Program-made: the position numbers and the translations under genes
Part shown: piece after piece, positions 1 to 64,000 of the stretch
Numbering within the stretch: position 1 is the stretch's first letter
How the letters are laid out: each line of letters starts with the position of its first letter
Assembly: GCA_964187785.1 (NCBI GenBank)
Contig: OZ076409.1
Coordinates: forward strand, 2,978,001-3,042,000
Direction: 5' to 3'
Length of the DNA: 64,000 bases
From: Amphiscolops sp. MND2022
Lineage: Eukaryota
The notes under the pieces: generated by a model
Database searches by the model: none
The model's input: only the letters and a program-made list of their open reading frames with translations
Told to the model about the DNA's origin: nothing

Positions 1-1
1 G

Positions 2-1831
2 TCGATATCCCCTGCCCGTGTACTACCTCAACTGTTCTCTGACCATGAGCGCGTGCGCTCACCGTTTCCACAGATATCCTCCTCCGAAAAAGAAACATCG
101 TTACCAGGAACCTCAGCATCCTTGTTGACGAATCCCTCGCTAACCAATTTTCTTAGCAACTATCCCATATGGCCGACCGCCCCTCCGATTCCTCTCAAAT
201 CTGCCAGCAGCGACAGCAACGTTCAGCCCGATCTGCCTGAAGCTCCCGAGATTTCGCCAGGAGCGGGGACCGCTCCTTCTTTTAAAAGGGGGAGGGGGAG
301 ACCACCCAAGGCACAGAAGAAACGGCTGATCCGAGCGAAGGCAAGGACGAGGAAGAAAGAAACACCGAGAAATGCCGAAACCGAAACTGCGATCCAGGCC
401 GAAACGGAAGCTCCCAGAACTGCAGAGACGCTAACAGAGGCATCTGCAACTGCTCTTAGGTATCAACTAAGGAGTAAACGGCAGCCGCGCTACAAGTGTG
501 GAACCTGCGGGCTGCGAGATTGTGTCTGCCTATTAGCTGTGAATGAGAACCGGAGGGTTCCCATTGGAGCCCGGGGAGTTCCTCCGGAAGAGAGAGAAAA
601 CTTGGTGTACCGCCTCACGGTGCGGGCCGAGAAAACCTACTCAGCTGTAGAGCGGTCTGGAGACCACCCTGTGGACACTATCCTGGAGAAGTTGTCACTG
701 CCCGGGGTAGCGAAGGCCCCTTGTCCGAGGTTTAAGGAGTGGACTAGCGATGGAAAGGGCCTGGAGTTTACCCTGTCCACGGTGTTGCCCCCTGTGCCCA
801 GCAATATTGCGTTTGGGCCATTCAATTTTGAAAGGGAACCTGTGCAGATGGTCCGATGCATCACTGCCGACTTGTTATGCGACAAGTATGGAGTCCAGGT
901 GGAACCAGGAGGGGTATACAGCCCGGCTCCTCACTGGTGGCTGCTGGTAACAGCTCCACGAGTGGAGGCGATGGTGGAACCGTTGAATCTGTTATCCTGT
1001 CTAGAGAGTCTGAGGACCCTCACCACTGTGGACTTAATACTTTGCTTCCATATCATAGACTGGTACCGAGGCAAGATGAAGTTCGCGTGGTGGCTGGAAT
1101 TAATAATCACATGTTTCGCCACCTATCCCAGAATTCGACTATTAGACGAGTGGACTCACACCTTCGAGATCCCCTTGTTCCCCAAAGCCGCCCTGGGAAC
1201 TTTAGATGTGTGGGTAAAGGCCGGCAGCGACAATCGGGCGATGCCCCGCTCAGTATGGCAAGACCTGGCTGCAGTCCAAGGGCGTACCCCTCACGTGTGT
1301 CTGCCCTCCGATAATGGTCCCGGACGAGAGATTGTTTACCCGGGAGCCCTGTATCCGAATTCAGCCGAACACGTCTCTTACGATGAATCCGATTTCTTGC
1401 AGGCCGAGGGCGACATAGTGTTAGCATGCCCTGCTGACCTAAAGACCAACTCTGCCGCCCTGCGATATGTGCTGCGGGAGTGCGGCATAGAAGATGTATT
1501 TGCCTTACGACCTAAAGTGGGCGAGATTCTCACTATCCCGCCTGATGTGAACCCCAACCCTAACCAAAGTATTCACCTGTTAATAGTCCGTGCTAACCAG
1601 CGCGCACCGCTGCTGACAGATGACTACTTGCGTTGCATGACGTACTTGATACAGCGCCTGATAGATAAAGGATCCACACGGGTCCACCTACCCATTCTGG
1701 ACCCCGAGAGACCGGCTTTCTCGTTGGTCAATCTGTACCATACTCTAACGAACATGTTCGAGGGTACTGGTATTCACGTGGTTTTGCATAGCCGCGTATA
1801 TGTATCAATATTAACTATAGGGCTGAAGTAG
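2..1831 (+). CDS. C-terminal part of an element-1 ORF (probably Pol tail): AT-hook-like RGRGRP, CxxC motif, C-terminal OARD1/TARG1-like macrodomain
   Basis: Frame open from the window edge. About 1376-1800 (SYDESDFL..IVLACPADL..KVGEIL..IHLLIVR..VHLPILD..MFEGTGIHVVLH) follows the Poa1p/OARD1 macrodomain pattern. Confidence 0.72.
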   Translation, partial: SISPARVLPQLFSDHERVRSPFPQISSSEKETSLPGTSASLLTNPSLTNFLSNYPIWPTAPPIPLKSASSDSNVQPDLPEAPEISPGAGTAPSFKRGRGRPPKAQKKRLIRAKARTRKKETPRNAETETAIQAETEAPRTAETLTEASATALRYQLRSKRQPRYKCGTCGLRDCVCLLAVNENRRVPIGARGVPPEERENLVYRLTVRAEKTYSAVERSGDHPVDTILEKLSLPGVAKAPCPRFKEWTSDGKGLEFTLSTVLPPVPSNIAFGPFNFEREPVQMVRCITADLLCDKYGVQVEPGGVYSPAPHWWLLVTAPRVEAMVEPLNLLSCLESLRTLTTVDLILCFHIIDWYRGKMKFAWWLELIITCFATYPRIRLLDEWTHTFEIPLFPKAALGTLDVWVKAGSDNRAMPRSVWQDLAAVQGRTPHVCLPSDNGPGREIVYPGALYPNSAEHVSYDESDFLQAEGDIVLACPADLKTNSAALRYVLRECGIEDVFALRPKVGEILTIPPDVNPNPNQSIHLLIVRANQRAPLLTDDYLRCMTYLIQRLIDKGSTRVHLPILDPERPAFSLVNLYHTLTNMFEGTGIHVVLHSRVYVSILTIGLK

Positions 1832-2126
1832 CCTTATCATTTTAGTTGTCCCCATTTTTCCTTTGCCCTCAGTTCTTGTAACAATTCTTGTAACAACCTT
1901 GGAAGAGTCTTGAAATGCTCTCGAGATGTTAATTTGTCATGTTGTTCACTCAAAGGTTTTGTTCTAGTTCGTTAGTTAGTTAGAGTTAAATTTTAAGTTT
2001 GTAGTGGCCCCCTTACGGAGCCGATGTTGCCTGGCTGCAATTGAAGGACGAACCGACCCACGGCTCGTTCCAGAGAGAACTTGTCCCTGTAAGTCTAACA
2101 GTGGTCCTTTTTAGACCTATGCATTA

Positions 2127-5100
2127 ATGGCCCATTGCCCAAACAATTCAGCGCCTGCAACAGGGTCTAATAGTGCAAGGCCCCAGGAATCTGCGCGAGC
2201 GCAGAGGGTCAATCAGGCCCAATATGTCGAAGAAAGGCTGCGGGACGGTCTTTCGCCAGTAGCCGTAGCTGGGGTGGCTGCCCTACTGACCCAGCTTGAA
2301 TCGATGCAAATGCTGCCAAATGCATCTTTGTCAATCACTACGGAGGTGGCAGGCTATCGTCGCACCTTGACGTGCACCAACAATGCCTGGGATGGGCACG
2401 ACCTGACTCACCAGTTCTTGGACGAAAGATCAATCGCAGTGCATGGCCCCAGCCAGGGCACCAGATTCGAACAAGAAGCATCACTGCGTATGATCCCCGT
2501 CAACGTCCCATCGCTGCTTTCCATTTCGGCACCAAATCCAGTGCAGACGACGCCGCATTCTAGCTCGATTGCTTATGGGGCACCATATGGAACCCGGGCA
2601 ACGACGACGCAAAACATTACCAATCAACCAGCCTCAAGTCGGGAGCCCTCGGGGTCCCAACTGCCATCAGTGCCTAATCTAAATCTGATCGGACGGAGTG
2701 CCAGCGAGCAAGCGGTGATTGTGGCCCTGCAGGCTGTCGCCAACTACCCCAACTCCTCTGACTTCGTTCGTGCAGTTGAGCAAAGGATTCCCGGATTGGC
2801 ACATTACTTGCAAGCCGCAGCTCAGCCCTCGGGCTGTGTCACCCCACCCACCACCCTAGCCGAAGCTGTGTCTATGGAAGCAGAAACTACGGCTGGACCA
2901 AGCACCGGCGCCATAACCTATCCCCGTGAGGAAACTGGACGGAAGCGACTTACTGAGGAAAACATCGTCGCTACACGCCATGATTCCGTGACCGACAGTC
3001 CGACCAGTCGTCCCCCTCCGGACAAGCGAGCAGATGTACCCCACCAGTCGCAAATGAAAAGTGTAGTGGTCGTGAGGCCTCCATATCGCGTCGGCCACCT
3101 AGGCGTAGGCGCGCCTCAAATGTCCCTGGAAGAGGCCATCAACCGCTACGGCAGTGTGGATGCGAATCCTGAAACGAATCCTGTGCCCTTGGGCACAGGC
3201 TCTGCCAACATGTCCCTGGAGGTGCCCGAGACAGTCGAAGAGACCAGTCCTCCCGCCTTTCTTCCCCCGTCCGATGATGTATCCGGCTCCGTGGTAACTA
3301 GCGATAGCAAACGCATCTGGATGGCGGCAGAGTGTTTGCACCCGAACACATGTGCGATTAGAAGGAGAGCACCGCCGTCGGACGCCGAGCAAAGAGAGGT
3401 GAGCAGAATCACCATTGCGGCTCAAATAACTCGATCGCTACGTGCCCGTGATGCGGACCTAAGTGAGCAAGCCTGGGAACAGCGTGCTCGAGAGCAACTG
3501 CCCGCCACACCCAACAACTACATGGCTCGCCTGCAGCATGACCTCACCGAGCAATTTCCCGCTAGGTACATATTGCACGAAGGAGAAACCTGGGAAGCAA
3601 ACGCCCGCTACGCTCGCAATATCAGGTCAATGAAGCCCCTCTTGAAAGCAGCTCTGCAGCGTGCGCGCTATTGTGTGGCAGTAGATTCGACACTCAAGAG
3701 TGATCTGCCCATCGATAACCTTCTGCCCGATGTGCTGGTGTTAACAATGCCACTCTCCCGCTTCGCCGAGGTCGCAGAGATGGTCGCGGTTATGTACGAC
3801 CCAAACCTGAGAGGGTCCCTAAGAGAGCCGCCCCTGCGACGTGTAGTCTTCACCAACTTGATCGACCACATGGCTTGTGAAGGACTGCTACACAACCTGG
3901 ATGCCCTCATGGCAGATACCCGTAGACCTGGGAATGTGGCGACCTTAGTAAACGTGGTTGCAGACGCAATGGAGCGTGCAGCAGGGATCCTTCGGGGTCG
4001 TCTGGGAGCGCTCGCGCTCTTCACATCCCCGCCGGGATTCATGTATTGGCAACGAAGCTTGCAGCAATTTGTGTACATCTTGTCTGAGGTATGTAAGGCG
4101 CGCCGAATCGAGTTTGCTATTTGTGCGCCAAACCTCCGGGTTGATCGCGGAGACCTACGCCCCGATGCATTGTCATACCCCGCCTTCTTTGCTGCCGTAT
4201 CAAGGGTGCTAATCACTGTGGAACGCTCGGGAAATGCACAACTGACTATCGACGACGCCGTACTGTTCGACCATGGAATGTGTATGGGGCGAATGGCCTT
4301 CGACTTGGACGGGAATCGCGTCATGCGAGCATCTAACATGAGTGAGCGAGAGGCCGTTCGACGCTACAACTGGTTGGTGCGGAAGGACAAAGAAATTCCC
4401 GTACGAGCAGAGCTGGCAGAGCTCGTGAAGGAAATTGAAACCTGGCCTGCCACACGCACGGTCGAAAGGACCATTCCCCAAATTCGGTTTGCCGCGGGAA
4501 TAGAGCCTGTCAAGTTGCCCGTGGGCATGAGGTACGTCGTGGCTATAGAGGCGACTAACTTGAAGACTGAAGTAGATGCCGCCGGAATAACGTATGCCGA
4601 ATGGTATCAGTCCAGATTCGTGGACAGGACCTTGGCCGAGGTAGCTCAAGAGCTTAACTGTCCCTTGGAAGCCTTTTGTACCAGTCTCGGACTAGGCTGG
4701 AACATTGACGTAATAGCCCCTGAGTACTTGCTCACCAATGTGCAGACTGACAAATTGTTGGAAACCATCGGCGAAACTACTGTAGGAGAGATGTTAGCGC
4801 TCGCGCTAACCATGGGCCCGACGAAGTTTGTGGCAGGTCCCCTGGCTATGTTAGTCGAGTTGGTAGTATCCAGTGATCTAGTCACCTTTTACAGCTACCT
4901 GATCCTCGCGCAGGGACAGCTACGCAGCCTAACTCGATGGGGCCACCTCCTAAATTCCAAGGACCAGCAAGATTATGTCACCCAGCTGGAACGCATGCGT
5001 GCGTCCCTCCAACATTGGTTGTATTCCACCCTAGTGTTCGCCTCTGGCTTGTTCGTAGGCGTGGATCAATCGCAACCCCTCCACCATTCCGAGCGTCAAC

Positions 5101-6407
5101 TCCCTGCGGAAACGGCGGGATTCCCCATGCCTCAGCAAATCGCCGATTTGACTCTGGCCGAAGTGGAGGACTTCGTGGCCGTTATGGCTTCCGTCCTGGC
5201 TCCAATCTTCGGTGCGGTCGGTGTGTGCCGGTATCCCACCAAACCATTGGCGAGAGCAGTACAGGTGCATATGGTCTCCTTCTGCACCTATCTCCAAGGA
5301 CGCCCCCCACTGACCTATCAGCGAATCGTGCAGGCTGTATTGAGTGGCGAGATGCCGCATGGGTACACCACCTTGAAGTCGGAGAAACAGCTGGAAGAGA
5401 ATTTGATGGGTCTATTGCGTGCCCGCACACGAAAGGCGTGCCCTTTGCCACGAGAATACGGCCCAGTCAACTGGTACTCCGCGCCTCTCAGCCTGAATGG
5501 AGTCCCCTTTAGATTCCCTTGGTCGCAGGAGTTCATACGCAAGGTGATCCGTGCCAGCACTAGTGCTGGTCCACCAATAGATCCCCTGTACGCCTTCAAA
5601 TGCATCACCTTCCCAAATCACTATTGGAAGGAGCCACTGGGATGGCCCAGAGCAAAACCCGTTGGTCGCGCCCCTGAAGCTTTCAATCGACAAATCCAGT
5701 ATATGGAATTGGCTCAGATCCCAAATTGGATAGAAGGAGCAGCTCAGACTCGTCAGAGGAATCTGCAAAGTCGCGTAACTCCGTTCCCTAGAAAAGCTGC
5801 CTGGCGACCGCAGGCCAAGATGACAATGTCAGGGGATATGTCCATCGTCCAACACGATGAGATCAATTCCGTGCTAGGCCCCGAAGCCCGCGCAGAGTGG
5901 GAAGGACATTGCTTGGAGCTGGAGATTGCCAGCTTCCCAAAATGGAAGCGAGCTTGCGAGCTCTGGAGTCAGCCTGGCTGGGTCTCCAAACGAATATCCT
6001 TGGCCGTGGAGAGTAGAGCTGAACTCGAGAGACAACAGGCGTTCGCGCCTGCCATGCTGGCACCCACAATGGCCATGTCACTAAGTCAGCCCATCGACCG
6101 GCCCGTGACTCTGGATTTGCCCACTCATATTCTGCAGCCAGAGCCTGTGAGTCCACCATCGACACAGGCCAGTCCTCAGTCATCGCAACCCCAAACCGGA
6201 GAACACGCCGCTGAACTGACCCCTAACACTATCCTGGTGCAGCCGATCGCCGATTTAACGCTCCCAGAAGACCTATCAGACTCGGAAACAGTAGTTACTG
6301 TGGTTCCTGCTCAACGTAGAGCGTCAGTTGCGTCGGAAGATGCCAGCAATCCAGGAACTCCCGATGATGCCATAAAGAATCGAGCTCGACGCAGCTCAGC
6401 CCAATAA
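2127..6407 (+). CDS. 1426-aa extra ORF of element 1, unknown function; central degenerate SGNH/GDSL-like region
   Basis: Intact ATG-started ORF between the macrodomain ORF and the 3' LTR; low-complexity ends; SGNH-like block spacing at about 3666-4215. Confidence 0.75.
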   Translation: MAHCPNNSAPATGSNSARPQESARAQRVNQAQYVEERLRDGLSPVAVAGVAALLTQLESMQMLPNASLSITTEVAGYRRTLTCTNNAWDGHDLTHQFLDERSIAVHGPSQGTRFEQEASLRMIPVNVPSLLSISAPNPVQTTPHSSSIAYGAPYGTRATTTQNITNQPASSREPSGSQLPSVPNLNLIGRSASEQAVIVALQAVANYPNSSDFVRAVEQRIPGLAHYLQAAAQPSGCVTPPTTLAEAVSMEAETTAGPSTGAITYPREETGRKRLTEENIVATRHDSVTDSPTSRPPPDKRADVPHQSQMKSVVVVRPPYRVGHLGVGAPQMSLEEAINRYGSVDANPETNPVPLGTGSANMSLEVPETVEETSPPAFLPPSDDVSGSVVTSDSKRIWMAAECLHPNTCAIRRRAPPSDAEQREVSRITIAAQITRSLRARDADLSEQAWEQRAREQLPATPNNYMARLQHDLTEQFPARYILHEGETWEANARYARNIRSMKPLLKAALQRARYCVAVDSTLKSDLPIDNLLPDVLVLTMPLSRFAEVAEMVAVMYDPNLRGSLREPPLRRVVFTNLIDHMACEGLLHNLDALMADTRRPGNVATLVNVVADAMERAAGILRGRLGALALFTSPPGFMYWQRSLQQFVYILSEVCKARRIEFAICAPNLRVDRGDLRPDALSYPAFFAAVSRVLITVERSGNAQLTIDDAVLFDHGMCMGRMAFDLDGNRVMRASNMSEREAVRRYNWLVRKDKEIPVRAELAELVKEIETWPATRTVERTIPQIRFAAGIEPVKLPVGMRYVVAIEATNLKTEVDAAGITYAEWYQSRFVDRTLAEVAQELNCPLEAFCTSLGLGWNIDVIAPEYLLTNVQTDKLLETIGETTVGEMLALALTMGPTKFVAGPLAMLVELVVSSDLVTFYSYLILAQGQLRSLTRWGHLLNSKDQQDYVTQLERMRASLQHWLYSTLVFASGLFVGVDQSQPLHHSERQLPAETAGFPMPQQIADLTLAEVEDFVAVMASVLAPIFGAVGVCRYPTKPLARAVQVHMVSFCTYLQGRPPLTYQRIVQAVLSGEMPHGYTTLKSEKQLEENLMGLLRARTRKACPLPREYGPVNWYSAPLSLNGVPFRFPWSQEFIRKVIRASTSAGPPIDPLYAFKCITFPNHYWKEPLGWPRAKPVGRAPEAFNRQIQYMELAQIPNWIEGAAQTRQRNLQSRVTPFPRKAAWRPQAKMTMSGDMSIVQHDEINSVLGPEARAEWEGHCLELEIASFPKWKRACELWSQPGWVSKRISLAVESRAELERQQAFAPAMLAPTMAMSLSQPIDRPVTLDLPTHILQPEPVSPPSTQASPQSSQPQTGEHAAELTPNTILVQPIADLTLPEDLSDSETVVTVVPAQRRASVASEDASNPGTPDDAIKNRARRSSAQ

Positions 6408-7163
6408 ACCCTGCCGCCAATGGGAGCGTTCGCGCTCCCTATAGACTCTAAACTCTGCCGAAACTGTGCCTTCAAACTTATCGCTTTAACCGGTGCTACC
6501 CGTACATGGTGCAATTTTTTGTTCATAGTTATTACTTAGTTACTGTACTGTTAGTAATGCGCTGGGTGTACGGCCAATAGAGTGCGCCTGCCCCAGCTGC
6601 TTCGCCTACGAAAGTAAAAAAGAATCTATTACCAAAGAAAAACTGTTATTTCTGTTGCGCACCGTTCGCGGTGTTTTTGAGTTGCCATAGTCAAGAAAAA
6701 GTCTTAGCCTTTTAGTTACGATTTTTGCCGTTTTTCCTTGTGTTTTGGTGTTCAAGCATCTTCTATCGACTGTCTAAGGAGTAGCCGAAACGGCGCCCTC
6801 CCAAAACAAGTTTTACGTTGTCCGAAATTGACCGAAAACTGTAAATGTCAAGTTGCATAAAAAAGGAGATTTTAGCTGACCTTGGTCGCAAAAGATTTTT
6901 TTAGCGAAAACTGCTTGCTCAAACGAGTTTTAACCGACTGAAAACCTTAGCTCTCGAGCTGGTGCTAAAACCTCGTTTGCATTTTTGTAAAAAATACTAG
7001 GCAGTAAAATTTTCCTTAAAAAAAACCGCGAAATTTGCCAAAAATAGTTGCTGAAAAACAAGGACTCGTCCTTGTCCCCTGTGGTGTGGATGATGGTTCC
7101 CAGCAGTCACTGCGATGCCGTTTCCAGACGAGGCCAGATGCCGCTTGCCAGGGACGACAAGCC

Positions 7164-7180
7164 AGAAGCCCGGGGAGTGA
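7164..7180 (+). promoter_or_regulatory. Polypurine-tract-like site of element 1 (AGAAGCCCGGGGAGTGA)
   Basis: Purine-rich and directly abutting the 3' LTR. Confidence 0.65.
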
Positions 7181-7895
7181 TGTAACGGCAACTGCCCATG
7201 TCAAAATTTTCGAAGCAAAAATTCGTTCAAATCTGACGTGGCACTCAAACATGCTCCAGACGAAAGACCTGTCAGAAAAGCAGATCAGAAATCAGAAATC
7301 GCCCCCCGCGAGAGACGACGAGAAGAGAAGACGTAAAAAGCAGTCCCTAGAACACGGTGATGTGCCCATCTTTGGCGTTTACACTACGTAGGTAACAGAA
7401 ACCGGTGTTCCAGATGCTCGCCTGAAGATCCTGCGGTGTCCGGTGCGGTGACGAGCGCTAGCGCTGGGAAGCCATGGTCGATTCGCTCCTGTTAAATAAC
7501 TCGAACTTGTGATATTGTTATGTCTATTGTGCTTTCCTTGTTGTAGTAGATTGATATGCTCGAGAGCTGCCCATTTACATCTATGGTTACCCCTTTTTGA
7601 TGTCGATTTTATCAGATTCTCCAATACTATGGCTCAACATCCTCCTGTTTTCAGTCCCTTTTTTAAAGGCTAATTGAGCAGTGGTCTTGAGACATGCAAG
7701 ATGCCCGTTACTTTTAGCAGTTACAGACTAGGACCAGGCCAGAGAGTTTCCAACAAGACGGTTCCCCCACCTTGGGACTGGCTCCTTCGGAGGGAAAATG
7801 AGCTAGGGCCGCGGAGATCTAAGTCCCGGATTATATTCGCTGTTCTAGTTCCTCCACTCTACGTTGCGGTTCAAGCGCCAGCGCTTATCGTTACA
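7181..7895 (+). repeat. 3' LTR of element 1 (715 bp)
   Basis: TG...CA with 7-bp terminal inverted repeat; homologous to the solo LTR at 57782-58490. Confidence 0.9.
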
Positions 7896-8011
7896 CGACT
7901 TTTTTACTAAATACTTTTTTTTGAATTTTTTTTTCCAAATATTTCCAATTATTGTTCCTTGAATATTTTTGAGCCTTAGATATGGCGCCGACTTGGGCCG
8001 TTCCCGGCTTG
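7896..8011 (+). mobile_element. HINE family 1, 3' piece, interrupted by element 1
   Basis: AGCCTTAGATATGGCGCCGACTTGGGCCGTTCCCGGCTTG end shared with the other copies. Confidence 0.7.
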
Positions 8012-8061
8012 CTGTCATTTATGGTACCAATCAATCAATGATAATAATATTTGAGGCATCC

Positions 8062-8198
8062 CTGGTTGAATCACGATCGGTGGCTTCCAGGGTATCCAAA
8101 TGAGTTCCAGGGTAAGTGTTGACTGGTACTTTGACCGAGTAATACTCGTGAACAAAATTTGGTGCTTCGTCGTTCGAATCCTCTACGTGAACTTCAAC
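8062..8198 (-). CDS. Cadherin exon P (VEVHVEDSNDEAPNF...LEATDRDST); 3' boundary uncertain
   Basis: ttttttag acceptor; DSNDEAPNF motif; donor ambiguous and next exon outside the window. Confidence 0.82.
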
Positions 8199-8739
8199 CT
8201 AAAAAAGTAGCCAACACATGAATCAATATCAAAGAGAGAAAAAGGGTTAGCATATAAAGAAATAAGGAGATGCACCTAAGAAAAAAGTAAACAAGGGGGA
8301 TTATTTGTTTTGCTCTAACCCCAAAAAACTCCCGTGCTGAAGTCCCATGCATTTCCATGCATAAGCATGCTTGGGATTGTTTTTCTTCGTTTAGAAATTT
8401 ACAAGTTTAGAAATCTCAAAAAACGAGCAGGAAAGCTCACGTTTTGCGCTGCACAAAACTTTAACTAACTGTTTTTGAGTATTTCTTAATCCCACAGGTG
8501 AGAAAAAACTAAAAGGCAGTCTCTTCGGACTTGAAAAAGATTCATTTCATTTTCAATGATTTTCTGATGAAAATCTCAAGTCTCACAGGGCCGAAAAAAA
8601 AACATTTGCACTCAAAAGTGCTTTAGTAATATTTTCACAACAACAAGTTTTGTATCAGAGCAACTTTGGAATAATTTTGATAGAAAATGAGAAAATGGAA
8701 TTGCTCTAGCGTACAACTATTTTTATCAAGCATTCTCAC

Positions 8740-9792
8740 CGTAACAAATGTGGTGAGCGTTTTATCCACGCTGTTCTGAATTTCCACAACCAATGCTATT
8801 GGCAGGTAGCTCTCGGGAATAGCCTCTCGATCAATCGCTCTAACAGTCCAAAGCTCCCCGGAAAGGGTCAAGGAAAAATACTCATCCTCATCCTTTTCAG
8901 GCAGATTGGTCGACTGCATTGTGAAAATGGGATCAACGCCATTTTTACTGCCTTCTATGAAATCCGAAAGGGTCAAAATTTTCTTCAATTGCGCTTCGTT
9001 TTCTTGCACTGTGACTGAAATTGGTATGTTTTTCCCACTGAGCGGTAGGAAAAAATCGGAATCTGCTTCAGTTGCGACAATGTCCAGCTTTGATTGCGAC
9101 ATTTCGAGCTCTTGTGTGGATCTCTTTGACCTCGTTTCTGATTGGTCGGAACATTGAACAGTCAGTTGAAACTCTGAGTTGCTTGTAATTTCGAAGTTTC
9201 TCACAAAAATTTGACCCGAACTTTCATCTATTTCGAAACCAGGTGGAATGGGTTCAACCAACGTAAAAACAATTGTTTCCAACGGGGGGTTTTCCGCGTC
9301 GTTTAGATCCAAATCCAAACATATAATTTTATAACCGAAGAATTTCCTGTTTATAAGGTAAAATACTTTTTGCCCCTCCTTGACGTTTATAATTTCGGGA
9401 AAATTGTCGTTGACATTTTCGATTGTAATTTGAAACGTCACATTACTGAATAAAGGAATTTCTCCAAAATCACGGGCTTGTACGACTAAAGTGTACTGCC
9501 GAATACTTTCGTAATCGAGTTCCGATACCACGATTAACTCTGATTGGTTGATTCCGAAACCGACCTCTGATTGGCTGAGAATACTGTAAGCTATTTTTCC
9601 GCCCAATCCATCGTCGGGGTCTGTGGCGTTTAATTCGAAAACAGTGGAGAGAATTTCGACATCTTCAGACAGCCGAAGAAAAATGACGTCAGTTGCGAAA
9701 CTCGGGGCAACTTGGCTGCTGTCGTTGATGTAAATTGTCATGTCGAAATAAGACACTTTGTCTGCAGGCGGGCTGATGTCCAAAGCAGCTAC
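8740..9792 (-). CDS. Cadherin exon O (VAALDISPP...LDYESIRQY...TTFVT)
   Basis: ttttcag acceptor, gtgaga donor, 1053 bp; about 3 cadherin repeats (ORF 8635..9783). Confidence 0.93.
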
Positions 9793-9900
9793 CTGAAAAT
9801 CAGGTTAAAAATATTTAATATCCAAAATAATTCATACCCAGTTCACAAAAGAGTTAGTACATACAAAGATTCCAGATATGGAAACTAGATGCCAAACAAG

Positions 9901-10394
9901 AACAAGACGAGAACGTCTAAAGTCGACACTATATCTAAGGCTCAACTCAAAAAGCGCAAAACATTTTTTGGAAAAAAACTTGAACTTTATGAACTTTTTT
10001 TCGAAAATGTCGCATAGTGCCGAAAAATTTAAACGGGGGACACTTTTGGATTTATTAACATACATTCTGTTGCAAAATATCAAAAACTTTGAAGGGGGAC
10101 CCTTTGGGGACATTAAAAGATTTTCGAAAAAAGTCACACAGTGCCGAATAAAATACAAAGGGAGGACCCTTTAGGCACGTCCGGTTTTGTAGGTTTCCTT
10201 GAAAAAGTAAAAAATGAAAGGGGGACCCTTTGGACAAAGTTTGCTTTGGCCGGACTTGGTCTTAGGTGGTTTCAGGATTGTTTCTAAAAAGTGGACCGAT
10301 CAGTGTGAGGATTGTAGCCTGAAGAAAGAAGAACAAAAAGGTCACTGCTGTAGTCGGGCATTTTTCTTTAAAAGGATAAAGCGCCGACTAAAAA
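9901..10394 (-). mobile_element. Non-autonomous Helentron-type (HINE/DINE-1-like) repeat, family 1
   Basis: TTTTAGTCGGCGC start and CTTGTT end as in the other copies. Confidence 0.7.
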
Positions 10395-10633
10395 CAGATT
10401 TATGAAAATGCGTTGACTTGAAAGTTTTCAAATATGGTCATATGCATAGAAAGGACCTGCATATTTTCGAAAAAAGAATTTAGTAAAAAATTGCGTTCAT
10501 TCCCGAGACAACTTCCGAATAATAATGTTCATATTCGTTTCGTATTAGCATTAACTCTTTGGCTCTACAACAATTCGGACCGAAGACAAATTCGAAACAA
10601 GGCAGATTCGGACTAAATGACAAATTCTGACCA

Positions 10634-10870
10634 AACAAGAAGCCTGCTAAGCACCGGGATATTTTCCGCTATAAAAAAAGGAACGATCCAGCCCGGGTTC
10701 GAACCCACGACCTCGTGCCTGGCAGGCAGATGCACTACCAACTGTGCCACGGTGACTAGTTTATCATTTTACTAAATGGAGTAATTAAAAGTGGAGATTT
10801 GGCAGAAATTGTAAAAAAAACGCAACACAGATCATGATTTTCCTCCCCCATTTATGTAGGCGGAAAATAA
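10634..10870 (-). mobile_element. HINE-like family 2 with an internal tRNA-like cassette
   Basis: TTATTTTCCGC start, GCGGAAAATA subterminal IR, TGCTTAGCA palindrome, CTTCTTGTT end; A box TGGCACAGTTGG, B box GGTTCGAACCC. Confidence 0.65.
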
Positions 10871-11618
10871 TAACTCCTGTAGTTAGTCTGTAACCCCTTG
10901 AGTAAATTGGTCCAAATATATCAATTTGATCCGAAGTTATAATATTTGGTTCAGATCTGTCTTTGGTCCGAATTTGGCGCGTGGTCCAAGTTGTCGCATC
11001 ACCAACTCTTTTGTTAAACGAGGTCAATCATGAAAAAAATCAGATACCGAATAATGATAATTGTGATGATATTCTTACTTTTTTGATAGAAAATGGTTCA
11101 TGGTTACGGAGCAGCCAACAAATTCATCATCCTGAGCGTTGATTGTTATGCTAGTTTGCCATGAATGGAAATCATTATGTCTATGAAATGCCCAGATTAT
11201 GGTCATTGTATGACTTACGCTGGTTCCATAAATCACCATAAATGACCATTTATCATCTTCGATGGATGTTTTTCTTTGTTTAGAGATCTAAACTCAAAGC
11301 ATCCATTTTTTCAATCCAGCAGAAGTGATCAAAAAAGTTCTGCAAGAGCTCTACAAAAAAAATCTGAATAAGGTCAAAACGATTCAAGAGGTCCTCCCTT
11401 TGATTTGCGCCTTTTATAATTTACAAAGCTATTTGTCGATGTTTTTCGCACTGTGCGACTGCTTCATCCAAACAAAGTCTTTTCACAAAAGGGTTTTTGC
11501 TTTGGGACTTGCAATGTTCTATCAAGAAAAAAGTTTTCAAGGCGCCAAGTTTCTTTCCTTCATTTTTTTTGTCCCAGAGCAATTTCCTCTAAAGATAATC
11601 ACTTATACGATTTTTGTT

Positions 11619-11872
11619 AAACCAGACGCCCACTAAGCACAGGGAAAGTTTCCGCGAAAATTGTAACGCATCAGCAAGGCTTCGAACCCACGACCTCGTG
11701 TCTGCAAGGCAGACGCACTACCAATTGCGCTGCCAAGTAACTAAAATAGTCAAGTAACTAAAATAGTCGAATGAAGTCTACATTCACCCCATCGTGGAGA
11801 TTTGGCAGAATTTGGAAAAAACGCCACACAGATTATTATTTTCCTCTGCCATTATATACGGGCGGAAAATAA
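11619..11872 (-). mobile_element. Second, more decayed copy of HINE-like family 2
   Basis: Aligns with 10634-10870. Confidence 0.62.
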
Positions 11873-13139
11873 AAAGAATAACCAAAGTAATAAATTTCTA
11901 CTAATCTCCTCGACAACATATATCTCATCTAAACTGACAACTAAGGCGCGAAAGATAGAAAGGAAGAAAGAAAGAAAGAAAAAAGATAGAGGCAAAGTGA
12001 TGGAAAATGTGAAAAAAGTAGTCTTTATGCTAGGAACGTTTTGTATCGAATCTCTGAACATCATTCCTGCTTATCACTCGAGATCATCAAGCAAAAAAGC
12101 AAGACCTACAAAGACCTTATAAAAAGTAAAAGGGTTGTTCATGAATATGTGAAAACTTGGCAAGCGTTTCCAGTTTTTATTAGTTTTGATGTTTTTGTCA
12201 CGATCATTGACATGGTCAAATCGGAACAGAAATTTTGGTTAATTTACGAAGAATCGGAAATGATGTTTGATGTGGATTCTTCTATCATTTTTTGCACCAC
12301 GTACTGAGATCCCATCGCAGTTCATCGATGGCCATCGCAGTCCCATGGGGTCCATCGATGGGCATCGATGAGGTTTTTTTAACGATGATCCCATCAATGG
12401 GAATCGAAATTATTGATCACAAAAACTCGTTCGACTTGGCCATGTTCAAAATTTCAACAAAACTCTCGCCATTTAAGTTTTTCAGTCTATTTAAGCATTG
12501 TTTGGGATTTCGAGGTTGCCCAAATTTTTTATTCGGAAATGAAGTTATACATAGTTATCCATATTATTTATCTTTGTGAAAAACCGGATTCTGTTGATTT
12601 TTCAAGGAAAAAACGCCAAATTTTTTGATACAAAAACGTATTTTGAAAGTCTAATTTCTGCATATTTCAGATATTTTTTCTTCTTACAATCAGATGGTTT
12701 TCATAGCAATTGAAGCTCGATTCCGTCGCATTTTCATGCGAAAAATTGCAATTTTGCCAGGTTTTTCAATTTTTTTCAAACAATTCAAGGGCAAGGCTCC
12801 GAAATAAGTGACTTTCAGGCTTGAGAAAGCTTACTCAGGCTCAAAAGGAAATGAGAGTAGGTTAAAAGTAGATATATTTAACCCTAAAATGCTCCACAAG
12901 TGCCCCCATGCGCTGGGCGATAATTCAAATCCCATTGATTGTGAGTATTGAATGGAGTTCAGTACGGGCAGTAGTTAGCATTTTTTTAAAAAGTTGACAG
13001 AAAGAAATTTTGATTTTCATGATTCTGTTGTAACTTAGTACTTAACAACTGTACCCAATTCACATTTGTTGATCTATGATGGTTTATGAAGTTACTTTCA
13101 TCGAAAATACTTTCAAGTAAGGTTTTCTAAATCCCTTAC

Positions 13140-13294
13140 CTGAACTTGGAAAGAATTTGCGATTCGTTTTTCCAGGTTCTGGGTGACGAAAATCTCGCCC
13201 GGAGAGCCTTGGATACCGAAATAAGGAGTGCTTTTTGAGAAACTGTAGATAATTCCTGCAGCTGTGAGATCAGCGTCGGTCGCTTCGATTTGGG
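13140..13294 (-). CDS. Cadherin exon N (QIEATDADLTAAGIIYSF...NSFQVQ)
   Basis: ttatag acceptor, gtaagg donor, 155 bp, phase 1 to 0. Confidence 0.88.
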
Positions 13295-13372
13295 CTATAA
13301 TGATGGGTTATCATCAAAAACTACGTATAATTCTTTCAACATCAAATGTATTATGATGAGTATTCGGATTCG

Positions 13373-13794
13373 TTTTTAGTCGGCGCTTTTCCATTAAGGG
13401 AAAAATGCCCGACTATAGCAGTGACTGTTTTTTTTCTTCAGACTACAATCCTCACACTGATCGGTCCACTTTTTAGAAACAATCCTGAAACCACCTAAGG
13501 CCAAGTCCGGCCAAGGGAGACTCAGTCCAAAGGGTCCCCCCTTTCATTTTTTCACTTTTTCAAGGAAACCTACAAAACCGCACGTGCCTAAAGGGTCCCC
13601 CCTTTGGATTTTTTTGATATTTTGCAACGGCATATATGTTAAAATCCAGAAGGGTCCCTTTTACATTTTTCGGCACTATGCGACTTTTTTTGAAAGAAGA
13701 ATTTTTTTTCAAAAATTACAATTTTTTCCAAAAAAATGTTTTGCGCTTTTTAAGCCTTAGATATGGGGCCGACTTTAGACGTTCTCGTCTTGTT
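13373..13794 (+). mobile_element. HINE family 1 copy
   Basis: TTTTTAGTCGGCGC...GCCGACTT...CTTGTT; close relative of 9901-10394. Confidence 0.72.
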
Positions 13795-14278
13795 TTTATA
13801 ATTCCGCGTATCTTACGCAACATGTCATTCATGATATTCCATGCAAGGAACCTTATGGTTCCCCTATGATAATTTCATGTCGTTTGCAGCCATGGAATCG
13901 TATGATTCCATGCAATGAAACGCGTGAAACGCAAGGATCTTATGGATCCATGAATGGAATTGCAAAGACTAGGAATCGAATGGAAGCGTCATCAATTCGA
14001 ATCCGGATCGAACCAACACCTTTGATGATAACTTGAAAAAAATTATGATTTCGATCAAAATTGGCAATATTGGCAATATCCAAAATGAAAGTGTCAAATT
14101 TAGCTCACATAGACATTTGTAAATGCAGCAAAATCCAAAGGCAAAGGGCAATCATTTTCAGCCCCTTTTCCACAATTTTTGACTGAATTTGGCCCAGTAT
14201 TCAACCAATTTCATCAATCATTTCTTAACAGAATGTTTATCGATTGATGTAGTTTTTGATGATGATGAAGATGCTAGC

Positions 14279-14422
14279 CTACAACGTGTCCCACTGGAGT
14301 GGTCTCTGAGACCATGAGGTTGGAGGGAGAAGAGGGAAGAAAGGTTGGAAAATTGTCGTTCACATCTGAGATGGTAATTTGCACAGTACACAATGCCAAG
14401 TGTACTCCGTCGTTCACTCGCA
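14279..14422 (-). CDS. Cadherin exon M (RVNDGVHLALCTVQITISDVNDNFPTF...VGHVV)
   Basis: aacag acceptor, gctagc (GC) donor required for frame, 144 bp, phase 1/1. Confidence 0.88.
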
Positions 14423-14984
14423 CTGTTACCATTCGTTATGACCATTCTCATTAGTTCACCCTCTATTCACAAGATACCAGGAAAACAATTATAATTAATT
14501 TTCGGATCTCTTTCACTATGTAACTTTTTTGCTGTAGGGGGACATAGTGAAAGAGATCCTAATTTTCTGGTATTAGCCACTATTTTCCATCAAGAATTTT
14601 CTATGTTCTAACTTTATATTCTGGAATAGAGAATTATTTATGGAGAAAAATCTAGTTTTGAAACGGTGCCCAGAAATAAAAACTACGAAAAATACTCAAT
14701 TCAATTTATGTTTTTTTATTTTAGTTGGAACATTTAAAAAAAACTTTAGGACAGAAAAAAGTGTGTGGAAACTCGCTCTGTTACCGTTCATTATCACCAT
14801 TCTGATTATTTCTCGCTCATTGTCTCATTATGAGATTATAATTGAAGTGATTATAATCTCTCATAATTATAATTTATTTTCTGGTATGAGCTACATTTCC
14901 CTATTAACAGTTTTGCTGTTTTTCAATTTTATACTCTAGAATTGAGTATGGAGTCCATCGACTGAAATTATTTACGGAAAATTC

Positions 14985-15198
14985 TGTTCTATTCTAGGGA
15001 TATAGGTTAAGAGAAAAGGAAATTGTTAAAAGAGATAGATCTATGCTTGTATCACTGTATTGTAACCAAAACAAAAGTATTAATGTATGTCTGGTATGAG
15101 AGTCTATTTAGAGTTTGTTGGTAAACAACTCCTAGCTTCTAGACTGCTGGTATCCGAATTTACAGTAGAGGTCAAGCCGGTATGAACCGAATATAACA
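14985..15198 (-). repeat. 3' LTR of the Mag-like element
   Basis: Direct repeat of 20629-20842; preceded on the minus strand by PPT GAGAGAGGGGGAAA (15199-15212). Confidence 0.95.
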
Positions 15199-15360
15199 TT
15201 TCCCCCTCTCTCTTCTCAGTTCTGGCTGATGGTCCTGGGGGTGTATTCTCTTCGGGAAAGAAATCGGATGGCTTCTGGACCTTCTCGGATAGAGGTGTTC
15301 CTTTGTGCCTGTTCCACAAGTTTCCTGTAATATACATATGATTTATTACACCCGGTTGTT

Positions 15361-18300
15361 CTAACCCCAAAAATTTCCGGTATAAGGTATGCTACCGTAT
15401 CTATTCGGTTTTTTACTATTTCGGTTTGATCGTCTTATTTGGTTTTGGTTTTCTAAGTTCTCACCCGTCGTTTCTCCATCGGTGTAGATTTGTAGAGCGT
15501 CTTCTTCCGGACTAGTTCGGATTGGTATGTAGCTTCCGTTGCATTCAGAAGTGTCATATACTTTTATTGGCGTTCCGGTTTCTTCCGGCATCTCTTCGTC
15601 GTCGTCATCTTCGTCTTCGGTCTCACTTTCCGGTTGTTTCGGATTTTGTACGATTTTTAATTTGCCGTTCAGGATGTCCCGTAGGATCTCGTCCCATCGG
15701 CCATACTTCCCGTTCAAACACCTCAAGCAGTGTCTGTTTTTGGGGTTTATCTCTCCGCTTGTGTTGATTGCCGGTTCTTTTCTGGCCTTTCTTTCGGTCT
15801 GAAACAATGGTCCCGAAATAAATTTCCGGTTTATTATTTTTTCCGGTATCTGTTTTTATGGTACTTTCGGTTCCGCTAACTGCGGTTTGTATTTTATTTT
15901 GGAATCTCCCTTCCAATGATTTTTTGTTGTAATTTTTTTCAACAAAATTGAATGGATATCTAACCGAACTTTTCTTCTTTGGAGATTTTTGGTTTTCGGT
16001 AAATTGTTTTTTCTCCGCTTTTGTCTTCGCCATTACCATATGATTGGTATTCTCTCCATCCGCATCGCGGCCCACATAGATTGGTATTTTGGGTCTGGTT
16101 GGTGCTGAAATAGGCATTTCTGACCAATTTGATAGGTATGTTTTTCCGTCTTTAACAATGTTTGTTAATTCGGTTCTCGGTTTTCTACCGTGGTGTAGTT
16201 CAAACGGTGTTATTTTCAGACCGGTATGTATTGTAAATCGCATAACCCGTAACTCTCTATTTACGCTTTCGGTGATGCCTATTCCGTCTTCCAAGTTTGC
16301 TATTATTCGATTTTTGAGCGTTTGTATTGCTCTTTCCACTGCTCCGTTTCCCGTATGCATTCGGGGTGTACAGTATTCAATTTCGATGTTTCGATTTTTG
16401 CAAAGTTCTCGGTATTCTTTCGATATAAATGCTCCGCCTTTGTCTGATTTTATTTTCTCCGGTATTCCGTATAGATTGAAGTTACTTGTTAAGAAGTTTA
16501 TCACTTCTTTTGTTTCCGCTGATTTACAAATTTTTACGGTCGGCCATTTGCTAAATCTATCAACCGCAATCAGTATCTGTGTTTCGCCGTGTAAATGTTT
16601 ATTATGTAATTTTCCGGTAAAATCAATTTGAATTTCTTGTCCCGGTTTGGATAGTTTTTCTAGTTTTCTGTAATGTTTTTTCGGTAATTGATATTTAAGG
16701 TTTTTACCTGATGCGAGGCATGCTGTACAGTCTTGTACTTTTTTTCGATGTCCTTCTTCATGTCCGGCCACCAGAATAGTTTTGCTTCGGACATCATCTT
16801 CGTTATTCCGGAGTGGCCGAAATGTAGTATCTCCAATAGGCGGCGTCTGAGGTCGATTGGGATTACTATTTGGTCGTCGACAAAGACCAGACCCCATCTA
16901 ATTGACAGCTTGTCAAAAACTGTCCGATATCCGTCGGGAATTGTTTCGCGGTCTTCTCTCCCCATGCTGTTTCTGACTCGGGTCAGTTCCGGATCTATGG
17001 CGGTCTTCGCTATCATCGTTTTTAGGTCCATCATGTCGAACTCGGCTTTATGTGGTCTTCAGTTACTTTTTTGTTTGCGGTGAGTTTGCCGACAATATGG
17101 TTGATTTGAATATATTTTGCTTCTTTCCCGTCTCTGTTATACTTGCTGAGGTCTACGATTGATAGGTTGTCGCCTCGCATTATTACACTGTCCTCTTCGG
17201 TTTCGGCAGTCTCTACTTCTCCTTCTTCCCGCAATTCGTCGATTTCTTCTTCTTCGAGGTTTATCGGATGATATCCACCTCCCAGTCGATTGGCTCGCCG
17301 TTATAGCTCTGCATCGATTTCGGCTATTTCTTCTCTGCTTCTCTTGTTCGGGCGGGTTGGGACAAATACTGTCCGTTGGGTGTGGTGGTCATATCTGCGT
17401 CGTAGGGTTCCGGGTCTTGATAGTGTGCTTCTTTGCTCCACTAGTCTACTTGTCTCGGTGCTGTTGTTTCGTCTCCGTATTATCTCCATAATCTCACGTG
17501 TAGCGCCCCAGTGATGGAAATTGTCTCGGCACATTTCGGTAAATTCCGTATGTAAGGTTAGTTCAATTTTGTTCTGAACAAATTTTAAATTTTTTTCCGG
17601 TAGGCAACTTGAGCTTTGCGTGCTAATATCGGACTGCCCGGATGTATTATTCTCGCTTTGTTGAATTTTGTTCACGCCGTAATCCTTCTCGAATGTTCTA
17701 TTCGAATGTGATTGGTTGTTGATTATCTCATTTTGTTCTTCGGATGTACCATTTTCAGTTTCAACTTTGGTTTTACTGCTTTCTGATTGGTTGGCGAATC
17801 GTTGTCCGTATTTCAAATTCATTTCGGCTTGTTCAGTCAATATGTTAATTACGTATTCCTCATCGTAATTTTCTTCCGGTATAGCTCCCCGTACTGGATT
17901 TCTGCTGAGATAATCGGTAAGTTTCAAATTACTGCCTGCGATATGTTGTATTGATATATCAAAGTGCGTTAGGCGGTCTAACCACCTTGTCAATCTCGCG
18001 CTGTATTGTTTATTACTTCGGTTTCTTTTTATGAGTGGTTCCAATGCTTGGTGGTGGGTGTATAGGTGAACTTTCTTCCCGTATAGTTAAAATCGGAATT
18101 TCTCTAATCCCCGCACTATCGCCAATAATTCCAATTCGCCGATTGAGTATTTCTTTTCGGTTTCATTCAAATATCTGCTTCCGTACGCTATCGGTTCTGT
18201 ATTTCCGACATCTTGTTTTTGCCAGAGTGTTATTCCCAGCCCGGTTGTGCTGGCGTCGGTTGTCACTATATTGTCTTTTTCTTTTGTGTAGTGTGCCAAG

Positions 18301-20576
18301 CATGGGCCTTCGGTAAGCATTTGTTTTATTCGGTGAAAATCCGTTTCTTGTTCCGGTCCCCATTTCCATTGTTCATTCTTTTTGAGTAATTTTCTCAATC
18401 TATCGGTCCGCTCCGACAGTTTTGGTAGATATTTTGCCATGTTTTGTCTTGCTCCGAGAAATGATTTTAGTTCTTTTGTTTTTTCCGGTGGTTTTAATTT
18501 CAATATTGCTTCCACTTTTTCTTCGTTCGGTTTAATTCCGTTTTCATCAATTTCGTGTCCCAGCCATTTTGTGCGGTTCATGAAGAATTCCGATTTCTTT
18601 TTATTTGCTCGGTAGCCGGCTTTTTCTAGTTTATTCAGTATTTCGAATAACTTTTTCTCGTGGTCTTGTTTATTTCCTCGGGTTACCATGATAATATCGT
18701 CTAGCCAAGCCGGTGTACAGTATCCGAGTGTACGGTCGATTTTCTCTTGAAATATTGTGGGTATACCGGCCAGGCCGTAGAAACATTTTTTAAACCGGTA
18801 GTATCCACTGAATTTTCTTCCGGTTAATGCGAATACGCATTGTCTGCTTGTTTCTTCGGATAATTTCATTTGGCCGTACGCATAATCCAAGTCGATCTTT
18901 GACATGAATAGTTGTAGTGTTCGGTCACGTGTTGCTTCTACCGAAATTTGGTTTAACAGTTCCTCCATATTCGGCATGTGCGGTCTCATTTTAATACAGC
19001 TGTCATTTAATTTGCGTGAGTCCAGAGCTATTTTCACCAATTTATCGTTCTTCACGGTTATTACCACCGGTGATACGAAGCAATCTTCTTCTACGTCTTT
19101 TACTTTTTCCAAATGTCCGGATTTTATTAGTTTTTCTAATTCCCGTCCTACATCTTTCTGTAGATGTAGTGGTATCGGTCTAGCTTTTTGTTTTACCGGG
19201 TAGTGTCCAGGTTTTAATTGGATATTTATTTCGGTATCTTTGATTGTGTCGTTGTTCTCAAATAGATCCGGAAATTTGTTAAATATTTTCTCGCGTTCTG
19301 ATTGGTTGTTCTCGGCTAATTGTATTCTTCTGATTGTCAGTTTGAATTTCTTCATCCAGTCCATACCGAGTAATGGTGTTATATCTGTTCTCTCGGTTAT
19401 TAGGATTTCCGTTTTTTGATTAATATTTTCATGTTCGATGTTTACCGGAAGTTTTCCCCGGATTTTTACTTCGTTTTTGTTCACATCTTGGTATCGGTTG
19501 GTTATTTTCTGAATTTGGGTTGACTTTATAATGCTTTCGTCGGGTGGCATAATTGAAATGGGTGATCCGGTGTCAATTATGAGTTCTTTCTTTACCCCGT
19601 TAACTCGTACTACCGCTGTAAAGTGTTTGTTCATTTCGTTTATCTTCTTGATTTCTTTTATGTGGTGTATGCTCTCGTCTGATTCGCTTGTTGATTCGTC
19701 CGGTTCGTTCATTTCTTCTTCGGTTAGTCTTTTCACTGTTCGGTTGTTATTGAATTTCAGTCTGCATGCTTTTGCGTAATGTCCCTTCTTTCCGCATTTG
19801 TTGCAGTTCGCTTCTAGTGCGGGACATTTGTGCATCGGTGTCCAGTTTGGAGCATTGCAAAATCTGCATGTACGGTTTCCGTAGTTTTTATTTTTCGGTC
19901 TGTTACCGAATCGTTCCATTCTTTGTATTGGTTCTTCCTTTATCATGTGTTTTTCTTTTGTTGATATCAAAGCTTCCTGTATTGTGTTCTTTTTATTCTT
20001 TTTCTCGTATGTATTTTGTTTTATCAGTTCGATTATTTTCTTCAGTTCCAGCGTTTTTTCTTTCATTATTTTGTCCCGTAGTTTTTCATCGGTGATTGCG
20101 GTCATGTATTTTGATATCAACAATTCTTCGGCTGATATTGCATTAAAGTTACACTCTTTTTCGATTTCAATTAGTCGTCTCCAGAATTCCTCCGGTGTCT
20201 CATCTTCAGTATGCTTTGCCCAAAAGAAGTCGCCTCGGTTGTGGTAAGTGTTTCTTTTGGGCATGTAGAATTCGGTGAATAACCGGATTAGGTCCTTCAC
20301 TTTTATACTGTCGGGTTCCGTTTTATATTCGGCCCTGGTTATTTGGTATAGTGCTTCCGGTCCCACTCCCCATATGAAATCTTCTTGTACGGCTTGTTCT
20401 TTTCCGTTCCAATTTGCGTCCGTAATATTTTCTCCTTTCAGTAATGGGGTAATATCGATTTTGTGTTCCCGTTTACAAAACTGCCGGAACCTTTAAAGCC
20501 ATTGTCTCGGTGTAATTACTGGGTTTCCGTCTGTGGCTTTTGTTTCTAGGTTTGGGACGGTATTTCTTTCAGCCAT
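15361..20576 (-). pseudogene. Disrupted gag-pol of the Mag-like element
   Basis: ATG at 20576 with a premature TAA near 20494. Two zinc knuckles (CNKCGKKGHYAKAC), protease IIDTGS, RT AWLDD, RNase H TTDAS, integrase IQIDF..IKSDKG..GAVER. Broken by stops and frameshifts into several ORFs. Confidence 0.92.
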
Positions 20577-20615
20577 TGTTTTCCGTTATGAAGGGTTTAC
20601 ACAGTTTAAAAATCG

Positions 20616-20628
20616 GCTGACTGCGCCA
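20616..20628 (-). promoter_or_regulatory. Primer binding site TGGCGCAGTCAGC (tRNA-Ser-like)
   Basis: Abuts the 5' LTR; complementary to a tRNA 3' end ...GCUGACUGCGCCA of the tRNA-Ser type. Confidence 0.75.
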
Positions 20629-20842
20629 TGTTCTATTCTAGGGATATAGGTTAAGAGAAAAGGAAATTGTTAAAAGAGATAGATCTATGCTTGTATCACT
20701 GTATTGTAACCAAAACAAAAGTATAAATGTATGTATGGTATGAGAGTCTATTTAGAGTTTGTTGGTAAACAACTCCTATTTTCTAGACTGCTGGTATCCG
20801 AATTTACGGTAGAGGTCAAGCCGGTATGAATCGAATATAACA
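20629..20842 (-). repeat. 5' LTR of the Mag-like element
   Basis: Direct repeat of 14985-15198; TG...CA. Confidence 0.95.
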
Positions 20843-21205
20843 AATTCTAGTTTTTAAAAAACGGCCCAGAGATAAAAACTATCAAAAATACTCACTTCAA
20901 TTCATTTTTTGGATTTGAGTTTTTACGACCATTTTCTGGGCCATTTTTTAGGGAACTTTAGAACAAAGAAAAAAACCTAATCCTAATTTGAATTGATTCA
21001 ATAAGCATCGTTTCATTCAAAAGTAATTTATATGACAATTTGAGATTCCTTTATTGCTGAGTTAATTTTGTGAATTTTCCGGCTACTTAATTTTTAAAAA
21101 TTGGGCTACTAAATTGTAAAAAAAAGAATTTAGGCGTTTAATTTCCAATTTTAGACTGAAGTATTATTTTTATAAATCTATATGGAGAATGAAAACGGTC
21201 ATGAC

Positions 21206-21356
21206 CGATTATGTCATAGAAGCTTTTCTCTTCAGCGTCCAGAGATGCGGCTACTAAAATGCGGCCTGTTTTCGGCTCTATGACAAACTGTGGGGTCACA
21301 GTGGCCACGAAAGTGTATGTGAGGTCAGCTGACTCATCCAGGTCAGCCGCTTCGAC
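21206..21356 (-). CDS. Cadherin exon L (VEAADLDESADLTY...LDAEEKSFYDII)
   Basis: caaag acceptor, gtcatg donor, 151 bp, ends phase 1; not in the ORF track. Confidence 0.88.
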
Positions 21357-21403
21357 CTTTGATCAGGAATCAGAAATTAAAAATTGACCGACAATCAAAA
21401 ATT

Positions 21404-21856
21404 AAAAAGCCGGGACCGGCCCAAGTCGGCGCCATGTCTAAGGCTCAAAAATAGCAAAAGGACTTCAAAGTGACAAGTATTTTCTTCTACAGTATCCGAA
21501 TAAGGGGAAACTTTTTTGAAGTCTCCGGTAAGTCGCATAGTGCCGAAAAATGTTAAAGGGGACCCTCTGGGATTTTTTGAACATCCATTCTGTTGCAAAA
21601 TAGAAAAAAATGAAGGGGGACACTTTGGAGACATTTAAAAAATTTTCAAAAAAGTCTCACAAAGCCGAAATAACTCTCACTTGGCAGACCTCAAAAAATC
21701 CTAATTAACCTCTATGCCAAGTGTCAGTAGAAGTAGCAGTTTAGTGTGGCAGTTAGTGGAAGCCAGCTTATAAAGTTTATAAAATCTGTCACTTCGTTGG
21801 TCTTGAAAAAGCCAGTGGTAAAGTCTGCGTTTTCGACGAAAAGCGCCGACTAAAAA
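21404..21856 (-). mobile_element. HINE family 1 copy
   Basis: Subterminal inverted repeat AGTCGGCGC/GCGCCGACT; close relative of 59715-60273. Confidence 0.72.
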
Positions 21857-22241
21857 TTGACCAGGAATCAAAAAATAAAAAAATGACCATGAATTTAAAA
21901 AATCAGGTGATATTTTTTGGGGGCTGTGAACGCCAAAGTAACTTCAATTTCATTTGATGCATGAGTTGAGGTATAATACTTGAAAATGTTTTAGGTGTTT
22001 TCAGATTGAGAATAAAAACCACAAAAAGTAATTCTATTTTGTATTTTGGGAGCTGACAGCATTGTGAATATGAAAAAAGACCCAATAAAAAAGATCGGTG
22101 ATTAATTTTTTGTTGTTTTTGTCCATAAGGCACGTCCTGGAAGATAATATATGTTCATTCTCGCCAAATTAAGACCTTTAATTGAATCATTAAATTTTCC
22201 TTCAATAAACGTTTTTCTTCAAAAAAATTTTTAATTCCTGC

Positions 22242-23108
22242 CTGCAAAACCAAAGCCGGGACTCTCAGATTTTCTGGGATCGATACTTCGTACAAATCCT
22301 GCAGAAACTCGGGTCCATTGTTGTTTTGGTCAATCAGGGTTATTTCGACACTCGTAAAGCCTGTCAAAGTCGGTTGCCCTTTGTCGAAAACTTCGATTGT
22401 CAGATTGAAAACCGGGTGTTTCAAAATATCAACCGAGTCTTGGGTTTTGATTGACAAAACGCCAGTTTCAGAATTGATTTCAAAAGCGGCATCTAAATTT
22501 CCTGCCAAAATTTTGAAGCCGATCTGATTGTTTGGACTGGTTGCATCGTTATCGAAACCACCGATACTCCCAATCACTGTTCGTATTGATTGCAACTCCG
22601 GTATCTCAAATCGGTATGTATCGATATCACTTTGTGGGTTGTTATCATTGACGTCAATCACCGATACCTCGATATCAGCGGTTGAGAAAGACGAGCCGTC
22701 AGAAACGATTGCTTGGAAAATAAATTCAGCGTTCGTCTCTCGATCTATCATCCGGGAGGTATAAATGTCACCCGAAGTTTCCTCGACACGAAAGGGCAGA
22801 TCATCCATCTCGGTTAGAAGCGAAAACTTGAGATTAACTGTATCCGCATCGGTGGCGGAAATTTTGCCAACAAATGTGTCCAAATTTACGTTTTCCTGGA
22901 TCCGGAACGAATATTTGGACTTGCCGAATTCAGGCGCTAAGTCGTTCACGTTCAATACGATGACTTCTAGAATTGTCTCGCTCGAGAGGTAAGGGGGCTC
23001 CATGTCGGAAGCAATGGCTACGAACTCCAGACGACCTCCTGAACTTTCGAAGTCAAGAATTCCCACAAGCGTGACCTCGGCGGTTGTAGGGTCAATTGCA
23101 ATCGGGAG
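22242..23108 (-). CDS. Cadherin exon K (LPIAIDPTTAEV...PENLRVPALVLQ)
   Basis: cttacag acceptor; about 2.5 cadherin repeats; donor inferred as CAG|gcagga (GC). Confidence 0.92.
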
Positions 23109-24479
23109 CTGTAAGAGGAAACATGATAGCGCTAATCGTTGATTAACGAGAACGAGAACAAACATTTCATGTGTCATAATAATCGTTTTGAAATCACAAA
23201 CGTACTATAGTCAATAATTTTAAATTGCTACTGCTTTCAGGAGTTTTTTAAAGCTCTTTCTGATTTTTTTGATTGAAAATCTTAAAATTGATAAAACTGG
23301 GAACCTTTGAAATTAATCCTGGAATCCAATTTCATACGAGAGCCATTTTACACATTGCAGTGTTTCAGTCACCGAAAAAAAAACAAAAAAAAACAAAGAA
23401 AGAATATTCTTTAGATCTTATGCTAAAATAACTCTTGGTAGAATATATTTTTTTCACTACGAAAGGTTGAACAAAAATTGACGAAAACCCACTACTGTAT
23501 AATACAGTTCCAAAAATGAAGGTTCAGCCAGACGAAAAACTGAAATTACCCAGAATTTTTTTTACTGAAACCCAAAATGATCAAGAAAACTTTGTTATAG
23601 TTTATTGTAACATATGCGACTAGAAACTAGAGCACTTTGACCTCTGAAACTAATGAGTTATTGCAACTTGGGACCATGTGTCTTAGTTCTTCCCAGGTAC
23701 ACCTTGATTCGCATTTCAGTCAACACGAAAACACGTTTTATTTCTCAAATAAATTTTGCACGAATAAAAGAAATTTATATGGTTACAAATACTGGAGGAA
23801 TTGTCTCTACAGCTGTTTTGACATTTCCAGCAAAAAAAATTACCTTGATTTTTTTTGATATTATTGTTAAAAGTAGCAAACTTTCTTGCCTAGAGCAAGC
23901 CAAAATCGTATAGAAAGGCCACTATTTTAACGCAAACTTTCCCCGCCGTAAAATAACTTGAGCCACTTTTAACTGTGAGTCAATGTGAAAGAAGAAATGA
24001 TGTCAAAATTTTTATTGCACCGGAATTGCAACGCAAGGTATGTCGATATAATAGTATTTGAACCTTTTTTCCGTTTCCCCCATTGAATGTACGTCAACAC
24101 TTTTTGGACCATTCCATGTTAACGCTACAATTGTTTTTGCCATAAAGACAACAGTTGATTTACTCAAACCCAAATCCGTTGCAATGTTTTCAAGATTATC
24201 CGCTGATAGAGTTTTTGACATGGTTTATCATCTCTTTTCAAACGTGTGCATTTTCAAACGTTCAACATACAAAGAATCTGTATGGGACCTGGAAATGAAC
24301 AATGAAATCGAATCATGCAATGTTGTGAGATGGTCCAAAACGTTTTGACTCGCTTTTCGCTGACAGGTCCAAAGCGAACACATCTTTTAGAGTGGTCCAA
24401 AGCGTTTTGACTCAAAAAGAATCATGGTTCGAATTTCTACTCAATGTTATCATGCAAGTGAAGTGATAAAACTACTCAC

Positions 24480-24710
24480 AGTTAGGTGGTTGAGGAGTGA
24501 ATACTCCACCGGCTTGCCACTCACGTCCCCGTCCACCGCCAGAATCTCTCCCCCCTGGAAGATCACGTGACCCGTGGGGGCGTCCTCCGACACACTGGCA
24601 CTGTACCTGGCCTGCTGGAACACAGGGGGCAGGTCGTTGGCATCCACTATAGACACCTGCACAGAGGCACTGGACACCATGTCCAAGTTGTCCGGGTTGT
24701 AGGCTATCAC
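24480..24710 (-). CDS. Cadherin exon J (VIAYNPDN...DANDLPPVF...YSLLNHLT)
   Basis: ttccag acceptor, gtgagt donor, 231 bp. Confidence 0.92.
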
Positions 24711-24713
24711 CTG

Positions 24714-24791
24714 GAACATGTTTGAACACGTTCGAGCACGTTTGAACACGTTTGAATTTGTTTGAACATGGTTGAACACGTTTGAGCACGT
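24714..24791. repeat. 10-bp tandem repeat (TTTGAACACG)n at the acceptor of exon J
   Basis: About 7-8 imperfect copies. Confidence 0.85.
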
Positions 24792-25040
24792 CCGTGAAGG
24801 AGAATAGGGTAAACAGAAAAGCAATTTCTCTGAAAATTGTTCTGGATCTATTTCATTCAAGGGTTCGTCATTCTAAGATCATAAATAACCCCCCACCCCC
24901 CAAGAATTTCAGTTTTCGACAATTTTATGCAACTTTGAGACAAGTTTTGGATTTTTGATTCACTCTTATGAACTTTCAAACTTTGCTTATTCTTGCGATG
25001 TCTGAACAAAAAAGTAGCACGCAATTTGTTTAAGCTTTAC

Positions 25041-25104
25041 CTGCAAAGAAGCCAATTGTGTCGTCTCAGCATCCAGTTTTGAGGACACAGATATTTTGCC
25101 GGTG
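25041..25104 (-). CDS. Cadherin exon I (TGKISVSSKLDAETTQLASLQ)
   Basis: tttttcag acceptor, gtaaag donor, 64 bp, phase 2 to 0; follows a 22.7-kb intron containing the 18-kb element. Confidence 0.88.
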
Positions 25105-25280
25105 CTGAAAAATGGGAAAATTGAAAAATAGTAACCAACCGACATCAGATGGTTGTCAAAATCACTCATCTCCATCTAACGAACGGTTCGTATGACGTAG
25201 TAAAGTAAATTGCACGATAGTTTAGATAACGATGCTCATTTTCTTACTGTTCTTGTATATTTAGTCCTCTGTAAATTAGT

Positions 25281-25698
25281 TGTGATGCCATGATGCATGT
25301 CCTCAAAGATTTTATAAATCTGAAATACTCTGAACTCTTAACAAAAGAAATTAGTAAATCTAATTGAATCTAGAAACCAATTATTCTAGAAGAAACTTCT
25401 TTTAATATATCCTGTACCAAGCTTCCCCAATTCATCCTGTTGATGTCACATTGTAATTGATGAAACCTACCCTAGTTAATAGAATATATCTACTCGGAGA
25501 AATTGAGAATTCTTCCTAGCAATCAGTCTTCTTCCAGCACTTCAAGAACTGAGATCTCAGAAATAGATTGTACTCTGAACTAGCTAGCTACCAAGTATCA
25601 GATAAAAGATAAGACGACTCTGCTGTTAAAATCTTAGACTTCTTATGTCAGTTCTAACTCGTATAAAAGAAACAACTACTAAAACTTTTAACAGCTCA
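25281..25698 (+). repeat. 5' LTR of the giant element
   Basis: TGTGA...GCTCA; identical by eye to 42886-43303. Confidence 0.96.
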
Positions 25699-25700
25699 AT

Positions 25701-25712
25701 TGGTGCGACCAA
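25701..25712 (+). promoter_or_regulatory. Putative primer binding site (TGGTGCGACC...), tRNA not identified
   Basis: TGG 2 nt downstream of the 5' LTR. Confidence 0.6.
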
Positions 25713-26419
25713 GAAAATTCTTCTTTCTCTCCCATTTATTTCACATATCTACAATTGTTGTACACCTTTTCTCAACTTTCTCATCCGATATCTCTTTGTT
25801 CGACACACAGTCTCTCCACCTCTCAATATTGCATACCGTTATTAACTTCAACGTTGCAACCAATTTCTACTTGAAATTGATCCGTGTTGCTATGGTTCTG
25901 ACTGCGTTCATCAACGTAATTCCTGTCAGTCATACTTCTTGGTTCTGACTACGTTTCTTCACGTAATTCCTGTCCGTTAAATTTTTCGTTCCAACCACCT
26001 CTGAGTGAATTCGTGTTGGCTTTCTTCCTCTCTCTTTCTTTCGTTCCAACCGCAGACGTGCGATACGTGTTGGCCCTTCTACAGTGCTATCCAGCGATTC
26101 CTGCTAGTAGAAATCTTTTTGGTTCTAGCCGCTTGGATCAACTTTAAAGTTGGCACACCTATAAAACACATATTTTTACATAACATAATTATAATACTTT
26201 TCTTATTCTCTCTTCTATAATACCAACCCCATACAAAACTCCTTTGAAACTCTCTTACGGATCCAAATATATAACAATTAAAATATATAATACATAATAA
26301 TCTAAATATATAACATATATCACATCTTTCTTTATATAACTTTCATTTTTTCATACAACTATATACAACAAATTCCTGTACAACCTTTTTGACAAACTTT
26401 AAATAAAACTTTATTGTAT

Positions 26420-26542
26420 ATGCCGCCTTCAGTAGACACTATAGTTAAACTTATTGTCTGCTTTTGGTTTTTTGTTGCTATCATTGCCGGTCTTGCACTT
26501 TTTCTAGACAAATTTTTAATTTCATTCATACCAAAATTTTAA
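26420..26542 (+). CDS. 40-aa hydrophobic upstream ORF (MPPSVDTIVKLIVCFWFFVAIIAGLALFLDKFLISFIPKF)
   Basis: ATG to TAA read by hand; one TM-like stretch; coding status unproven. Confidence 0.35.
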   Translation: MPPSVDTIVKLIVCFWFFVAIIAGLALFLDKFLISFIPKF

Positions 26543-26561
26543 AGTACAATCTTTTTCTTCT

Positions 26562-26801
26562 ATGTTAACAAGTATAGTACTACCTCTTTTTGGACTACTT
26601 AGTATATACCACACTTTCAAAATACTTATCCAATATATACAAAACCCACTTCTTCTTTTCATAAGTATTGTACTTACTATTTTTCTACAAGTTATTTTTA
26701 TAGATCAAATTTTACCATATAATTCACAGTTCAATACAAAATATCTTCTTTTCCGATACATCTATCCTTTATGGCAATCCTATTGTACTAATCAAACTTA
26801 A
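26562..26801 (+). CDS. 79-aa hydrophobic upstream ORF
   Basis: ATG ORF with two hydrophobic stretches, ending 9 nt before the gag ATG. Confidence 0.35.
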   Translation: MLTSIVLPLFGLLSIYHTFKILIQYIQNPLLLFISIVLTIFLQVIFIDQILPYNSQFNTKYLLFRYIYPLWQSYCTNQT

Positions 26802-26810
26802 TATCATATA

Positions 26811-29800
26811 ATGCTCCCCACTCCATTTACACTCTCTACTGATAAAAGACAAAATCGATCTCTTATACAATATGTAACACCTTTTCTACAAAATATTATC
26901 TTTCAGTACACTAACCCACTTCCATTTGAAACAGAACCCCATATATTACACACTATTCCATTAATACGAGAACATTGTGATTCCTACTTATATTATATCC
27001 AATATAAAACACTTGACATAACACCATCACAAACCCCTTTCCAAGTTATTTTTAATCCTGTTAAAGGAATAAACTCTGGAACATTTTATAGAACTATACA
27101 TCCACAGAATATTACACTTTCTATACAAGATGTTTTTCGCACATACATGCAAAAACTCATTGAATTCAATGAACACCAAGACATACCACCTTATCGTCCT
27201 TCTCATTTACAAGAACTCAAACACTTATCTGAATATTTCGAGGTCCCTGATCTTGACACAAAAGTTCAAAGACATGGTAACCCTCATTATTGGCTACAAC
27301 GAGATATATTACAAATAAAGAATTTCGAGTTTAAATTCTTTACAAAAATTACCCTTACAGATGACACTATACCTCAAGTCAAAATTTTTACACATTTCTT
27401 ATTAAAATTCTTTAGATTTAACTACCAATTACTTTGGGAACAAAAAGACCAAAACGCTTATACTAACTTCCCAAAAGCATTAACAGATATAGAACTCTTA
27501 CCATACATCATAGACAATAAAAACAAACACTCACATTACATTGATCTTACTTCATTAAATGTTACACATTTTGAACAAATAAACCTAGATCACAACTTTG
27601 TACTTGAACATTCTGAAACGTCAGATAGTAGACCTTATATTACATCTGATACTTTATATCACACAACTCTTCCAACACAAACATTTAATGTTGAACCTCC
27701 ATATATCAGACAACAATCAGAACAATCAGAACAAGAATCTATAACACAAGAAACACTTGTTCATCTTTTTCAAAATCCTGATTCTCCTCAAGAACAATCA
27801 TCACAGCCACCACAATCACAAACCTCTGATACGCGACACCCAAATCCGTCTGAAACACATACACTTCCCAATACATCAGAATTTTCTGACGAAACAGTAC
27901 AAAATCCACAAAGTTTTACAATAACTGAAGACTCCAATCTTATAACAATTCCTACCCATAATATCACCCAAAGGACTACAAATCAGAATCAAGACAACCC
28001 TTCAAATATCATTACAGACAATACTTCTGTTTTATCTCCATATAATACTAACATTACACAACCCTCTCAGACACAAATAATACCTCCTCGAAATTATGAT
28101 CCACCTCCTATTCCATCTCAATTCTCAGCTCAAATAAATACTCATGTCTCTCCTCAACCAAGCTCATCAAATACACACTCTATTACACAGAACAATAATA
28201 CAGTACATTTCCAAACACCAACTCCACCTTCATCTTCTGAAATACAAACTTCAACTTATACTCCAGCTCAAACTAACCCAGTACAAACTACACAGCCTAC
28301 CTTAAATATTAACACAATTCATTCTAACCCGCTCTCTAACTATACTACAGCCAGACATCTGTCTCGGCCTCCATTACAACCTATATTAACTGACCCATTA
28401 TCATACAATCTCACCAGTACCAATCCAAGTCATACCCAACAATGTCAAATAAATTATAACACACACAACCAATTAAACACTCTTTCTTCCCAGCATACAT
28501 CTAATACAATCCCTCCTACATTACAAACCTCTCACTTTCAAATATCAAATCCTCCTTCAACAACAATTAGAACTAACCCTCACTTTCATAATACTTCAAC
28601 TATCCCTTCAACTAATATTTCAAATCATCCTACATACAATACAACACCTCCATCTACTATGTCTCATAACACTATGTCACATCCAACATATATTAACTCT
28701 TCTACTTCTATATCAGAACCCATTAAACCTTTTGATGGACTCGATCACAACTATACACCTGAAGAATATTTACAACATATTGAGGCACGTGTTACATTCT
28801 CCTTAGGTTTACAACCTACATCAGAACATGAATATAAATTTTGGCACGCTCGCGGCATGGCTTTCATACAATGCTCTTTAACAGGTACAGCACTAAGCTG
28901 GTACATCCGTTTAAACGACACTTATAAACATGATTGGCACGCTTTCGTACAAGCTTTCAAAAAACAATTTTCCTCACAAAAGAACGCTTATTACGCTCAA
29001 GTTGAAGCCCTTAATTTAACAAAGAAAGATAATGAAACAGTACGTCATTTTGCACTCAAAGTTCAACAACTGGTTGAAAAAGGCTGGTGTAATGAGAATG
29101 CATCTACTATAAACCTTAAATGCAATGAAATCTTTACAAAAGGACTTCCAAAAACCCTTAAAGACTTTGCAAATAAAAGACAAGTAAAACACACCTCCAC
29201 TGTCTTAGAACCTTCAATTCCTTTCCATACCTTGGTAAAACTTGTTGACGCTGAGGATATTGCAAACGACAAAATTAGAACACATGATCTTGCACTTGAA
29301 ATCAATAATATTACAAAACAATTGAACACTCAAACCCTAGATCACCCATCTCAAGAACAACTTATGTATACACAACCCAAAGACCCAAATAACAAAAATA
29401 AACCTGCATATAAAAAATACTGCTCATACTGTCATAGAACAAATCACTCCATTTCTGCTTGTTTCAAAAAACAACGAGATGACGAAGATAAACGAGAAGC
29501 ATATGCTCGATCAAAATCTCCACAAAAATCATTCGTTCAGTACTTTCGTTCTCCTTCAAATGACAAAACAAAACACTATGATAATCGATATCGAAGTCGA
29601 AGTACTTCACGAGATAACTCTTATAACCAAAAATATTCACAAGATCGATACCGTTCTACATCTCGAGATAGAGACCGATTTCGTTATGATAAAAGTACTA
29701 CTCCTCCACATTACTCCAGATCCAGATATGACACATATAAACGTGATTCTCGATCTTACCGTTCTCCTTACAGATCTTCTTATAGATCTCCCTATAGACA

Positions 29801-32800
29801 AAATTCTCGTCCTAGATACAGATCACGCTCCTATTCAAGAGATGACAAATTTAACAAATACACAAATTCATATAGACCACCTTCTAGACCAAGAAACTCT
29901 CGATTTTCCAGATCCCGATCACACTCAAATTCTAGAAATAAAATCAATATAATACAACAACAAGAGCAAACAGACCCTATCAAATTTGAAGTACACATGT
30001 ATCACCCAACAGCAATGGCAAATGCTGTCACACCTACAAGCTGGTTTTATACTCTATATGTACACACCCCATCAAGTATAGTACAAAGAGACAACCCATC
30101 TAGATTAGAAATTGCATTCCTCCTAGATAGCGGTGCTTCCATTTCTGTACTCAATTATCCAACATACATAACTCTTACAAAACTTCTCGATATCAGACCA
30201 AATCACACCTCTGATGTCGGACCAACTAGAAATTCCAAAACACTAACTGTTGCAAACCAAACTGAAGTTCCTATTTTACATTATGCAAATATCATTCTGA
30301 ACACCACTATTGACGAAAACTCTCGATACTTTTCAGTACCCTTCGCAGTAGCTGATATTAAATACAATATCCTTGGTACACCATTCTTCGAAGACAATAT
30401 ACAAAACATAAACATACAAGACTTTACACTCGAATTTAAATACCAATCAAAAACACACCCAAATTATGCAAAATTTACAACACTTCTATCTAAAGATTAT
30501 CCATACTTCTCTTACATTTATAGAATTAACTCAAAAACTCAAATACGTCTAAAACCCAAATCTTCCAAAATTGCACACTTTCGGATCAAAAATTATCATA
30601 ATCTTCATTTTACAACTACACCACAAAACCACTTCTTTCCTTCAGTACCTCATACCTATTTTGCTACCAAATTCCGTACAAATTTCAATTTCATTGAAGT
30701 TTTTACAGACGACAAGCCAGACATATGTGCAACTATTATTCAAAACACTTCAAAACATATTGCAACGCTACCTACAGGACATATTGGATACATCGAAGTT
30801 CCAATTACTAATGAAAAACCTAAATTCTTCCAAGTTAACGACATTAATACTTTAATACATAATGTTACTCATACTTATCATCCTGATATTACCGAACCAC
30901 TTCCACAGACCAATTATATTGTACAATATGATGATCCTACAACCCCTCCTCCACAATTCTCTCTACATCAAATTTATATGACAAATGACAACATTCCAAA
31001 CCAAACTTCTCCTCTATATAACGTTCAGCCTACTTCTCATACCTCAGAAAAACGCATTTTCCCTTCTCTTCCATATACTTCTGAAAATCTGAAATTTATT
31101 AACAAATTTAATTTCCAATTTTCTGATCTTACAGACTCAGAATACATTACTCTTTGCAATATGCTACTCAAATATAAAACATGTTATGCAACCCATAAAA
31201 ACGATGTTGGAAAAATTTCAACACCCTTTCGTATACGACTTAAACCAAATGCTCAACTTATGACACAACGTCCTTCCAAAGTTCCTATTCATTATCGAGA
31301 CAAATTAAATGCACTTCTCAAAGAACTTGAAAAATATAACATTATTAAACAAATTGGCTCTTCTCCTCAAGACAAACCCGTTTATGGCACAACTTATTTA
31401 AATCCTCTTATTATAATCCCCAAGGGAGATACAATAAAATGTGTATTAGACGCCCGACATCTTAATTCCAATACAGAACAATCTGATGAATCTTGGCCTA
31501 TTGAACCTCTTGCTCCACAACTAGCACGCGCAAACAAAAAGTACAAATCTGCTATTGACCTTATGTATGCCTATGCACATACACCTCTTGACGAAGATAC
31601 TATAAAACTTACTAGCTTCTCTTCAGGAGACAAACTTTTCGCTTTCATACGAGGCTTTTATGGTCTCAAAGGACTACCAAATTTCTTTACAAAACAAATG
31701 TCTACATTCTTTAAAACTCTTATAGAACAAGGTTTCGCGCTTGTCTACATTGACGATATATTACTTTTATCCGACTCTAAAGAACACATGTTTCAACTCA
31801 TAGAACAATTACACATTATCAGTACAAAAAATAATCTTAAACTAGCCCCTGAAAAATCCTTTTTCATGCTCCTCAAAGTCAAATTCCTTGGACATGAAAT
31901 TGGTTACAATACAATTAAACCAATTCATTCAAAAATTGCAGCTATTCATAAGATCCCTTCTCCAACTGGCAAAGTTGCCTTAATGAGTTTCATTGGCGCA
32001 CTCAATTTTTACACCAAATTTATTGAAAAACTACATATTAACCTCAAACCGTTTTACGATCTTTTACATGAAAACACTCCTTGGAAATGGACAGACGAAC
32101 ACGAAAGTCTATTCCAAAAACTTAAAATGTCTCTCACTTCTGAAACAGAATTAACAATACCGAACACAAAACATCCATTTTTCATTACAGTTGACGCTTC
32201 CCTTATTGGATTAGGCGCTGTCTTATTCCAGTTAAATGAACAAAACAAAATGAAAGTCATATCGTACAACTCTCGTATACTTAACCCACAAGAACAAAAA
32301 CTCTCCACACTTGATAGAGAACTCCTTGGTATAGTACACGCACTTCAAATCTATGAATTTCTTATCATAGGTTCTCCACATCCAATACACATTTTCACTG
32401 ATCACAAACCTTTATTACATTGTTTTACAAAGAAAGGTAATCTCAGCCCTCGTTTCTATAGAGCTCAAATGCAATTGACAAAATTTTCAAAACTCAAAAT
32501 AATTCACACCCCTGGAAAAAATCTCTCTGTTGCTGATGTGTTGAGTCGCTCATTCACAAAAGCTGAATTACAACTTAACCAATTAAAACATAAACACCTC
32601 CCACCACAAATCGATTTTGCACTTTTACAAGATAACACTCTCAAACGTGTACATTACTTAATAAAACATGAAGAAATTTTACCTCATCAAAAACATGACT
32701 CTCATCCAATTCTTGCTGATTATGGTACAGATCAATTCTCTATTCGTATCAATGATAAAGGAAATGACATTATTGTAAAACCCTTACAATCTTTCTCCTT

Positions 32801-33491
32801 CAAATCTGTAACTCCTTTTCAAACCAAATTTAAGACACCTACAAAAAAGAATAACAAAACCCTTCATCAACAATCTCTCTTACTCAATGATACTGACGTT
32901 ACAAGTGATGACGAAGATCATATTTACACCAGAATTCCAAAATCTGACTCTTCCTTCTCACAAGATACTACACTACAAACAGAAAATTATTCTACTCTTA
33001 AACAACCAAGTCACAACACTTCACAGAAATCAATTTCTGCAATAAATGTACAACCAAATTTACCATCTCTCACACACTGTCAACAAATTATACCTTTTTA
33101 TGATACATCATTTTTTAAGTACAAAAACTATTTTCAAGGTTTCTTCCTTCCAGATGATTACTCATTGGACATAAAAACTCTCCAACAACAGCAATCCCAA
33201 GATCCGGTTCTTAGAACTGTTTATTCTTGGTTACTAAACAATGAAAAACCCGAATTTATAACACCTCTTATCACTGGTACTCCATTTCTACATGTATATT
33301 ACAAAAGATTTTCACAACTTTTCATTGATGAATCCACTAATCTTATTAGTCTGTATATTACAAACCCCACTGTTAATAACCAATCCTCTACTCCAAATTT
33401 TGTACTACAGATACTATTCGCATATGCCTACCTTTCCGACTGTTTAAAACTGTCTTTAACAAACTTCATGAACATTCTCACACTGGTATGA
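26811..33491 (+). CDS. Gag-PR-RT-RNase H polyprotein (2226 aa) of the giant element
   Basis: Capsid-like IKPFDG region, CCHC knuckle CSYCHRTNHSISAC (29421-29462), RS-rich tract, protease LLDSGAS (about 30126), RT YIDD (31746), RNase H VDAS/TDHKPL/ADVLSR. Confidence 0.96.
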   Translation: MLPTPFTLSTDKRQNRSLIQYVTPFLQNIIFQYTNPLPFETEPHILHTIPLIREHCDSYLYYIQYKTLDITPSQTPFQVIFNPVKGINSGTFYRTIHPQNITLSIQDVFRTYMQKLIEFNEHQDIPPYRPSHLQELKHLSEYFEVPDLDTKVQRHGNPHYWLQRDILQIKNFEFKFFTKITLTDDTIPQVKIFTHFLLKFFRFNYQLLWEQKDQNAYTNFPKALTDIELLPYIIDNKNKHSHYIDLTSLNVTHFEQINLDHNFVLEHSETSDSRPYITSDTLYHTTLPTQTFNVEPPYIRQQSEQSEQESITQETLVHLFQNPDSPQEQSSQPPQSQTSDTRHPNPSETHTLPNTSEFSDETVQNPQSFTITEDSNLITIPTHNITQRTTNQNQDNPSNIITDNTSVLSPYNTNITQPSQTQIIPPRNYDPPPIPSQFSAQINTHVSPQPSSSNTHSITQNNNTVHFQTPTPPSSSEIQTSTYTPAQTNPVQTTQPTLNINTIHSNPLSNYTTARHLSRPPLQPILTDPLSYNLTSTNPSHTQQCQINYNTHNQLNTLSSQHTSNTIPPTLQTSHFQISNPPSTTIRTNPHFHNTSTIPSTNISNHPTYNTTPPSTMSHNTMSHPTYINSSTSISEPIKPFDGLDHNYTPEEYLQHIEARVTFSLGLQPTSEHEYKFWHARGMAFIQCSLTGTALSWYIRLNDTYKHDWHAFVQAFKKQFSSQKNAYYAQVEALNLTKKDNETVRHFALKVQQLVEKGWCNENASTINLKCNEIFTKGLPKTLKDFANKRQVKHTSTVLEPSIPFHTLVKLVDAEDIANDKIRTHDLALEINNITKQLNTQTLDHPSQEQLMYTQPKDPNNKNKPAYKKYCSYCHRTNHSISACFKKQRDDEDKREAYARSKSPQKSFVQYFRSPSNDKTKHYDNRYRSRSTSRDNSYNQKYSQDRYRSTSRDRDRFRYDKSTTPPHYSRSRYDTYKRDSRSYRSPYRSSYRSPYRQNSRPRYRSRSYSRDDKFNKYTNSYRPPSRPRNSRFSRSRSHSNSRNKINIIQQQEQTDPIKFEVHMYHPTAMANAVTPTSWFYTLYVHTPSSIVQRDNPSRLEIAFLLDSGASISVLNYPTYITLTKLLDIRPNHTSDVGPTRNSKTLTVANQTEVPILHYANIILNTTIDENSRYFSVPFAVADIKYNILGTPFFEDNIQNINIQDFTLEFKYQSKTHPNYAKFTTLLSKDYPYFSYIYRINSKTQIRLKPKSSKIAHFRIKNYHNLHFTTTPQNHFFPSVPHTYFATKFRTNFNFIEVFTDDKPDICATIIQNTSKHIATLPTGHIGYIEVPITNEKPKFFQVNDINTLIHNVTHTYHPDITEPLPQTNYIVQYDDPTTPPPQFSLHQIYMTNDNIPNQTSPLYNVQPTSHTSEKRIFPSLPYTSENLKFINKFNFQFSDLTDSEYITLCNMLLKYKTCYATHKNDVGKISTPFRIRLKPNAQLMTQRPSKVPIHYRDKLNALLKELEKYNIIKQIGSSPQDKPVYGTTYLNPLIIIPKGDTIKCVLDARHLNSNTEQSDESWPIEPLAPQLARANKKYKSAIDLMYAYAHTPLDEDTIKLTSFSSGDKLFAFIRGFYGLKGLPNFFTKQMSTFFKTLIEQGFALVYIDDILLLSDSKEHMFQLIEQLHIISTKNNLKLAPEKSFFMLLKVKFLGHEIGYNTIKPIHSKIAAIHKIPSPTGKVALMSFIGALNFYTKFIEKLHINLKPFYDLLHENTPWKWTDEHESLFQKLKMSLTSETELTIPNTKHPFFITVDASLIGLGAVLFQLNEQNKMKVISYNSRILNPQEQKLSTLDRELLGIVHALQIYEFLIIGSPHPIHIFTDHKPLLHCFTKKGNLSPRFYRAQMQLTKFSKLKIIHTPGKNLSVADVLSRSFTKAELQLNQLKHKHLPPQIDFALLQDNTLKRVHYLIKHEEILPHQKHDSHPILADYGTDQFSIRINDKGNDIIVKPLQSFSFKSVTPFQTKFKTPTKKNNKTLHQQSLLLNDTDVTSDDEDHIYTRIPKSDSSFSQDTTLQTENYSTLKQPSHNTSQKSISAINVQPNLPSLTHCQQIIPFYDTSFFKYKNYFQGFFLPDDYSLDIKTLQQQQSQDPVLRTVYSWLLNNEKPEFITPLITGTPFLHVYYKRFSQLFIDESTNLISLYITNPTVNNQSSTPNFVLQILFAYAYLSDCLKLSLTNFMNILTLV

Positions 33492-35008
33492 AAATCACCT
33501 ACAATACATTCAAACAATACTACTATATTCCATTCCTTGAAAAATGGCTTTCCATTTTCATACATGACTGTATTGAATGTCAACGTAATAAGCACTTCAA
33601 TATGAAAATTCAAACTGCTCCTACACAATCATTTTCAGAACATGCTCCATCTTTCAATTATAGAATCTCAATGGACACTAAAGGACCTATTAACCCTCAT
33701 TCTCATAACAAATCCTATATACATGTAATAATTGACGCTTTTAGTCACTTTGTTGTTACAGTACCCATCAAATCAAACAACGCAAAGACTGCTATCAAAA
33801 CTCTCTTACACCACTGGATTATTAAATTTGGACCACCCATATACCTTGTCACTGATCGTGGATCAGAATATGTTAACAAAGAAATGGCACACCTTTGTAC
33901 ACTTATGGGAATTCGTCATTCTCCTAGAACAGCTTATTCTCCTTGGACAAATGGCCTTGTTGAAGTACAAAACAGAAATCTTGGTACTCATCTTCGAATG
34001 TTCCTACATGACACACCTAAAGATTGGGCATTTCAAGTCCATATGTACGCTTATGCACATAATTCACAACCACTTTCAGAACTCAATGTTTCACCTCACG
34101 AAATTGTTTTCCATACTAGACCCAGAATACCCCTCACATTTGATTTAAACCTTAATCGAGATACCTCCAAGACATGTATTTCACGCTATTGCTCTCAACT
34201 CCCTGAACACTCTCACTATGATAAATCAGATTTAAACCCATTCTTCTATAAGACACTTTCAAAACCCATTCCCCAATGGTTTCTCGCTGTAGAAACTGCT
34301 ATGTTACAAATTTATTCCACAGTCTATGAAAACACCCTACGAAAAATTAATTCACACGCATACATTACAAAAACTTACCACGAAGGTAAACCCCTTCCTA
34401 TTGGTACCTTTGTTTTAAAACGCAATTTTACACATGTTCACTTTTCAGACAAACTCAAACCCCTTCGGATTGGACCATATAAAATTCTTGACAGACTATC
34501 AGACGTCACATATGCACTACTTGCACAAGATGGCTCTACAGTACACGTTCATAGAAATCATTTAATCCCATATTACCCTGAAGAACCACTCTTATATCCA
34601 CATTTGCGTAATTTTATGCGCTTTTCAGACACAACTCAAAACCAAATTCCACAAATTACCAGATATGCAAACAGTGATTCTTCCCCGTTTAATTCTGATG
34701 AATCTTTGTCTGAAGAAGATTCTCAAACATTTATGACACCACCATCATTTAGTACATCCAATCAAAATACACCATCTATAACATCCAATGACAAGTCTTT
34801 AACTTCCTCAACCAATGACAACTCCTTATATAGACATATAATTAATACCCCTCACACTAATGTCCCTAGTGACAGATCGAGACACCCTTCTAACAACCAA
34901 ACAACTTCACTTCCTCCTCTAATTGACAGAACCACAAAAACCACTTATAAACTACGACAACAACCCAAATTAGATTATAGACTTTTTATTACACCTTCAA
35001 AACTGTAA
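33401..35008 (+). CDS. Integrase of the giant element, in the -1 frame relative to gag-pol
   Basis: HHCC (LHEHSHTG...CIEC) begins upstream of the ATG at 33488; DDE core (SMDTKGP, VTDRGSE, GLVE); GPY motif. Confidence 0.94.
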   Translation, partial: CTTDTIRICLPFRLFKTVFNKLHEHSHTGMKITYNTFKQYYYIPFLEKWLSIFIHDCIECQRNKHFNMKIQTAPTQSFSEHAPSFNYRISMDTKGPINPHSHNKSYIHVIIDAFSHFVVTVPIKSNNAKTAIKTLLHHWIIKFGPPIYLVTDRGSEYVNKEMAHLCTLMGIRHSPRTAYSPWTNGLVEVQNRNLGTHLRMFLHDTPKDWAFQVHMYAYAHNSQPLSELNVSPHEIVFHTRPRIPLTFDLNLNRDTSKTCISRYCSQLPEHSHYDKSDLNPFFYKTLSKPIPQWFLAVETAMLQIYSTVYENTLRKINSHAYITKTYHEGKPLPIGTFVLKRNFTHVHFSDKLKPLRIGPYKILDRLSDVTYALLAQDGSTVHVHRNHLIPYYPEEPLLYPHLRNFMRFSDTTQNQIPQITRYANSDSSPFNSDESLSEEDSQTFMTPPSFSTSNQNTPSITSNDKSLTSSTNDNSLYRHIINTPHTNVPSDRSRHPSNNQTTSLPPLIDRTTKTTYKLRQQPKLDYRLFITPSKL

Positions 35009-35109
35009 TCTAGTCATTCTATCTGTTGGCTTACTCAAACCTAGTCACTCCGGTTGAATAAATGTTGAATAAATGAAATAAAACTCATAACAAGTTATCT
35101 TACAGATAA

Positions 35110-36366
35110 CCTGTTGAAAACACTTCAACAATCCTGGATCCTCCCTCTGATATCTCTCCATCAGCTCCAAGTATTCCTTCTACACCTGAATCTTCAGTAT
35201 CAAACACTACAAACTCTAGTAATGTAACTCCTACTACTCCTTCTAAAAGACCCAGATCATACATCTCTGAAACCACTTCTTCTTCACTTCTTCACAGACC
35301 ACCTATAACCGAAATTCCTATAAACACTCGTCCCCAACAAACTCCTATTAACACTCCTATTATACATATACCAAACCCTGAAAGTGTTGAACAATACGTA
35401 ACATACAAACACCCTACAGCTATAAAAACTGTTAGACTCCAACCTCAACTTAATCTAGTACAAATTCCTGATACTGAATATACGAAACTACCTCCACTAA
35501 AATTACCTTCAGAACTTAGCACTACAGAACTTAGCACTACTTCTTCAAAACTTTATCCACCATTAAAACCTCTTCGAAAACCCTCTACATCACTCTCAAA
35601 TCTCTTAGACAATAATACTTCTGACTACGCTCCATCACAAGACACAAGCTCATTTTTTGTACCTAAACATAGATATAATCTTCGTGACCTTCCTTCACGT
35701 AGACTTAGTACAGACACTTCCACACTCAATTTTTCCGCTCTTTCTAGCAATTCTGCATTACGACTTGTAAGACAACACGCTCAACCATTGTCCTCTGACC
35801 CATCATCTTCAGAACTCTTTCAATCTCCTTATTTTACTTCTGGTTTTGAAACCGCTTCATTACTCTCATCAAACCCACAAACTGCATTTCTATCAGGAGA
35901 TCTCTTTTCACAAGTAGTAATCCCTACTCCTGTTCCTGCACATATTAGACTACCTGAATACTATACTGCAGAACATTCTAGACCTCCAACCCCAAATTTT
36001 GCTGATTATCCACTTCGAGTCGATGGTATAATTATCTACGACCCACAAAACGATCCTCGATTTCCAATTCTTGCAGAACGTTTTATTAATAACAACGATC
36101 TCTTATCTCATAAACGTAAAGAAACAGAACTAAAACGTCTTCAGACACCAAATTTAGAACTTAAATTTGAAGTCAAAGTCAAATTTCAAGGATTAAATCC
36201 TCATCCAATATTTCACGTTTCTAAAATAGCACATAAAACCTCTCCTGCTCCTTTTGAAGTAGTACATATTGAATTCGAACGCGATCTTAATATACCCACT
36301 ATCACGTATGGCAACATTGTCTTCTGTAACCCATACTCTGGTCTCAAATATAAAACATCCTTTTAA
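35110..36366 (+). CDS. ATG-less Ser/Thr/Pro-rich ORF (about 418 codons) between integrase and env
   Basis: Stop-free from 35110 to 36363 (the ORF track shows only 35788 onward); overlaps the env start. Confidence 0.55.
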   Translation, partial: PVENTSTILDPPSDISPSAPSIPSTPESSVSNTTNSSNVTPTTPSKRPRSYISETTSSSLLHRPPITEIPINTRPQQTPINTPIIHIPNPESVEQYVTYKHPTAIKTVRLQPQLNLVQIPDTEYTKLPPLKLPSELSTTELSTTSSKLYPPLKPLRKPSTSLSNLLDNNTSDYAPSQDTSSFFVPKHRYNLRDLPSRRLSTDTSTLNFSALSSNSALRLVRQHAQPLSSDPSSSELFQSPYFTSGFETASLLSSNPQTAFLSGDLFSQVVIPTPVPAHIRLPEYYTAEHSRPPTPNFADYPLRVDGIIIYDPQNDPRFPILAERFINNNDLLSHKRKETELKRLQTPNLELKFEVKVKFQGLNPHPIFHVSKIAHKTSPAPFEVVHIEFERDLNIPTITYGNIVFCNPYSGLKYKTSF

Positions 36367-39015
36367 ATCTTACACAACCTCTTATATAACAACTATAATT
36401 CTTTTCTTACATTTCTTTAACTCTACCTTTTCCATACCTATAGCACTCCCTGACACAGAAAACTATCTTCCATCAGATGACCCGAATATTACAAATCTCA
36501 TGGTTTCTCATTATGATTGTGCAAAACAACACAATCTCAGACAATTTAATCTACTTAATGTAAAACAATGCACTGAAGCTCCTTCCGACATTAAACATGC
36601 AAGTGTTAAAGCCCGTGTATATGTCCGAGCAAAAGCTAAACGTATCAAAGCTTTCAAATGTGTTGCTTATGCAAAGAAAGAAAGGAAAATATGCTTTCAA
36701 GGATCTGTCAAATACCGTCGTGTTGATCGAACTGTATGGAATCATAATACATTACCGCTTCCTGTTACTCTTGACCCGGTAGAATGTAAAAACATTATAA
36801 GACATTTAAATGGTACAAATGATAAAATATTGAACAACCTTAACTACAACAAAACATTTACACTCTTAGAAGACCATTATTTTCAAGAACGTTTAGAACA
36901 ATATCAAACTCCTTTCACTGTATATCAATTGAACAAAATGTATACAGGTACATTTACATTTATGCCTGCTGATAAAAACTGGATATATGACCCTACAAAA
37001 AACCCTTATCATAACTGTCCTGCTCATCATCAATTCGAAGTCAACTTAGTTAGTTGGCGACTAGAAGTTTCCGAAATAGAACTTACATATGATGACACAT
37101 CAAATGATATGATAATTGATGGACATACATTACCCTGCTATTTTGCAGATGGCTTCTGTAAACCCACTACAAAAACTCCTTTTACCCTTGTTTGGTTTAA
37201 TGATGATTATTGTCTAATTTTTACCTTACAAGACTTTATTGGACGTATGACTGAAATTGAAGATAGATATTGGATTGAAACCGACTCTTTTGTACATTCT
37301 CCACATTCAGTAAAATCTCAAACTACTTCTGGCATAAAAGGTACAGAACATCCTTATGTTCATGCTCCCCATACACAACATCCAAATAACCCAAGTCTTT
37401 CAAGATTTGAAGTTTTTCCTACAGCACAAACCTTTTGTGGTAAACCAGACCCTCTCTATTCTACACAATACTCAGACTTTTTTGTTACATACACTGATGG
37501 TTTTAATATGCATACAGGACAACCTAATCCTCATTCCATAATTGATGAGTATATCTCTGGTAAAATAGTATTGGACACTTCAAAAAACAAATTTGTGTTT
37601 CCTGCATTAAATGTATCAAACAATTTCGCTACCATTGATTATGATGCACATATAAACACCAAAATTGACTACACTATTAATCATGTTTTTCGATCAATGA
37701 CAGTACAAGAACTAAATACTCTTCATACAATATGTGAACTAGAACGAAATCAACTTCTTACAATACTCGCTATGTCAGTACAAAATCCTCAACTTGCTGG
37801 TTTCCTTTTAACCGGTAATAGAAGTAACTTCTTATACGTTGAAGGCTCAACCGCCTGGCTTTATGACTGTCCTCATTTTTTATCTCCTTTATACAAAGCA
37901 GATAGATGCTTTGACCGTATACCCATACATTTTAAAGATACCTTAATGTACGTTGATCCTATTACAAGACAAACTTATGATTATGCTACACCAATTACAT
38001 GCGATAATAATCCACGTAACATTATTGAACTCGACCCTGATTCAGATGATCAAGACTTTTACATTCTTGGACCTGAACCTATCAAACGTAAACCTCCACT
38101 AATGTTTACACCCTCACAAATCAAAACTACAATACGCCCTAATACTTTTACAGCCCAAGATGCTGGTATATATTCAAATGCAGAACTTGATCAATTTTGG
38201 AACCGTATTTTATTTTCTAAACACTCTGATTCTACACTTCAATTGCTAGGTAAAGCTCTTAGTTATTCATTCATTTCATCTAATACTCCAAATTACGATG
38301 CAGATTCCCCTCAAGACTCTGGTAATCCTTACAATACAATACGAATAGGACTACATGATAAACTCTTGAATTTAACTCCTCTTTTCACACCTACATGGTT
38401 CTCTGATGCTTTTATTGCACTTTTTGATACCCTTGTTACATTCTTACACAATGTGGCATATACTTTTCTACATTTCTTTTTGTACAAGCTACTCTTACAC
38501 TTATTGTTAAACTTTACAAAACAATATCCATTAAATATAATCTTAAAAATAATATTACTTTACTTAGTTCTATTGCACATGGTTTTTTTAATGTTCTTAC
38601 AGCACGAATGGTCAGTGACCTACGTGAGACTCAAAACAAAAAACCCAAAAGTACACTTTTCAAATCCAAATCTTTAGATAACTTTATTGACACTTCTCCA
38701 AATTTAATTAACCATTCTACAGATGTTACTTCCCCTCCACCTTTTTATACCAAACGATCTAACAAAATTCAATTTCCTAAATTTAACTTCTTTCCGAAAC
38801 GACACCACAATTCTCACCATAAAACGACTCCACTTCCTTTCTCTTCTATCCAACATCCCCCACTTCCTAATTATACTCATAAAAACTTTCACTCGAATGA
38901 CAATCTAACCACTCAACATGACACTTTAATTAACAATCCTGTCACTTCTACTACGGATACACCAATTAAAATCTATTCACGAATAAACTATCCTTTTCCT
39001 CCTCCATCTTCTTGA
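36308..39015 (+). CDS. Envelope-like class III (chuvirus G / herpes gB-type) glycoprotein, with a frameshift near 38426
   Basis: Signal-like YITTIILFLHFFNSTFS; HYDC..LLNVKQC; CELERNQL..QNP..G..EG..DC..CFDRIPI..P.TR..C; GIYS..LD; sequons NIT, NGT, NKT, NVS, NRS; TM and tail continue in the frame of ORF 38608..39015. Confidence 0.85.
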
Positions 39016-39261
39016 ACTCTCTCTCAGTTCTTCTGAAACTCTCTTCCAGAACACTCGCCTGCTATTTCTTCACAATTGCTACTCCTCCAACACTTGAAAC
39101 TCTTGCAGAAATTCATCTTCCTCAGTCCAATAATACTTCTCTCATAATAACCATCTTCAAAAACTCTTCAACTAAAGTTGACAAATCCACTCGTTAGTGT
39201 AATTTATAGTACTTTAACTTTAAAGTGCTAAGGCCTCTTGGAATAGATAACACTGTGACTG

Positions 39262-40608
39262 TTGATGCTTTCTCAAACAATGACACAAGCACAAATTGAT
39301 CTACAAACACAGCTTGAACAAGCAACCCCAACAGATCTTATAACAAGACCTCTTTCAAATGATTCTCCTGTTCTCTATATTGACACTTCTGACAAAACAC
39401 CTCCAACTTTTCTTGAACCAATGGAGCACACAAAAGTTGAAAATGAAAATACAAAACCTACTCCTCCACAAGATGATACTGATCATACACAATCGACACC
39501 ACCTCCTCCAAAAAAGCGATATGAAATAATGAAAGATCCAATCTTTCTTTCATCACCAATATATCCTCCTTCAATACCTTCAAAAATTTCACTTTGCACG
39601 AATCGCGATGATCATTTGATCTCAATTCTTTCCACTGACGATTTCGTCTTTAAAGCACAACTAACTTCTCTATATATGCATCCTACGGACTACTCATTTC
39701 GCTTATATGACAAAAATCAAGACTTCTTCACATCCATTGCTTCCAAAATAATGGGTCCATACCAATATTGGCTCGAGAATGGAGTTAAAATTTTCTCTCT
39801 CCAATTCAATTTTCTTAGACCTTCTATATACGATCTCAAAACGGATGAATCTGATCCATCCTTTCTCTCTATAGCACAAAAAGCTTCTCATCATCAGACA
39901 TATACTAAATTTCTACAATACACGAAACCACAAAATTATATTTTTGTCAATTACAAATATACATCACCGTTCACAATGACAAATATGTACACTCTCGATC
40001 ATTCCTGTATAACAGGCTACCTTCGGAACTATGACCCTATAAAGCAATACTTCTGTTTGCTTCCATATAACAATACTTCACGTCCACTTATTGTACCTCA
40101 AGAATATCTTATACATTACGATGATTTTTTGTTGCCTTGCAACATCCCTACTCAAATTGCAAAACCTCTTACTGTCATTAAACACCTCGTTTCTTCTCCA
40201 CTTGACGATAAAGATAGAACATACTATACAGCACTCTACAAACAAACGTATTCCTACAATGAACTTCTCTTTATATCTGCCAAAACTATCTCTTTCATGG
40301 TACAAGCTGAACAAAAAACTGAACAAAAATCACACACTTCGCCCATCAAAAACACTCATGACAAACTTTCCTCTGTATTGACCAATCGAACACTTCGAGA
40401 CATAACAAATTTACTGGAACCCTATAAACGAAACTCCTCTGAAACACCTATCACAACACTCACACATATACTACACTGTTATGACAGAACACACAAACTC
40501 CTTCAGACACTCGATTTAGACTCTCAACGCATCACTCAATCATCCCAAGCAATCCAAACTGCTTTGGAAACTATAACTACTCTTTTTAATTCAACTAATC
40601 TTCATTAA
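39262..40608 (+). CDS. Accessory ORF (448 aa) downstream of env, unknown function
   Basis: Intact long ORF; C-terminus similar to ORF 63641..63979 of the related element. Confidence 0.75.
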   Translation: MMLSQTMTQAQIDLQTQLEQATPTDLITRPLSNDSPVLYIDTSDKTPPTFLEPMEHTKVENENTKPTPPQDDTDHTQSTPPPPKKRYEIMKDPIFLSSPIYPPSIPSKISLCTNRDDHLISILSTDDFVFKAQLTSLYMHPTDYSFRLYDKNQDFFTSIASKIMGPYQYWLENGVKIFSLQFNFLRPSIYDLKTDESDPSFLSIAQKASHHQTYTKFLQYTKPQNYIFVNYKYTSPFTMTNMYTLDHSCITGYLRNYDPIKQYFCLLPYNNTSRPLIVPQEYLIHYDDFLLPCNIPTQIAKPLTVIKHLVSSPLDDKDRTYYTALYKQTYSYNELLFISAKTISFMVQAEQKTEQKSHTSPIKNTHDKLSSVLTNRTLRDITNLLEPYKRNSSETPITTLTHILHCYDRTHKLLQTLDLDSQRITQSSQAIQTALETITTLFNSTNLH

Positions 40609-41018
40609 ACTCCTCTACAGGTAATATAAAGTTTTAAATTTTCTTCTCTGGTACATTCTATGGTACATCTGTGGCACATTCTACAAGGTATTTTCATTTT
40701 TATTTAACAAAAATCTTTACTTTTGAATGAAATCTTAGGACTGTTTTTTAAGTACACTAATTTTTCCTACAGTACATGTCAAAAACTAACTATTTTTTTA
40801 CTCAAAACACTACAATACAAGACATACAAGACAATATAAAATAACACTACATATGGTACATTATAGCACCCATTTTTGTTGTACATCTTTGACTTGATAT
40901 TGTCATTCTTCTTACACTTCCTTTGTTTTAGAAACATCCATTCTTCCTTCTCCTTCATCCAAATTCTTTCAGAACATCCCAACTTCTCTTTCTTCGTATT
41001 CTTCAAACTCTCGTCATA

Positions 41019-41471
41019 ATGGCTCCAAATGCTGAAACAAACGACATTCTAACAATGACTTCAGAATTTTCGAAAGTGCATAGTCTTAAAGCCGCCATAT
41101 TTCATACCATGGCCTTCAAACTCTCGCTTGAGATTCACAAAAACAAAATTACGCCAAAATGTCTCATCGCTTTTTTAAAAGTACTCTACAATGTCACGCA
41201 AATAAAGAAAAAGAAAATCACTTTCGAGCAATACTCGCGAATCCATCTTCAAGGACCTAAAATTGCCATTTGTGAAACGGCATCTAATGTTGTTTTCGTC
41301 CTCAATTCGTCCTTTACTTCAAAGGATCAGTACTTTCGTGCTGCTATCCAAGAAGCTACAGATGCTTTTAATAATATGTTGCAAGATTTCGGGTATACTC
41401 AACAACTAGAACTTTATGACCCGATCCAACACCAACCTCATCCTCCATCGCAAAACTCTCTCTTTCAATAA
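41019..41471 (+). CDS. Accessory ORF (150 aa), unknown function
   Basis: ATG ORF; ITFEQYSRIH matches INFDQYLHIH in ORF 62643..63296. Confidence 0.65.
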   Translation: MAPNAETNDILTMTSEFSKVHSLKAAIFHTMAFKLSLEIHKNKITPKCLIAFLKVLYNVTQIKKKKITFEQYSRIHLQGPKIAICETASNVVFVLNSSFTSKDQYFRAAIQEATDAFNNMLQDFGYTQQLELYDPIQHQPHPPSQNSLFQ

Positions 41472-41700
41472 TCTCTAACACAAACTTCTACTTACTTCTA
41501 TTTCACTCTTTGACTACATTTCGTCTCCAAATTCTTCATCTTCTTTCGATGATGCTTCGAAATGTGGTTGATGATTACTTCAAAGAACTCCTACACATGC
41601 TGAAACTCTTCACTTCACCCACCCACGATGGTCAACAACATCCATCTACACTTTGGGTTCATCGACGTTGCCAAAAATTGTCCTCGTCATCAGTCTCCAC

Positions 41701-41836
41701 ACTTCAAATGCTGACTTCTTGACTGGTCTTCATCCTCCAATGCTGACTTCTTGACTGGTCTTCACACCTCAATTGCTGACTTTGTGAACTGGTCTTCTTC
41801 ACACCTCAACTGCTGACTTCGTGAACTGGTCTTCAT
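41701..41836 (+). repeat. Four tandem 32-39 bp repeats (TGCTGACTT...ACTGGTCTTC) in the 3' UTR of the giant element
   Basis: Directly visible. Confidence 0.85.
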
Positions 41837-42885
41837 ACTTCAATGGCCAATACAAATTTCAAACTGAACTGTATAATCACTTATAATCAATATAACCTGT
41901 AACCCATTTTAATCAAATCATAATATAGACTAGTGCTATATACTCGTATCTAAATTTTAATGCTATATAATCTTATCTAATCTAGTGCTATACACTCCTA
42001 TCTAATCTTTCGCGCTATATAATCTTATTTAATCTTAATCTTATCTAACCATTGTATAACTACCCCCCATTAACCATAATCCTTCCCAAATTTTACCCAT
42101 AATTATTCTTGTAACCACAATATTATCTACTTCCATTGTATTGTGTATAGAACTTTAACATTATCTTACATAATTATCCACTTCAAAATATATTTTAATC
42201 CCCGTCTTTTTACAGAACACAAGTCCTACTTACAGCACAAGAAATTTTCTAAGATTTTTGGACAAAAATTTTTCTTTTACAAAACATGTTCTACAACTTT
42301 CCTTTAACCCTCAAAAGCATTCCCAAAAAATTTTCCAAAATTTTCTTTCGAACTCTTAAAAATTGTCACTTGTAAAATATGTCACTTCTAGTTTTCAAAT
42401 GTTTGAAACTTGAAATAGCCAAAGTTTTTTTTCAACTCTTGCTTCTGCTCTACTCTTCACTTTTGTTGAAAATGAACTCTCACTTCAACCTTGACTTTTC
42501 AAAACTTCTTCACTTTTGGTTCACATACCCGCCAATGTTGGTTCACAATTCATTGACAACTTCACGCTTTAATTCCTCAACTTGAAAAGTTTTCAATGCT
42601 GACTAACTCATGTTGATGAAACAAACTTTTTCAACAAGCCGATGGAAACTGAAAGAACTTGAACCTGTTTGAACCTTTTTGCACCAATTGAATCGTCTAT
42701 GACGTAAGAAGTCAAATCGTCTTAGGTTGTTCTCACTCCTTAAGTATGGTACTCTACAAAACAAAACTCATGCAACTGTAATACAACATATATGAAACAA
42801 ACCCATGCACATAACAAAAACTTCTAGAACTCCTCAAACTCAAAAGTGCATATATGTAATTTTTATTTTTAAATTCCCGGTTGAT

Positions 42886-43303
42886 TGTGATGCCATGATG
42901 CATGTCCTCAAAGATTTTATAAATCTGAAATACTCTGAACTCTTAACAAAAGAAATTAGTAAATCTAATTGAATCTAGAAACCAATTATTCTAGAAGAAA
43001 CTTCTTTTAATATATCCTGTACCAAGCTTCCCCAATTCATCCTGTTGATGTCACATTGTAATTGATGAAACCTACCCTAGTTAATAGAATATATCTACTC
43101 GGAGAAATTGAGAATTCTTCCTAGCAATCAGTCTTCTTCCAGCACTTCAAGAACTGAGATCTCAGAAATAGATTGTACTCTGAACTAGCTAGCTACCAAG
43201 TATCAGATAAAAGATAAGACGACTCTGCTGTTAAAATCTTAGACTTCTTATGTCAGTTCTAACTCGTATAAAAGAAACAACTACTAAAACTTTTAACAGC
43301 TCA
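42886..43303 (+). repeat. 3' LTR of the giant element
   Basis: TGTGA...GCTCA; followed by the TSD TAGT. Confidence 0.96.
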
Positions 43304-44048
43304 TAGTCAAAAAGCTTTTAAAAGAAATAGACAAGCTATGAGTGGTGAGAATAACGAGCAAATTACGAGAGCAAAAGAATTTGCTTCGAAAGGTGTGGAA
43401 AACTGTCATACTTCGCCAGAAATCTGAAAACCTGCTTTGGAAATCGCAATCAAACACAAAATTAAAAATCCAATCAAAGTAATTTTATGCCAATGTAGAT
43501 GTTCAATTTCAAATCAATAGACAAAAAAAAGAATTTCATTTGAAAAACTCTGGAATGGACAAGCAAATTCTTTTATAGACTGTTAAGACTAACTAACGGA
43601 GTGTTGCTTTGAGTAGTCGCTTTGGAAATAATTGGGGTAGATGTAGGTGCAAAGAAAGCACTTTCTTCCTCAGAGTCAGAGTTTTTTAGAACTTGAGGCT
43701 CAGAAGTTTTCTTCAAGCTAATATCTAACAAATTTAGCATCTCCTTCTGATTTTTTGCTAAAAATTTTGTGTGATAGGACGTTATCTCTTTTCTAAGTGA
43801 CATTTTAATCTTCCAGACTGACGTTTAGGGAATTTGCTAGTTCCAGCGCCTGGGTTTTCAGCTATGTTGTTCTCAATTTCTGGTATGTCCATCTCGCCTG
43901 AGACTAGTGTTCTACTGCTTTTCTTTTCTGGTAGTCATAAATGAAGATTTGCAATAATTTAAACTTGCAAAGAACGTTTTAGAAACGGTAGTACAATAGT
44001 GGTTGTTATTTACATTTTGTTTAAATTTGCATTTCAAAACCAACAGAT

Positions 44049-44550
44049 AACAAGACGGGAACGTCCCAAGTCGGCGCCATATCTTAGGCTGAAAAACATT
44101 CAAGGAACAACTATTGGAAATATTTGGACAAAAACTTTTTTTCCCAAAAAAACTCTTTGGAAAAAAGTCGCACAATGCCGAAAAACTTAAAAAGAGGTCA
44201 ATTAGGCTCATTCAACGTTTTCTACAAACCGAAAACTTCAAAAAATGCAAGGGGGTACCCTTTGATAAAGTTCTAAAATTTTCAAAAGAAGTCGCATAGT
44301 GCCGAAAAAAAACCAAAGGGGGACCCTTTGTCTCACCTGTACTTTTTGAAGCATTAAAAACTTATGGTTTAGTGCGATAATCGAACCCACGCACTCCGGC
44401 TTGGCCGAAGCTGAACAAATATGAAAGATGAACAAATTGTAAGAAAAGTGGACCACTCAGAGTGAGATTGTCAACTGAAAAAAAAACAAAAAAACTACTC
44501 ACTGTAAGAGTCGGGCTTTTTTCCTCAAGGGAAGAGGCGCCGACTAAAAA
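44049..44550 (-). mobile_element. HINE family 1 copy
   Basis: Subterminal IR, GGGACGTTCCC hairpin, CTTGTT end. Confidence 0.72.
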
Positions 44551-47129
44551 TACCTTCCTAGCATCATTTGTTCCTCACCTAAAATTTCCAATGTATCACA
44601 AAAATTGGATTCGTTCATTCGGAATTCAAATTGATACATATCGTTTCAGTCCGGCGTCTAAAATTCAGGTATCAAATATCCTAGTTGCGTCAACCATGCG
44701 TCACCTTTCATGAAATCATTTTCATACTTCTTTAAAAATGATGTCAGAATTAAAGTCCGCTTGAGTGCTTGATGTTGAAGCCATGCTAGGCGTCAACAAC
44801 TACTCAATTATCAACTGCGAGGAAATTGGAGAAATATGTATAAAAGAATGACTAGCAAACACAAGGACGCAATTAAAAGGAGAGAAAAAATGTTTAAAAG
44901 GAAGGTTACAAATTGACATTAGGTAGAATAAATGTATGCTAAAAGATCGTTTCCTTATCATTGATATATGTTAATCAGCGCAAATACATTTTATTCAACA
45001 AAACTTCAACACATTTAAAAACTTGTCACGATCAATGCACATTGCATTTTCTGACTACAATCTTAGAGGTCTGGAAAACAGGAAAAACAATGAAGCGACG
45101 TTTTGTTAACGTATTCTTTCAAAAAGTACTGTAGTTTTAATTAGAAAAAGTAAACGAACACTACATCAATTTAAATCTTTAGAGATAGTTTCATGTTTAC
45201 AATACAGCATTCTTATGTTACTTATGATTTTTATGAACTTCACCATTTCCTGTAAAAACTTCTCTTCCATTACTAAATAATTCTTCACCTTGGTAGAGAC
45301 AATTGCAACGTGTCAACGTTGACGGATGGATTATGGCAAGCTCCGAAATCGTTCTGAATCTCTTATTAGTGACGTCACAAAAGTCTTGTTTATTGGCTTG
45401 ATAATATGCCGTTTTAGCTACGACACTATTGGCTAACAGAGTAGCGATTCTGAGTTTTAGTTTCGTTGAATGATGCCTTTTTTGCGTTGTGAATATTTGC
45501 TTAGGTTACATTTTTGTAATTCTAGTATGTTTAACAACAGTTCCAAATCAAATGTTCAAACCAATCGTCCCTTTTTGATTTCGTATTTGTTTCATTGTTT
45601 AGATTGTTATGAAAAAAGTTCAAGAGTCACAGTCGGAATTGTGGTAGCATGAAATCAGCAAATTAACATAGCTGAAGTTCATTAGATTTTCTTAATTGCA
45701 AATATATCATTTCAAGTCTTTCAGTATATCAGTTTGAGCTGTTTTTCCGTCTTAAAGTCTTCACACCTGGAAAGTGTCAGAACGTGTCACTGTCTGGGAA
45801 GTAACATCGTTAAGTTCGTTCTCTTCCCTGAGATAAGGGGTAGATTTTTCACTTTTTCGTTTAAAAGTGGTAATGTGTTCTGTACGAGCTTCAATTAATA
45901 TAGAAAGTTCTCTTATTTGTCGGTTAATTTCATAAAAGTGGCGATCAATCCTTATTTGTTCATGTATTCTTTCTTGATGTTGATGTGCGACTCAACACCA
46001 ATGTCATCACTCAGACAGTTTGAAAATATTGCGGGTTTACATTTCAACTCATCATCAATATACTCATTTGTTCGAGAATCATTTATTGCTCTATATTTTG
46101 CGAAAAGGTAAAAACTGAAATGTTGAATTGAATTATTGCTTTGAGTGAAAAAAGCGAACACCGTTTACAAATTGATCAATGCGGTAAAGTACTAGTCGTT
46201 AGGAGCACTGTCCGGCCTCTACCAGCGTATTTCGACACAATTTGGCCACGAGACTGCTTTGACCAATCATACACTACTATTCAATATGTACGAACGCGCT
46301 ATAATATGGTGCAACCGCGCAAACTTCCAACATGTGGCGTTACACTACATGATTCACGAGTATGTGGTTTATTCGTTATAAGGGCTAAAAACATTGCATG
46401 TGAACTAACAATTGACCTACATTAGACAACTGGGTGTTCCAGTTGCTTTTGATGCTATCATGTAATGATAGAAGCAACTCACATTGCACTAAAGAGTATG
46501 GAATATCTAGTGTTGAAGACCTTCAGTCGTGACAAACTGTTTACTATTATTGCATGTGCTTGAGTGAATGTATTTTTCAATAGCATCATTCGGCGACTGA
46601 CTGTTCAAGTTGTCCAAGTATGCCTACAGCACTAAATGGTTCTATATGGTAAAATTAGGATTACAGGTTCCAGTTGTTGTTTGAATTATTTTTTGACGAC
46701 TGAGGTTATCGATCGTTGTTTTAGTACGTCTACTTTATAATTTCCAGTAAAACAAAAATGAAATGCACTATCATGACAACCGATTGATTCAGTCATTTGT
46801 ATTTTTTTGGAACTACATGTATTCTAATATTCGAGATGAAACTAAATGTTTATCAGTTCTGCACAATGACCTCGTTTCTTCGCCGTCAAATTCATGCAAT
46901 TTTGCATGACAGAAAACTTCTCATCTAATTTTTTTAATTTTTGCATTTTACTGTTTTCCATTACAAGATACCATCGTGCCTGTTTGCAATGCAATTCTTA
47001 TAGAAAATATAGAATAACTTCTAGAAAGAACTGTCGAATGGGCTACTCCTTTTTTCCTTTTCATCTTTGCTTCAGCTTCTCGGCAAAATAGAGAGTTTTC
47101 TAGTTTTCAAAGTCTACTCCTTTGGCCTC

Positions 47130-47662
47130 TTTTTAGTCGGCGCATTTTAGTAGAAAATATGCCCGACTCTTACAGTGGGTAGTTTTTTAGACGCGTAAGG
47201 TCCACTTTTTTGTTCATTTGTTCAACAACGTCAAACCTCAACAACTCGAAACTCAAAAGCGCGTCCAAAACGAAAAGAAAAAACAAAAACGTGTAGAATT
47301 TCGAAATCACACTAAGGATCCCCCCATAGCCCTACTTTTTTTCGGCATTATGCGACTTTTTTAAAAACTTTTTGGATTGCACCAAAGGGTCCCCTTTCAT
47401 TTGTTTCGATATTTTGCAACACAATGGATGTCAAAAAATCCCAAAGAGTCTCCCCTTTTACATTTTTCGGCACTGTGACACTATTCAAAAATCTCATTTT
47501 AAAATTATTTTGGTGAAATTTTTTCAAGTCCCCAAAGGGGCTCCCTTTCAATTTTTTTTCATATTTTGCAACCAGCTGGAGTTCCACAAAGCCCGAAGGG
47601 TCCCACTTTTTACAATTTTGAGCCTTAGATATGGTGGCGACTTTGGCCATTCTCGGCTTGTT
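47130..47662 (+). mobile_element. HINE family 1 copy
   Basis: Same termini and GGGTCCCC internal motifs. Confidence 0.72.
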
Positions 47663-47773
47663 CTCATTAACAACCCAACAATTTACTTCTTGTAGAAAAA
47701 CTCTCGAATAGGGAATAGAGAATAGTTCTTTCTAAGTTGCCCAGTAGAGAGAGGACATGGTGCATTGACTAAC

Positions 47774-47958
47774 TTGGCGTCCATTTTGAACCAGGTGACG
47801 TCACTGTGGTTGAGGGCGTAGAGCACCCTCTGGAAGGCGAGAGAGCTGTCCCCGTCCAGGGCAGTCACTTGCAACACGACAGTTCCCAGGGGCACCGACT
47901 CCACCACAGAGGCCGAGTAGGCGGCTCGTGTGAATCCAGGGGCCACGTCATTCACGTC
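47774..47958 (-). CDS. Cadherin exon H (DVNDVAPGF...WFKMDA)
   Basis: catttag acceptor, gttagt donor, 185 bp, ends phase 2. Confidence 0.92.
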
Positions 47959-48603
47959 CTAAATGGTGGGATGGTTGTACAAAAATTAACCGTTTACGAC
48001 GGAAAGAGTTTGAACATGCCTATAAACGTTTTTTTCCACAAAAGCTACCTGAAACCATCAGAAAACACTGCGAGATCTTGTAAATCTTGAACTTTTAGGT
48101 AATCTAACTTTTTCAACCTGTCATTTTCGATAAAAACACTTCAGCCAAGAACAAAAAATTCAGGCAATTCAAGAATTTATGCGAAATCATTCTCAGAAAA
48201 TATCAGCTAGTATCAAAATCAAAACCATATCAGGTAGTATGATAACCTTCGAAGCAGTTTTTACAGAACGTCATGAAAGTAGCGTGTTCAGTAACGCAGT
48301 TGCGAAAAATATTGGTAAACACCCACCCCCTGATTTTTTTTCGCTTTTTTGAAGGATATTTTCAAATTTTTTTCAAACTAGGAAGATGTGTAAAAAGTAA
48401 AATCTTTTTCCATTACAAGATGTTATTCTTTAGTGGAATAATGAAACATTCGATTGAATGAAACTTTTCATTCTAATTGATTAAAAATATAAAAGGTGAT
48501 TAAATAAACTTTTTGATTATCATTTATATGTTCGATTTCACTGTTTTTTGTGCCCCAAAACAAAAAGCGGCTGGCTTCCTAATCAATAATACGTTACTTG
48601 ATA

Positions 48604-49673
48604 GCCCGGGTTGACCCTCTTACTAGCATCTTGGCTGTCTTGGCAAGATCTTGCCAAATTCTTACTACATCTTGGCAACCATGGATCCCATGGCATGATT
48701 CTTATTAAGATCTTACTAAGATAATACTTATTCCAAGATCGTATCTTATCACAATGGACAAAAATTTAAGACTATAAAAAAACACTATACCTTCGGAACA
48801 AGCAGCCGAGACTCAATCTAAAGGCTCATTTCACCCAACAACGACTATTTCTACTCGTTTTCATAATCAAAATGCTTAAACCTGCTGAAACAATTTTGCA
48901 TGCAAAAATGCGTGAAAAATTACGATAATGTAGTCTGGCTTCCAAAATTTTGACGAGAATCCTAATAACTGTTTAGGACTGAGAAATGCGAATGTACCAA
49001 ATGAAAGGCAATTTCAAGGGCTTTTCAAAACTTGTAATTTATCACTCCTGTCGATTCCAGGGACGGAGAAATATGCTCTCAAACGTCCAAACCCACTATC
49101 GGAAAGTTACAAAGGAAAGACCTTAAAATCCTGAAATTTTTGTAGAAAATCATATTTCCAGCTTTCTTTGAGCCTGTTTCAGCAGCCTTATTACTGCTAG
49201 AAACGGCGGTCATTGCTCTAATTTGGGTAATGATTCAGCTCAAGGCTTTTCTGACGCCGTTGTTGGCGACAGTTTTGCAAGTGGAAGAACGATATCGAAA
49301 TAGTTGTAAAAATCATTCAGTAATTTTGTTTTGAGTGATGTCTAGATTATTTTTCCATAACTCTTAAATAAATTGTTTTCTGATTCTACTTTTTCTCGAT
49401 ATCGAGCAGTTCGTAGCAATTTTGTTCTTGCCATATTCGGCTTCTTAGTTAGATTTTTCTTGCCATATTGGGCTTCTTAGTAAGATTTTTCTTGCCATAT
49501 TGGGCTTCTTAGTAAGATTTTTCTTGGAAACATGGCTCTCTTGATAAGATCTTACCATGGCATCTTGCAATTCTTGGCAATATCTTGTCACGATCTTAGC
49601 TAAGATTTTTCCAAGATCTTGGCAAGATCTTGCCAAGATCTTACTAAGATATCCATGGAGGGTCGACACGGGC
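48604..49673. mobile_element. MITE-like element (about 1.07 kb) with subterminal AAGATCTT/CCATGG palindromic repeats
   Basis: TIR GCCCGGGTTGACCCTC vs GCCCGTGTCGACCCTC (14/16); no clear TSD. Confidence 0.68.
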
Positions 49674-50838
49674 ATGCTCTAGCCAATTTGTATTTTTTTC
49701 CAAATCTCTCTGTTTCAATGTTTTTTTAGAAAAAGAGCTTTATTTAAAATTCTCACTTGGTCAGTATCGAGAGCTTCGACTTGAAAAACGTGCGACCCAG
49801 GTTTCAGATCCCAGTGAACGATGAACTTTTTTTGTTAATATTGACTTCCATGATTCTTAGGAAGCACGCATCACGTCCACTGGTTTGAATTTTGAAAAAT
49901 TATTTTTCAAGATCAGATTTTTAATCTAATCAAATTTTTAATCTTTTTTTTAGTTTTTGGAAAGGCTCTCAAAGCAAACGATCCCAATAATGGTAACTAA
50001 GAGCCAACTAATTGAAATAGGAAGAATTGAGATAAAAGTATTAAAAGATGCAGATGAAGACAAACATGCATGCATGAATGAAGGTCATGATTTGTTTTCA
50101 TGCATACATGCATGCATGTCCAATCTACCTGTCAAATTCATACATGTTTTCCGAAATGGGCTCTTTTCTGTTTAACCCCCCCCCCCTCACCAGCAAAATT
50201 TTTGAAAATAACTTCACTTAAAAACTTTAGACTAACCCTATTAAAAGTAAAACATTCTTACATAACAGGAAGTTAACGTCTATTAGAGTAGTTTTCCGCT
50301 TGAACAAGACATTGTTCACACATTTTGACTATGATTATGTTCGTATTGAGTGTTTATTGATGACTCAAAACAGGAAGCTGTTTATTTCTTCATCAAAAAC
50401 GCGTAAATACATAGAGAAAAAGTGTGAACAAAGTTTCCTAAACTATCACCCAGGGAATAAATTTAAAACTGAAGCTTTCTGGTTTGTATTCAAGTCTACT
50501 TGTTGTGAGAGTTTCTTTAATTTTCCAAAAAAAATTGTGGTTGGGGGGGGACATAAAAGAGCCCCGAAATATTTTTTTAATGACTAACTTGACCATTAAA
50601 GTCGTTGTTTCATGTTCTCCAACTAACTGGCACAACTTCTTTGGAAGCATCCGGACTTTCTGCTCCTCGAACATAACTGGTATTCAAGTCCAGTTCGGGT
50701 CAATTTCGTCATGGATTGAATTCGCATTTTTCAACTCTCAATTCGATAATCATGATCAGACTACTTATGAATGCTACTGATGTAATACTTATGTAATAGG
50801 GACGACGAACATGCTTGCATGCTTGACATGCTTTGCGT

Positions 50839-51678
50839 GATCGAGCTATTATGTAATACTAAAATAATATTGACATTGTTTAGAACTTTGACTACAGTTA
50901 AAGTATCCTAAACAATGTCAATATTATTTTAGTATTACAGAATAGTTCGATCCCATTCAAATCTATGTAGTTTTTCAAGTTATTTTTGTTAACAGCTGCA
51001 TTAGCAGAACGGTTATATGAACAGCCTTGTGGATAATTCTTGTCCTCTCTTTTCAACATTGCATGTTCATTTCAATTTGGTGGTACCAGGTAAAGCTTAA
51101 TTGGTTTTGAAAGTTTGTTTCATGAAACTGAAACTTCGCGTTATAGTCAACCTTAACAAAACGTTTTACTGCAGTATTCTGCATTTTGTCTCCTATGACA
51201 TGGGTTTCAAATATACATCCATAGAAATGCGGAAAGTCAATATTGAAAATTTCATGGAAAATTGTCTCCCAAAAGATAATGCGAGTGAACTGCAATTGAA
51301 TATACGAACAGTAGAGCGAATACTGAAAACATACCGAGAAGCATGGCAAATGAGCGCCAAGAAAAACAGTGTGCGCCCTCCAATGTCGACGGAAAAATCT
51401 AGGTCTACTTTACGGAGTCTTGCAGTTGTGTGTCCACAAATGACCTCCAAACAGCGAAAGCAAACTGGAGTGATGGCCACAAATACACTGATTCTCAAAT
51501 TAGAAGAAAATTATGCAAATATTTGCAATTACTCATCGAATAAAAGTAACGTTTTTAACATGACATTGATTCAAAAAACCAAAACAAGACAAGAATTATC
51601 CACAAGGGTTTATAGCCGTTCTGCTAATGCAACTATTAACAAAAATAACTTGGAAACTACATAGATTTTAATGGGATC
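50839..51678 (+). mobile_element. Internally deleted Tc1/mariner-like element in rearranged (permuted) form
   Basis: Long TIR halves; CAGT terminus at 50895; residual transposase HTH (ASELQLNIRTVERILKTY..VRP..RSTLRSLAVVCPQMT) in ORF 51101..51664. Confidence 0.7.
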
Positions 51679-51961
51679 CCATCTTACCAAAGTTCTGGAA
51701 TGAAACGGCCTTGTTTTGTTTTCGTATTCGTTTTTCGACGTGTAAATCATAAATTTACATTCTTTGACTAATTATTCTCTGTTTGAAAGTGATGGGATAT
51801 AAAAGTTTCAATGTTTCATTCCAGAGTAAACATGATGATGGAAATACGCTCAAGACAGTGTACCTTACAAACTACAAACTGATACTGGATAACTAGAATG
51901 TGGATAGGAGTTTTTTGAGATGTTTGGTAATTTGATTTGTTCATCAGAATTCTCATTCAAC

Positions 51962-52039
51962 CTGAATGCTCAGTCGAACTGTGGTTTCGCCATTTGAGAT
52001 GACCTCATTGGAATAAGGTGATACATTTTCAGCTGTGGC
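51962..52039 (-). CDS. Cadherin exon G (ATAENVSPYSNEVISNGETTVRLSIQ)
   Basis: tttacag acceptor, weak gttgaa donor, 78 bp; bridges ITFK to DVND in frame. Confidence 0.78.
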
Positions 52040-53024
52040 CTGTAAACACGAAACGGTCTTTTGTGCGCGTGATAAAATCTACTTTCATGGGAGAACAACA
52101 CAAAAACATCTTTTCCCCTTTATTACAAGTAGAGTGAAACATTAATTCAATTATTTAGGTTCAGTGGATGATTTTCATTTTCAATTTTGTCCTAAGGAAT
52201 TGGCAAATTGAATTGATTTGATTAGCATTGGGAATTTTTTCGTTTTTCGAAACTTGATCGTCATTCAATTATCTCCATCAACATGCAGAACGATGTTACT
52301 TCTGTCCTTGATTCATTTAATCCCGCGTTAGTGTTCCCGTGAGCTCATATCTTTGGTCATAGCGATCATCATATGCTCTTGGGCCGGTAAAGTCGGGCAT
52401 CAGGTGTACAGAAGCGGCTGGATCTTAGAAGTTTTCAGTGGACACGAGTTCCGATTTTTTAAAGATTTTCGATTTTCTTTTTCTCACTTACGTTGTTTGG
52501 GATTGTTTTCGTATACTACTAACTCGGGAGAACAAAACATTAGACCAGTATAACTCAATTGGACTCATGAACTGTCTTCTTTCAAACCGGAAATTTGCAA
52601 TTTGAACAAAAATTCCTGATTCCTCACTTGAAAAAAATCCTTACATGAGTTTTTGTCTTGACCTACTCAAATGTTTGCTCGCCTCAAGCTACGATGGTAG
52701 TAGACGAAGGTTGAGTTTCAAGAAATAAAGCTGCCTTTATAAATTCGGTCCCGTGGCTTTCAGATATCGACTTAAGTTTTTCTAACGTGAACTTTCTCTT
52801 TCAAGAAACTAGGACTATGAAAAACAATGAAATATATGAAAATATGACTTTAGGAAAGCAGACAAACATTATGCTTGATTGTTTTGAGGTTTCGATTAGG
52901 CAGATTTTTACCTCTGAAAGTCTCTTTTGTTGAATTTATATTCTGTAAGTTGTTCGTTGTTTTGTTTGAAACATTCAATAAATTAATTAAGTCATTACAA
53001 ATAACATTATCAAAAGTAACTAAC

Positions 53025-53189
53025 TTTGAATGTGATTGTTTCAATTTGTTCTCTGTCGAAGGGTTCTACGATATCAACTTCTCCGCTCTGAGAGTTCATC
53101 GAAAGATGATTGGTCAGAAAATTGTTTTCGTCATCCAATAGCAGCGCGTAAACAATAGCAGCGTTGTCTCCTTCGTCTGAATCGAGGGC
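53025..53189 (-). CDS. Cadherin exon F (ALDSDEGDNAAIVY...FDREQIETITFK)
   Basis: tttttcag acceptor, gttagt donor, 165 bp. Confidence 0.92.
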
Positions 53190-53620
53190 CTGAAAAACGA
53201 ACCGAAAATAAAAATGGTGCGAAAGACAATTTTGGATTCTATCTAAGACAATATTGAGGAGATTGGGATTCCCTTTTGGATGTCTCTGCAAACTCTTGGT
53301 TTTTTATTCGAGACCTGAAGCTTCGTTTATTTCTCGCAGTTCATAGTGTGCGAAGCCATGGTACCCTTGCCATGATCCATAGCAAGTTACTAGCAAGCCT
53401 TGCCGAGATCATTGAAAGATCTTGACAAGGATTGCATGGTCATGCGAGATCGTGATGCCATGTAGCCATGATGAAACCATGATCTTGGCAAGGAATCTAT
53501 GGTACCATTCGCAAAACTTTGGGGTAATTCAGAGCTCTTATTTAGTTAACTGAAAATTTTGTTCGCTAGTTTTTGAAAAAAGTTTCTGTCTTGTGAACTG
53601 TTTGAAGTTTATAACTTTAC

Positions 53621-53776
53621 CGTCAATTTGAAAGCGTTCTGAGCCACGTAGTTCTCTGGAAAACTGAAGGAATATTCGGCGCGGCTGAAAACTGGAGGGT
53701 TGTCGTTCAAATCGGTGACTGCTATCTCCACTTCCACGATAGAAACAGTCGGAGTTGTCGGGGATTGATCCCGCGC
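53621..53776 (-). CDS. Cadherin exon E (ARDQSPTT...DLNDNPPVF...NAFKLT)
   Basis: tgaag acceptor, gtaaag donor, 156 bp, phase 0/0. Confidence 0.92.
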
Positions 53777-53781
53777 CTTCA

Positions 53782-55438
53782 GAACGGAATTATTTGACGA
53801 AAGAAAACACCACTTACTACGAAATCCAATTACTACTTTTCCATGTAATCAAAAGAATATTATTATTATTATCATTATATGAATATTATGATATTTTATT
53901 GAAATTGAATTTTCTATTGATCTAGAAAAATGGCAATAAGGTTCAGAACCGGGATAATTTCCACCCTGGAAGAAATCTGCAATATCAACTATTTTTTCTC
54001 CCGAGCGTAGCTTATGCCAACGAAAAGAATGAAATTTTGCTCAAAAAGTTCAAAAAGATGAGAAATTTACATTTTAAGGCTCGTTTTTTTTGGAAAGCCT
54101 CAGATTTCTTCCATTTAAAAAAGTGTAAAGGAGCTAATTGTTTTGTTGTCAAACTCTGGTGGTTTTCAGTCCCATGATTTCTGTACAAAACGTGCAAAAA
54201 AATTCCGAAAGTTTGTGCAAAAATTACTATTCTTTCAAACTTTTGGTATGCTTTCATTATTCGAATAAGATCAACAATCGTCATATTCACGTATACAACC
54301 AACTTTGTTTCTGCTGCGAGAAAGTAACATTCTTTTGTGAAATTAATAGCTCACAAGTTTTTGAAAAAAAATCCAGCTGAGAGATTAAATTTTCTTTCCG
54401 AAATGGAAAAGGGCTTGAAAGAAAAATCGATTCATTTTCAATCGGCATTTTCATTCAGTGATATGTAACAGCAAGCTCTGGTACAGCAATATCAACCGAT
54501 TTTGCAACTTTGACATGTTCAGAAATTTTGTCAAAAATTCTAATCCGATGTGTGACGTGGCACTGAGCATGTGATTGCTCTTTTCGCTGTTTCCACGAAA
54601 TTGGCAGGTACTTCGACAACAAAGAGCAAGAACGAGCAAAAATACGGGCGCGCCGCCATGACAGAAGCCAGAGACGGCAAGAACGACCGAAAATAGACTC
54701 TTTTTGAGGTGCTAACACCGGTTTTATCGATTTTCAGCATTATGCTACCCTATGTAGCGGAAACCGTAAAAATGAGTCTTTTCGCCTAAAGATCCTTGTT
54801 TGGTGCTTGGAGCCCCTGCGCCCCAGCTTTTTAGCTGTGTGGTTTGCCATATTCGTGCCTGTTTTCATGTATTTTCAGTGATTTTGGCTGTATTCAGTAG
54901 CGCTAGCGCTAGTTTAGATCTTATTCCCCAATTTTAGATCTTATTCACATGTCACCCTGGAACTGGAAATTTACCTAATTCTTGGCATTGTTTTTATATG
55001 CTAGTTAAGCGGTGGTCTTTAGAGAGTCAGAAAGATGCCCGTTACTATTAGCAATCAAAGACTAGGACCGGTTGGACAGTATTCGTCGAAGCACCCGCGG
55101 CCCCGGGACGTATTTCACCCCTGGAGGCAAAATGGATCTGTGGCGATGGGCGCCTGTCCCGAGCGATTCACCCATTCCTGCAGGTTCCTCCACCTCTGTT
55201 AACGTGTTAAGCGACCGATAACTGCTTGCCGTTACAATATTTATGCGTTTCGAATATTCATGTTGAATCTTCTGATAATTTTTAATGAACATTTTCGGCC
55301 TAATTAGGACTTCGCGTTTCTAAATGGAACAAAAAATGCCGTTATTTAGCATTACAATTACAAATCGTGAAATTAGGTGCAATTCGGAAAATAAAAATAT
55401 AAAAATTAAATTTTGGAAAAATTTCGATAATTCCGTTC
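53782..55438. mobile_element. TIR-bounded insertion that makes up a cadherin intron (introner-like)
   Basis: 12-bp perfect TIR GAACGGAATTAT; 5-bp direct repeat CTTCA at 53777-53781 and 55439-55443. Confidence 0.7.
54464..55236 (+). mobile_element. Solo LTR of a more distant element-1 relative
   Basis: TGTAACAGCAAGC...GCTTGCCGTTACA termini. Shares TGACGTGGCACT, AGCGCTAGCGCT, AAGATGCCCGTTACT and AGACTAGGACC in the same order as the element-1 LTR. Flanks ATA/ATA. Confidence 0.8.
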
Positions 55439-55817
55439 CTTCACAAACAAAGTGAATTTCTGGTTAAATTCTCTGTCCAAAATTTGCGAAGTTGAAATTT
55501 CTCCAGTCTCGGAATTGATTGAAAAGCTAGTCGTGGAACCGACGAACGAATACAAAACTTCCCCGTTAAGCCCGATGTCCGAGTCGACAGCCGAGACAGA
55601 GCCAACTGCGATTCCGATTGGCTGACCTTCGCTGACTGAAAAGCTGTAATTTGATTGGTCGAACACTGGTTCGTGATCGTTTTGGTCGAGAACTGTAATC
55701 GTTACAGCAGCCGAAGCATCAAAGTTGTCGGATCCGTCATCGCTGACGTAAATTTTGAACGAGTATGAGTCTTTCGATTCTCGGTCTAGCGCATTCTTCA
55801 CTAGAATTGACGCTTCA
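55439..55817 (-). CDS. Cadherin exon D (EASILVKNALDRESKD...LDREFNQKFTLFVK)
   Basis: tttcag acceptor; LDRE and DQNDHEPVF motifs. The 3' boundary is inferred from the cadherin consensus (GA donor at 55438); an alternative GT donor lies 6 nt upstream. Confidence 0.9.
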
Positions 55818-57070
55818 CTGAAATATCAAGAAAATGAGCAAACTTCTATTTTTTCTTGTTAGCTAGCATTTTTGCAAAAACAACTTTTTATGTCGAAATA
55901 TCTTATAAGAACCACTTATATCTTATATACCACTTATAATCAGCAGTGAGACTTTGTAAAAGGGAGCTTCAAATTTGGGACCACAGATGATCCTTAGATG
56001 GTCATGCTACGACAAAGATGAAAATCAAAAAATATTCATTGCCCATACAATGATCAGTCTGGAATCGTATATGCCCCAGATTTGCTTTCACTTAAGCAAA
56101 GTCATTCATTGAAAAAGCGCCGTCAATTTTCTAATCGAAGATAGAACCATCCAAATTTTGTATCCAAACATAGATTGTATCCAAATAATATCATTGCCGT
56201 TCAAACGTACATGTGCTTTAGGCGTGTATGTATGCTTCGGAACTAGGAGATGTCAAAAACTTCTAACGGTTGAATTGTTGATAACTTTGATTGCAGAAAT
56301 AGACCGATTACTTTAGAAGTGCTAAGAAAATTCATAATTTTCCACCTTAAGTCCCATTTTATGTTGATATGCCATTTATGGAACCAAACGGAGTGTAGAC
56401 TGAACTATATTCATAAACGTGGATGCCCAGTATACGATCGCTCAGTCTGTTTAGTGTCAACAAGTTTGAACACTTTAGGATTCAGACTCATACTAAATTT
56501 AAAACGGCAGACAATGTTTAGCCTGTTTTTAGTTTGCCTTTTTTGTCAGACCACAGTCCAGAACGGTCCACTTTTTACAGACATTTCACCTGAAGCTAAA
56601 AAGTCCACAAGGAAGCTAAATGTACTCCCTTTGAAATTTCTATAGTAGGTATCGTATCCTCCAAATATAGTACCCAGTGTTCCCCCCTAAGGTTTTTTTC
56701 GGCACTCTGGGACATTTTTTTAACTTTTCCATTTTCAACTGAAGTGCTCTTTTCAAGTTTTTTCATTTAGGGTAATCCGTTTCAAGAGCGAAAAGGTTCC
56801 CCACTTCTAGTTATTTTTTTTGAAATGTGCTACTTGTTTTTAAAAAATCAAAAATAAATTCGCCAATTTTTTGTACCTGTTTTCAGTTAAGGAAAAGCGT
56901 TTTCGGAGCACGAACAGCTCTATTTGTGTATTTTCGGCACTCTTATATATGTGTCATTTTTCGTTAAAAAAACCTCTGAGCATTAAAAAAACTTTGCACC
57001 GTTTAGCCCTGAGCGTGGCACTTACTACAGAGGTTTTGGTCTTGTTAAATGGTGATAAAACCAAACTTAC

Positions 57071-57162
57071 TTGTCAGCCATTTGCAGAGTGAAAGAGGCT
57101 GCATCGGGATCTTGCTCAGGGTCCATGGCGTAAAACAGGTCGTCACCATCTCCGTCATACGC
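57071..57162 (-). CDS. Cadherin exon C (AYDGDGDDLFYAM...FTLQMAD)
   Basis: ttttcag acceptor, gtaagt donor, 92 bp, phase 0 to 2. Confidence 0.88.
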
Positions 57163-57781
57163 CTGAAAAGAATCAAATAAAATGGGGAAAAACTAGATCC
57201 GAACTTACAATGTTTTCATGAAATTTCAACGAACCACTGTCTGTTGTAAATGGACTCATATTTATTTTGTGCAATCCAAAATTTTGTAATTATAATATAA
57301 TAACTTTATCAAAAAACAGAATCAATTTCAAAACTCTGGTTCTCGAAATTTTTTCCAGAACAGCATCGTTACACTTTATTTAAATTGGGACGCCTAGGTT
57401 CCAAACTTTCAATTTACTACATCGTTCAGTGAAAAAACGGTTTTCCCAAAAACCAATGACGCTGTGTCTCAAGTATATTATCCCTTCACTGGGAGGACCC
57501 ATAACAATGTTGGAAACCATTTTTTAAGGAAAACATTTTTTACGTTTCGCGTCGATCACTGCTCTATGATATATGATATATATGACTCTATCGAGACATC
57601 TATCCGATTGTTTCGATTAAGCTCAAATTTTAAACAAATGAAAGTGAAATGACACCAAAAAAGTTTGCCTTGAGGACCATTCGCGTCTTTGTCAAATACT
57701 TTTGCTGAACAATCAAGTTTTACGATACATAAATGTAAACATCAATACAGTGTTAGGTTGAAGCCATTTTGTTTTTGTGAT

Positions 57782-58490
57782 TGTAACGATAAGTGCTGGC
57801 GCTTGAACCGCAACGTAGAGTGGAGGAACTAGAACAGCGAATAGGATCCGGGACCTAGATCTCCGCGGCCCTAGCTCATTTTCCCTCCGAAGGAGCCAGT
57901 CCCAGGGCGGGGGAACCGTCTTGTAAGAAACTCTCTGGCCTGGTCCTAGTCTGTAACTGCTAAAAGTAACAGGCATCTTGCATGACTCAAGACCACTGCT
58001 CAACTAGCCTCTAAAAAGGGTGCTGAAAACTAGAGAAGGTTGAACCATAGTCTTGGAGAATCTGATAAAATCGCCAAATTGGGTAAATAAATACAGATGT
58101 TAAGGGCAGCTCTCGAGCATATCAATCTACTGCAAGAAGAACATTATAAAATCAAGAGTTTGAGTCACTCGATGGAAATTGACCTCGGCTTCCCAGCGCT
58201 AGCGCTAGTCACCACACAGGACACCGTGGGGATTCTCAGGCAAGCATAGGGAACACTGGTTTCTGCTACAAAAGCAACGTTAGTCTCCCAGAGATGGGCA
58301 CAATACCGTGTTCTGCAGATGGAATAGCCGTCTATACAGTCGTCTCTAGCGCTCGTTCTCCGCGGGGCGTCTTCTGCTTTTTGCCGTTTGATTTCTGACA
58401 GGTCTTTAACCTTTAACATGTTCGGGTGCCACGTCAGACCTTGAACGAATTTTTGCTTTGAAAATTTCGTTGCGGGCAGTTGCCGTTACA
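57782..58490 (-). mobile_element. Solo LTR of the element-1 family
   Basis: Aligns end to end with 7181-7895 (3' half nearly identical); TGTAACG...CGTTACA; flanks GAT/GAT. Confidence 0.9.
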
Positions 58491-59616
58491 GATGGTTGAA
58501 ATCTTTTTTGCAGTCTTTGGTAAACTGAATATTATGAAATGTTTGTGACTCATTCTCTAGTAGAATGTGCTCAAACTTTTACATGCTTTCATAAGTTGCA
58601 AGGGAAGCTTAGCAGATTTTTGGAAGCTGCTGAGTGAAATTTTTATGCTGCGACACTAATTTTTCCGGTAAATATTAAGATTTCTCTACAAAGCGCTTGA
58701 ATAAGATAAAATCAGATGTCCACCACGATTTTTGGAAGGTTTAAGATTGCACGTAGCCTTCGTTTTCCTGCTTTCTAATTATTAAAGAAATTTTGAAAAC
58801 TGCTTAGACGTTTTCAAGAGGCTAGGATATGCTTTCAGCCTTTTAGAAATACAAAACTTCCATGCCGGATGCCTGAATTTTCCATATTCTATGAAGAAAT
58901 AATAAGCCTGAATGCATTATGCAAAACTTTCCGGAAGATCACAGGCCTCAAAATTGAAAACCCTTCACAATCACAAGCTATGTGAATCATATTAGCTGTC
59001 AAGTGAAGCGAAATTTTGTAAGGAATAAAAGAACAACATGTGGTCTCAAAATACAGAAGCGGAAAAAAGACCAGGTTGAGCAAATAAAGCGTTCATTCAA
59101 GCTACTATTTCGTTCACTTTATTTGAGAATTACAGTAGCAAGATAACAATTTTTATTGGTTGTTCATTTAACATCTGATACGATTCACTGAACGTGGAAA
59201 CGGTGTATATCGTTAATGGTTGAAAAATTGACGCGTGTGAAACTTGCCAAGTCCACGCCAAAATACACGCAAATCATTAGCCTGCTTCCGCATGGTTTTG
59301 ACTAGGCTACTATGATGTACGACAATGCTATGTATGTTATAGGTTCACATAATCGTCACTACAAGTGAAATTTCAAACAAACATTTTTGTAAACTAGATA
59401 AAATTCTAAGAAACTTTCCTAGCTGGTAAAATTTTGTATTCGTGACAGTTTATGAATGATTTGGTTTTGAGTTTTGCCATTTTATGCAACGAGGTTGCGA
59501 TATTTTAGAACGCTACTGTAGATTGCTGTTACTCCTTTTTGACTATCCAACCAAGTACCTTCGATGTATTCGAACGCTGGTTTTAATTATTTGTACCCAG
59601 TACCGTTGTTAGACTC

Positions 59617-60321
59617 CGGAAGAAAAAGAAAAAAAACGAAGAAGAAGGAGACGAAGAAGAAGACGATGATGCTGACGAAGAAGACGAAGAAGAACAAGAC
59701 GAATGGCAAGAAGAAACAAGCCGGGATCAGCCCAAGTCGGCGCCATATCTAAGGCTCAAAAATAGCAAAAGGGCTTCAAAGTGTCAAGTATTCTCTTCTA
59801 CAGTACCCGCGTGAGGAAAATTTTAAAAAAATCCGAATTTTTTTGAATTTTTTTTCGAAATTTTTTGGTCTCCGGTAAGTCGCATAGTGCCGAAAAATTG
59901 TAAAAGGGGCCCTTTGGGAGGTTTTAAACATCCATTCTTTGCAAAATAGAAAAAAATGAAGGGTGGACCCTTTGGAGACATTAAAAAAATTTGCGAAAAA
60001 AGTCTCACAAAGCCGAAAAAACCTGCAAAAAAAATTTGATCAAGGACGGGACTCGAACCCACGTCCTTCTGCTTGGCAGGCCTCAAAAAACTTAATTAAC
60101 CTCTATGCCAAGTGCCAGCAGTGATAGCTAGCGTTGCAGTTACTGTTACTGTTAGTGCAGTGAAGTCAGCTCAGCTATTTATAACTCTTTATAAAATCTG
60201 TCAGTTCGTTGGTCTTAAAAAAAGAAGTCACTACTATAGTCTGCGTTTTTCTTCGAAAAGCGCCGACTAAAAAGAAGAAAAACGAAGAAGAAGAAGAAGA
60301 AGAAGAAGAAGAAGACGAAGA
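59617..60321. repeat. (GAA/GAC)n microsatellite split by a HINE insertion
   Basis: Visible at 59617-59714 and 60272-60321. Confidence 0.8.
59715..60273 (-). mobile_element. HINE family 1 copy with an internal tRNA-like cassette, inserted in a (GAA)n tract
   Basis: Same termini; A box TGGCATAGAGGT and B box GGTTCGAGTCC at about 60040-60113; GAA/GAC repeats on both sides. Confidence 0.75.
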
Positions 60322-60336
60322 CTAAAGGGTACTTAC

Positions 60337-60466
60337 AATAACAGTTCCGATCATAGTTTGATCTGGACTGTTTTCCTGGACTCTGAACTGATAGGTGCTG
60401 GTCTGAAACTGGGGAGAGTTGTCGTTCACTCGCTGGATCTTTACGCGCACTTCCACGGATGTCGAC
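60337..60466 (-). CDS. Cadherin exon B (STSVEVRVKIQRVNDNSPQF...TMIGTVI)
   Basis: ttttag acceptor, gtaagt donor, 130 bp, phase 2 to 0; NDNSPQF motif. Confidence 0.92.
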
Positions 60467-60844
60467 CTAAAATGAAACAGTGTAATGGAAATAGGCTCTT
60501 GTCTGTGTTCCCCCACCCCACCATCTAAATTTTTTATTGGAATTTTTAACAGTGTTTCAGACTGGTTTTTTAAAGTGGAATCTTGTCCCATAACAGGTAG
60601 TGAAATTCTCATGGAACAGAAAATAGAACTGGGAGGGAAAACTGAAAAAACCTGGAAAATATTCCCAGTGAAATATCTTGAGATTCTTGCCAGCATTTTG
60701 CATATTCCTACATATTCCCTTTTCCTATTGAAAGTTTTGATTACATGAAAATTGACCGTTCAAAACGGAAACATCAATTTTGTTTTTTTTTTCAATCACT
60801 GAGTCCAGCAGGTATTGAACAGCGGTCGGTGCCTTGAAGCTTAC

Positions 60845-61044
60845 CTTGGTTGGGAATCTGTGGGGTTGTCAGAAGCAGTGATAATGAGGGAAAAGAAATT
60901 CGCAGAGAAGGTGGGGGGTATGGCCTGTTTAAGTACAAGCGAGGCATCCTGCATTTCGAAAATGGAGTCGGAACCATCCGAGAAGTAAGTGATTGCATAA
61001 CTCACTTCTCCATTTCCACCTTCGTCTGCGTCACTTGCAGAGAC
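60845..61044 (-). CDS. Cadherin exon A (VSASDADEGGNGEVSY...ITASDNPTDSQP)
   Basis: ttttag acceptor, gtaagc donor, 200 bp, ends phase 2; AxDxD motif. Confidence 0.9.
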
Positions 61045-62642
61045 CTAAAATCATATAGATGTCTGTCAAGTTCAATACATACAAGTCCATGCATGGCATA
61101 CGAGGTTACGAGATTGACTTTCGTATAACCGAGAAAGCTCTGAGAAGAACATATCTGAAACCAATCTCAAATCTGATTGGACGACGAAACAATCAACCCA
61201 CCACTTTCGCTTTCTTTCACTCGATCGGTTACACAAAGCTACACACTAGTTTCATCATTCAGAGCTCACTATCGAATGTAGCGACCAATCACAGTTGAGA
61301 ATTCAATTAGGTTTTCACACCGAGGTGATAAGCTACTGTGCTGCTTTTAATGGTTGGTTATGGTTTTTATGGTCTTATACGCAACTACTAAAAGCGGCTG
61401 AGAGACAGGCTAGCTAGCTTACTTTATTACAACTATTCCGAGGTGTTAGGAGTAGAACAAAAAGGAAGTCAACTGAATACTGATTATTAGTTTTCTCTCT
61501 CTGAAGGAGTAGAGATTTACAATCATTCAATAACAAATAAATGTACATTCTAGAACATTCTATAAACATCTAAATACTATTGGTTATTAATGTAGATCAG
61601 TACATCCATCCCGGTTTTTAAATAAAATTCTAAAGTAGCATCATGAAATGAAGAAAAATTTTTTGTTTAAATGTTCTTAGCGTTTCAGCTAGTTAACATT
61701 TTTCATTTGATGTATGATTGGCATAAGTCTCGTTAAAAGTGGTGTAGTTCGACTCATTGGTGTACCTCGAATTGTCAAAATTTTGATTGACACCTCGTAG
61801 GTGCGACTACAGTTCAAAAAGCGTCAAAGTGTTCTTTTTCACTATGCTTTCGTCGGCTTGTTTTTTGAACTGGTAGATGCTCAATTTTATGCTTCTGTTG
61901 AAGTTTTGAATGAACTTCGCATTGAACAAACGTGAGCAAACATCATACGAGTTAAAGGTCAAAGAGTCAAGGAAATAATATTGTTGAGAAAGAAAAATTT
62001 TGAACGTGAAATACGTTTGAAAAAATTTCAGGTTGTGATTAACTTTGGCGGGTTTGTTATGTAACAAATGTTGAAAACTTTGAGAATTTGGGTCTGTCAT
62101 TATTCAAATTTGATCTGAACAATGTGCTTGATCTGATTTTGAGTTGGTTTTGTTGAAATTTGAAAAGATTTGTTGATAATATTTGTGAATTTTTTGTATA
62201 GGATAGCACCGAAAAATAATAATTATTACTAATTATTCTTTGAAAATAAAGCAAATAAATATCGGTATGGGTATGAATAAAAGATTTTTGGGCAAATAAA
62301 TATGGGTGGGGATGAAATTTGAAATAGTAACTACATAATGAATAATTTCGGTAAAGTTTGAATTCTTTAAATATTAGATGAGTTTGAAACTTTTCGAAAT
62401 GTTATCATGCACAGTGTTTTTTCTTTGAGTTTTCTTTATTATTAATTATCGATCATCTTCGGCTGAGCATGTGGGTGATGATGGACGATGGGAAGATGGA
62501 AGAAGAAGGGTCAGCAGATGAATGAAGGTGGGCAACTGTTGGGCGGCGATGAAATTGAAGATGGGTGCTGATCTGTTGCTCGTAGAAGATGTAGAATTCG
62601 AAGATGAGAGTTGACGGGTGCTGTTGGTGGCGTCTGTTGATG

Positions 62643-63296
62643 TTAGAAGGAAACGTAAGTATATGTTTTATGTGGATAGTTATCGTCTAAAAGTGCTTCT
62701 GGGGGATCTTTTTGAAGTTCTTCGTCAGTGTCATCATTGTCATCTGAGGGCCAATATGAATTTAGACGTTGTTTTTCCATTTCGGAACGCATTCTATTGG
62801 ATAGGGTTCGTAGTAAACGCTTGGGTTTGATTGTAGTATGTTCCGTTTGTGTAGTGGCATCCTTTTGAGTTGAATAAGTGTCAGGATGTTTATGAATATG
62901 GAGATATTGGTCGAAATTTATTCTTGTTATTTGGAATATTTGGAACATATTAAGCAATATCATCCTTGTGAGATGTGGGTCAGCCTTTTTTTCTGTTCGA
63001 AGCTGCGCATTTAATGTCGTTAAATGCTTTTTCAGGATCAAGGATCGCAATCGAGCTGAAGAGATTGAAAGGAAAGGAGCTATCGGGCAGTCAATGTCGC
63101 CAGAGTGGATAGTTGTCATATTGATGAATGAGAAAATTTCGTTGAAAGCTGTAGAGGATACTTCGGAATTCTTCCTGAATGGGTGACCTGAGAGAAGGAA
63201 GGAATGCGGAAGAAGCAGTTGTGACGATATTCTCCTAAAATAGATTAGTTTGTTTACAATAAAGTTCCTTTGAAAATAGAATTTCGTAGTTGACAT
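62643..63296 (-). CDS. Probable homolog of accessory ORF 41019..41471 (217 aa)
   Basis: ATG ORF in the same position; shared IxFxQYxxIH motif. Confidence 0.55.
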   Translation of the reverse strand: MSTTKFYFQRNFIVNKLIYFRRISSQLLLPHSFLLSGHPFRKNSEVSSTAFNEIFSFINMTTIHSGDIDCPIAPFLSISSARLRSLILKKHLTTLNAQLRTEKKADPHLTRMILLNMFQIFQITRINFDQYLHIHKHPDTYSTQKDATTQTEHTTIKPKRLLRTLSNRMRSEMEKQRLNSYWPSDDNDDTDEELQKDPPEALLDDNYPHKTYTYVSF

Positions 63297-63640
63297 TTTT
63301 TTATTGAATTTTGTGATGTTATAACTTTTTAATTTTAAGTATTAAGTTGTTGTATTTTGGAAATATTTTGAAGGGTATTTAAATATCTTTCATATAAGTA
63401 CTTATTTGTTGAAATCGGTCTATTAAAAGGAGGAGCAATTGAAGAATTTCATTGAAAATTTTTATGTCGTGATTGAAATTTTTATGTTATTTCATTTTAA
63501 AAATGTATTTTAACATCAAGTAAGTATTAAATTCATGCATAGCAGGCATATGCGTGTAGATTCAACTATTTTTGACATGTTGTTAAAAGATTAAGTGATA
63601 AGTGTTAATAACTTTAAAGCTATTATCCCATAATTACCAG

Positions 63641-63979
63641 TTAAGATCGATGCATTTTTTCAATAGTGTAGTTGAATTCGTCTAAAGATGTGCGAATGCA
63701 CAAAGCTGATTGGCTAATTCTTGTCGTATCAAATACGATATTTTGTATTATGCTTCGAGCTTGTTCAAGGGTATTTACGATTTCAGCGATTGTTATAAGA
63801 ATATCTCGGTTTGGATGATGATACGGTTTTATGATATTCAGAATTTCTGTATATTTCTGTAATTCATCTGTTGGGCGAAAGCTTTGTGGTTGAGGAATAT
63901 CATTTTTGGTTTTCTTAGGCGATTCTTGTTTTGCCTTTTTATATTCTTTGTGATTTCCATTTGTAAGAAGTGAAAGCAA
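63641..63979 (-). CDS. C-terminal part of the homolog of accessory ORF 39262..40608
   Basis: ILNIIKPY..DTTRISQSALCIRTSL vs ITNLLEPY..DSQRITQSSQAIQTAL. Confidence 0.7.
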   Translation of the reverse strand: MLSLLTNGNHKEYKKAKQESPKKTKNDIPQPQSFRPTDELQKYTEILNIIKPYHHPNRDILITIAEIVNTLEQARSIIQNIVFDTTRISQSALCIRTSLDEFNYTIEKMHRS

Positions 63980-64000
63980 GTGGGAAATAATGAAAATTAA

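Follow-up and report, generated by a model that had tools for sequence, protein, structure and literature searches.

How introns with poor splice signals could be removed precisely from a gene whose exons remain open, and whether complementary sequences near both ends of such introns have a part in this, is the question raised by a 64,000-nt stretch of the genome of the acoel (Xenacoelomorpha) Amphiscolops sp. MND2022 (GCA_964187785.1 OZ076409.1:2978001-3042000), here called the window. At about 8-61 kb it carries a cadherin gene on the minus strand, in which a preliminary description had distinguished 15 introns, four of them with weak or non-canonical borders and self-complementary ends (odd1 to odd4).

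Gene model and intron borders

The gene was searched by tblastn with 40 of 120 homologues and with a purpose-built 109-column cadherin HMM, and cadherin-domain matches in the window are confined to the minus strand. Eleven of the 15 introns were recovered as described when rebuilt from their junction sequences, comprising the four odd introns, six ordinary ones (donors GTAAAG, GTTAGT, GTGAGA, GTTAGT, GTAAAG and GTGAGT) and an ambiguous one with a GTTGAA donor at 51961; the rebuilt set leaves out four introns placed earlier between 51.9 and 47.9 kb. Positions 55438 and 13295, proposed as the limits of the odd set, coincide exactly with the starting base of the ‘GA’ intron and the final base of the intron ending in ATTATAG. 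The modelled exons are stop-free open frames that score at cadherin level and keep DxNDN-type motifs intact, and exact joins of the odd introns yield uninterrupted cadherin domains in register (Table 1). A +1 frameshift suspected after exon X1 did not improve HMM support (35.8 versus 37.1 bits). A second haplotype has two Pro-to-Thr differences across the 289 residues of exon H.

Table 1. Positions in the window of modelled exons, odd introns, repeat arms and nested repeats
Feature	Position	Strand	Details
Exon A, in-frame part	55439..55825	-	Upstream of odd1; cadherin HMM and junction sequences
odd1 intron	55438-53777	-	1662 nt; GAACGG...CTGAAG; one of seven equivalent border pairs
odd1 5′ arm	55427..55438	-	GAACGGAATTAT; +1..+12; 12/12
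odd1 3′ arm	53782..53793	-	-17..-6; perfect complement to 5′ arm
Young repeat in odd1, outside arms	54463..55236	-	774 nt; at least 39 other places, 98-99% identity
Exon B	53621..53776	-	Downstream of odd1; HMM and junctions
Exon H	22242..23108	-	289 codons; upstream of odd2; HMM and junctions
odd2 intron	22241-21357	-	885 nt; GCAGGA...TCAAAG (GC..AG); junction sequences
odd2 5′ arm	22226..22240	-	+2..+16; 14/15
odd2 3′ arm	21371..21385	-	-29..-15; 14/15
Old repeat in odd2	21404..21858	-	77-86% identity to other copies
Exon I	21206..21356	-	Between odd2 and odd4; HMM and junctions
odd4 intron	21205-14423	-	6783 nt; GTCATG...TAACAG (GT-AG); junction sequences
odd4 5′ arm	21188..21205	-	+1..+18; 15/18
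odd4 3′ arm	14435..14452	-	-30..-13; 15/18
LTR retroelement in odd4	14985..20842	-	Protease, RT, RNase H and integrase ORFs
Exon J	14279..14422	-	Between odd4 and odd3; HMM and junctions
odd3 intron	14278-13295	-	984 nt; GCTAGC...TTATAG (GC..AG); junction sequences
odd3 5′ arm	14249..14263	-	+16..+30; 15/15
odd3 3′ arm	13310..13324	-	-30..-16; 15/15 complement
Repeat in odd3	13373..13796	-	85-90% identity to other copies
Exon K	13140..13294	-	Downstream of odd3; HMM and junctions

The ‘GA’ donor attributed to odd1 is possible as GA..AG, but it is one of seven border pairs that leave an identical mRNA, none of which is GT-AG, GC-AG or AT-AC. An alternative for this intron uses a GT donor at 55444, reading GTGAAG..CTGAAG and two residues shorter; by HMM score, the exact join (90.1 bits) exceeds the sole GT-AG pair (81.0) by 9.1 bits. 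The exact join of odd2 outscores its best GT-AG pair by 11.2 bits, an in-frame GT-AG pair is absent within 24 nt in odd3, and GC-AG is one of four equivalent border pairs in each of these two introns. GT-AG lies 0-5.5 bits from the HMM optimum in four control introns. The exact borders of the odd introns would be those that the protein model prefers.

Scored with a matrix trained on the same 38 GT-AG introns that serve for comparison, and whose values are therefore slightly flattered, the odd donors reach 1.5, 2.8, 4.1 and 2.7 bits against 3.2-11.9, and the odd acceptors 3.2, 5.3, 2.7 and -4.7 against 5.3-18.3. None of the four acceptors and just one of the four donors scores above the weakest of the 38; that donor, of odd3 (4.1 bits), falls among their lowest five values. 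As to the polypyrimidine tract said to be missing from these acceptors, the scores are indeed poor throughout, but odd2 is T-rich 10-30 nt upstream of the AG, a stretch that falls within its repeat arm. U12-type introns are marked by strongly conserved boxes at the 5′ splice site and the branch site; this identity was considered and rejected, none of the four starts (GAACGG, GCAGGA, GCTAGC, GTCATG) resembling that consensus.

Terminal repeats and predicted pairing

Inverted repeats of 12-18 nt near both splice sites, distinct in sequence in each intron, are present in all four cases as first described, except that the arms of odd3 start at +16 and -16, beyond the 15 nt originally given. Their local-alignment scores are 30, 25, 24 and 21, and none of the other 41 introns modelled in three cadherin genes scores above 15; among 5000 random 40-nt pairs, scores of at least 21, 24, 25 and 30 occur at frequencies of 0.003, 0.0006, 0.0004 and 0.0002, and of 4000 intronic 40-nt pairs drawn at random, four contain an exact complement of at least 11 nt and none contains one of at least 12 nt. 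The repeats exceed chance, and four independent chance repeats are excluded.

In whole-intron folds of odd1, odd2 and odd3, the repeat is predicted to be the closing helix, with every arm pair in the minimum free energy structure (15 of 15 in odd2, including one G.U) and mean arm pair probabilities of 0.99, 0.90 and 0.99, respectively. Among GT-AG controls of 150-1400 nt, 22 of 24 have fewer than two expected end-to-end pairs, the remaining two having about eight predicted end pairs. The helices may form in vivo and aid splicing. One polymorphism was seen in an arm, an A-to-G change that keeps a G.U pair; it is a single event, distinct from covariation data.

The second class of introns that had been suggested for this genome holds within the gene, where end complementarity coincides with poor acceptors and with donors that are weak or not GT, in a set cleanly separated from the 41 other introns, but does not extend to the two other cadherin genes, with 4 of 16 introns here against 0 of 29 there (Fisher P ~0.012). 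Three of the four (odd2, odd4 and odd3) are consecutive and flank the small exons I and J.

The best reading, which we hold tentatively and at somewhat less than an even chance, is that of old introns with eroded signals, the splicing of which is helped by the terminal stem. The four would be genuine, long-standing introns in a cadherin gene still under selection, having acquired a GC or other non-GT start and lost the pyrimidine tract before the AG. Each would be closed by its own helix of 12-18 bp between the first ~30 and the last ~30 nt, which in the pre-mRNA would loop out 0.9-6.8 kb and leave the exon ends a few to ~30 nt apart, so that the ordinary U2-type spliceosome could pair and use sites otherwise recognized poorly; with the helix in place, decay of the splice sites would be tolerated. 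Against this stands the position of the 5′ arm, which in odd1, odd2 and odd4 overlies the 5′ splice site (from +1 or +2) and, given U1 binding, is expected there to hinder recognition. The GTGAAG..CTGAAG alternative of odd1 and the two controls with end pairs are also counted against it, and a general splicing mode fails to explain a class found in this gene only, with three of its four members consecutive.

Intron origin and alternative readings

An unlikely alternative is that the introns were born by insertion, either of non-autonomous DNA transposons of the kind seen in Fritillaria or of filler from double-strand-break repair, the repeats being relics of the inserted ends that need no function. 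Insertion would fit a 5′ arm beginning at intron base 1 or 2 in three of four cases and the restoration of the register by exact joins; the 3′ arms, however, end 5-15 nt before the intron end. The 12-nt arms of odd1 abut on both sides a direct junction repeat of 5-6 nt, TGAAG/G, as insertion would also leave, but 2 of 45 introns have a junction repeat of at least 6 nt and a GT-AG intron holds the longest one (8 nt), so that this ‘target duplication’ would not be significant, and the junction repeats of odd2 and odd3 are just AGG and TAG, both explained by the splice consensus itself. Position speaks on both sides: odd1 (HMM column 83, phase 0) and odd4 (column 81, phase 1) lie 1 nt to two codons away from a recurrent position at column 81, phase 0, in keeping with insertion, whereas odd2 is exactly at the commonest conserved position (column 28, phase 0), common to five GT-AG introns. 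The position of odd3 (column 26, phase 1) is the same as that of intron B43.

Copy number also argues against insertion. The seeding by transposons suggested at the outset finds no support in the ends tested in odd1, odd2 and odd3. Each of these is single-copy, since 202 nt at the start and 686 nt at the end of odd1, the initial 381 nt of odd2 and ~310 nt at the start of odd3 have no match in the 1.07 Gb genome other than their own. Arm words are unenriched or enriched just 5-fold, the 15-mer of the odd3 arm having 17 genome matches against 28 for its reversed control and the terminal 24-mer of odd1 five near-matches against one in the control, and four distinct arm sequences would require four lost families. 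Multi-copy sequence in the odd introns is restricted to nested inner repeats. The retroelement nested in odd4 has 214-nt LTR cores that are 97% alike. The repeats in odd2 and odd3 are 77-90% identical to their copies, yet the modelled exons are open and score as cadherin, which would favour the best reading, of old introns in a gene under selection.

We consider quite unlikely a reading in which these are weak-site introns of the ordinary spliceosomal kind and the helix either has no function or is regulatory or inhibitory, hiding the pyrimidine region and the 5′ splice site and making splicing slow, alternative or cell-limited. The regions bound by U1 and U2AF are covered by the arms, at +1..+18 and -30..-6, weak splice sites are typical of regulated exons, and the placing of three odd introns around two successive small exons would suit such control. 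Against this reading, four independent chance repeats are excluded, the skipping of I, J or both (151 and 144 nt) would break the frame given the intron phases, and inhibition acting on very weak sites would be costly to a gene that is kept open.

That the gene is a decaying copy, or the model faulty, and the ‘introns’ insertions or mis-joins that are never precisely removed appears very unlikely. Consistent with decay or a faulty model are a reading frame left unclosed at 51.9-47.9 kb, where four of the described introns were not re-derived, the two Pro-to-Thr changes of the other haplotype and the outcome of a search of 5.8 billion proteins, in which no spliced protein with exon I was found. 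The open exons with their intact motifs, the uninterrupted domains at exact joins and the lack of HMM gain from the X1 frameshift oppose it, as does the age of the nested repeats in a gene whose modelled exons are still stop-free. Removal outside the spliceosome, by euglenid-like helix-defined RNA excision or precise somatic DNA elimination, is most improbable: it could accommodate the seven odd1 border pairs and the CAG at +4..+6 and CTG at -8..-6 that odd2 shows at a -2 border shift (same mRNA), but this euglenid signature is found in one intron of four, AG is combined with GT or GC in three, and no such pathway is known in animals.

Comparison with known introns and significance

A search of titles and the starts of abstracts, with most subscription journals outside its coverage, found no literature on non-canonical or structured introns in acoels. 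Teleost (AC)n/(GT)n introns have ends bridged by complementary simple dinucleotide repeats and are reported not to need U2AF2, an independence that would fit odd acceptors without a pyrimidine tract, and yeast introns with pairing between 5′ splice site and branchpoint are cited in the same paper (PMC4691745). Unlike the teleost repeats, the arms described here are four unique, locus-specific, non-repetitive sequences of 12-18 nt; weakness or lack of GT further marks the donors, the splice site is overlapped by the 5′ arm, and the introns are those of an acoel, not a vertebrate, and known here from genomic sequence.

In euglenid nonconventional introns, positions +4, +5 and +6 pair with -8, -7 and -6, mostly as CAG/CTG (PMC4770533), and ‘intermediate’ introns have GT/GC-AG borders, with junction direct repeats in a recently gained intron (PMC4770533, PMC12501133). 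Variable or non-canonical borders and a helix uniting the intron ends, predicted here for the three folded introns, are shared features. The CAG/CTG pairing itself was rejected as a common signature, since only odd2, at the -2 shift, fits it and odd1, odd3 and odd4 do not; the euglenid core is moreover of 3 bp at fixed distances, whereas the odd arms are of 12-18 nt at varying distances, and its hosts are protists with unknown removal machinery.

The larvacean Fritillaria borealis, whose introns are 95% non-canonical and show AG/AC and AG/AT classes, a YAY triplet and multi-copy element ends (PMC13326754, bioRxiv 10.1101/2025.08.15.670264), likewise combines an animal genome, non-GT/AG introns and inverted-repeat ends, but the acoel class is rare, GC/GT-AG in three of four cases and single-copy at its tested ends. 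The internally symmetrical (stw)introns of Hypoxylaceae fungi are spliceosomal introns that resemble the odd introns in their terminal inverted repeats and, as may also hold for the latter, lack target duplications at their flanks; they differ in their longer repeats (45-55 nt), short length (~90-200 nt), proliferating sequence family and canonical sites (PMC8469720).

A bolder proposition, which we regard as distinctly improbable, is that of a metazoan helix-defined intron removal that needs neither GT nor a pyrimidine tract, the sites of excision being marked by locus-specific stems at the ends of introns derived from ordinary ones at conserved positions, not from transposons. In an acoel, an early-branching bilaterian, this would, if true, be a metazoan counterpart of the nonconventional or intermediate introns of euglenids. 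If the junctions are confirmed by RNA, splice-site recognition would be seen to lean on pairing of intron ends in an animal outside the tunicates. Stems unique to each intron, with at least one intron at an ancestral position, would then separate the two explanations currently offered for non-canonical introns, namely that structure lets splice sites decay or that transposon ends become splice sites, and gene predictors that admit only GT-AG introns would leave such genes of acoel genomes broken or shortened.

The cadherin gene and its atypical introns

The window corresponds to C1:2978001–3042000 of a 1.07 Gb assembly. From about 8 kb on it is AT-rich (G+C 31–42%), and a single large minus-strand cadherin gene lies in it. 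Pfam cadherin domains were found in two of the 11 long frames scanned (22155–23204 and 8635–9804), tblastn searches using 40 of 120 fetched homologues as queries matched the minus strand only, in ten segments spread over 8.0–61.1 kb, and a 109-column cadherin HMM built from those fetched homologues detected split cadherin domains. The protein lacks close relatives on record, the highest identity being 32%. Among the named matches, those nearest to the mitochondrial COX1 of the assembly are acoel sequences (Symsagittifera 75%, Baltalimania 73%), and the organism is therefore regarded as an acoel. A frameshift considered after exon X1 was without HMM support and was rejected.

Eleven of the 15 introns reconstructed in the preliminary description were re-derived from their junction sequences, and both ends of the interval assigned there to the atypical introns proved exact. 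In six of the re-derived introns the acceptor is T-rich and the donor is GTAAAG, GTTAGT, GTGAGA or GTGAGT; a seventh has the ambiguous donor GTTGAA. The other four, odd1 to odd4, do carry an inverted repeat whose two halves, or arms, lie near the two intron ends, and the repeat sequences are unrelated to one another. Three of the four introns are consecutive.

The four atypical introns, their arms (bases counted from the first, +, or last, -, intron base), splice-site scores and nested repeats
Intron	Window	Strand	Length	Ends	Arms (paired)	Donor (bits)	Acceptor (bits)	Nested repeat
odd1	55438-53777	minus	1662 nt	GAACGG...CTGAAG	+1..+12 with -17..-6 (12/12)	1.5	3.2	54463-55236 (intron 203-976), 774 nt; at least 39 other places at 98-99% identity
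odd2	22241-21357	minus	885 nt	GCAGGA...TCAAAG	+2..+16 with -29..-15 (14/15)	2.8	5.3	21404-21858 (intron 384-838); 77-86% identity to other copies
odd3	14278-13295	minus	984 nt	GCTAGC...TTATAG	+16..+30 with -30..-16 (15/15)	4.1	2.7	13373-13796 (intron 483-906); 85-90% identity to other copies
odd4	21205-14423	minus	6783 nt	GTCATG...TAACAG	+1..+18 with -30..-13 (15/18)	2.7	-4.7	14985-20842, LTR element
38 GT-AG introns	–					3.2-11.9	5.3-18.3	

Junctions were scored as all in-frame joins in a band between adjacent HMM hits, dinucleotides being ignored, which gave 16,473 peptides after banding and de-duplication; six of the 47 adjacent hit pairs were left out because they allowed no admissible join. 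A GT-AG pair lay within 6 bits of the optimum in 38 of the 41 scored joins, the other three being odd2 and the introns A0 and B20, both of the latter poorly supported GC-AG calls. In a separate set of four control introns, GT-AG was 0–5.5 bits from the optimum. For odd2, GC..AG scored 116.0 bits against 104.8 for the best GT-AG pair, and for odd3 no in-frame GT-AG pair was found within 24 nt; the GC-AG reading of both is well supported. The borders of odd4 are GT-AG. The exact join of odd1 scored 90.1 bits and can be drawn with seven equivalent border pairs (GA..AG, GG..AA, AG..GA, AA..TG, GA..CT, TG..TC and AA..GG). Of the non-canonical donors first described, GC stands in two introns, while the ‘GA’ of odd1 is one choice among seven. 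Its sole GT-AG pair joins GTGAAG at 55444 to the same AG; this pair scored 81.0 bits, has a donor of -1.5 bits and shortens the conserved strand Y-x-L-x-V-x-A-x-D by two residues; the prior against GA-AG could nevertheless outweigh this 9-bit advantage. The position of that GT at the conserved column 81, phase 0, was dropped as evidence because the GT belongs to a valine codon expected there.

A search for longer proteins with exon I as the query, in a collection of 5.8 billion proteins, returned no spliced protein; P0338 and P0391, which alone are near-identical, are ORFs called on unspliced genomic sequence. P0338 represents a second version, 99% identical and from a public assembly, of exon H and the start of odd2 (window 22220–23180). 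It differs by two Pro-to-Thr changes within exon H and by Asn to Ser at the codon over odd2 bases +13 to +15, from which we infer an A to G change at +14. This change would lie within the 5′ arm and leave a G.U pair there. The P0338 frame stops one codon past that arm, where the window has GAA.

Two retrovirus-like elements are nested in introns of the gene. A large one (25240–43080, plus strand), within the 22.7-kb E–F intron, contains frames for gag, RT/RNase H and integrase, a further frame (36263–38677) with a Monjiviricetes-type fusion glycoprotein domain, and identical short frames at 25.24–25.47 and 42.76–43.08 kb that look like its LTRs; a strong C-over-G skew (-0.4 to -0.5) runs across the region. 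Positions 1–7000 form a G+C-rich block (47–57% against 31–42% elsewhere) with two long plus-strand open frames, of 609 aa (open at the window start) and about 1430 aa, for which there was no Pfam match and no lead or usable match in an Atlas look-up.

End pairing and splice-site strength

The comparison set comprised the introns of this gene with 40 kb flanks and those of two other cadherin genes (C3:21.52–21.59 Mb and C1:14.07–14.10 Mb), giving 45 introns in total, namely the 41 scored joins, odd1, odd3, odd4 and one hand-drawn control. End-complementarity scores were 30, 25, 24 and 21 in the atypical introns and at most 15 in all 41 others, and scores that high occurred at a frequency of 0.0002–0.003 in 5000 random pairs. 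When 40-nt intronic windows were paired at random 4000 times, exact complementarity reached 11 nt or more in four pairs and 12 nt or more in none. Splice signals were weakest in the same four introns, although the odd3 donor falls inside the GT-AG range. Since these four have both the highest end complementarity and the weakest signals, poor sites and end pairing are genuinely linked within this sample of 45 introns.

When entire introns with 20 nt of exon on either side were folded (odd1, odd2 and odd3), every arm pair was present in the predicted minimum-energy structure, with mean pair probabilities of 0.99, 0.90 and 0.99, respectively. Between the first and the last 40 nt of the intron, fewer than two pairs were expected in 22 of 24 GT-AG controls of 150–1400 nt, and about eight in the remaining two.

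Nested repeats and the origin of the introns

Birth of these introns by insertion is unlikely, and their seeding by transposons, as originally proposed, runs against the evidence, the ends that carry the arms being single-copy. In the 1.07 Gb genome, no match other than the sequence itself was found for the ends of odd1 (first 202 and last 686 nt), odd2 (first 381 nt) and odd3 (first ~310 nt), and genome searches with the intron ends and arm words found no transposon families for the arms. The 12-mer of the odd1 arm occurs 176 times and its control 35 times, a 5-fold excess; the terminal 24-mer of this intron has only five near-matches, and the 15-mer of the odd3 arm is not enriched (17 occurrences against 28 for the reversed control). 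A reading of TGAAG(G), AGG and TAG as target-site duplications was rejected on the distribution of junction repeats, which are unexceptional (6 nt in odd1, yet 8 nt in a GT-AG intron); AGG and TAG can be explained by the splice consensus, AG|G.

Each atypical intron harbours a nested multi-copy repeat with sharp edges. The number and identity of its copies indicate that the 774-nt element of odd1 was amplified very recently, and these are spread over many chromosomes. The repeats in odd2 and odd3 both terminate in AGTCGGCGC / GCGCCGACT-type inverted termini and, being alike in this, look like related MITE-like families; that of odd2 is bordered by a ~22-nt imperfect direct repeat. A ~140-nt palindromic repeat in odd3 (window 13798–13970, intron ~311–472), found at many loci on both strands at 70–84% identity, is a further MITE-like element.

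Intron positions within the HMM are partly shared. Odd2 (column 28, phase 0) occupies a position common to five GT-AG introns in two genes, and odd3 (column 26, phase 1) one where a GT-AG intron also lies, while the recurrent column 81, phase 0 position is 1 nt from odd4 (column 81, phase 1) and 2 codons from odd1 (column 83, phase 0).

Competing readings and known structured introns

The best reading, held tentatively, is that pairing would help to splice old introns with decayed signals. The original observation is confirmed and its interpretation partly supported: the coincidence of weak sites and end pairing in one gene survives, and transposon seeding gains no support. Such introns make up 4 of the 16 in this gene and none of the 29 in the two others. 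This confinement, with three of the introns in succession, is a weak point of structure-assisted splicing, as is the 5′ arm overlying the 5′ splice site. That these are ordinary weak introns carrying a regulatory or functionless helix is quite improbable. A decaying gene or faulty gene model is very unlikely; the nested repeats of odd2 and odd3 are old yet the modelled exons are open, so the gene kept working with these introns present. Removal that is non-spliceosomal or at the DNA level is hardly to be expected.

The closest functional parallel is in teleosts, where introns bridged by complementary simple repeats are summarized as dispensing with U2AF2 (PMC4691745), followed by the nonconventional and intermediate introns of euglenids, as outlined in PMC4770533 and PMC12501133. 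Shifting the borders of odd2 by -2 (window 21357–22243) does not alter the mRNA and gives N3-CAG...CTG-N5|A, the signature that these two sources report for euglenid nonconventional introns; as only one of the four introns fits, the match is probably chance. Fritillaria, which the preliminary description had invoked, is different in kind, since 95% of its introns are described as non-canonical with ends that are multi-copy transposon ends (PMC13326754, bioRxiv 10.1101/2025.08.15.670264). A literature search of titles and abstract openings found no such introns described in acoels, and those of this gene are possibly a new variant of structured introns.

Follow-up and report, generated by a model that had tools for sequence, protein, structure and literature searches.

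An 18-kb Ty3/gypsy retroelement with a predicted class III envelope and family-wide accessory reading frames in Amphiscolops

Introduction

The path from retrotransposon to complex retrovirus is an open question; in the published texts available to us gypsy accessory proteins with a known function are isolated cases (CERV, sORF2). The stretch of DNA analysed here, a window of 64,000 nucleotides, holds an LTR element of 18,023 bp (25281..43303, LTR to LTR) that poses this question anew: a preliminary description had seen in it a complex, recently active Ty3/gypsy element with an envelope, accessory genes and a diverged relative nearby, an identification that our analysis supports. The same description took Metaviridae to be 5-9 kb long with 1-3 ORFs, a premise that omitted cases documented in the accessible parts of four sources (PMC13524379, PMC6431247, PMC10309623, PMC11952523). 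These cases include 1,512 animal gypsy elements that carry an env, which in many of them is of gB type (PMC13524379), the planarian Burro at more than 30 kb (PMC6431247), and the accessory proteins of Cer1 and the MDG1 group (PMC10309623, PMC11952523).

Results

As the preliminary description had reported, the two LTRs are identical (418 of 418 bases) and flanked by a TAGT duplication; both start with TG and finish with CA, and with a target-site duplication of 4-6 bp this anatomy is a Metaviridae trait. A recent insertion of the window copy is supported, and the element lies antisense within an intron of an animal cadherin gene. The named cadherins that best match this host gene are about 25-41% identical and spread over many phyla. 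No tRNA end in the available table of PMC13524379 fits the putative primer-binding site, and the 64-kb window contains no tRNA genes. The non-coding stretch at the 3' end, about 1.4 kb long, matched no Rfam family.

Table 1. Features of the 18-kb element and of the second element in the window.
Feature	Position	Strand	Basis or remark
Left target-site duplication TAGT	25277..25280	+	flank comparison
5' LTR, 418 bp, TG...CA	25281..25698	+	418/418 bases same as 3' LTR
Putative tRNA primer-binding site (PBS)	25700..25711	+	starts TGG, 1 nt past LTR
uORF1, 40 aa, one strongly hydrophobic segment	26420..26542	+	hydropathy 2.89 over 19 aa
uORF2, 79 aa, hydrophobic	26562..26801	+	ends 9 nt upstream of gag ATG; cluster n=197
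gag-pol, 2,226-aa ORF	26811..33491	+	Pfam PF03732, PF00078, PF17917/17919; break ~33404-33410
Integrase: H2C2, core, SH3-like module, tail with YxLR	33380..35008	+	one polyprotein frame in relatives
Central copy of 8-mer CCGGTTGA	35050..35057	+	same 8-mer precedes 3' LTR
ORF A, 418 codons, P/S/T-rich, YNLR at residue 189	35110..36366	+	cluster n=650
env, predicted class III fusion glycoprotein	36308..39015	+	PF24664; ectodomain ORF 36308-38677, TM helix and tail 38428-39015
ORF B, 447 aa, predicted helical C-terminal bundle	39265..40608	+	cluster n=1,036; no family
ORF C, 150 aa, no family	41019..41471	+	cluster n=590; exact sequence on 122 contigs
3' non-coding region, 32-37-bp and 52-bp tandem arrays	41472..42876	+	repeat analysis
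Putative plus-strand priming site: T-tract, then CCGGTTGAT	42877..42885	+	without polypurine tract
3' LTR	42886..43303	+	pair to 5' LTR
Right target-site duplication TAGT	43304..43307	+	flank comparison
3' end of diverged relative	61337..64000	-	ORF B homologue 63641-64000; CCGG motif at 61614; LTR ~61603-61337
217-aa ORF of second element, in ORF C's place	62643-63296	-	position

Pfam matches, per-region identity to relatives and motifs read from the sequence give the gag-pol frame a 270-aa N-terminal domain of no family, a P/S/T linker, capsid, a CCHC knuckle, an R/S-rich stretch, protease (LDSGA), RT (YIDD), RNase H and a long bridge of about 295 aa. Pfam matches on the relative P0137 and on the window ORFs place these parts in the order gag-PR-RT-RNase H-IN, a Metaviridae trait, with the protease called in the 18-kb family by motif only (Pfam protease matches occur in P0205). 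Among PDB sequences the RT/RNase H region matched Ty3 best (E 2e-38), followed by 8r0s (6e-28), foamy virus (1e-18) and others at 2e-7 or weaker, and by this measure it is nearer Ty3 than caulimoviruses, foamy viruses or orthoretroviruses; the integrase matched Ty3 (4e-13) level with deltaretroviral integrase (6e-13), and the capsid region had no PDB sequence match. In a quick RT tree of 48 rows, from which 18 of 126 matches had been dropped for short coverage and the remainder collapsed at 88%, an 8-row clade without a named member stood on a long stem (support 100, stem 1.47).

The integrase had been described as a separate ORF. P0137 (2,731 aa, 97-98% identical) reads uninterrupted across the point at which the window frame is broken, and the integrase is therefore not a separate gene. 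The notion that it is one, reached through a programmed frameshift, draws on P0138, which terminates at the window's junction with the same tail, and on P0141 (83%), which begins just behind it; we regard it as highly improbable, since 7 of the 8 proteins of at least 94% identity that reach the junction (among 55 mapped) run through, the break removes the start of the integrase zinc-binding domain, and the X1 and X2 contigs differ in length from the window there. The env frame of the window copy breaks similarly at about 38407-38425, leaving the transmembrane helix and tail in a frame other than that of the ectodomain, whereas P0219 (901 aa) reads through into the downstream frame. The reading frames of the preliminary description are present in the order given; its separate integrase ORF, like the short env, results from a frameshift in the window copy, and the family has fewer, longer ORFs than were counted. 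Unless these breaks are assembly errors, the window copy is broken in both pol/IN and env, and the preliminary description, which spoke of a potentially infectious lineage, overstated its case here.

The protein encoded by the intact env frame, P0219, has hydrophobic segments at residues 27-45 and 715-733, consistent with a signal peptide and a transmembrane helix, and showed no furin site. Env matched Pfam PF24664 well above threshold (E 1e-24, 87 bits, cutoff 27). Foldseek searches with a predicted model, whose mean pLDDT was 45.5 with mostly confident residues only at about 94-430, returned 77 BFVD matches at E<=0.001, the best being a chu-like virus glycoprotein (E 2e-16), and 38 PDB matches at E<=0.001, herpes gB throughout among the matches listed. 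TM-scores were 0.1-0.2, and the highest VIA score, against HCMV gB domain II, was Z 7.1 (rmsd 2.9 over 80 residues), every VIA Z lying below 8; the env alignment, used as a profile against the sequences in PDB, gave no match. On the Pfam match and the predicted fold, whose neighbors are chuvirus and xinmovirus G and herpes gB, Env is a predicted class III (chuvirus-G/gB-like) fusogen, not an envelope of the baculovirus F type, which sets the family apart from the genus Errantivirus in its narrow sense (Drosophila gypsy/ZAM).

The remaining reading frames announced by the preliminary description, namely the PST-rich ORF, the 150-aa ORF and the uORFs, together with the long 3' UTR, were each located, and an ORF given as 448 aa was found with a length of 447 aa. 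Frames of 418 and 447 codons are expected by chance at less than 1e-8 and one of 150 codons at 0.11, while uORF lengths are common by chance. ORF A lacks an in-frame ATG and matches no Pfam or NCBIfam family; against P0127, P0121 and P0133 it shows 73% identity over 280 aa, rising to 82% in residues 271-380, such that its C-terminal part is conserved. ORF B has 461 relatives at E<=0.001, with identity down to 34% among the 150 listed, no usable Atlas match, no Foldseek match at E<=0.001 (model pLDDT 48) and a best E of 0.39 in a profile search of PDB. One fold candidate for ORF B, with a best VIA Z of 6.3, was rejected as a match to a helical hairpin, a common arrangement. ORF C is the most diverged coding stretch among those covered by the X2 contig, and its NCBIfam matches fell far below cutoff; Atlas scores of up to 0.84, including roadblock/LC7 at 0.82, provide a lead only. 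In sum, searches of Pfam, NCBIfam, PDB and Atlas found no function for ORFs A-C.

The two upstream ORFs may be membrane-like, a lead from their composition. The hydropathy of uORF1 was matched by 3 of 2,000 shuffles of the leader stretch, a stretch picked post hoc, and its exact sequence was absent from the protein collection searched. In the uORF2 cluster, all 15 members listed are 79 aa long with 72-79 residues identical. With ORFs A-C, the two uORFs bring the extra frames to five, none assigned to a known family and most of them also present in relatives.

The protein clusters of ORFs A, B and C and of uORF2 (Table 1) are joined by an env cluster of 1,758 members, many of them fragments, and those of the host cadherin exons number 2 and 2; these sizes count proteins, fragments included, over however many assemblies contributed, and the 18-kb family likely has hundreds of copies. 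The X2 contig (9,908 nt, another run) is collinear with the window copy from 34034, in the integrase, to the LTR and then enters a different flank. Three runs were listed as sources of such sequence, none of them from RNA, which speaks neither for nor against expression. Two of the accessory ORFs are retained in diverged subfamilies, and the sequences recovered place ORFs A, B, C and uORF2 family-wide. Fusions of env to ORF B, which are deletion products, occur in the 18-kb family (P0246) and in that of the second element (P0310; env 50%, ORF B 35%).

These observations bear on the possibility that the ORFs past the integrase are an unrelated insertion nested in an ordinary gypsy element, which the preliminary description had itself named as its refutation should those ORFs be absent from other copies. 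That ORFs A-C belong to no known family and that the 3' half is unusually long would fit such an insertion, but the X2 contig is collinear at another insertion site, the fusions occur in two subfamilies, the second element has the same 3' order, and no internal LTR pair or terminal repeats were found inside the element; we therefore give a nested insertion almost no credence.

The second element, at the end of the window, indeed repeats the 3' gene order of the 18-kb element. Its earlier designation as a diverged member holds by protein, because no shuffle of 1,000 reaches the score of its ORF 63641-64000 against the ORF B C-terminus, and fails by LTR (107 of 500 shuffles reach the score; no likeness between the LTRs is detectable) and by the 217-aa ORF compared with ORF C (52 of 1,000).

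A further alternative is that env and ORFs A, B and C were acquired together, in a single block, from a chu-, xinmo- or rhabdo-like virus with a negative-strand RNA genome, which would make the ORFs remnants of phosphoprotein, matrix or small genes. In its favor, a P/S/T-rich protein that is disordered apart from a small folded end and precedes G would be reminiscent of the genomes of these viruses, and the best structural neighbors of Env are chuvirus and xinmovirus glycoproteins. On the other hand, no Pfam, NCBIfam, PDB or Atlas match links ORFs A-C to viruses of this kind, the GC skew of the element is strongly negative throughout (-0.2 to -0.6 per kb), and YxLR is common to ORF A and the element's own integrase tail. 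We consider block capture very unlikely.

The YxLR motif itself occurs in the integrase tail of P0137, P0132, P0150 and P0193, although this tail is only 24-51% identical; it is missing from P0205, lies 108 residues before the end in P0040 and is found only near the N-terminus in P0010. In ORF A, 6.7% of shuffles carry YxLR and 0.4% carry YNLR.

Discussion

We propose, as probable though far from settled, that the window holds a recent, frameshifted copy of an 18-kb Ty3/gypsy family with a class III env and its own accessory frames, which likely replicates like a complex retrovirus, moving from cell to cell in enveloped particles. The LTR and target-site anatomy, the Ty3-type RT and integrase, and in relatives the single Gag-Pol-IN frame and membrane-anchored Env are direct observations. 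Under this proposal, an LTR-to-LTR RNA of about 17.6 kb would be both the genome and the message for a single polyprotein cut by the protease, with the minus strand primed by a tRNA at the PBS. Given the far downstream position of ORFs A, B, C and env, and the lack of an ATG in ORF A, these frames would have to be expressed via spliced or other subgenomic RNAs, and the unspliced RNA would need an export route such as CERV provides for Cer1. The YxLR in the integrase tail and ORF A might tether the complex to nucleosomes, as do Y537/R540 of foamy-virus Gag; the Y-x-x-R nucleosome-binding motif of foamy viruses lies in Gag, in the sources as available to us, and the analogy is offered as a lead. 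ORF C, being the fastest-changing of the coding parts compared, may be the best candidate for counteracting host silencing. The window copy itself would reflect assembly errors, or would have been broken before or just after insertion and mobilised by proteins from intact copies.

The same element could instead spread within its host only, from cell to cell or through the germ line, with Env and the small membrane ORFs used for soma-to-germline transfer or being lost, and no extracellular infectious stage. All RT relatives closer than about 43% come from ENA or Logan records, with none alike in viral contigs; a search of IMG/VR yielded 0 loci, and one of JGI metagenomes yielded 2 that were short and distant (26-28%). 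Moreover, many env cluster members are fragments, and the Drosophila MDG1 group crosses cells without Env by means of a small upstream membrane protein (accessible text of PMC11952523). Across three clusters, full-length Env (891-923 aa) is nevertheless kept, its cysteine spacing almost constant at identities of 53-91%, a retention that argues against decay and does not tell spread within hosts from spread between them. We rate spread within the host alone as a less likely but serious alternative.

A bolder extension of the replicating-retrovirus proposal, which we put forward tentatively and think rather doubtful, is that the family represents an undescribed clade of complex invertebrate retroviruses in Metaviridae, a counterpart of lenti- and foamy viruses. 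Such a clade would combine a genome of 18 kb with an envelope of class III, would make its accessory proteins, three of them large and two small, from subgenomic RNAs, and would anchor itself to nucleosomes in a foamy-like manner; its plus-strand primer, duplicated and not a polypurine tract, would split reverse transcription in two. It would be expanding now to hundreds of copies and would still be infectious.

Comparison with published systems, each as far as its text was accessible, showed partial likenesses. The element shares with those metazoan 'ancient errantiviruses' that have an env of HSV/gB type (Chary and Hayashi, eLife 2026, PMC13524379) a Ty3/gypsy pol, the gag-pol-env order, an env of class III whose product has a signal peptide and a transmembrane helix, multiple copies and a tRNA primer site, and the family fits a broad definition of errantiviruses (gag, pol, and an env of F or HSV/gB type with both membrane features) by P0137 and P0219, the window copy being interrupted in both. 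In contrast to the elements of that survey, it has Gag-Pol-IN in a single 2.7-k-aa frame, pol and env are separated by a 418-codon ORF, two further ORFs follow env, and its 18 kb compare with about 7.5-12.8 kb LTR to LTR in the annelid rows; the term 'accessory' does not occur in the available text. For non-insects, the survey's first filter set an upper limit of 1,000 nt on the distance from pol to env; the gap here being 1,299 nt, it could have missed such elements, which suggests that surveys limited to a 1-kb gap may overlook those members that are most complex.

Burro/GYPSM1 (PMC6431247) are likewise giant gypsies with env homology, accessory ORFs and thousands of copies. Burro differs in its length (>30 kb), in a polyprotein of about 4,900-5,100 aa with an F-type env in frame between gag and pol, where env here is a separate ORF downstream of IN, and in its apoptosis and ubiquitin domains, none of which were found in the 18-kb element. 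Cer1 of C. elegans (PMC10309623), a gypsy element whose single accessory protein, CERV, is made from a spliced mRNA and exports genomic RNA, is a possible model for what ORFs A-C do. Drosophila MDG1/412 elements (PMC11952523) also have two small ORFs 5' of gag (sORF1 and sORF2), one a membrane protein, but lack env, and the uORFs here lack a polybasic patch and an MGxxxS/T start. Foamy viruses and fish foamy-like ERVs of up to 17 kb (PMC6431247, PMC12125541, PMC6042332) are comparable in size, accessory ORFs and a Y-x-x-R motif; they are Retroviridae with another env class, and the element falls outside Spumaretrovirinae, its RT being nearer Ty3 and its env not retroviral. Nor is it a Troyka element (CG...CG termini, 3-bp duplication; PMC12440569), given its TG...CA termini and 4-bp duplication. 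As far as these sources extend, publications exist for gypsies with a gB-type env, for giant gypsies and for single accessory genes, and the combination found here was not found described in the literature searched, a search outside which lay most subscription papers and Repbase. A young, high-copy family keeping a class III env and several conserved, unassigned ORFs offers a natural subfamily series for finding the roles of such genes.

The absence of a polypurine tract, combined with a duplicated 8-mer, leads to a precise and testable prediction on how the plus strand of a very long LTR genome is primed. A polypurine tract is a common feature of Metaviridae, not a classifying one; ahead of the 3' LTR, a T-tract followed by CCCGGTTGAT stands in its place. 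The plus strand would be primed at the CCGGTTGA next to the 3' LTR and perhaps a second time at the central copy, which, we propose, would halve the length to be copied. This 8-mer occurs twice in the element against 0.03 expected, and its central copy overlaps a tandem duplication of 11 bp, a place where the X2 copy is shorter. Purine runs of at least 11 are found in the element at 36673 and 41204 only.

A young, multi-copy element within a cadherin gene

Examination of the ends of the 18-kb Ty3/gypsy element revealed the identical 418-bp LTRs and TAGT TSD reported in the preliminary description: 418 of 418 bases are the same, the repeats start with TG and end with CA, and TAGT lies on both sides. 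With no differences in 418 bases, the rule of three puts the 95% upper bound on divergence of the pair at ~0.7%, indicating that the insertion is very young in relative terms, as had been claimed. The coding strand is G-poor along the whole element (10% G, skew −0.42). Minus-strand cadherin-like exons occur to its left and right (11 stretches; those closest to the element are 24486-24785 and 47686-47967), which places it antisense within a cadherin-gene intron of the animal host. Taken together, the at least 11 exon stretches (8043-60576, minus strand) belong to one large Fat/dachsous-like gene, with only ~30% identity to named animal cadherins (~25-41% for the best of them), and all retroelements among them are intronic. 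The interspersed repeats might point to an acoel host. Acoel genomes are rich in LTR elements (PMC9911081), and the main survey of env-bearing metazoan gypsy elements (PMC13524379) includes no Xenacoelomorpha among its listed taxa.

Coordinates of the features discussed (window positions)
Feature	Position	Strand	Remarks
18-kb Ty3/gypsy element	25281-43303	+	18,023 bp
uORF1, uORF2 of the element	26420-26542, 26562-26801
ORF A, between pol and env	35110-36366
env	36308-39015
ORF B, ORF C, after env	39265-40608, 41019-41471
Second, diverged element	61337-64000	-
ORFs of 609 aa (open at left) and 1,426 aa	2-6407	+	GC-rich (~55%)
Ordinary gypsy element	14985-20842	-	5.9 kb; repeats 97% identical over 214 nt
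Dispersed repeat family, copies 1-4	7964-8019, 9889-10330, 13373-13800, 21392-21737	both orientations in family
Dispersed repeat family, copies 5-7	44037-44550, 47336-47668, 59703-60128	both orientations in family
Inverted repeats	50839-50952; 50972-51017 with 51611-51656		enclosing 180-aa ORF 51122-51664
Inverted repeat pair, ~700 bp	7181-7895 and 57782-58490		83-93% alike in matched pieces

A single Gag-Pol-integrase frame

In 26811-33491 Pfam recognised capsid, RT and RNase H domains, and in 33380-35008 the zinc finger, core and SH3-like module of an integrase. Among solved structures the RT is closest to that of Ty3 (E 2e-38, versus 1e-18 for foamy virus). Integrase had been described as a separate ORF, but this split is a feature of the window copy, and relatives carry a single frame. 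P0137, a related protein from the ENA/Logan records, is one frame of 2,731 aa, 97-98% identical on either side of the window break at ~33404-33410. When 55 proteins were mapped, eight at least 94% identical reached the junction and seven of these continued through it; P0138 ends there, and P0141 (83%) begins just behind it. Sister subfamilies also have single frames (P0132, 2,691 aa; P0150, 2,638 aa; P0040, 2,740 aa; P0193, 2,576 aa). At the pol/integrase break and at the env break alike, contigs from sequencing runs X1 and X2 are not of the same length as the window; these breaks are therefore either specific to the window copy or assembly errors.

A quick RT tree of 48 rows (18 of 126 hits dropped for coverage, the rest collapsed at 88%), built without named reference clades, placed the element within an eight-row clade consisting throughout of ENA/Logan records (support 100, stem 1.47 changes per site). 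The pol lineages P0010-P0049 stand at 43-49% identity. The N-terminal 270-aa Gag domain (26811-27620) belongs to no family; a subfamily whose RT is 75% identical retains it at 40%. The stretch at ~29580-29960, behind the zinc knuckle, is rich in R (24%) and S (22%).

Accessory ORFs are integral to the family

The ORFs behind integrase could have belonged to a nested insertion, but several observations argue that they are integral. A 9,908-nt X2 contig tracks the window from 34034 across ORF A, env, ORF B, ORF C, the 3′ region and the LTR, beyond which its flank is unlike the window's; the two differ by 378 substituted letters and 43 gaps over 6,949 nt. At 90% identity, clusters comprise 650 members for the C-terminal part of ORF A, 1,036 for ORF B, 590 for ORF C and 197 for uORF2, compared with two each for the two host cadherin exons tested, and the exact ORF C sequence occurs on 122 contigs. 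Assuming that the host is represented about twice, these numbers would correspond to hundreds of copies per genome, with fragments included among cluster members. Relatives of ORF A reach 73% identity over 280 aa and up to 82% in residues 271-380; one of them, P0127, has a longest contig equal in length to that of the pol protein P0002. For ORF B there are 461 relatives, and the most distant of the 150 listed is 34% identical.

The gene order extends to a diverged subfamily. In P0310 an env N-terminus (50% identical) is joined to an ORF B homologue (35%), and the end of that homologue closely matches the ORF at 63641-64000 of the second element; P0380 resembles both elements, with identities of 49% and 58%. 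These matches bear out the proposed second member and show that the env-then-ORF B order is maintained in that subfamily. ORF C showed the largest nucleotide difference among the coding parts covered by the X2 contig: 41001-41253 is equal in length but diverged, the next 104 bases carry 21 changes, and the following stretch is replaced. Family look-ups for ORFs A, B and C, and a fold search for ORF B, found no function.

A predicted class III envelope

In Pfam, the glycoprotein scores 87 bits against PF24664, whose cutoff is 27. Its frame in the window is broken at ~38407-38425, and P0219 (901 aa, from a cluster of 1,758) continues through; this protein has hydrophobic segments at 27-45 and 715-733, 16 cysteines and 10 glycosylation sequons, and a scan of its sequence found no furin site. 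The best viral fold matches of its predicted model (overall pLDDT 45.5, which is low, but better over ~residues 94-430) were chu-like and xinmovirus glycoproteins (Foldseek, E 2e-16), and the PDB matches listed were herpes gB (best E 3e-5). With a second aligner, HCMV gB domain II scored Z 7.1 (80 residues aligned, rmsd 2.9) and rabies G scored similarly, none of the matches reaching Z 8. The prediction that Env is a class III fusogen is thus well supported. Env relatives at only ~25% identity also occur in ENA records (P0311, the 38-member P0312 cluster, and P0313-P0317).

Comparison with known elements

The element is real and, by analogy, would function like an errantivirus in the broad sense; of the features on which the family could be judged, all were present except a polypurine tract, which is lacking in front of the 3′ LTR. 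A survey of animals lists 1,512 env-bearing gypsy elements, and those with gB-type env are widespread among them (PMC13524379); giant gypsy elements such as Burro and Ogre have been described, as have additional ORFs next to env in rotifer and plant elements. We did not find the full combination described in the literature that we searched: a length of 18 kb, Gag, Pol and IN in one frame, a sizeable ORF separating pol from a class III env, two more ORFs behind env, a pair of membrane-like uORFs and probably hundreds of young copies. With a pol-env gap of 1,299 nt, the element would fail the initial filter that the main survey applied to non-insects (at most 1,000 nt; PMC13524379).

The ORFs downstream of pol would need subgenomic RNAs, and ORF A has no ATG in the window copy. 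In Cer1, CERV is an example of an export factor that a gypsy element makes from spliced RNA (PMC10309623). Subgenomic expression and infectious particles, if true, would give the element stronger significance. CCGGTTGA occurs twice (0.03 expected): one copy directly precedes the 3′ LTR, and the other lies behind the integrase stop, 54% of the way through the element. This recurrence was spotted after the fact; in the second element, CCGGGATGGA precedes the LTR. Both uORFs are strongly hydrophobic. MDG1-group elements likewise carry two sORFs ahead of gag, one a FAST-like membrane protein (PMC11952523), but its basic patch and myristoylation motif were not seen in the uORFs here.

A further lead is the motif YxLR. 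In P0137, P0132, P0150 and P0193 it lies close to where the integrase tail ends, in tails that elsewhere share 24-51% identity. ORF A and P0127 have it as YNLR, P0205 lacks it, its position in P0040 is further upstream, and P0010 carries it only near the N-terminus. In foamy-virus Gag, invariant Y537 and R540 bind the H2A-H2B acidic patch (PMC12125541, PMC6042332), and YxLR might be a counterpart of this nucleosome-binding motif, although so weak a four-letter motif appears in 6.7% of ORF A shuffles.

Other features of the window

YxLR is also present in the 609-aa ORF at the left end. Neither this ORF nor its 1,426-aa neighbour has a Pfam match; the latter falls in a cluster of 581 members and is therefore probably the 3′ portion of a different high-copy element that has a large uncharacterised ORF. 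The ordinary gypsy element encodes gag-PR-RT-RNase H and integrase in broken frames, and its RT is ~32% identical to that of the 18-kb element. The 180-aa ORF likewise lacks a Pfam match, and together with its inverted repeats (50839-51656) is possibly a DNA-transposon remnant. The letters at the loose end of X2 contig 9 (window 33153) may resemble a commercial template-switching cDNA adaptor and imply nothing about expression. The seven dispersed repeat copies are ~60-96% alike and MITE- or SINE-like.

Follow-up and report, generated by a model that had tools for sequence, protein, structure and literature searches.

Envelope (env) genes of the gB type have been described in Ty3/gypsy elements ("errantiviruses") across many animal phyla (Chary and Hayashi, eLife 2026, PMC13524379). 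In Supplementary file 1 of that article, 221 of 1,512 elements are gB-type and 1,291 are F-type, in agreement with the premise of a first-pass annotation of our locus that F-type is the usual env. For non-insects, the prefilter used there retained regions of ≤10 kb with a pol–env gap of ≤1 kb before manual steps, and a term search of seven supplements finds no Xenacoelomorpha in the taxon list, which would bear on our locus only if its host were acoel-like. Mosquito BEL/Pao elements with a chuvirus-like glycoprotein (Dezordi et al. 2020) are cited in the same article. Main-text passages of two acoel genome papers do not mention env, a point on which their supplements could bear, and no published description of the element family reported here was found in a body of literature short on subscription journals.

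We analyzed a stretch of 64,000 nucleotides (hereafter the window), which contains a Ty3/gypsy long terminal repeat (LTR) element of 18,023 bp at 25281–43303 with an env gene inside. At a probability of roughly 85%, we read this gene as the env of a young, frame-broken 18-kb Ty3/gypsy copy in an animal genome, specifying a predicted class III fusogen that was likely inherited from a distant ancestor and not recently captured. The env class and its pairing with gypsy are already known; what is new is mainly the size, the extra open reading frames (ORFs), and the large family.

All features of the element described below lie on the plus strand. The element is flanked by a 4-bp target-site duplication, TAGT (left copy, 25277–25280; right copy, 43304–43307), and ends in two 418-bp LTRs, the 5′ LTR (TG...CA) at 25281–25698 and the 3′ LTR at 42886–43303. 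The LTRs are identical at 418 of 418 positions, which together with the target duplication points to a young insertion. A TGG stretch resembling a primer-binding site lies 2 nt past the 5′ LTR (25701–25712); its 3′ 9-mer is missing from the PBS/tRNA table of PMC13524379, with no matching tRNA end, and no purine-rich tract directly precedes the 3′ LTR at 42886. Two small hydrophobic ORFs in the leader, of 40 aa (26420–26542) and 79 aa (26562–26801), may both be due to chance, the former in T-rich DNA. A composition scan found a strong C skew in the interior, and short tandem-like repeats occur in the leader (25893–25984) and the 3′ untranslated region (41693–41847 and 41923–42026).

The first long ORF (26811–33491, 2226 aa) fuses gag, protease, reverse transcriptase (RT), and RNase H of the Ty3/gypsy type, with Pfam matches to Retrotrans_gag (E 3.5e-08), RVT_1, and RT_RNaseH and with DSG and YIDD motifs. 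The best solved-structure matches to the RT are 4ol8 (E 7e-37) and Ty3-G Gag-Pol 7q5b (E 2e-36). Integrase, recognized by Pfam as a zinc finger, core, and SH3-like C-terminus, occupies 33380–35008 in a frame other than that of RT, and the Pfam domain order of protease–RT–RNase H–integrase is that of Ty3/gypsy.

Read from the ATG at 36308, env returns a single Pfam family at E values up to 1, PF24664 Monjiviricetes_fusion (E 1.2e-24, 86.7 bits against a cut-off of 27). The signal-like segment and ectodomain (36308–38428) contain 14 cysteines and seven potential N-glycan sites; none of these ectodomain cysteines is lost in any of the 16–18 distant homologs aligned at its column. Because of this Pfam score and these conserved cysteines, the combined motif and Pfam match is judged, at the level of sequence, to be far above chance. 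The motifs reported by the first-pass annotation were all recovered in the frame from 36308, namely YDC (36512), LLNVKQC (36551), CELERNQL (37733), NP (37784), EG (37841), CFDRIPI (37907), PITR (37958), and GIYSNAELD (38165), as was its signal-like segment (residues 27–48), which is mildly hydrophobic on hydropathy (Kyte-Doolittle 1.5–1.6). No furin motif (R-X-K/R-R) occurs in the env frame. In the full-length relatives P0001, P0002, and P0169, hydropathy places signal and transmembrane segments on the two sides of the ectodomain.

The interval 36308–39015 had been annotated as one env, which does not hold, as it comprises two frames; the break between them had been overlooked. When full-length relatives are aligned, the env frame is seen to part from the family sequence near 38430, and beyond this point it continues in the wrong frame until a stop at 38677. 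The transmembrane segment of the family (~38452–38514) and the cytoplasmic tail are encoded in 38428–39015 in another frame, as seen from alignment with sister proteins, and the product of this stretch is 95–97% identical to the C-terminal 195 aa of the full-length proteins P0001, P0123, and P0127. In this copy the transmembrane segment thus falls past the break and out of frame with the ectodomain. The out-of-frame run of the first env ORF contains a hydrophobic stretch as well (residues 738–768), which is not homologous to the family anchor.

This break, just before the anchor, is one of two in the copy; the other, near 33400, is where pol departs from the family frame ahead of integrase. 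The sister proteins P0353 and P0438 hold RNase H and integrase within one protein, reading through the position near 33400. A distant relative described below, locus L001, also shifts frame just before the integrase zinc finger (~5160–5200), which is probably coincidence because the close sisters P0353 and P0361 read through. When "intact" is taken, as in PMC13524379, to mean uninterrupted ORFs, this copy is not intact and the family is, as sister proteins read through both breaks. Unless the breaks are assembly errors, the copy could make neither a normal anchored env nor a fused integrase, and it either moved in trans or was broken after insertion. There is a sizable, if minority, chance that both breaks are indeed sequencing or assembly errors and that the real copy is intact, given the identical LTRs, coding parts that are 96–98% identical to intact sisters, and the abundance of fragmentary members in the database. 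Against this, three other database proteins (P0187, P0006, and P0040) match the same out-of-frame run past the env break, so breaks near 38430 recur, whether they are true lesions or the product of one repeated error. The error explanation bears solely on the state of this copy and not on the identity of its env.

In order to place env structurally, residues 55–706 (652 residues) were modeled with AlphaFold using an alignment of 90 rows. The ectodomain model (mean pLDDT 75.9, pTM 0.58, with pLDDT <50 in 90 of 652 residues) displays long beta hairpins and a 45-residue central helix. All 32 matches listed by Foldseek against the PDB are herpesvirus gB (best E 2.9e-13), at whole-chain TM-scores of only 0.26–0.31. 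The leading hit in BFVD is the glycoprotein of a chu-related virus (E 1.2e-26, TM 0.40, 14% identity), and proteins from chu-, xinmo-, qin-, and rhabdo-like viruses come next, the top ones reaching only 12–16% identity and TM ≤0.43; rmsd values of the top Foldseek rows range from 12 to 28 Å. The top 11 of 50 rows in VIA-align are all class III and include the Chandipura and Bourbon virus glycoproteins. There, gB aligns over 438 residues with an rmsd of 17.7 and a Z of 9.1, barely above the range that the tool calls common, and the rabies G PH-fusion domain aligns over 70 residues with an rmsd of 2.5 (Z 6.5). In model residues, PH-fold matches cover ~40–350, the rabies PH-fusion domain 57–244, the match to PRV gB domain IV 13–554, and the central helix 391–435. 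The predicted model has a class III layout, comprising a PH-like domain with an inserted beta-hairpin fusion domain, a long central helix, and a beta crown. The predicted fusion-loop segments show no strong hydrophobicity and differ from homolog to homolog. Neither the ectodomain sequence nor a 90-row profile had a match to sequences of solved structures at E values up to 10.

As a prediction, the assignment of env as a class III (gB/chuvirus-type) fusion glycoprotein is well supported. The first-pass annotation had proposed this class and had named AlphaFold with Foldseek as a check; the check returned structural matches to class III proteins, both herpesvirus gB and viral glycoproteins, and VIA-align and PF24664 agree. 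Its more specific pointer to chuviruses stands insofar as a chu-related glycoprotein is the best viral model, but is too narrow, as xinmo-, qin-, and rhabdo-like proteins also rank at the top with 12–16% identity; "chuvirus" is the structural neighborhood of env, not its donor. An F-type env was weighed separately and rejected on the missing R-X-K/R-R motif and the sole Pfam family PF24664. The Foldseek matches listed for PDB and BFVD contain no F-type protein, though another family may stand among the unlisted ones, and the earlier view that env is not F-type is borne out by motif, Pfam, and these matches alike.

The family to which this env belongs is large. The env protein search gave 168 matches among 3,168 candidates, and the representative search gave 2,029 matches at E up to 0.001. 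Four close env clusters hold 1,758, 603, 424, and 1,585 distinct sequences, with all listed members from ENA; these counts are not copy numbers per genome because fragments are counted too, from an unknown number of assemblies. Full-length proteins (850–930 aa) make up 3/15, 9/15, 7/15, and 2/15 of the listed members, respectively. Ectodomain identity across the four subfamilies is 59–98%. Compared with P0002, P0169, and P0042, the window env is 89, 65, and 59% identical in the ectodomain and 44, 33, and 34% identical in the tail; across the four subfamilies these sequences retain the ectodomain much more closely than the tail, which is taken as a sign of selection. In three sequencing runs, contigs made up of many divergent pieces cover the 18-kb element. 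A single contig of run X2, 9.9 kb long, carries integrase, ORF3, env, and ORF5 in one piece, with 378 differing letters and 43 gaps across ~6,950 nt; the extra ORF region is therefore a family trait and not solely a feature of this copy. No RNA data set appears among the five runs listed for the sequence. An adapter-like loose end on one X2 contig is compatible with RNA or amplified DNA alike. A metagenome scan for env relatives confirmed 0 of 150 candidates with the close alignment and 8 of 34 with the broader one.

Known class III fusogens form glycosylated trimers that first insert the loops of their fusion domain into the target membrane and then refold. On this model, an intact family env would be made as a type I membrane protein carrying glycans and would assemble as a trimer; two loops at the tip of its fusion domain would insert into the target membrane, and refolding around the long central helix would follow. 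Drosophila gypsy passes from soma to germline with an F-type env, and env could likewise carry Gag/Pol particles of this family from cell to cell, probably from soma to germline. We infer the trimer, fusion, particles, and transmission route of the family env from such known systems. It is unlikely, in our estimation, that env is instead a structural relic or has a non-entry role (e.g., receptor blocking or particle release) while the family spreads in germ cells like an ordinary retrotransposon. The young copy does have a broken env, short members dominate two of the four env clusters (12/15 and 13/15 of those listed), and the entry mechanism of gB-type elements is called unknown by the authors of PMC13524379. 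However, the short members may be gene-calling or assembly fragments, and four subfamilies, the most distant at 59% identity, retain the ectodomain with all 14 of its cysteines even as their tails diverge.

The case for an old association between env and this lineage draws on a single locus and on protein pairs with equal contig sizes. The locus, L001 (13,166 nt), carries gag, pol (RT 48% identity), integrase, a gB-type env (ectodomain 35%), and three further ORFs, with gag-pol-env in the same order as in the 18-kb element. RT trees, built from 38 and 19 selected rows of 120 listed matches plus the window and locus sequences, unite the window family, L001, P0361, P0362, P0364, and very long gag-pols in one long-branch clade with a bootstrap of 100. 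Five large clusters (P0378, P0380, P0390, P0397, and P0401; 437–1,493 members each) fall in the same RT clade at 43–45% RT identity, with gag-pol proteins of up to 2,740 aa. P0361 (RT 50%) and env P0215 (31%) come from contigs of equal size, 12,398, as do P0354 (RT 79%) and env P0150 (53%), at 315,788; from these equal sizes, each pair is taken to be co-located. The window ectodomain is 30–35% identical to the envs of distant relatives, L001 included, and its cysteine spacing (17-30-11 ... 7-18 ... 45-13-31) is common to distant homologs. Since L001 carries the same env and cysteine frame at an RT identity of 48%, env appears to be old in the RT clade. Glycoprotein and RT trees had been put forward for comparison by the first-pass annotation; the RT clade has a support of 100, and by percent identity env divergence tracks RT divergence, so that long co-inheritance fits where recent capture does not; the deep branches of the env tree are poorly resolved, and the window family sits there on a long branch of 1.0 changes per site from all distant homologs. 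The same annotation had suggested a capture in this lineage, which is not supported in view of the gB-type env of L001 in the same RT clade and the 30–35% identity to distant relatives. Recent capture of the glycoprotein by the element's own lineage from a chuvirus-like RNA virus is very improbable: among viral models, the closest in structure are chu-like glycoproteins, the long env branch sets the family apart, and a similar capture has reportedly been proposed for mosquito BEL/Pao elements (Dezordi et al.), but env is 30–35% identical to distant homologs such as the L001 gypsy env versus 12–16% to the top viral models, shares its cysteine spacing with those homologs and its env type with the RT sister L001, and has no encoded relative in any of 41 candidate viral contigs, from a collection poor in animal RNA viruses.

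Its gB-type env sets the element beside several described systems. Like the HSV/gB-type env gypsy elements of PMC13524379, it has a Ty3/gypsy pol, gag-pol-env order, LTRs, and multiple copies, and its env shares with theirs the signal-ectodomain-transmembrane arrangement, a predicted gB fold, conserved cysteines, and a dispensable furin site. It differs from the set in that article in its length (18.0 kb in total, 12.2 kb between the start of gag and the end of env, and a 1.3-kb pol–env gap), in the fusion of gag and pol in one very long frame, in its extra ORFs on both sides of env, and in a copy that is not intact. The mosquito BEL/Pao elements (Dezordi et al. 2020, as cited there) carry the same glycoprotein class, whereas the window pol is Ty3/gypsy-like and not BEL/Pao. 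The segment between cysteines 5 and 6 spans 76–77 residues in the window env family versus 41–68 in 10 distant homologs. Monjiviricetes fusion glycoproteins (PF24664; chu-, xinmo-, qin-, and rhabdo-like viruses) are alike in Pfam family and best predicted-structure matches, but differ in identity (12–16% in the top structural alignments) and in setting, as the window env sits in an LTR retroelement and not in a negative-strand RNA virus. The Chuviridae glycoprotein gene belongs to a negative-strand genome with L and N, whereas the window env follows pol inside an LTR element. The solved class III proteins herpesvirus gB and rhabdovirus G resemble the predicted model in domain order and folds by Foldseek and VIA-align, but at ~10% identity and with no sequence-level match. 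Herpesvirus gB requires gH/gL and gD, whereas no gH/gL or gD partner was identified for the window env.

Three additional ORFs lie around env. ORF3 (35110–36366), which begins ~100 nt past the integrase stop, has a Ser/Pro/Thr-rich N-terminal half and belongs to no known family; the sister proteins P0126, P0117, and P0221 match its C-terminal half at 50–86%. As there is no ATG in its 418 open codons, its translation would need splicing, readthrough, or a non-ATG start. Atlas leads for the C-terminal half were rejected (scores ≤0.90, low recognition). ORF5 (39265–40608, 447 aa), covered together with env by one sister contig, gave no Pfam match above cut-off, no Atlas match, and a single-sequence model with a pLDDT of 33, and ORF6 (41019–41471, 150 aa) matches no known Pfam family. 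Extra ORFs past env are also seen in distant relatives (L001, 9651–12095; locus L002, 3075–3719); an unnamed domain with a coiled coil behind it recurs in two of the L001 ORFs and in one L002 ORF, at 31–34% identity. By hhalign, ORF3, ORF5, ORF6, and an ORF at the window end each have a probability below 1% of matching this accessory domain (4/4). Our best guess is that ORF3, ORF5, and ORF6 are regulatory or assembly helpers of the element, and a bolder option is a role as partners of env.

The window-end ORF (62643–63341, 232 aa) is weakly similar to ORF6 (E 0.033) and lies in a minus-strand region, 62001–64000, with mirror-image GC skew (+0.38), which probably represents the 3′ portion of a further large element truncated where the window ends. 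A second Gypsy element, at 14985–20842 on the minus strand, is of ordinary size (~5.9 kb), with repeats 97% alike over 214 nt; it encodes a zinc knuckle, protease, RT, RNase H, and integrase in broken frames. It has a cadherin ORF on either side, and the RT tree shows no relationship between it and the 18-kb element. Exons of a FAT4-like cadherin gene lie at 8635–9804 and 22155–23204, both on the minus strand, and their presence near the element points to an animal host. A search with the cadherin exons gave six matches, with the best relatives only 26–30% identical beyond one 99% self-like match, and this low identity suggests a divergent animal host. Elsewhere in the window, a 1430-codon open frame (2115–6407, plus strand) lies in a GC-rich stretch (52–57%) and has no Pfam match. 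A dispersed short repeat family occurs in both orientations (7967, 9889, 13748, 21392, 44037, 47616, 59703, and others) and tRNA-like repeats lie at 10674 and 11657; these are probably SINE- or MITE-like.

A broader proposal, which we offer tentatively and hold to be rather unlikely, is that the element belongs to a deep-branching clade of giant gypsy elements (13–18 kb), "complex" and retrovirus-like, with a class III env and accessory genes of their own, lying outside published size filters and present in thousands of copies in an animal lineage beyond the survey, perhaps that of an acoel-like worm. If this were true, an envelope-driven infectious element would be a main builder of the host genome. 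In any event, the 18-kb element makes plain that surveys with a size cap overlook the largest elements that carry an envelope. The authors of PMC13524379 leave open how retroelement envs of the gB type can function when the herpesvirus partner proteins are missing, and whether such envs bring about spread at all. With four env subfamilies and conserved extra ORFs next to env, the present family, which is young and very large, is a natural series for testing partner-free gB-type env function.

Follow-up and report, generated by a model that had tools for sequence, protein, structure and literature searches.

A plausible recent intron gain at a TIR-bounded insert in a giant cadherin gene of Amphiscolops sp. 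MND2022

Introduction

Recent intron gains are rare in animals, and the mechanism behind them is seldom legible in the sequence. The locus described here, between two exons (D and E) of a cadherin gene of Amphiscolops sp. MND2022, raises the question of whether an intron was made there by a DNA segment with terminal inverted repeats (TIRs) that entered a formerly continuous exon and, if so, which donor is used to remove it. The sequence allows a base-exact reconstruction of the exon as it stood before the insertion, and the possible splice outcomes differ in the protein, FARD versus FVKARD. If splicing is GT-AG, the case shows how a gene can be rescued from an insertion into an exon when it gives up two residues of a domain with strict spacing; if it is GA-AG, it would tie non-canonical donors to target-site duplications (TSDs). 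Below, the window means the whole 64,000-nucleotide stretch that was analysed.

Results

The insert interrupts an intact giant cadherin gene

Most of the window is covered by a giant Fat-like cadherin gene on the minus strand. We built a custom cadherin-repeat HMM of 109 positions from 223 homologue repeats, and all minus-strand ORFs were mapped to it. The exons on either side of the insert and two small ones that were recovered as canonical exons are as follows (here and below, a slash within a motif or between two positions marks a splice junction).

55445 to 55817, minus strand: cadherin exon D, HMM positions 59-109 followed by 1-78 (or by 1-80, with the exon ending at 55439, if a GA donor is used)
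53621 to 53776, minus strand: cadherin exon E, starting at HMM position 81 (ARD...), with the donor ACG/GTAAAG
57071 to 57162, minus strand: small exon C2
51962 to 52039, minus strand: small exon F2

Exon D has the acceptor tgatatttcag/TGAAGC at 55817. Nine donors and seven acceptors were defined for the gene in the window, and all are of the GT...YAG type with T-rich tracts. Since the exons chain together and the introns are canonical, the cadherin gene is intact rather than a decaying pseudogene; a pseudogene reading was dropped, as the repeat pieces that seemed to be missing were found in the small exons C2 and F2.

The gene has only distant relatives in the collections searched, with a best identity of 44-46% across two protein databases. 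The protein search with exon D returned no longer protein above 44% identity and, among proteins of near length, none at E <= 1e-10. A scan of 1.84 billion representatives for orthologues yielded generic giant cadherins only (best local identity, 45.7%). A close paralogue or an empty-site copy was not found in the animal's own genome, where the best non-self match reached 41%.

The whole gap between exons D and E is bounded by inverted and direct repeats

The insert consists of the following elements, given in the order in which the minus strand reads them.

55439 to 55443, minus strand: 5' direct repeat TGAAG, a putative TSD, part of the Val-Lys codons GTG AAG
55427 to 55438, minus strand: 5' TIR GAACGGAATTAT, whose first two bases are the proposed GA donor (AAG/GAACGG)
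55240 to 55426, minus strand: left insert arm, AT-rich, single copy, without a Pfam match
54464 to 55236, minus strand: solo LTR, 773 bp, with TG...CA ends
53794 to 54460, minus strand: right insert arm, single copy, carrying the T-rich tract ttttctttcgtc
53782 to 53793, minus strand: 3' TIR ATAATTCCGTTC, which forms the inverted-repeat pair I15 with the 5' TIR
53777 to 53781, minus strand: 3' direct repeat TGAAG, whose last two bases are the candidate acceptor AG

Coding sequence (...ACT TTG TTT G) is thus followed by TGAAG, GAACGGAATTAT, about 1.6 kb of non-coding DNA, ATAATTCCGTTC and a second TGAAG, after which coding resumes with GCG CGG GAT. According to the repeat search, the arms of the inverted pair are 12 nt long, 100% complementary and separated by 1633 nt, with no further extension. 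The initial annotation had described a 12-bp TIR and a 5-bp TSD here, and both its coordinates and its letters were correct. A TIR accompanied by a TSD of fixed length (12 bp and 5 bp) is what Class II TIR transposons and MITEs carry. TIRs at the intron ends and a TSD at the exon-intron junctions, two features of introners, are likewise both present.

Without the solo LTR, the insert measures 881 bp. The TIRs and the TGAAG repeats bound the entire gap between exons D and E, and no older intron sequence lies outside the TIRs. Since the whole intron coincides with the insert, an intron gain by insertion is favoured, with the 3' AG supplied by the duplicated target, as had been proposed for this locus; we regard the insert as a plausible recent intron gain. 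The AG of the 3' TGAAG is the sole AG within the last 40 nt of the intron, and the T-rich tract ttttctttcgtc lies approximately 22-36 nt upstream of it. Local RNA folds at both intron ends showed nothing remarkable, and an Rfam scan returned one sub-threshold match to a bacterial sRNA, which was dismissed.

On either side of the solo LTR stands one copy of a 3-bp duplication, TAT (55237-55239 and 54461-54463). A first look gave 2096 candidate copies, of which 40 were scored, and the LTR is 99.1-99.5% identical to 29 copies fetched from the genome. About half of these 29 adjoin either a common internal sequence that follows them or another that precedes them, which identifies them as LTRs of full elements, and some copies form pairs, 7-16 kb apart, with an internal region between them. 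The LTR family is very young and its copy here arrived later than the host insert, so that the later solo LTR insertion claimed in the initial annotation is borne out.

Removing the insert restores a canonical cadherin repeat

In alignments both to homologues and to the repeat HMM, homology continues across Val-Lys as far as 55442 or 55439, which means that GTG AAG already coded for protein before the exon was interrupted. If the insert is deleted together with one TGAAG, a seamless canonical exon with zero residual intron is left, and nothing argues more strongly for equating the intron with the insert.

The 120 homologues contain 505 DRE...AxD motifs. In 467 of these (92.5%) the offset of the Asp is 12, as it is in FVKARD, whereas an offset of 10, as in FARD, does not occur among them. 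Splicing in silico from the GA at 55438 to the AG removes 1662 nt and gives ..FVKARD.., whereas splicing from the GT at 55444 to the AG at 53777 removes 1668 nt and gives ..FARD..; both products are open, with 0 stops. The spacing DRE-x4-aromatic-x-L-x-V-x-A-x-D is therefore kept by the excision or GA-AG product and lost in the GT-AG product. Both had been anticipated from the letters alone, namely that removal of the insert plus one TGAAG would restore the spacing and that the nearest in-frame GT would drop Val-Lys.

Chance and an older intron as explanations of the structure

In the window, 44 perfect inverted repeats of 12 nt or more are outward-maximal and have arms 100-3000 bp apart. A 5-bp direct repeat flanks two of the 44, namely the D-E insert and a pair at 19958-20134. 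Thirty Markov-simulated windows contained 20.4 such inverted pairs on average, none with the direct repeat. The chance of meeting a TIR with direct repeats anywhere in a window is thus roughly 3%. The probability that both outer edges match, to the base, the points where coding homology stops and resumes is estimated at 1e-8 to 1e-9 per intron. Perfect 12-nt inverted repeats are common, and the D-E structure is non-random because of its placement at the edges of homology.

Other repeats of the same gene carry introns that bear on the age of this one.

52040 to 53024, minus strand: intron between exons F and F2, phase 0, HMM 78/79, AAA/GTTAGT ... tttacag/GCC, with the canonical spacing kept
9793 to 13139, minus strand: intron between exons L and M, phase 0, HMM 78/79, CAG/GTAAGG ... 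ttttcag/GTA GCT

The GT at 55444 sits exactly at this phase-0 78/79 position, which is common to at least two paralogous repeats, and thus the position of the D-E intron is not unique. The intron after exon H probably occupies it as well. One may ask, then, whether the D-E intron is an old one at the paralogous position whose acceptor slid by 6 nt, the TIR and TGAAG being coincidental. Introns recur in the repeats at 26/27, 58/59 and 88/89 in addition to 78/79, which shows that introns were present in the repeat unit prior to its multiplication, and the insert has no family. Against this, the coincidence needed is of the order of 1e-8, with 17+17 matching bases exactly at both intron ends. An acceptor loss of two residues would be needed too, and it is not seen in the paralogues; the first residue is Val79 in exon M and Ala79 in exon F2, whereas exon E starts two residues later, at 81. 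The match in position is partly automatic, given that a conserved Val79 in phase 0 provides a GT (estimated at approximately 1 in 12), and the insert shares no sequence similarity with the paralogous introns or, more broadly, with any other intron of the cadherin gene. We consider an old intron unlikely, and the insertion of a TIR-bounded segment into a continuous exon is preferred.

No transposon family is found behind the insert

The insert arms (207 and 686 bp) were searched against the 1.07-Gb genome and matched only themselves, bar one 71% match of 123 bp to the right arm. The termini gave a similar result genome-wide: the 24-nt 5' end, at up to two mismatches, had one low-complexity near-match without an inverted partner, and the 27-nt 3' end, at up to three mismatches, matched itself only. 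The bare TIR 12-mer occurs at 176 genomic sites versus 35 for the reversed control. When 20 other sites of the 12-mer were sampled, nine fell within one unrelated repeat, four were two duplicate pairs and the rest had unrelated flanks; no second inverted pair of the 12-mer was present among the 100 sites listed out of these 176. The 17-mers made of TIR and TSD, at up to one mismatch, had 7 and 9 sites versus 2 and 4 for the controls, which is about chance. A 19-nt identity covering the 3' TIR, TGAAG and 2 nt, at C1:3967118-3967136, was taken as chance, with no partner TIR and no similarity within +/-5 kb.

As for a transposase remnant, four ORFs of at least 63 aa overlap the intron, two of them in the single-copy right arm, and no Pfam match at E <= 0.01 was obtained. 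Absence of a transposase is expected for a non-autonomous element. Transib-type elements have 5-bp TSDs, but they start with CAC.

Neither the many similar copies, mostly introns, that characterize introners nor the related copies or autonomous partner with shared termini that characterize Class II elements were therefore found, both arms and both termini being unique in 1.07 Gb. The initial annotation had counted the lack of any other copy of the TIR, taken together with a cDNA using another junction, against its own reading, and one half of this now holds, since neither the insert nor either terminus has another copy in the genome. Its claim of a TIR transposon stands as to form (TIR and TSD), but not as to family, the insert and its termini being single copy. 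Perfect TIRs and TSDs would imply youth, yet sister copies are absent, a tension that may leave room for a one-off mobilisation or for capture during break repair.

The latter would mean that filler DNA was captured in the repair of a staggered double-strand break (NHEJ-type gain), with the 5-bp repeat produced by fill-in of the overhangs. A single-copy insert with no family and no transposase agrees with such an origin, and short direct repeats at new introns are a proposed signature of break-repair gain (PMC3020277). Nevertheless, capture gives no reason why the filler should terminate in perfect 12-bp inverted repeats, and a source copy would be expected elsewhere in the genome, where none was found. 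Filler capture is doubtful on this evidence, and insertion in the manner of a TIR element remains the preferred reading.

The GT donor is weak and none of 20 U1 genes pairs with the GA donor

The donor expected under GT-AG splicing is as follows.

55443 to 55444, minus strand: candidate GT donor TTT/GTGAAG, phase 0, between HMM positions 78 and 79

The locus thus offers an in-frame GT...AG with a pyrimidine tract and an open product, as in U2-type introns. It also offers the features of a GA-AG intron, with AG at the exon end, GA at the intron start and A at +3. An element's own GT or GC at the 5' end, as introners have, is absent; the element starts with GAACGG, and the only in-frame GT is exonic, 6 nt upstream.

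We scored the sites with PWMs from 29 donors and 27 acceptors of the same genome (the cadherin gene contributed 9 and 7 of these, and five myosin genes the remaining 20 and 20), although a few of the weak myosin splice sites were probably mispicked by the script. The GT donor at 55444 scored -0.6 bits overall, under all 29 reference donors, and -4.6 bits for its flanks only, under the lowest reference donor (-3.7). The GA site AAG/GAACGG, scored without +1 and +2, reached 3.8 bits versus a reference median of 3.9. The acceptor AG at 53777 scored 3.6 bits, with three of the 27 reference acceptors lower; it is AAG rather than YAG, and A at -3 occurs in one of the 27. Both D-E splice sites are outliers relative to the 29 donors and 27 acceptors, as expected of a young, unoptimised intron.

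Splicing elsewhere in the genome was ordinary in the genes covered. GT-AG resolves all nine cadherin junctions and 20 of 23 myosin junctions, and canonical donors are visible near the three myosin junctions left unresolved. A GA or GG donor was needed in none of the 29 other resolved introns (9 cadherin, 20 myosin), which disfavours a GA or GG frequency of 10% (0.9^29 ~ 0.05), but not one of 1%. Among 20 U1 genes, 13 of which have the canonical first ten bases, none is altered at the position that pairs with +2 and none pairs with the GA donor.

These results bear on the possibility that the same insertion is removed as a GA-AG intron, with the spliceosome cutting AAG/GA at 55438 and using the TSD-derived AG, so that FVKARD is restored. 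The product would have the spacing of 467 of the 505 homologous repeats, versus none for the GT product; the flanks of the GA site are close to the reference median; an exon-terminal AG together with A at +3 is reported as near-obligate for the GA and GG donors of Eurytemora affinis (PMC5714493); and the gene looks functional. However, few lineages use GA donors to any extent, and elsewhere they are extremely rare, PMC5714493 citing 14 cases in 222,263 human introns; none of the 29 resolved introns here needs one and none of the 20 U1 genes has a 5' end that accommodates one, and C at +4 and G at +6 of the GA site mismatch U1. Sequence context favours the GA site, though A at +2 is almost never tolerated. 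GT-AG is preferred over GA-AG because no reference junction needs GA or GG and no U1 pairs with A at +2, and splicing from the GA site is improbable. The predicted splice use is GT-AG with fairly good confidence, GA-AG with very little, and retention or skipping for the remainder.

Such a remainder corresponds to an insert that is not cleanly removed, that is, a disabling or exon-skipping insertion in this haplotype, in a gene or repeat that is dispensable. Both candidate donors and the acceptor are poor, as this would allow, and the gene is specific to its lineage, homologues reaching at most 46% identity. On the other hand, all other exons examined are open and well formed, the small ones included, and the insertion is old enough for the arrival of an LTR and its recombination to a solo LTR, yet the neighbouring exons show no visible decay. 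We give this explanation little credence, and we return to GT-AG splicing of the insert.

Discussion

A proposed one-off insertion of a TIR-bounded segment

The explanation that we prefer, and hold with about as much doubt as confidence, is that a TIR-bounded segment inserted once into a cadherin exon that had been continuous, and that it would be spliced out between the Val codon's weak GT and the TSD-derived AG, with the loss of Val-Lys. The history would have begun when an 881-bp DNA segment with perfect 12-bp TIRs entered the exon between the codons for Phe-Val-Lys and Ala-Arg-Asp, duplicating 5 bp of the target (TGAAG) in the manner of a cut-and-paste DNA transposon. The gene would have survived because splicing can take the insert out of its transcript. 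The acceptor AG would come from the 3' copy of TGAAG, the T-rich tract of the insert would act as a polypyrimidine tract, and the donor would most probably be the GT of the Val codon (TTT/GTGAAG, 55444), which would leave one beta-strand of the mature protein, in one of its many cadherin repeats, short of Val and Lys. An LTR retrotransposon would afterwards have landed in this intron and been reduced to a solo LTR.

The sequence shows the anatomy of the insert, its single-copy status, an intact gene and the spacing counts, whereas we infer transposition as the mechanism, and likewise the choice of donor. Several results weigh against this explanation. The insert would be a transposon with no family and no transposase, with 17-mer counts at chance level and with apparent youth in spite of missing sister copies. 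The GT is weaker than every reference donor, and the spacing of its product occurs in none of 505 motifs. Furthermore, the GT lies at the paralogous phase-0 position, which could mean an old intron.

Comparison with known systems

Intron gain by break repair leaves short direct repeats that flank the new intron, as here (PMC3020277), but the model predicts no terminal inverted repeats, unlike what is seen at the ends of the D-E insert.

The non-canonical introns of Fritillaria borealis, Amoebophrya and euglenids have TIR ends and TSD-like repeats at their junctions, as the D-E insert does; in these lineages, as presented in PMC11282704, such introns occur in bulk and with altered splicing machinery, whereas the other introns resolved here are ordinary GT-AG introns.

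The GA and GG introns of Eurytemora affinis share the context of the D-E site, with AG at the exon end, GA at the intron start and A at +3, in what is apparently a recent, lineage-specific intron (PMC5714493). In the copepod, RNA-seq confirms these donors, which account for approximately 10-12% of introns (PMC5714493), whereas none of 29 other introns in Amphiscolops needs one. The copepod paper proposes no TE or TSD origin (PMC5714493). That a TIR-element insertion made a GA-AG intron in an animal gene in one step, with the TSD supplying both the exonic AG required by GA donors and the 3' AG, is improbable. If it were true, the AG/GA(A) context of recently gained copepod introns could be a footprint of the same insertion mechanism.

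Introners such as IE1 of Micromonas pusilla are MITE-like transposons whose insertion creates introns (PMC11282704, PMC9860276). Like the D-E insert, they have a TIR beside a short TSD at their borders, a 3' AG that comes from the TSD, and an element that constitutes the whole intron (PMC11282704, PMC9860276). As described there, they differ in occurring in tens to thousands of similar copies and in bringing their own GT or GC donor, whereas the D-E insert is single copy and starts with GA, its canonical donor being exonic. PMC9860276 reports introners in just two taxonomic groups of animals. The mechanism itself, with the donor taken from the element or the exon and the 3' AG from the TSD, is already known from PMC11282704 and PMC9860276.

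Singular transposon-derived introns, described for many eukaryotes in PMC11282704, are exonic TE insertions of a one-off kind that are rescued by splice-like signals in or around the TE, which is what the D-E insert resembles. The D-E case is a single one with, as it appears, no transposon family behind it. The D-E candidate intron would be of the singular transposon-derived type.

Intron positions and retroelements in the cadherin gene

Over the whole length of the Fat-like cadherin gene, which lies on the minus strand, introns recur at the same positions from repeat to repeat. On the 109-position cadherin-repeat HMM built from the repeats of homologues, they fall at 26|27 (phase 0), 58|59 (phase 2), 78|79 (phase 0), 88|89, and 100|101 (x|y denoting an intron between positions x and y). 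This recurrence suggests that the introns were already present in the repeat unit at the time of its multiplication.

The introns also carry retroelements. The open frame listed first below is a retrotransposon pol within a cadherin gene intron, and the second structure lies within this pol region:

18093-20492, minus strand: open frame of 800 aa that contains domains for aspartyl protease, reverse transcriptase, and RNase H
19958-20134: perfect 12-nt inverted repeat (TTGTTGATATCA) with a 5-bp flanking direct repeat (TTCTT), approximately 180 bp

Further, GC skew was strong (approximately -0.45) over 16 kb at about 26000-42000, a stretch in which no tandem repeats were found, and a sample from it (30000-30480) resembles the coding part of a retroelement and has, on the plus strand, a protease motif (DSG). 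The stretch probably represents nested retroelements within a 22-kb intron. As to overall composition, GC content was 47-57% in the first 8000 nt of the window vs approximately 37% elsewhere.

Similar structures and matches to the terminal inverted repeat

Besides the cadherin insert, the structure at 19958-20134 was the sole one in the window to combine a perfect 12-nt inverted repeat with a 5-bp direct repeat. Elsewhere in the genome, at G000:C1:3967118-3967136 (L082), approximately 0.9 Mb from the insert, 19 nt were identical to the 3' TIR plus TGAAG and 2 nt; this match, which has no partner TIR and no more similarity within ±5 kb, probably arose by chance. The excess of the TIR 12-mer GAACGGAATTAT over its reversed control is explained by its position inside an unrelated dispersed repeat, where it was found at 9 of 20 sampled sites (L065-L068, L070, and L075-L078).

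U1 genes, donors, and the solo LTR family

Three of the 20 U1 genes (L083-L102) start with ATACTAACCTG, with A instead of T where U1 pairs with intron position +3, and 12 of the 29 donors collected from the cadherin and five myosin genes begin with GTT (e.g., GTTAGT), although approximately three of those 12 picks are doubtful. The U1 variant and the GTT donors could be a matched class.

The 773-bp solo LTR inside the insert (54464-55236) belongs, together with the copies at loci L004-L032, to a very young, abundant family, with 2096 genomic candidates at approximately 99% identity on a first look. Four solo-looking copies are flanked by a duplication of just 3 bp (TAT, CAT, AAT, and TCT), whereas a longer one would be expected for LTR elements.
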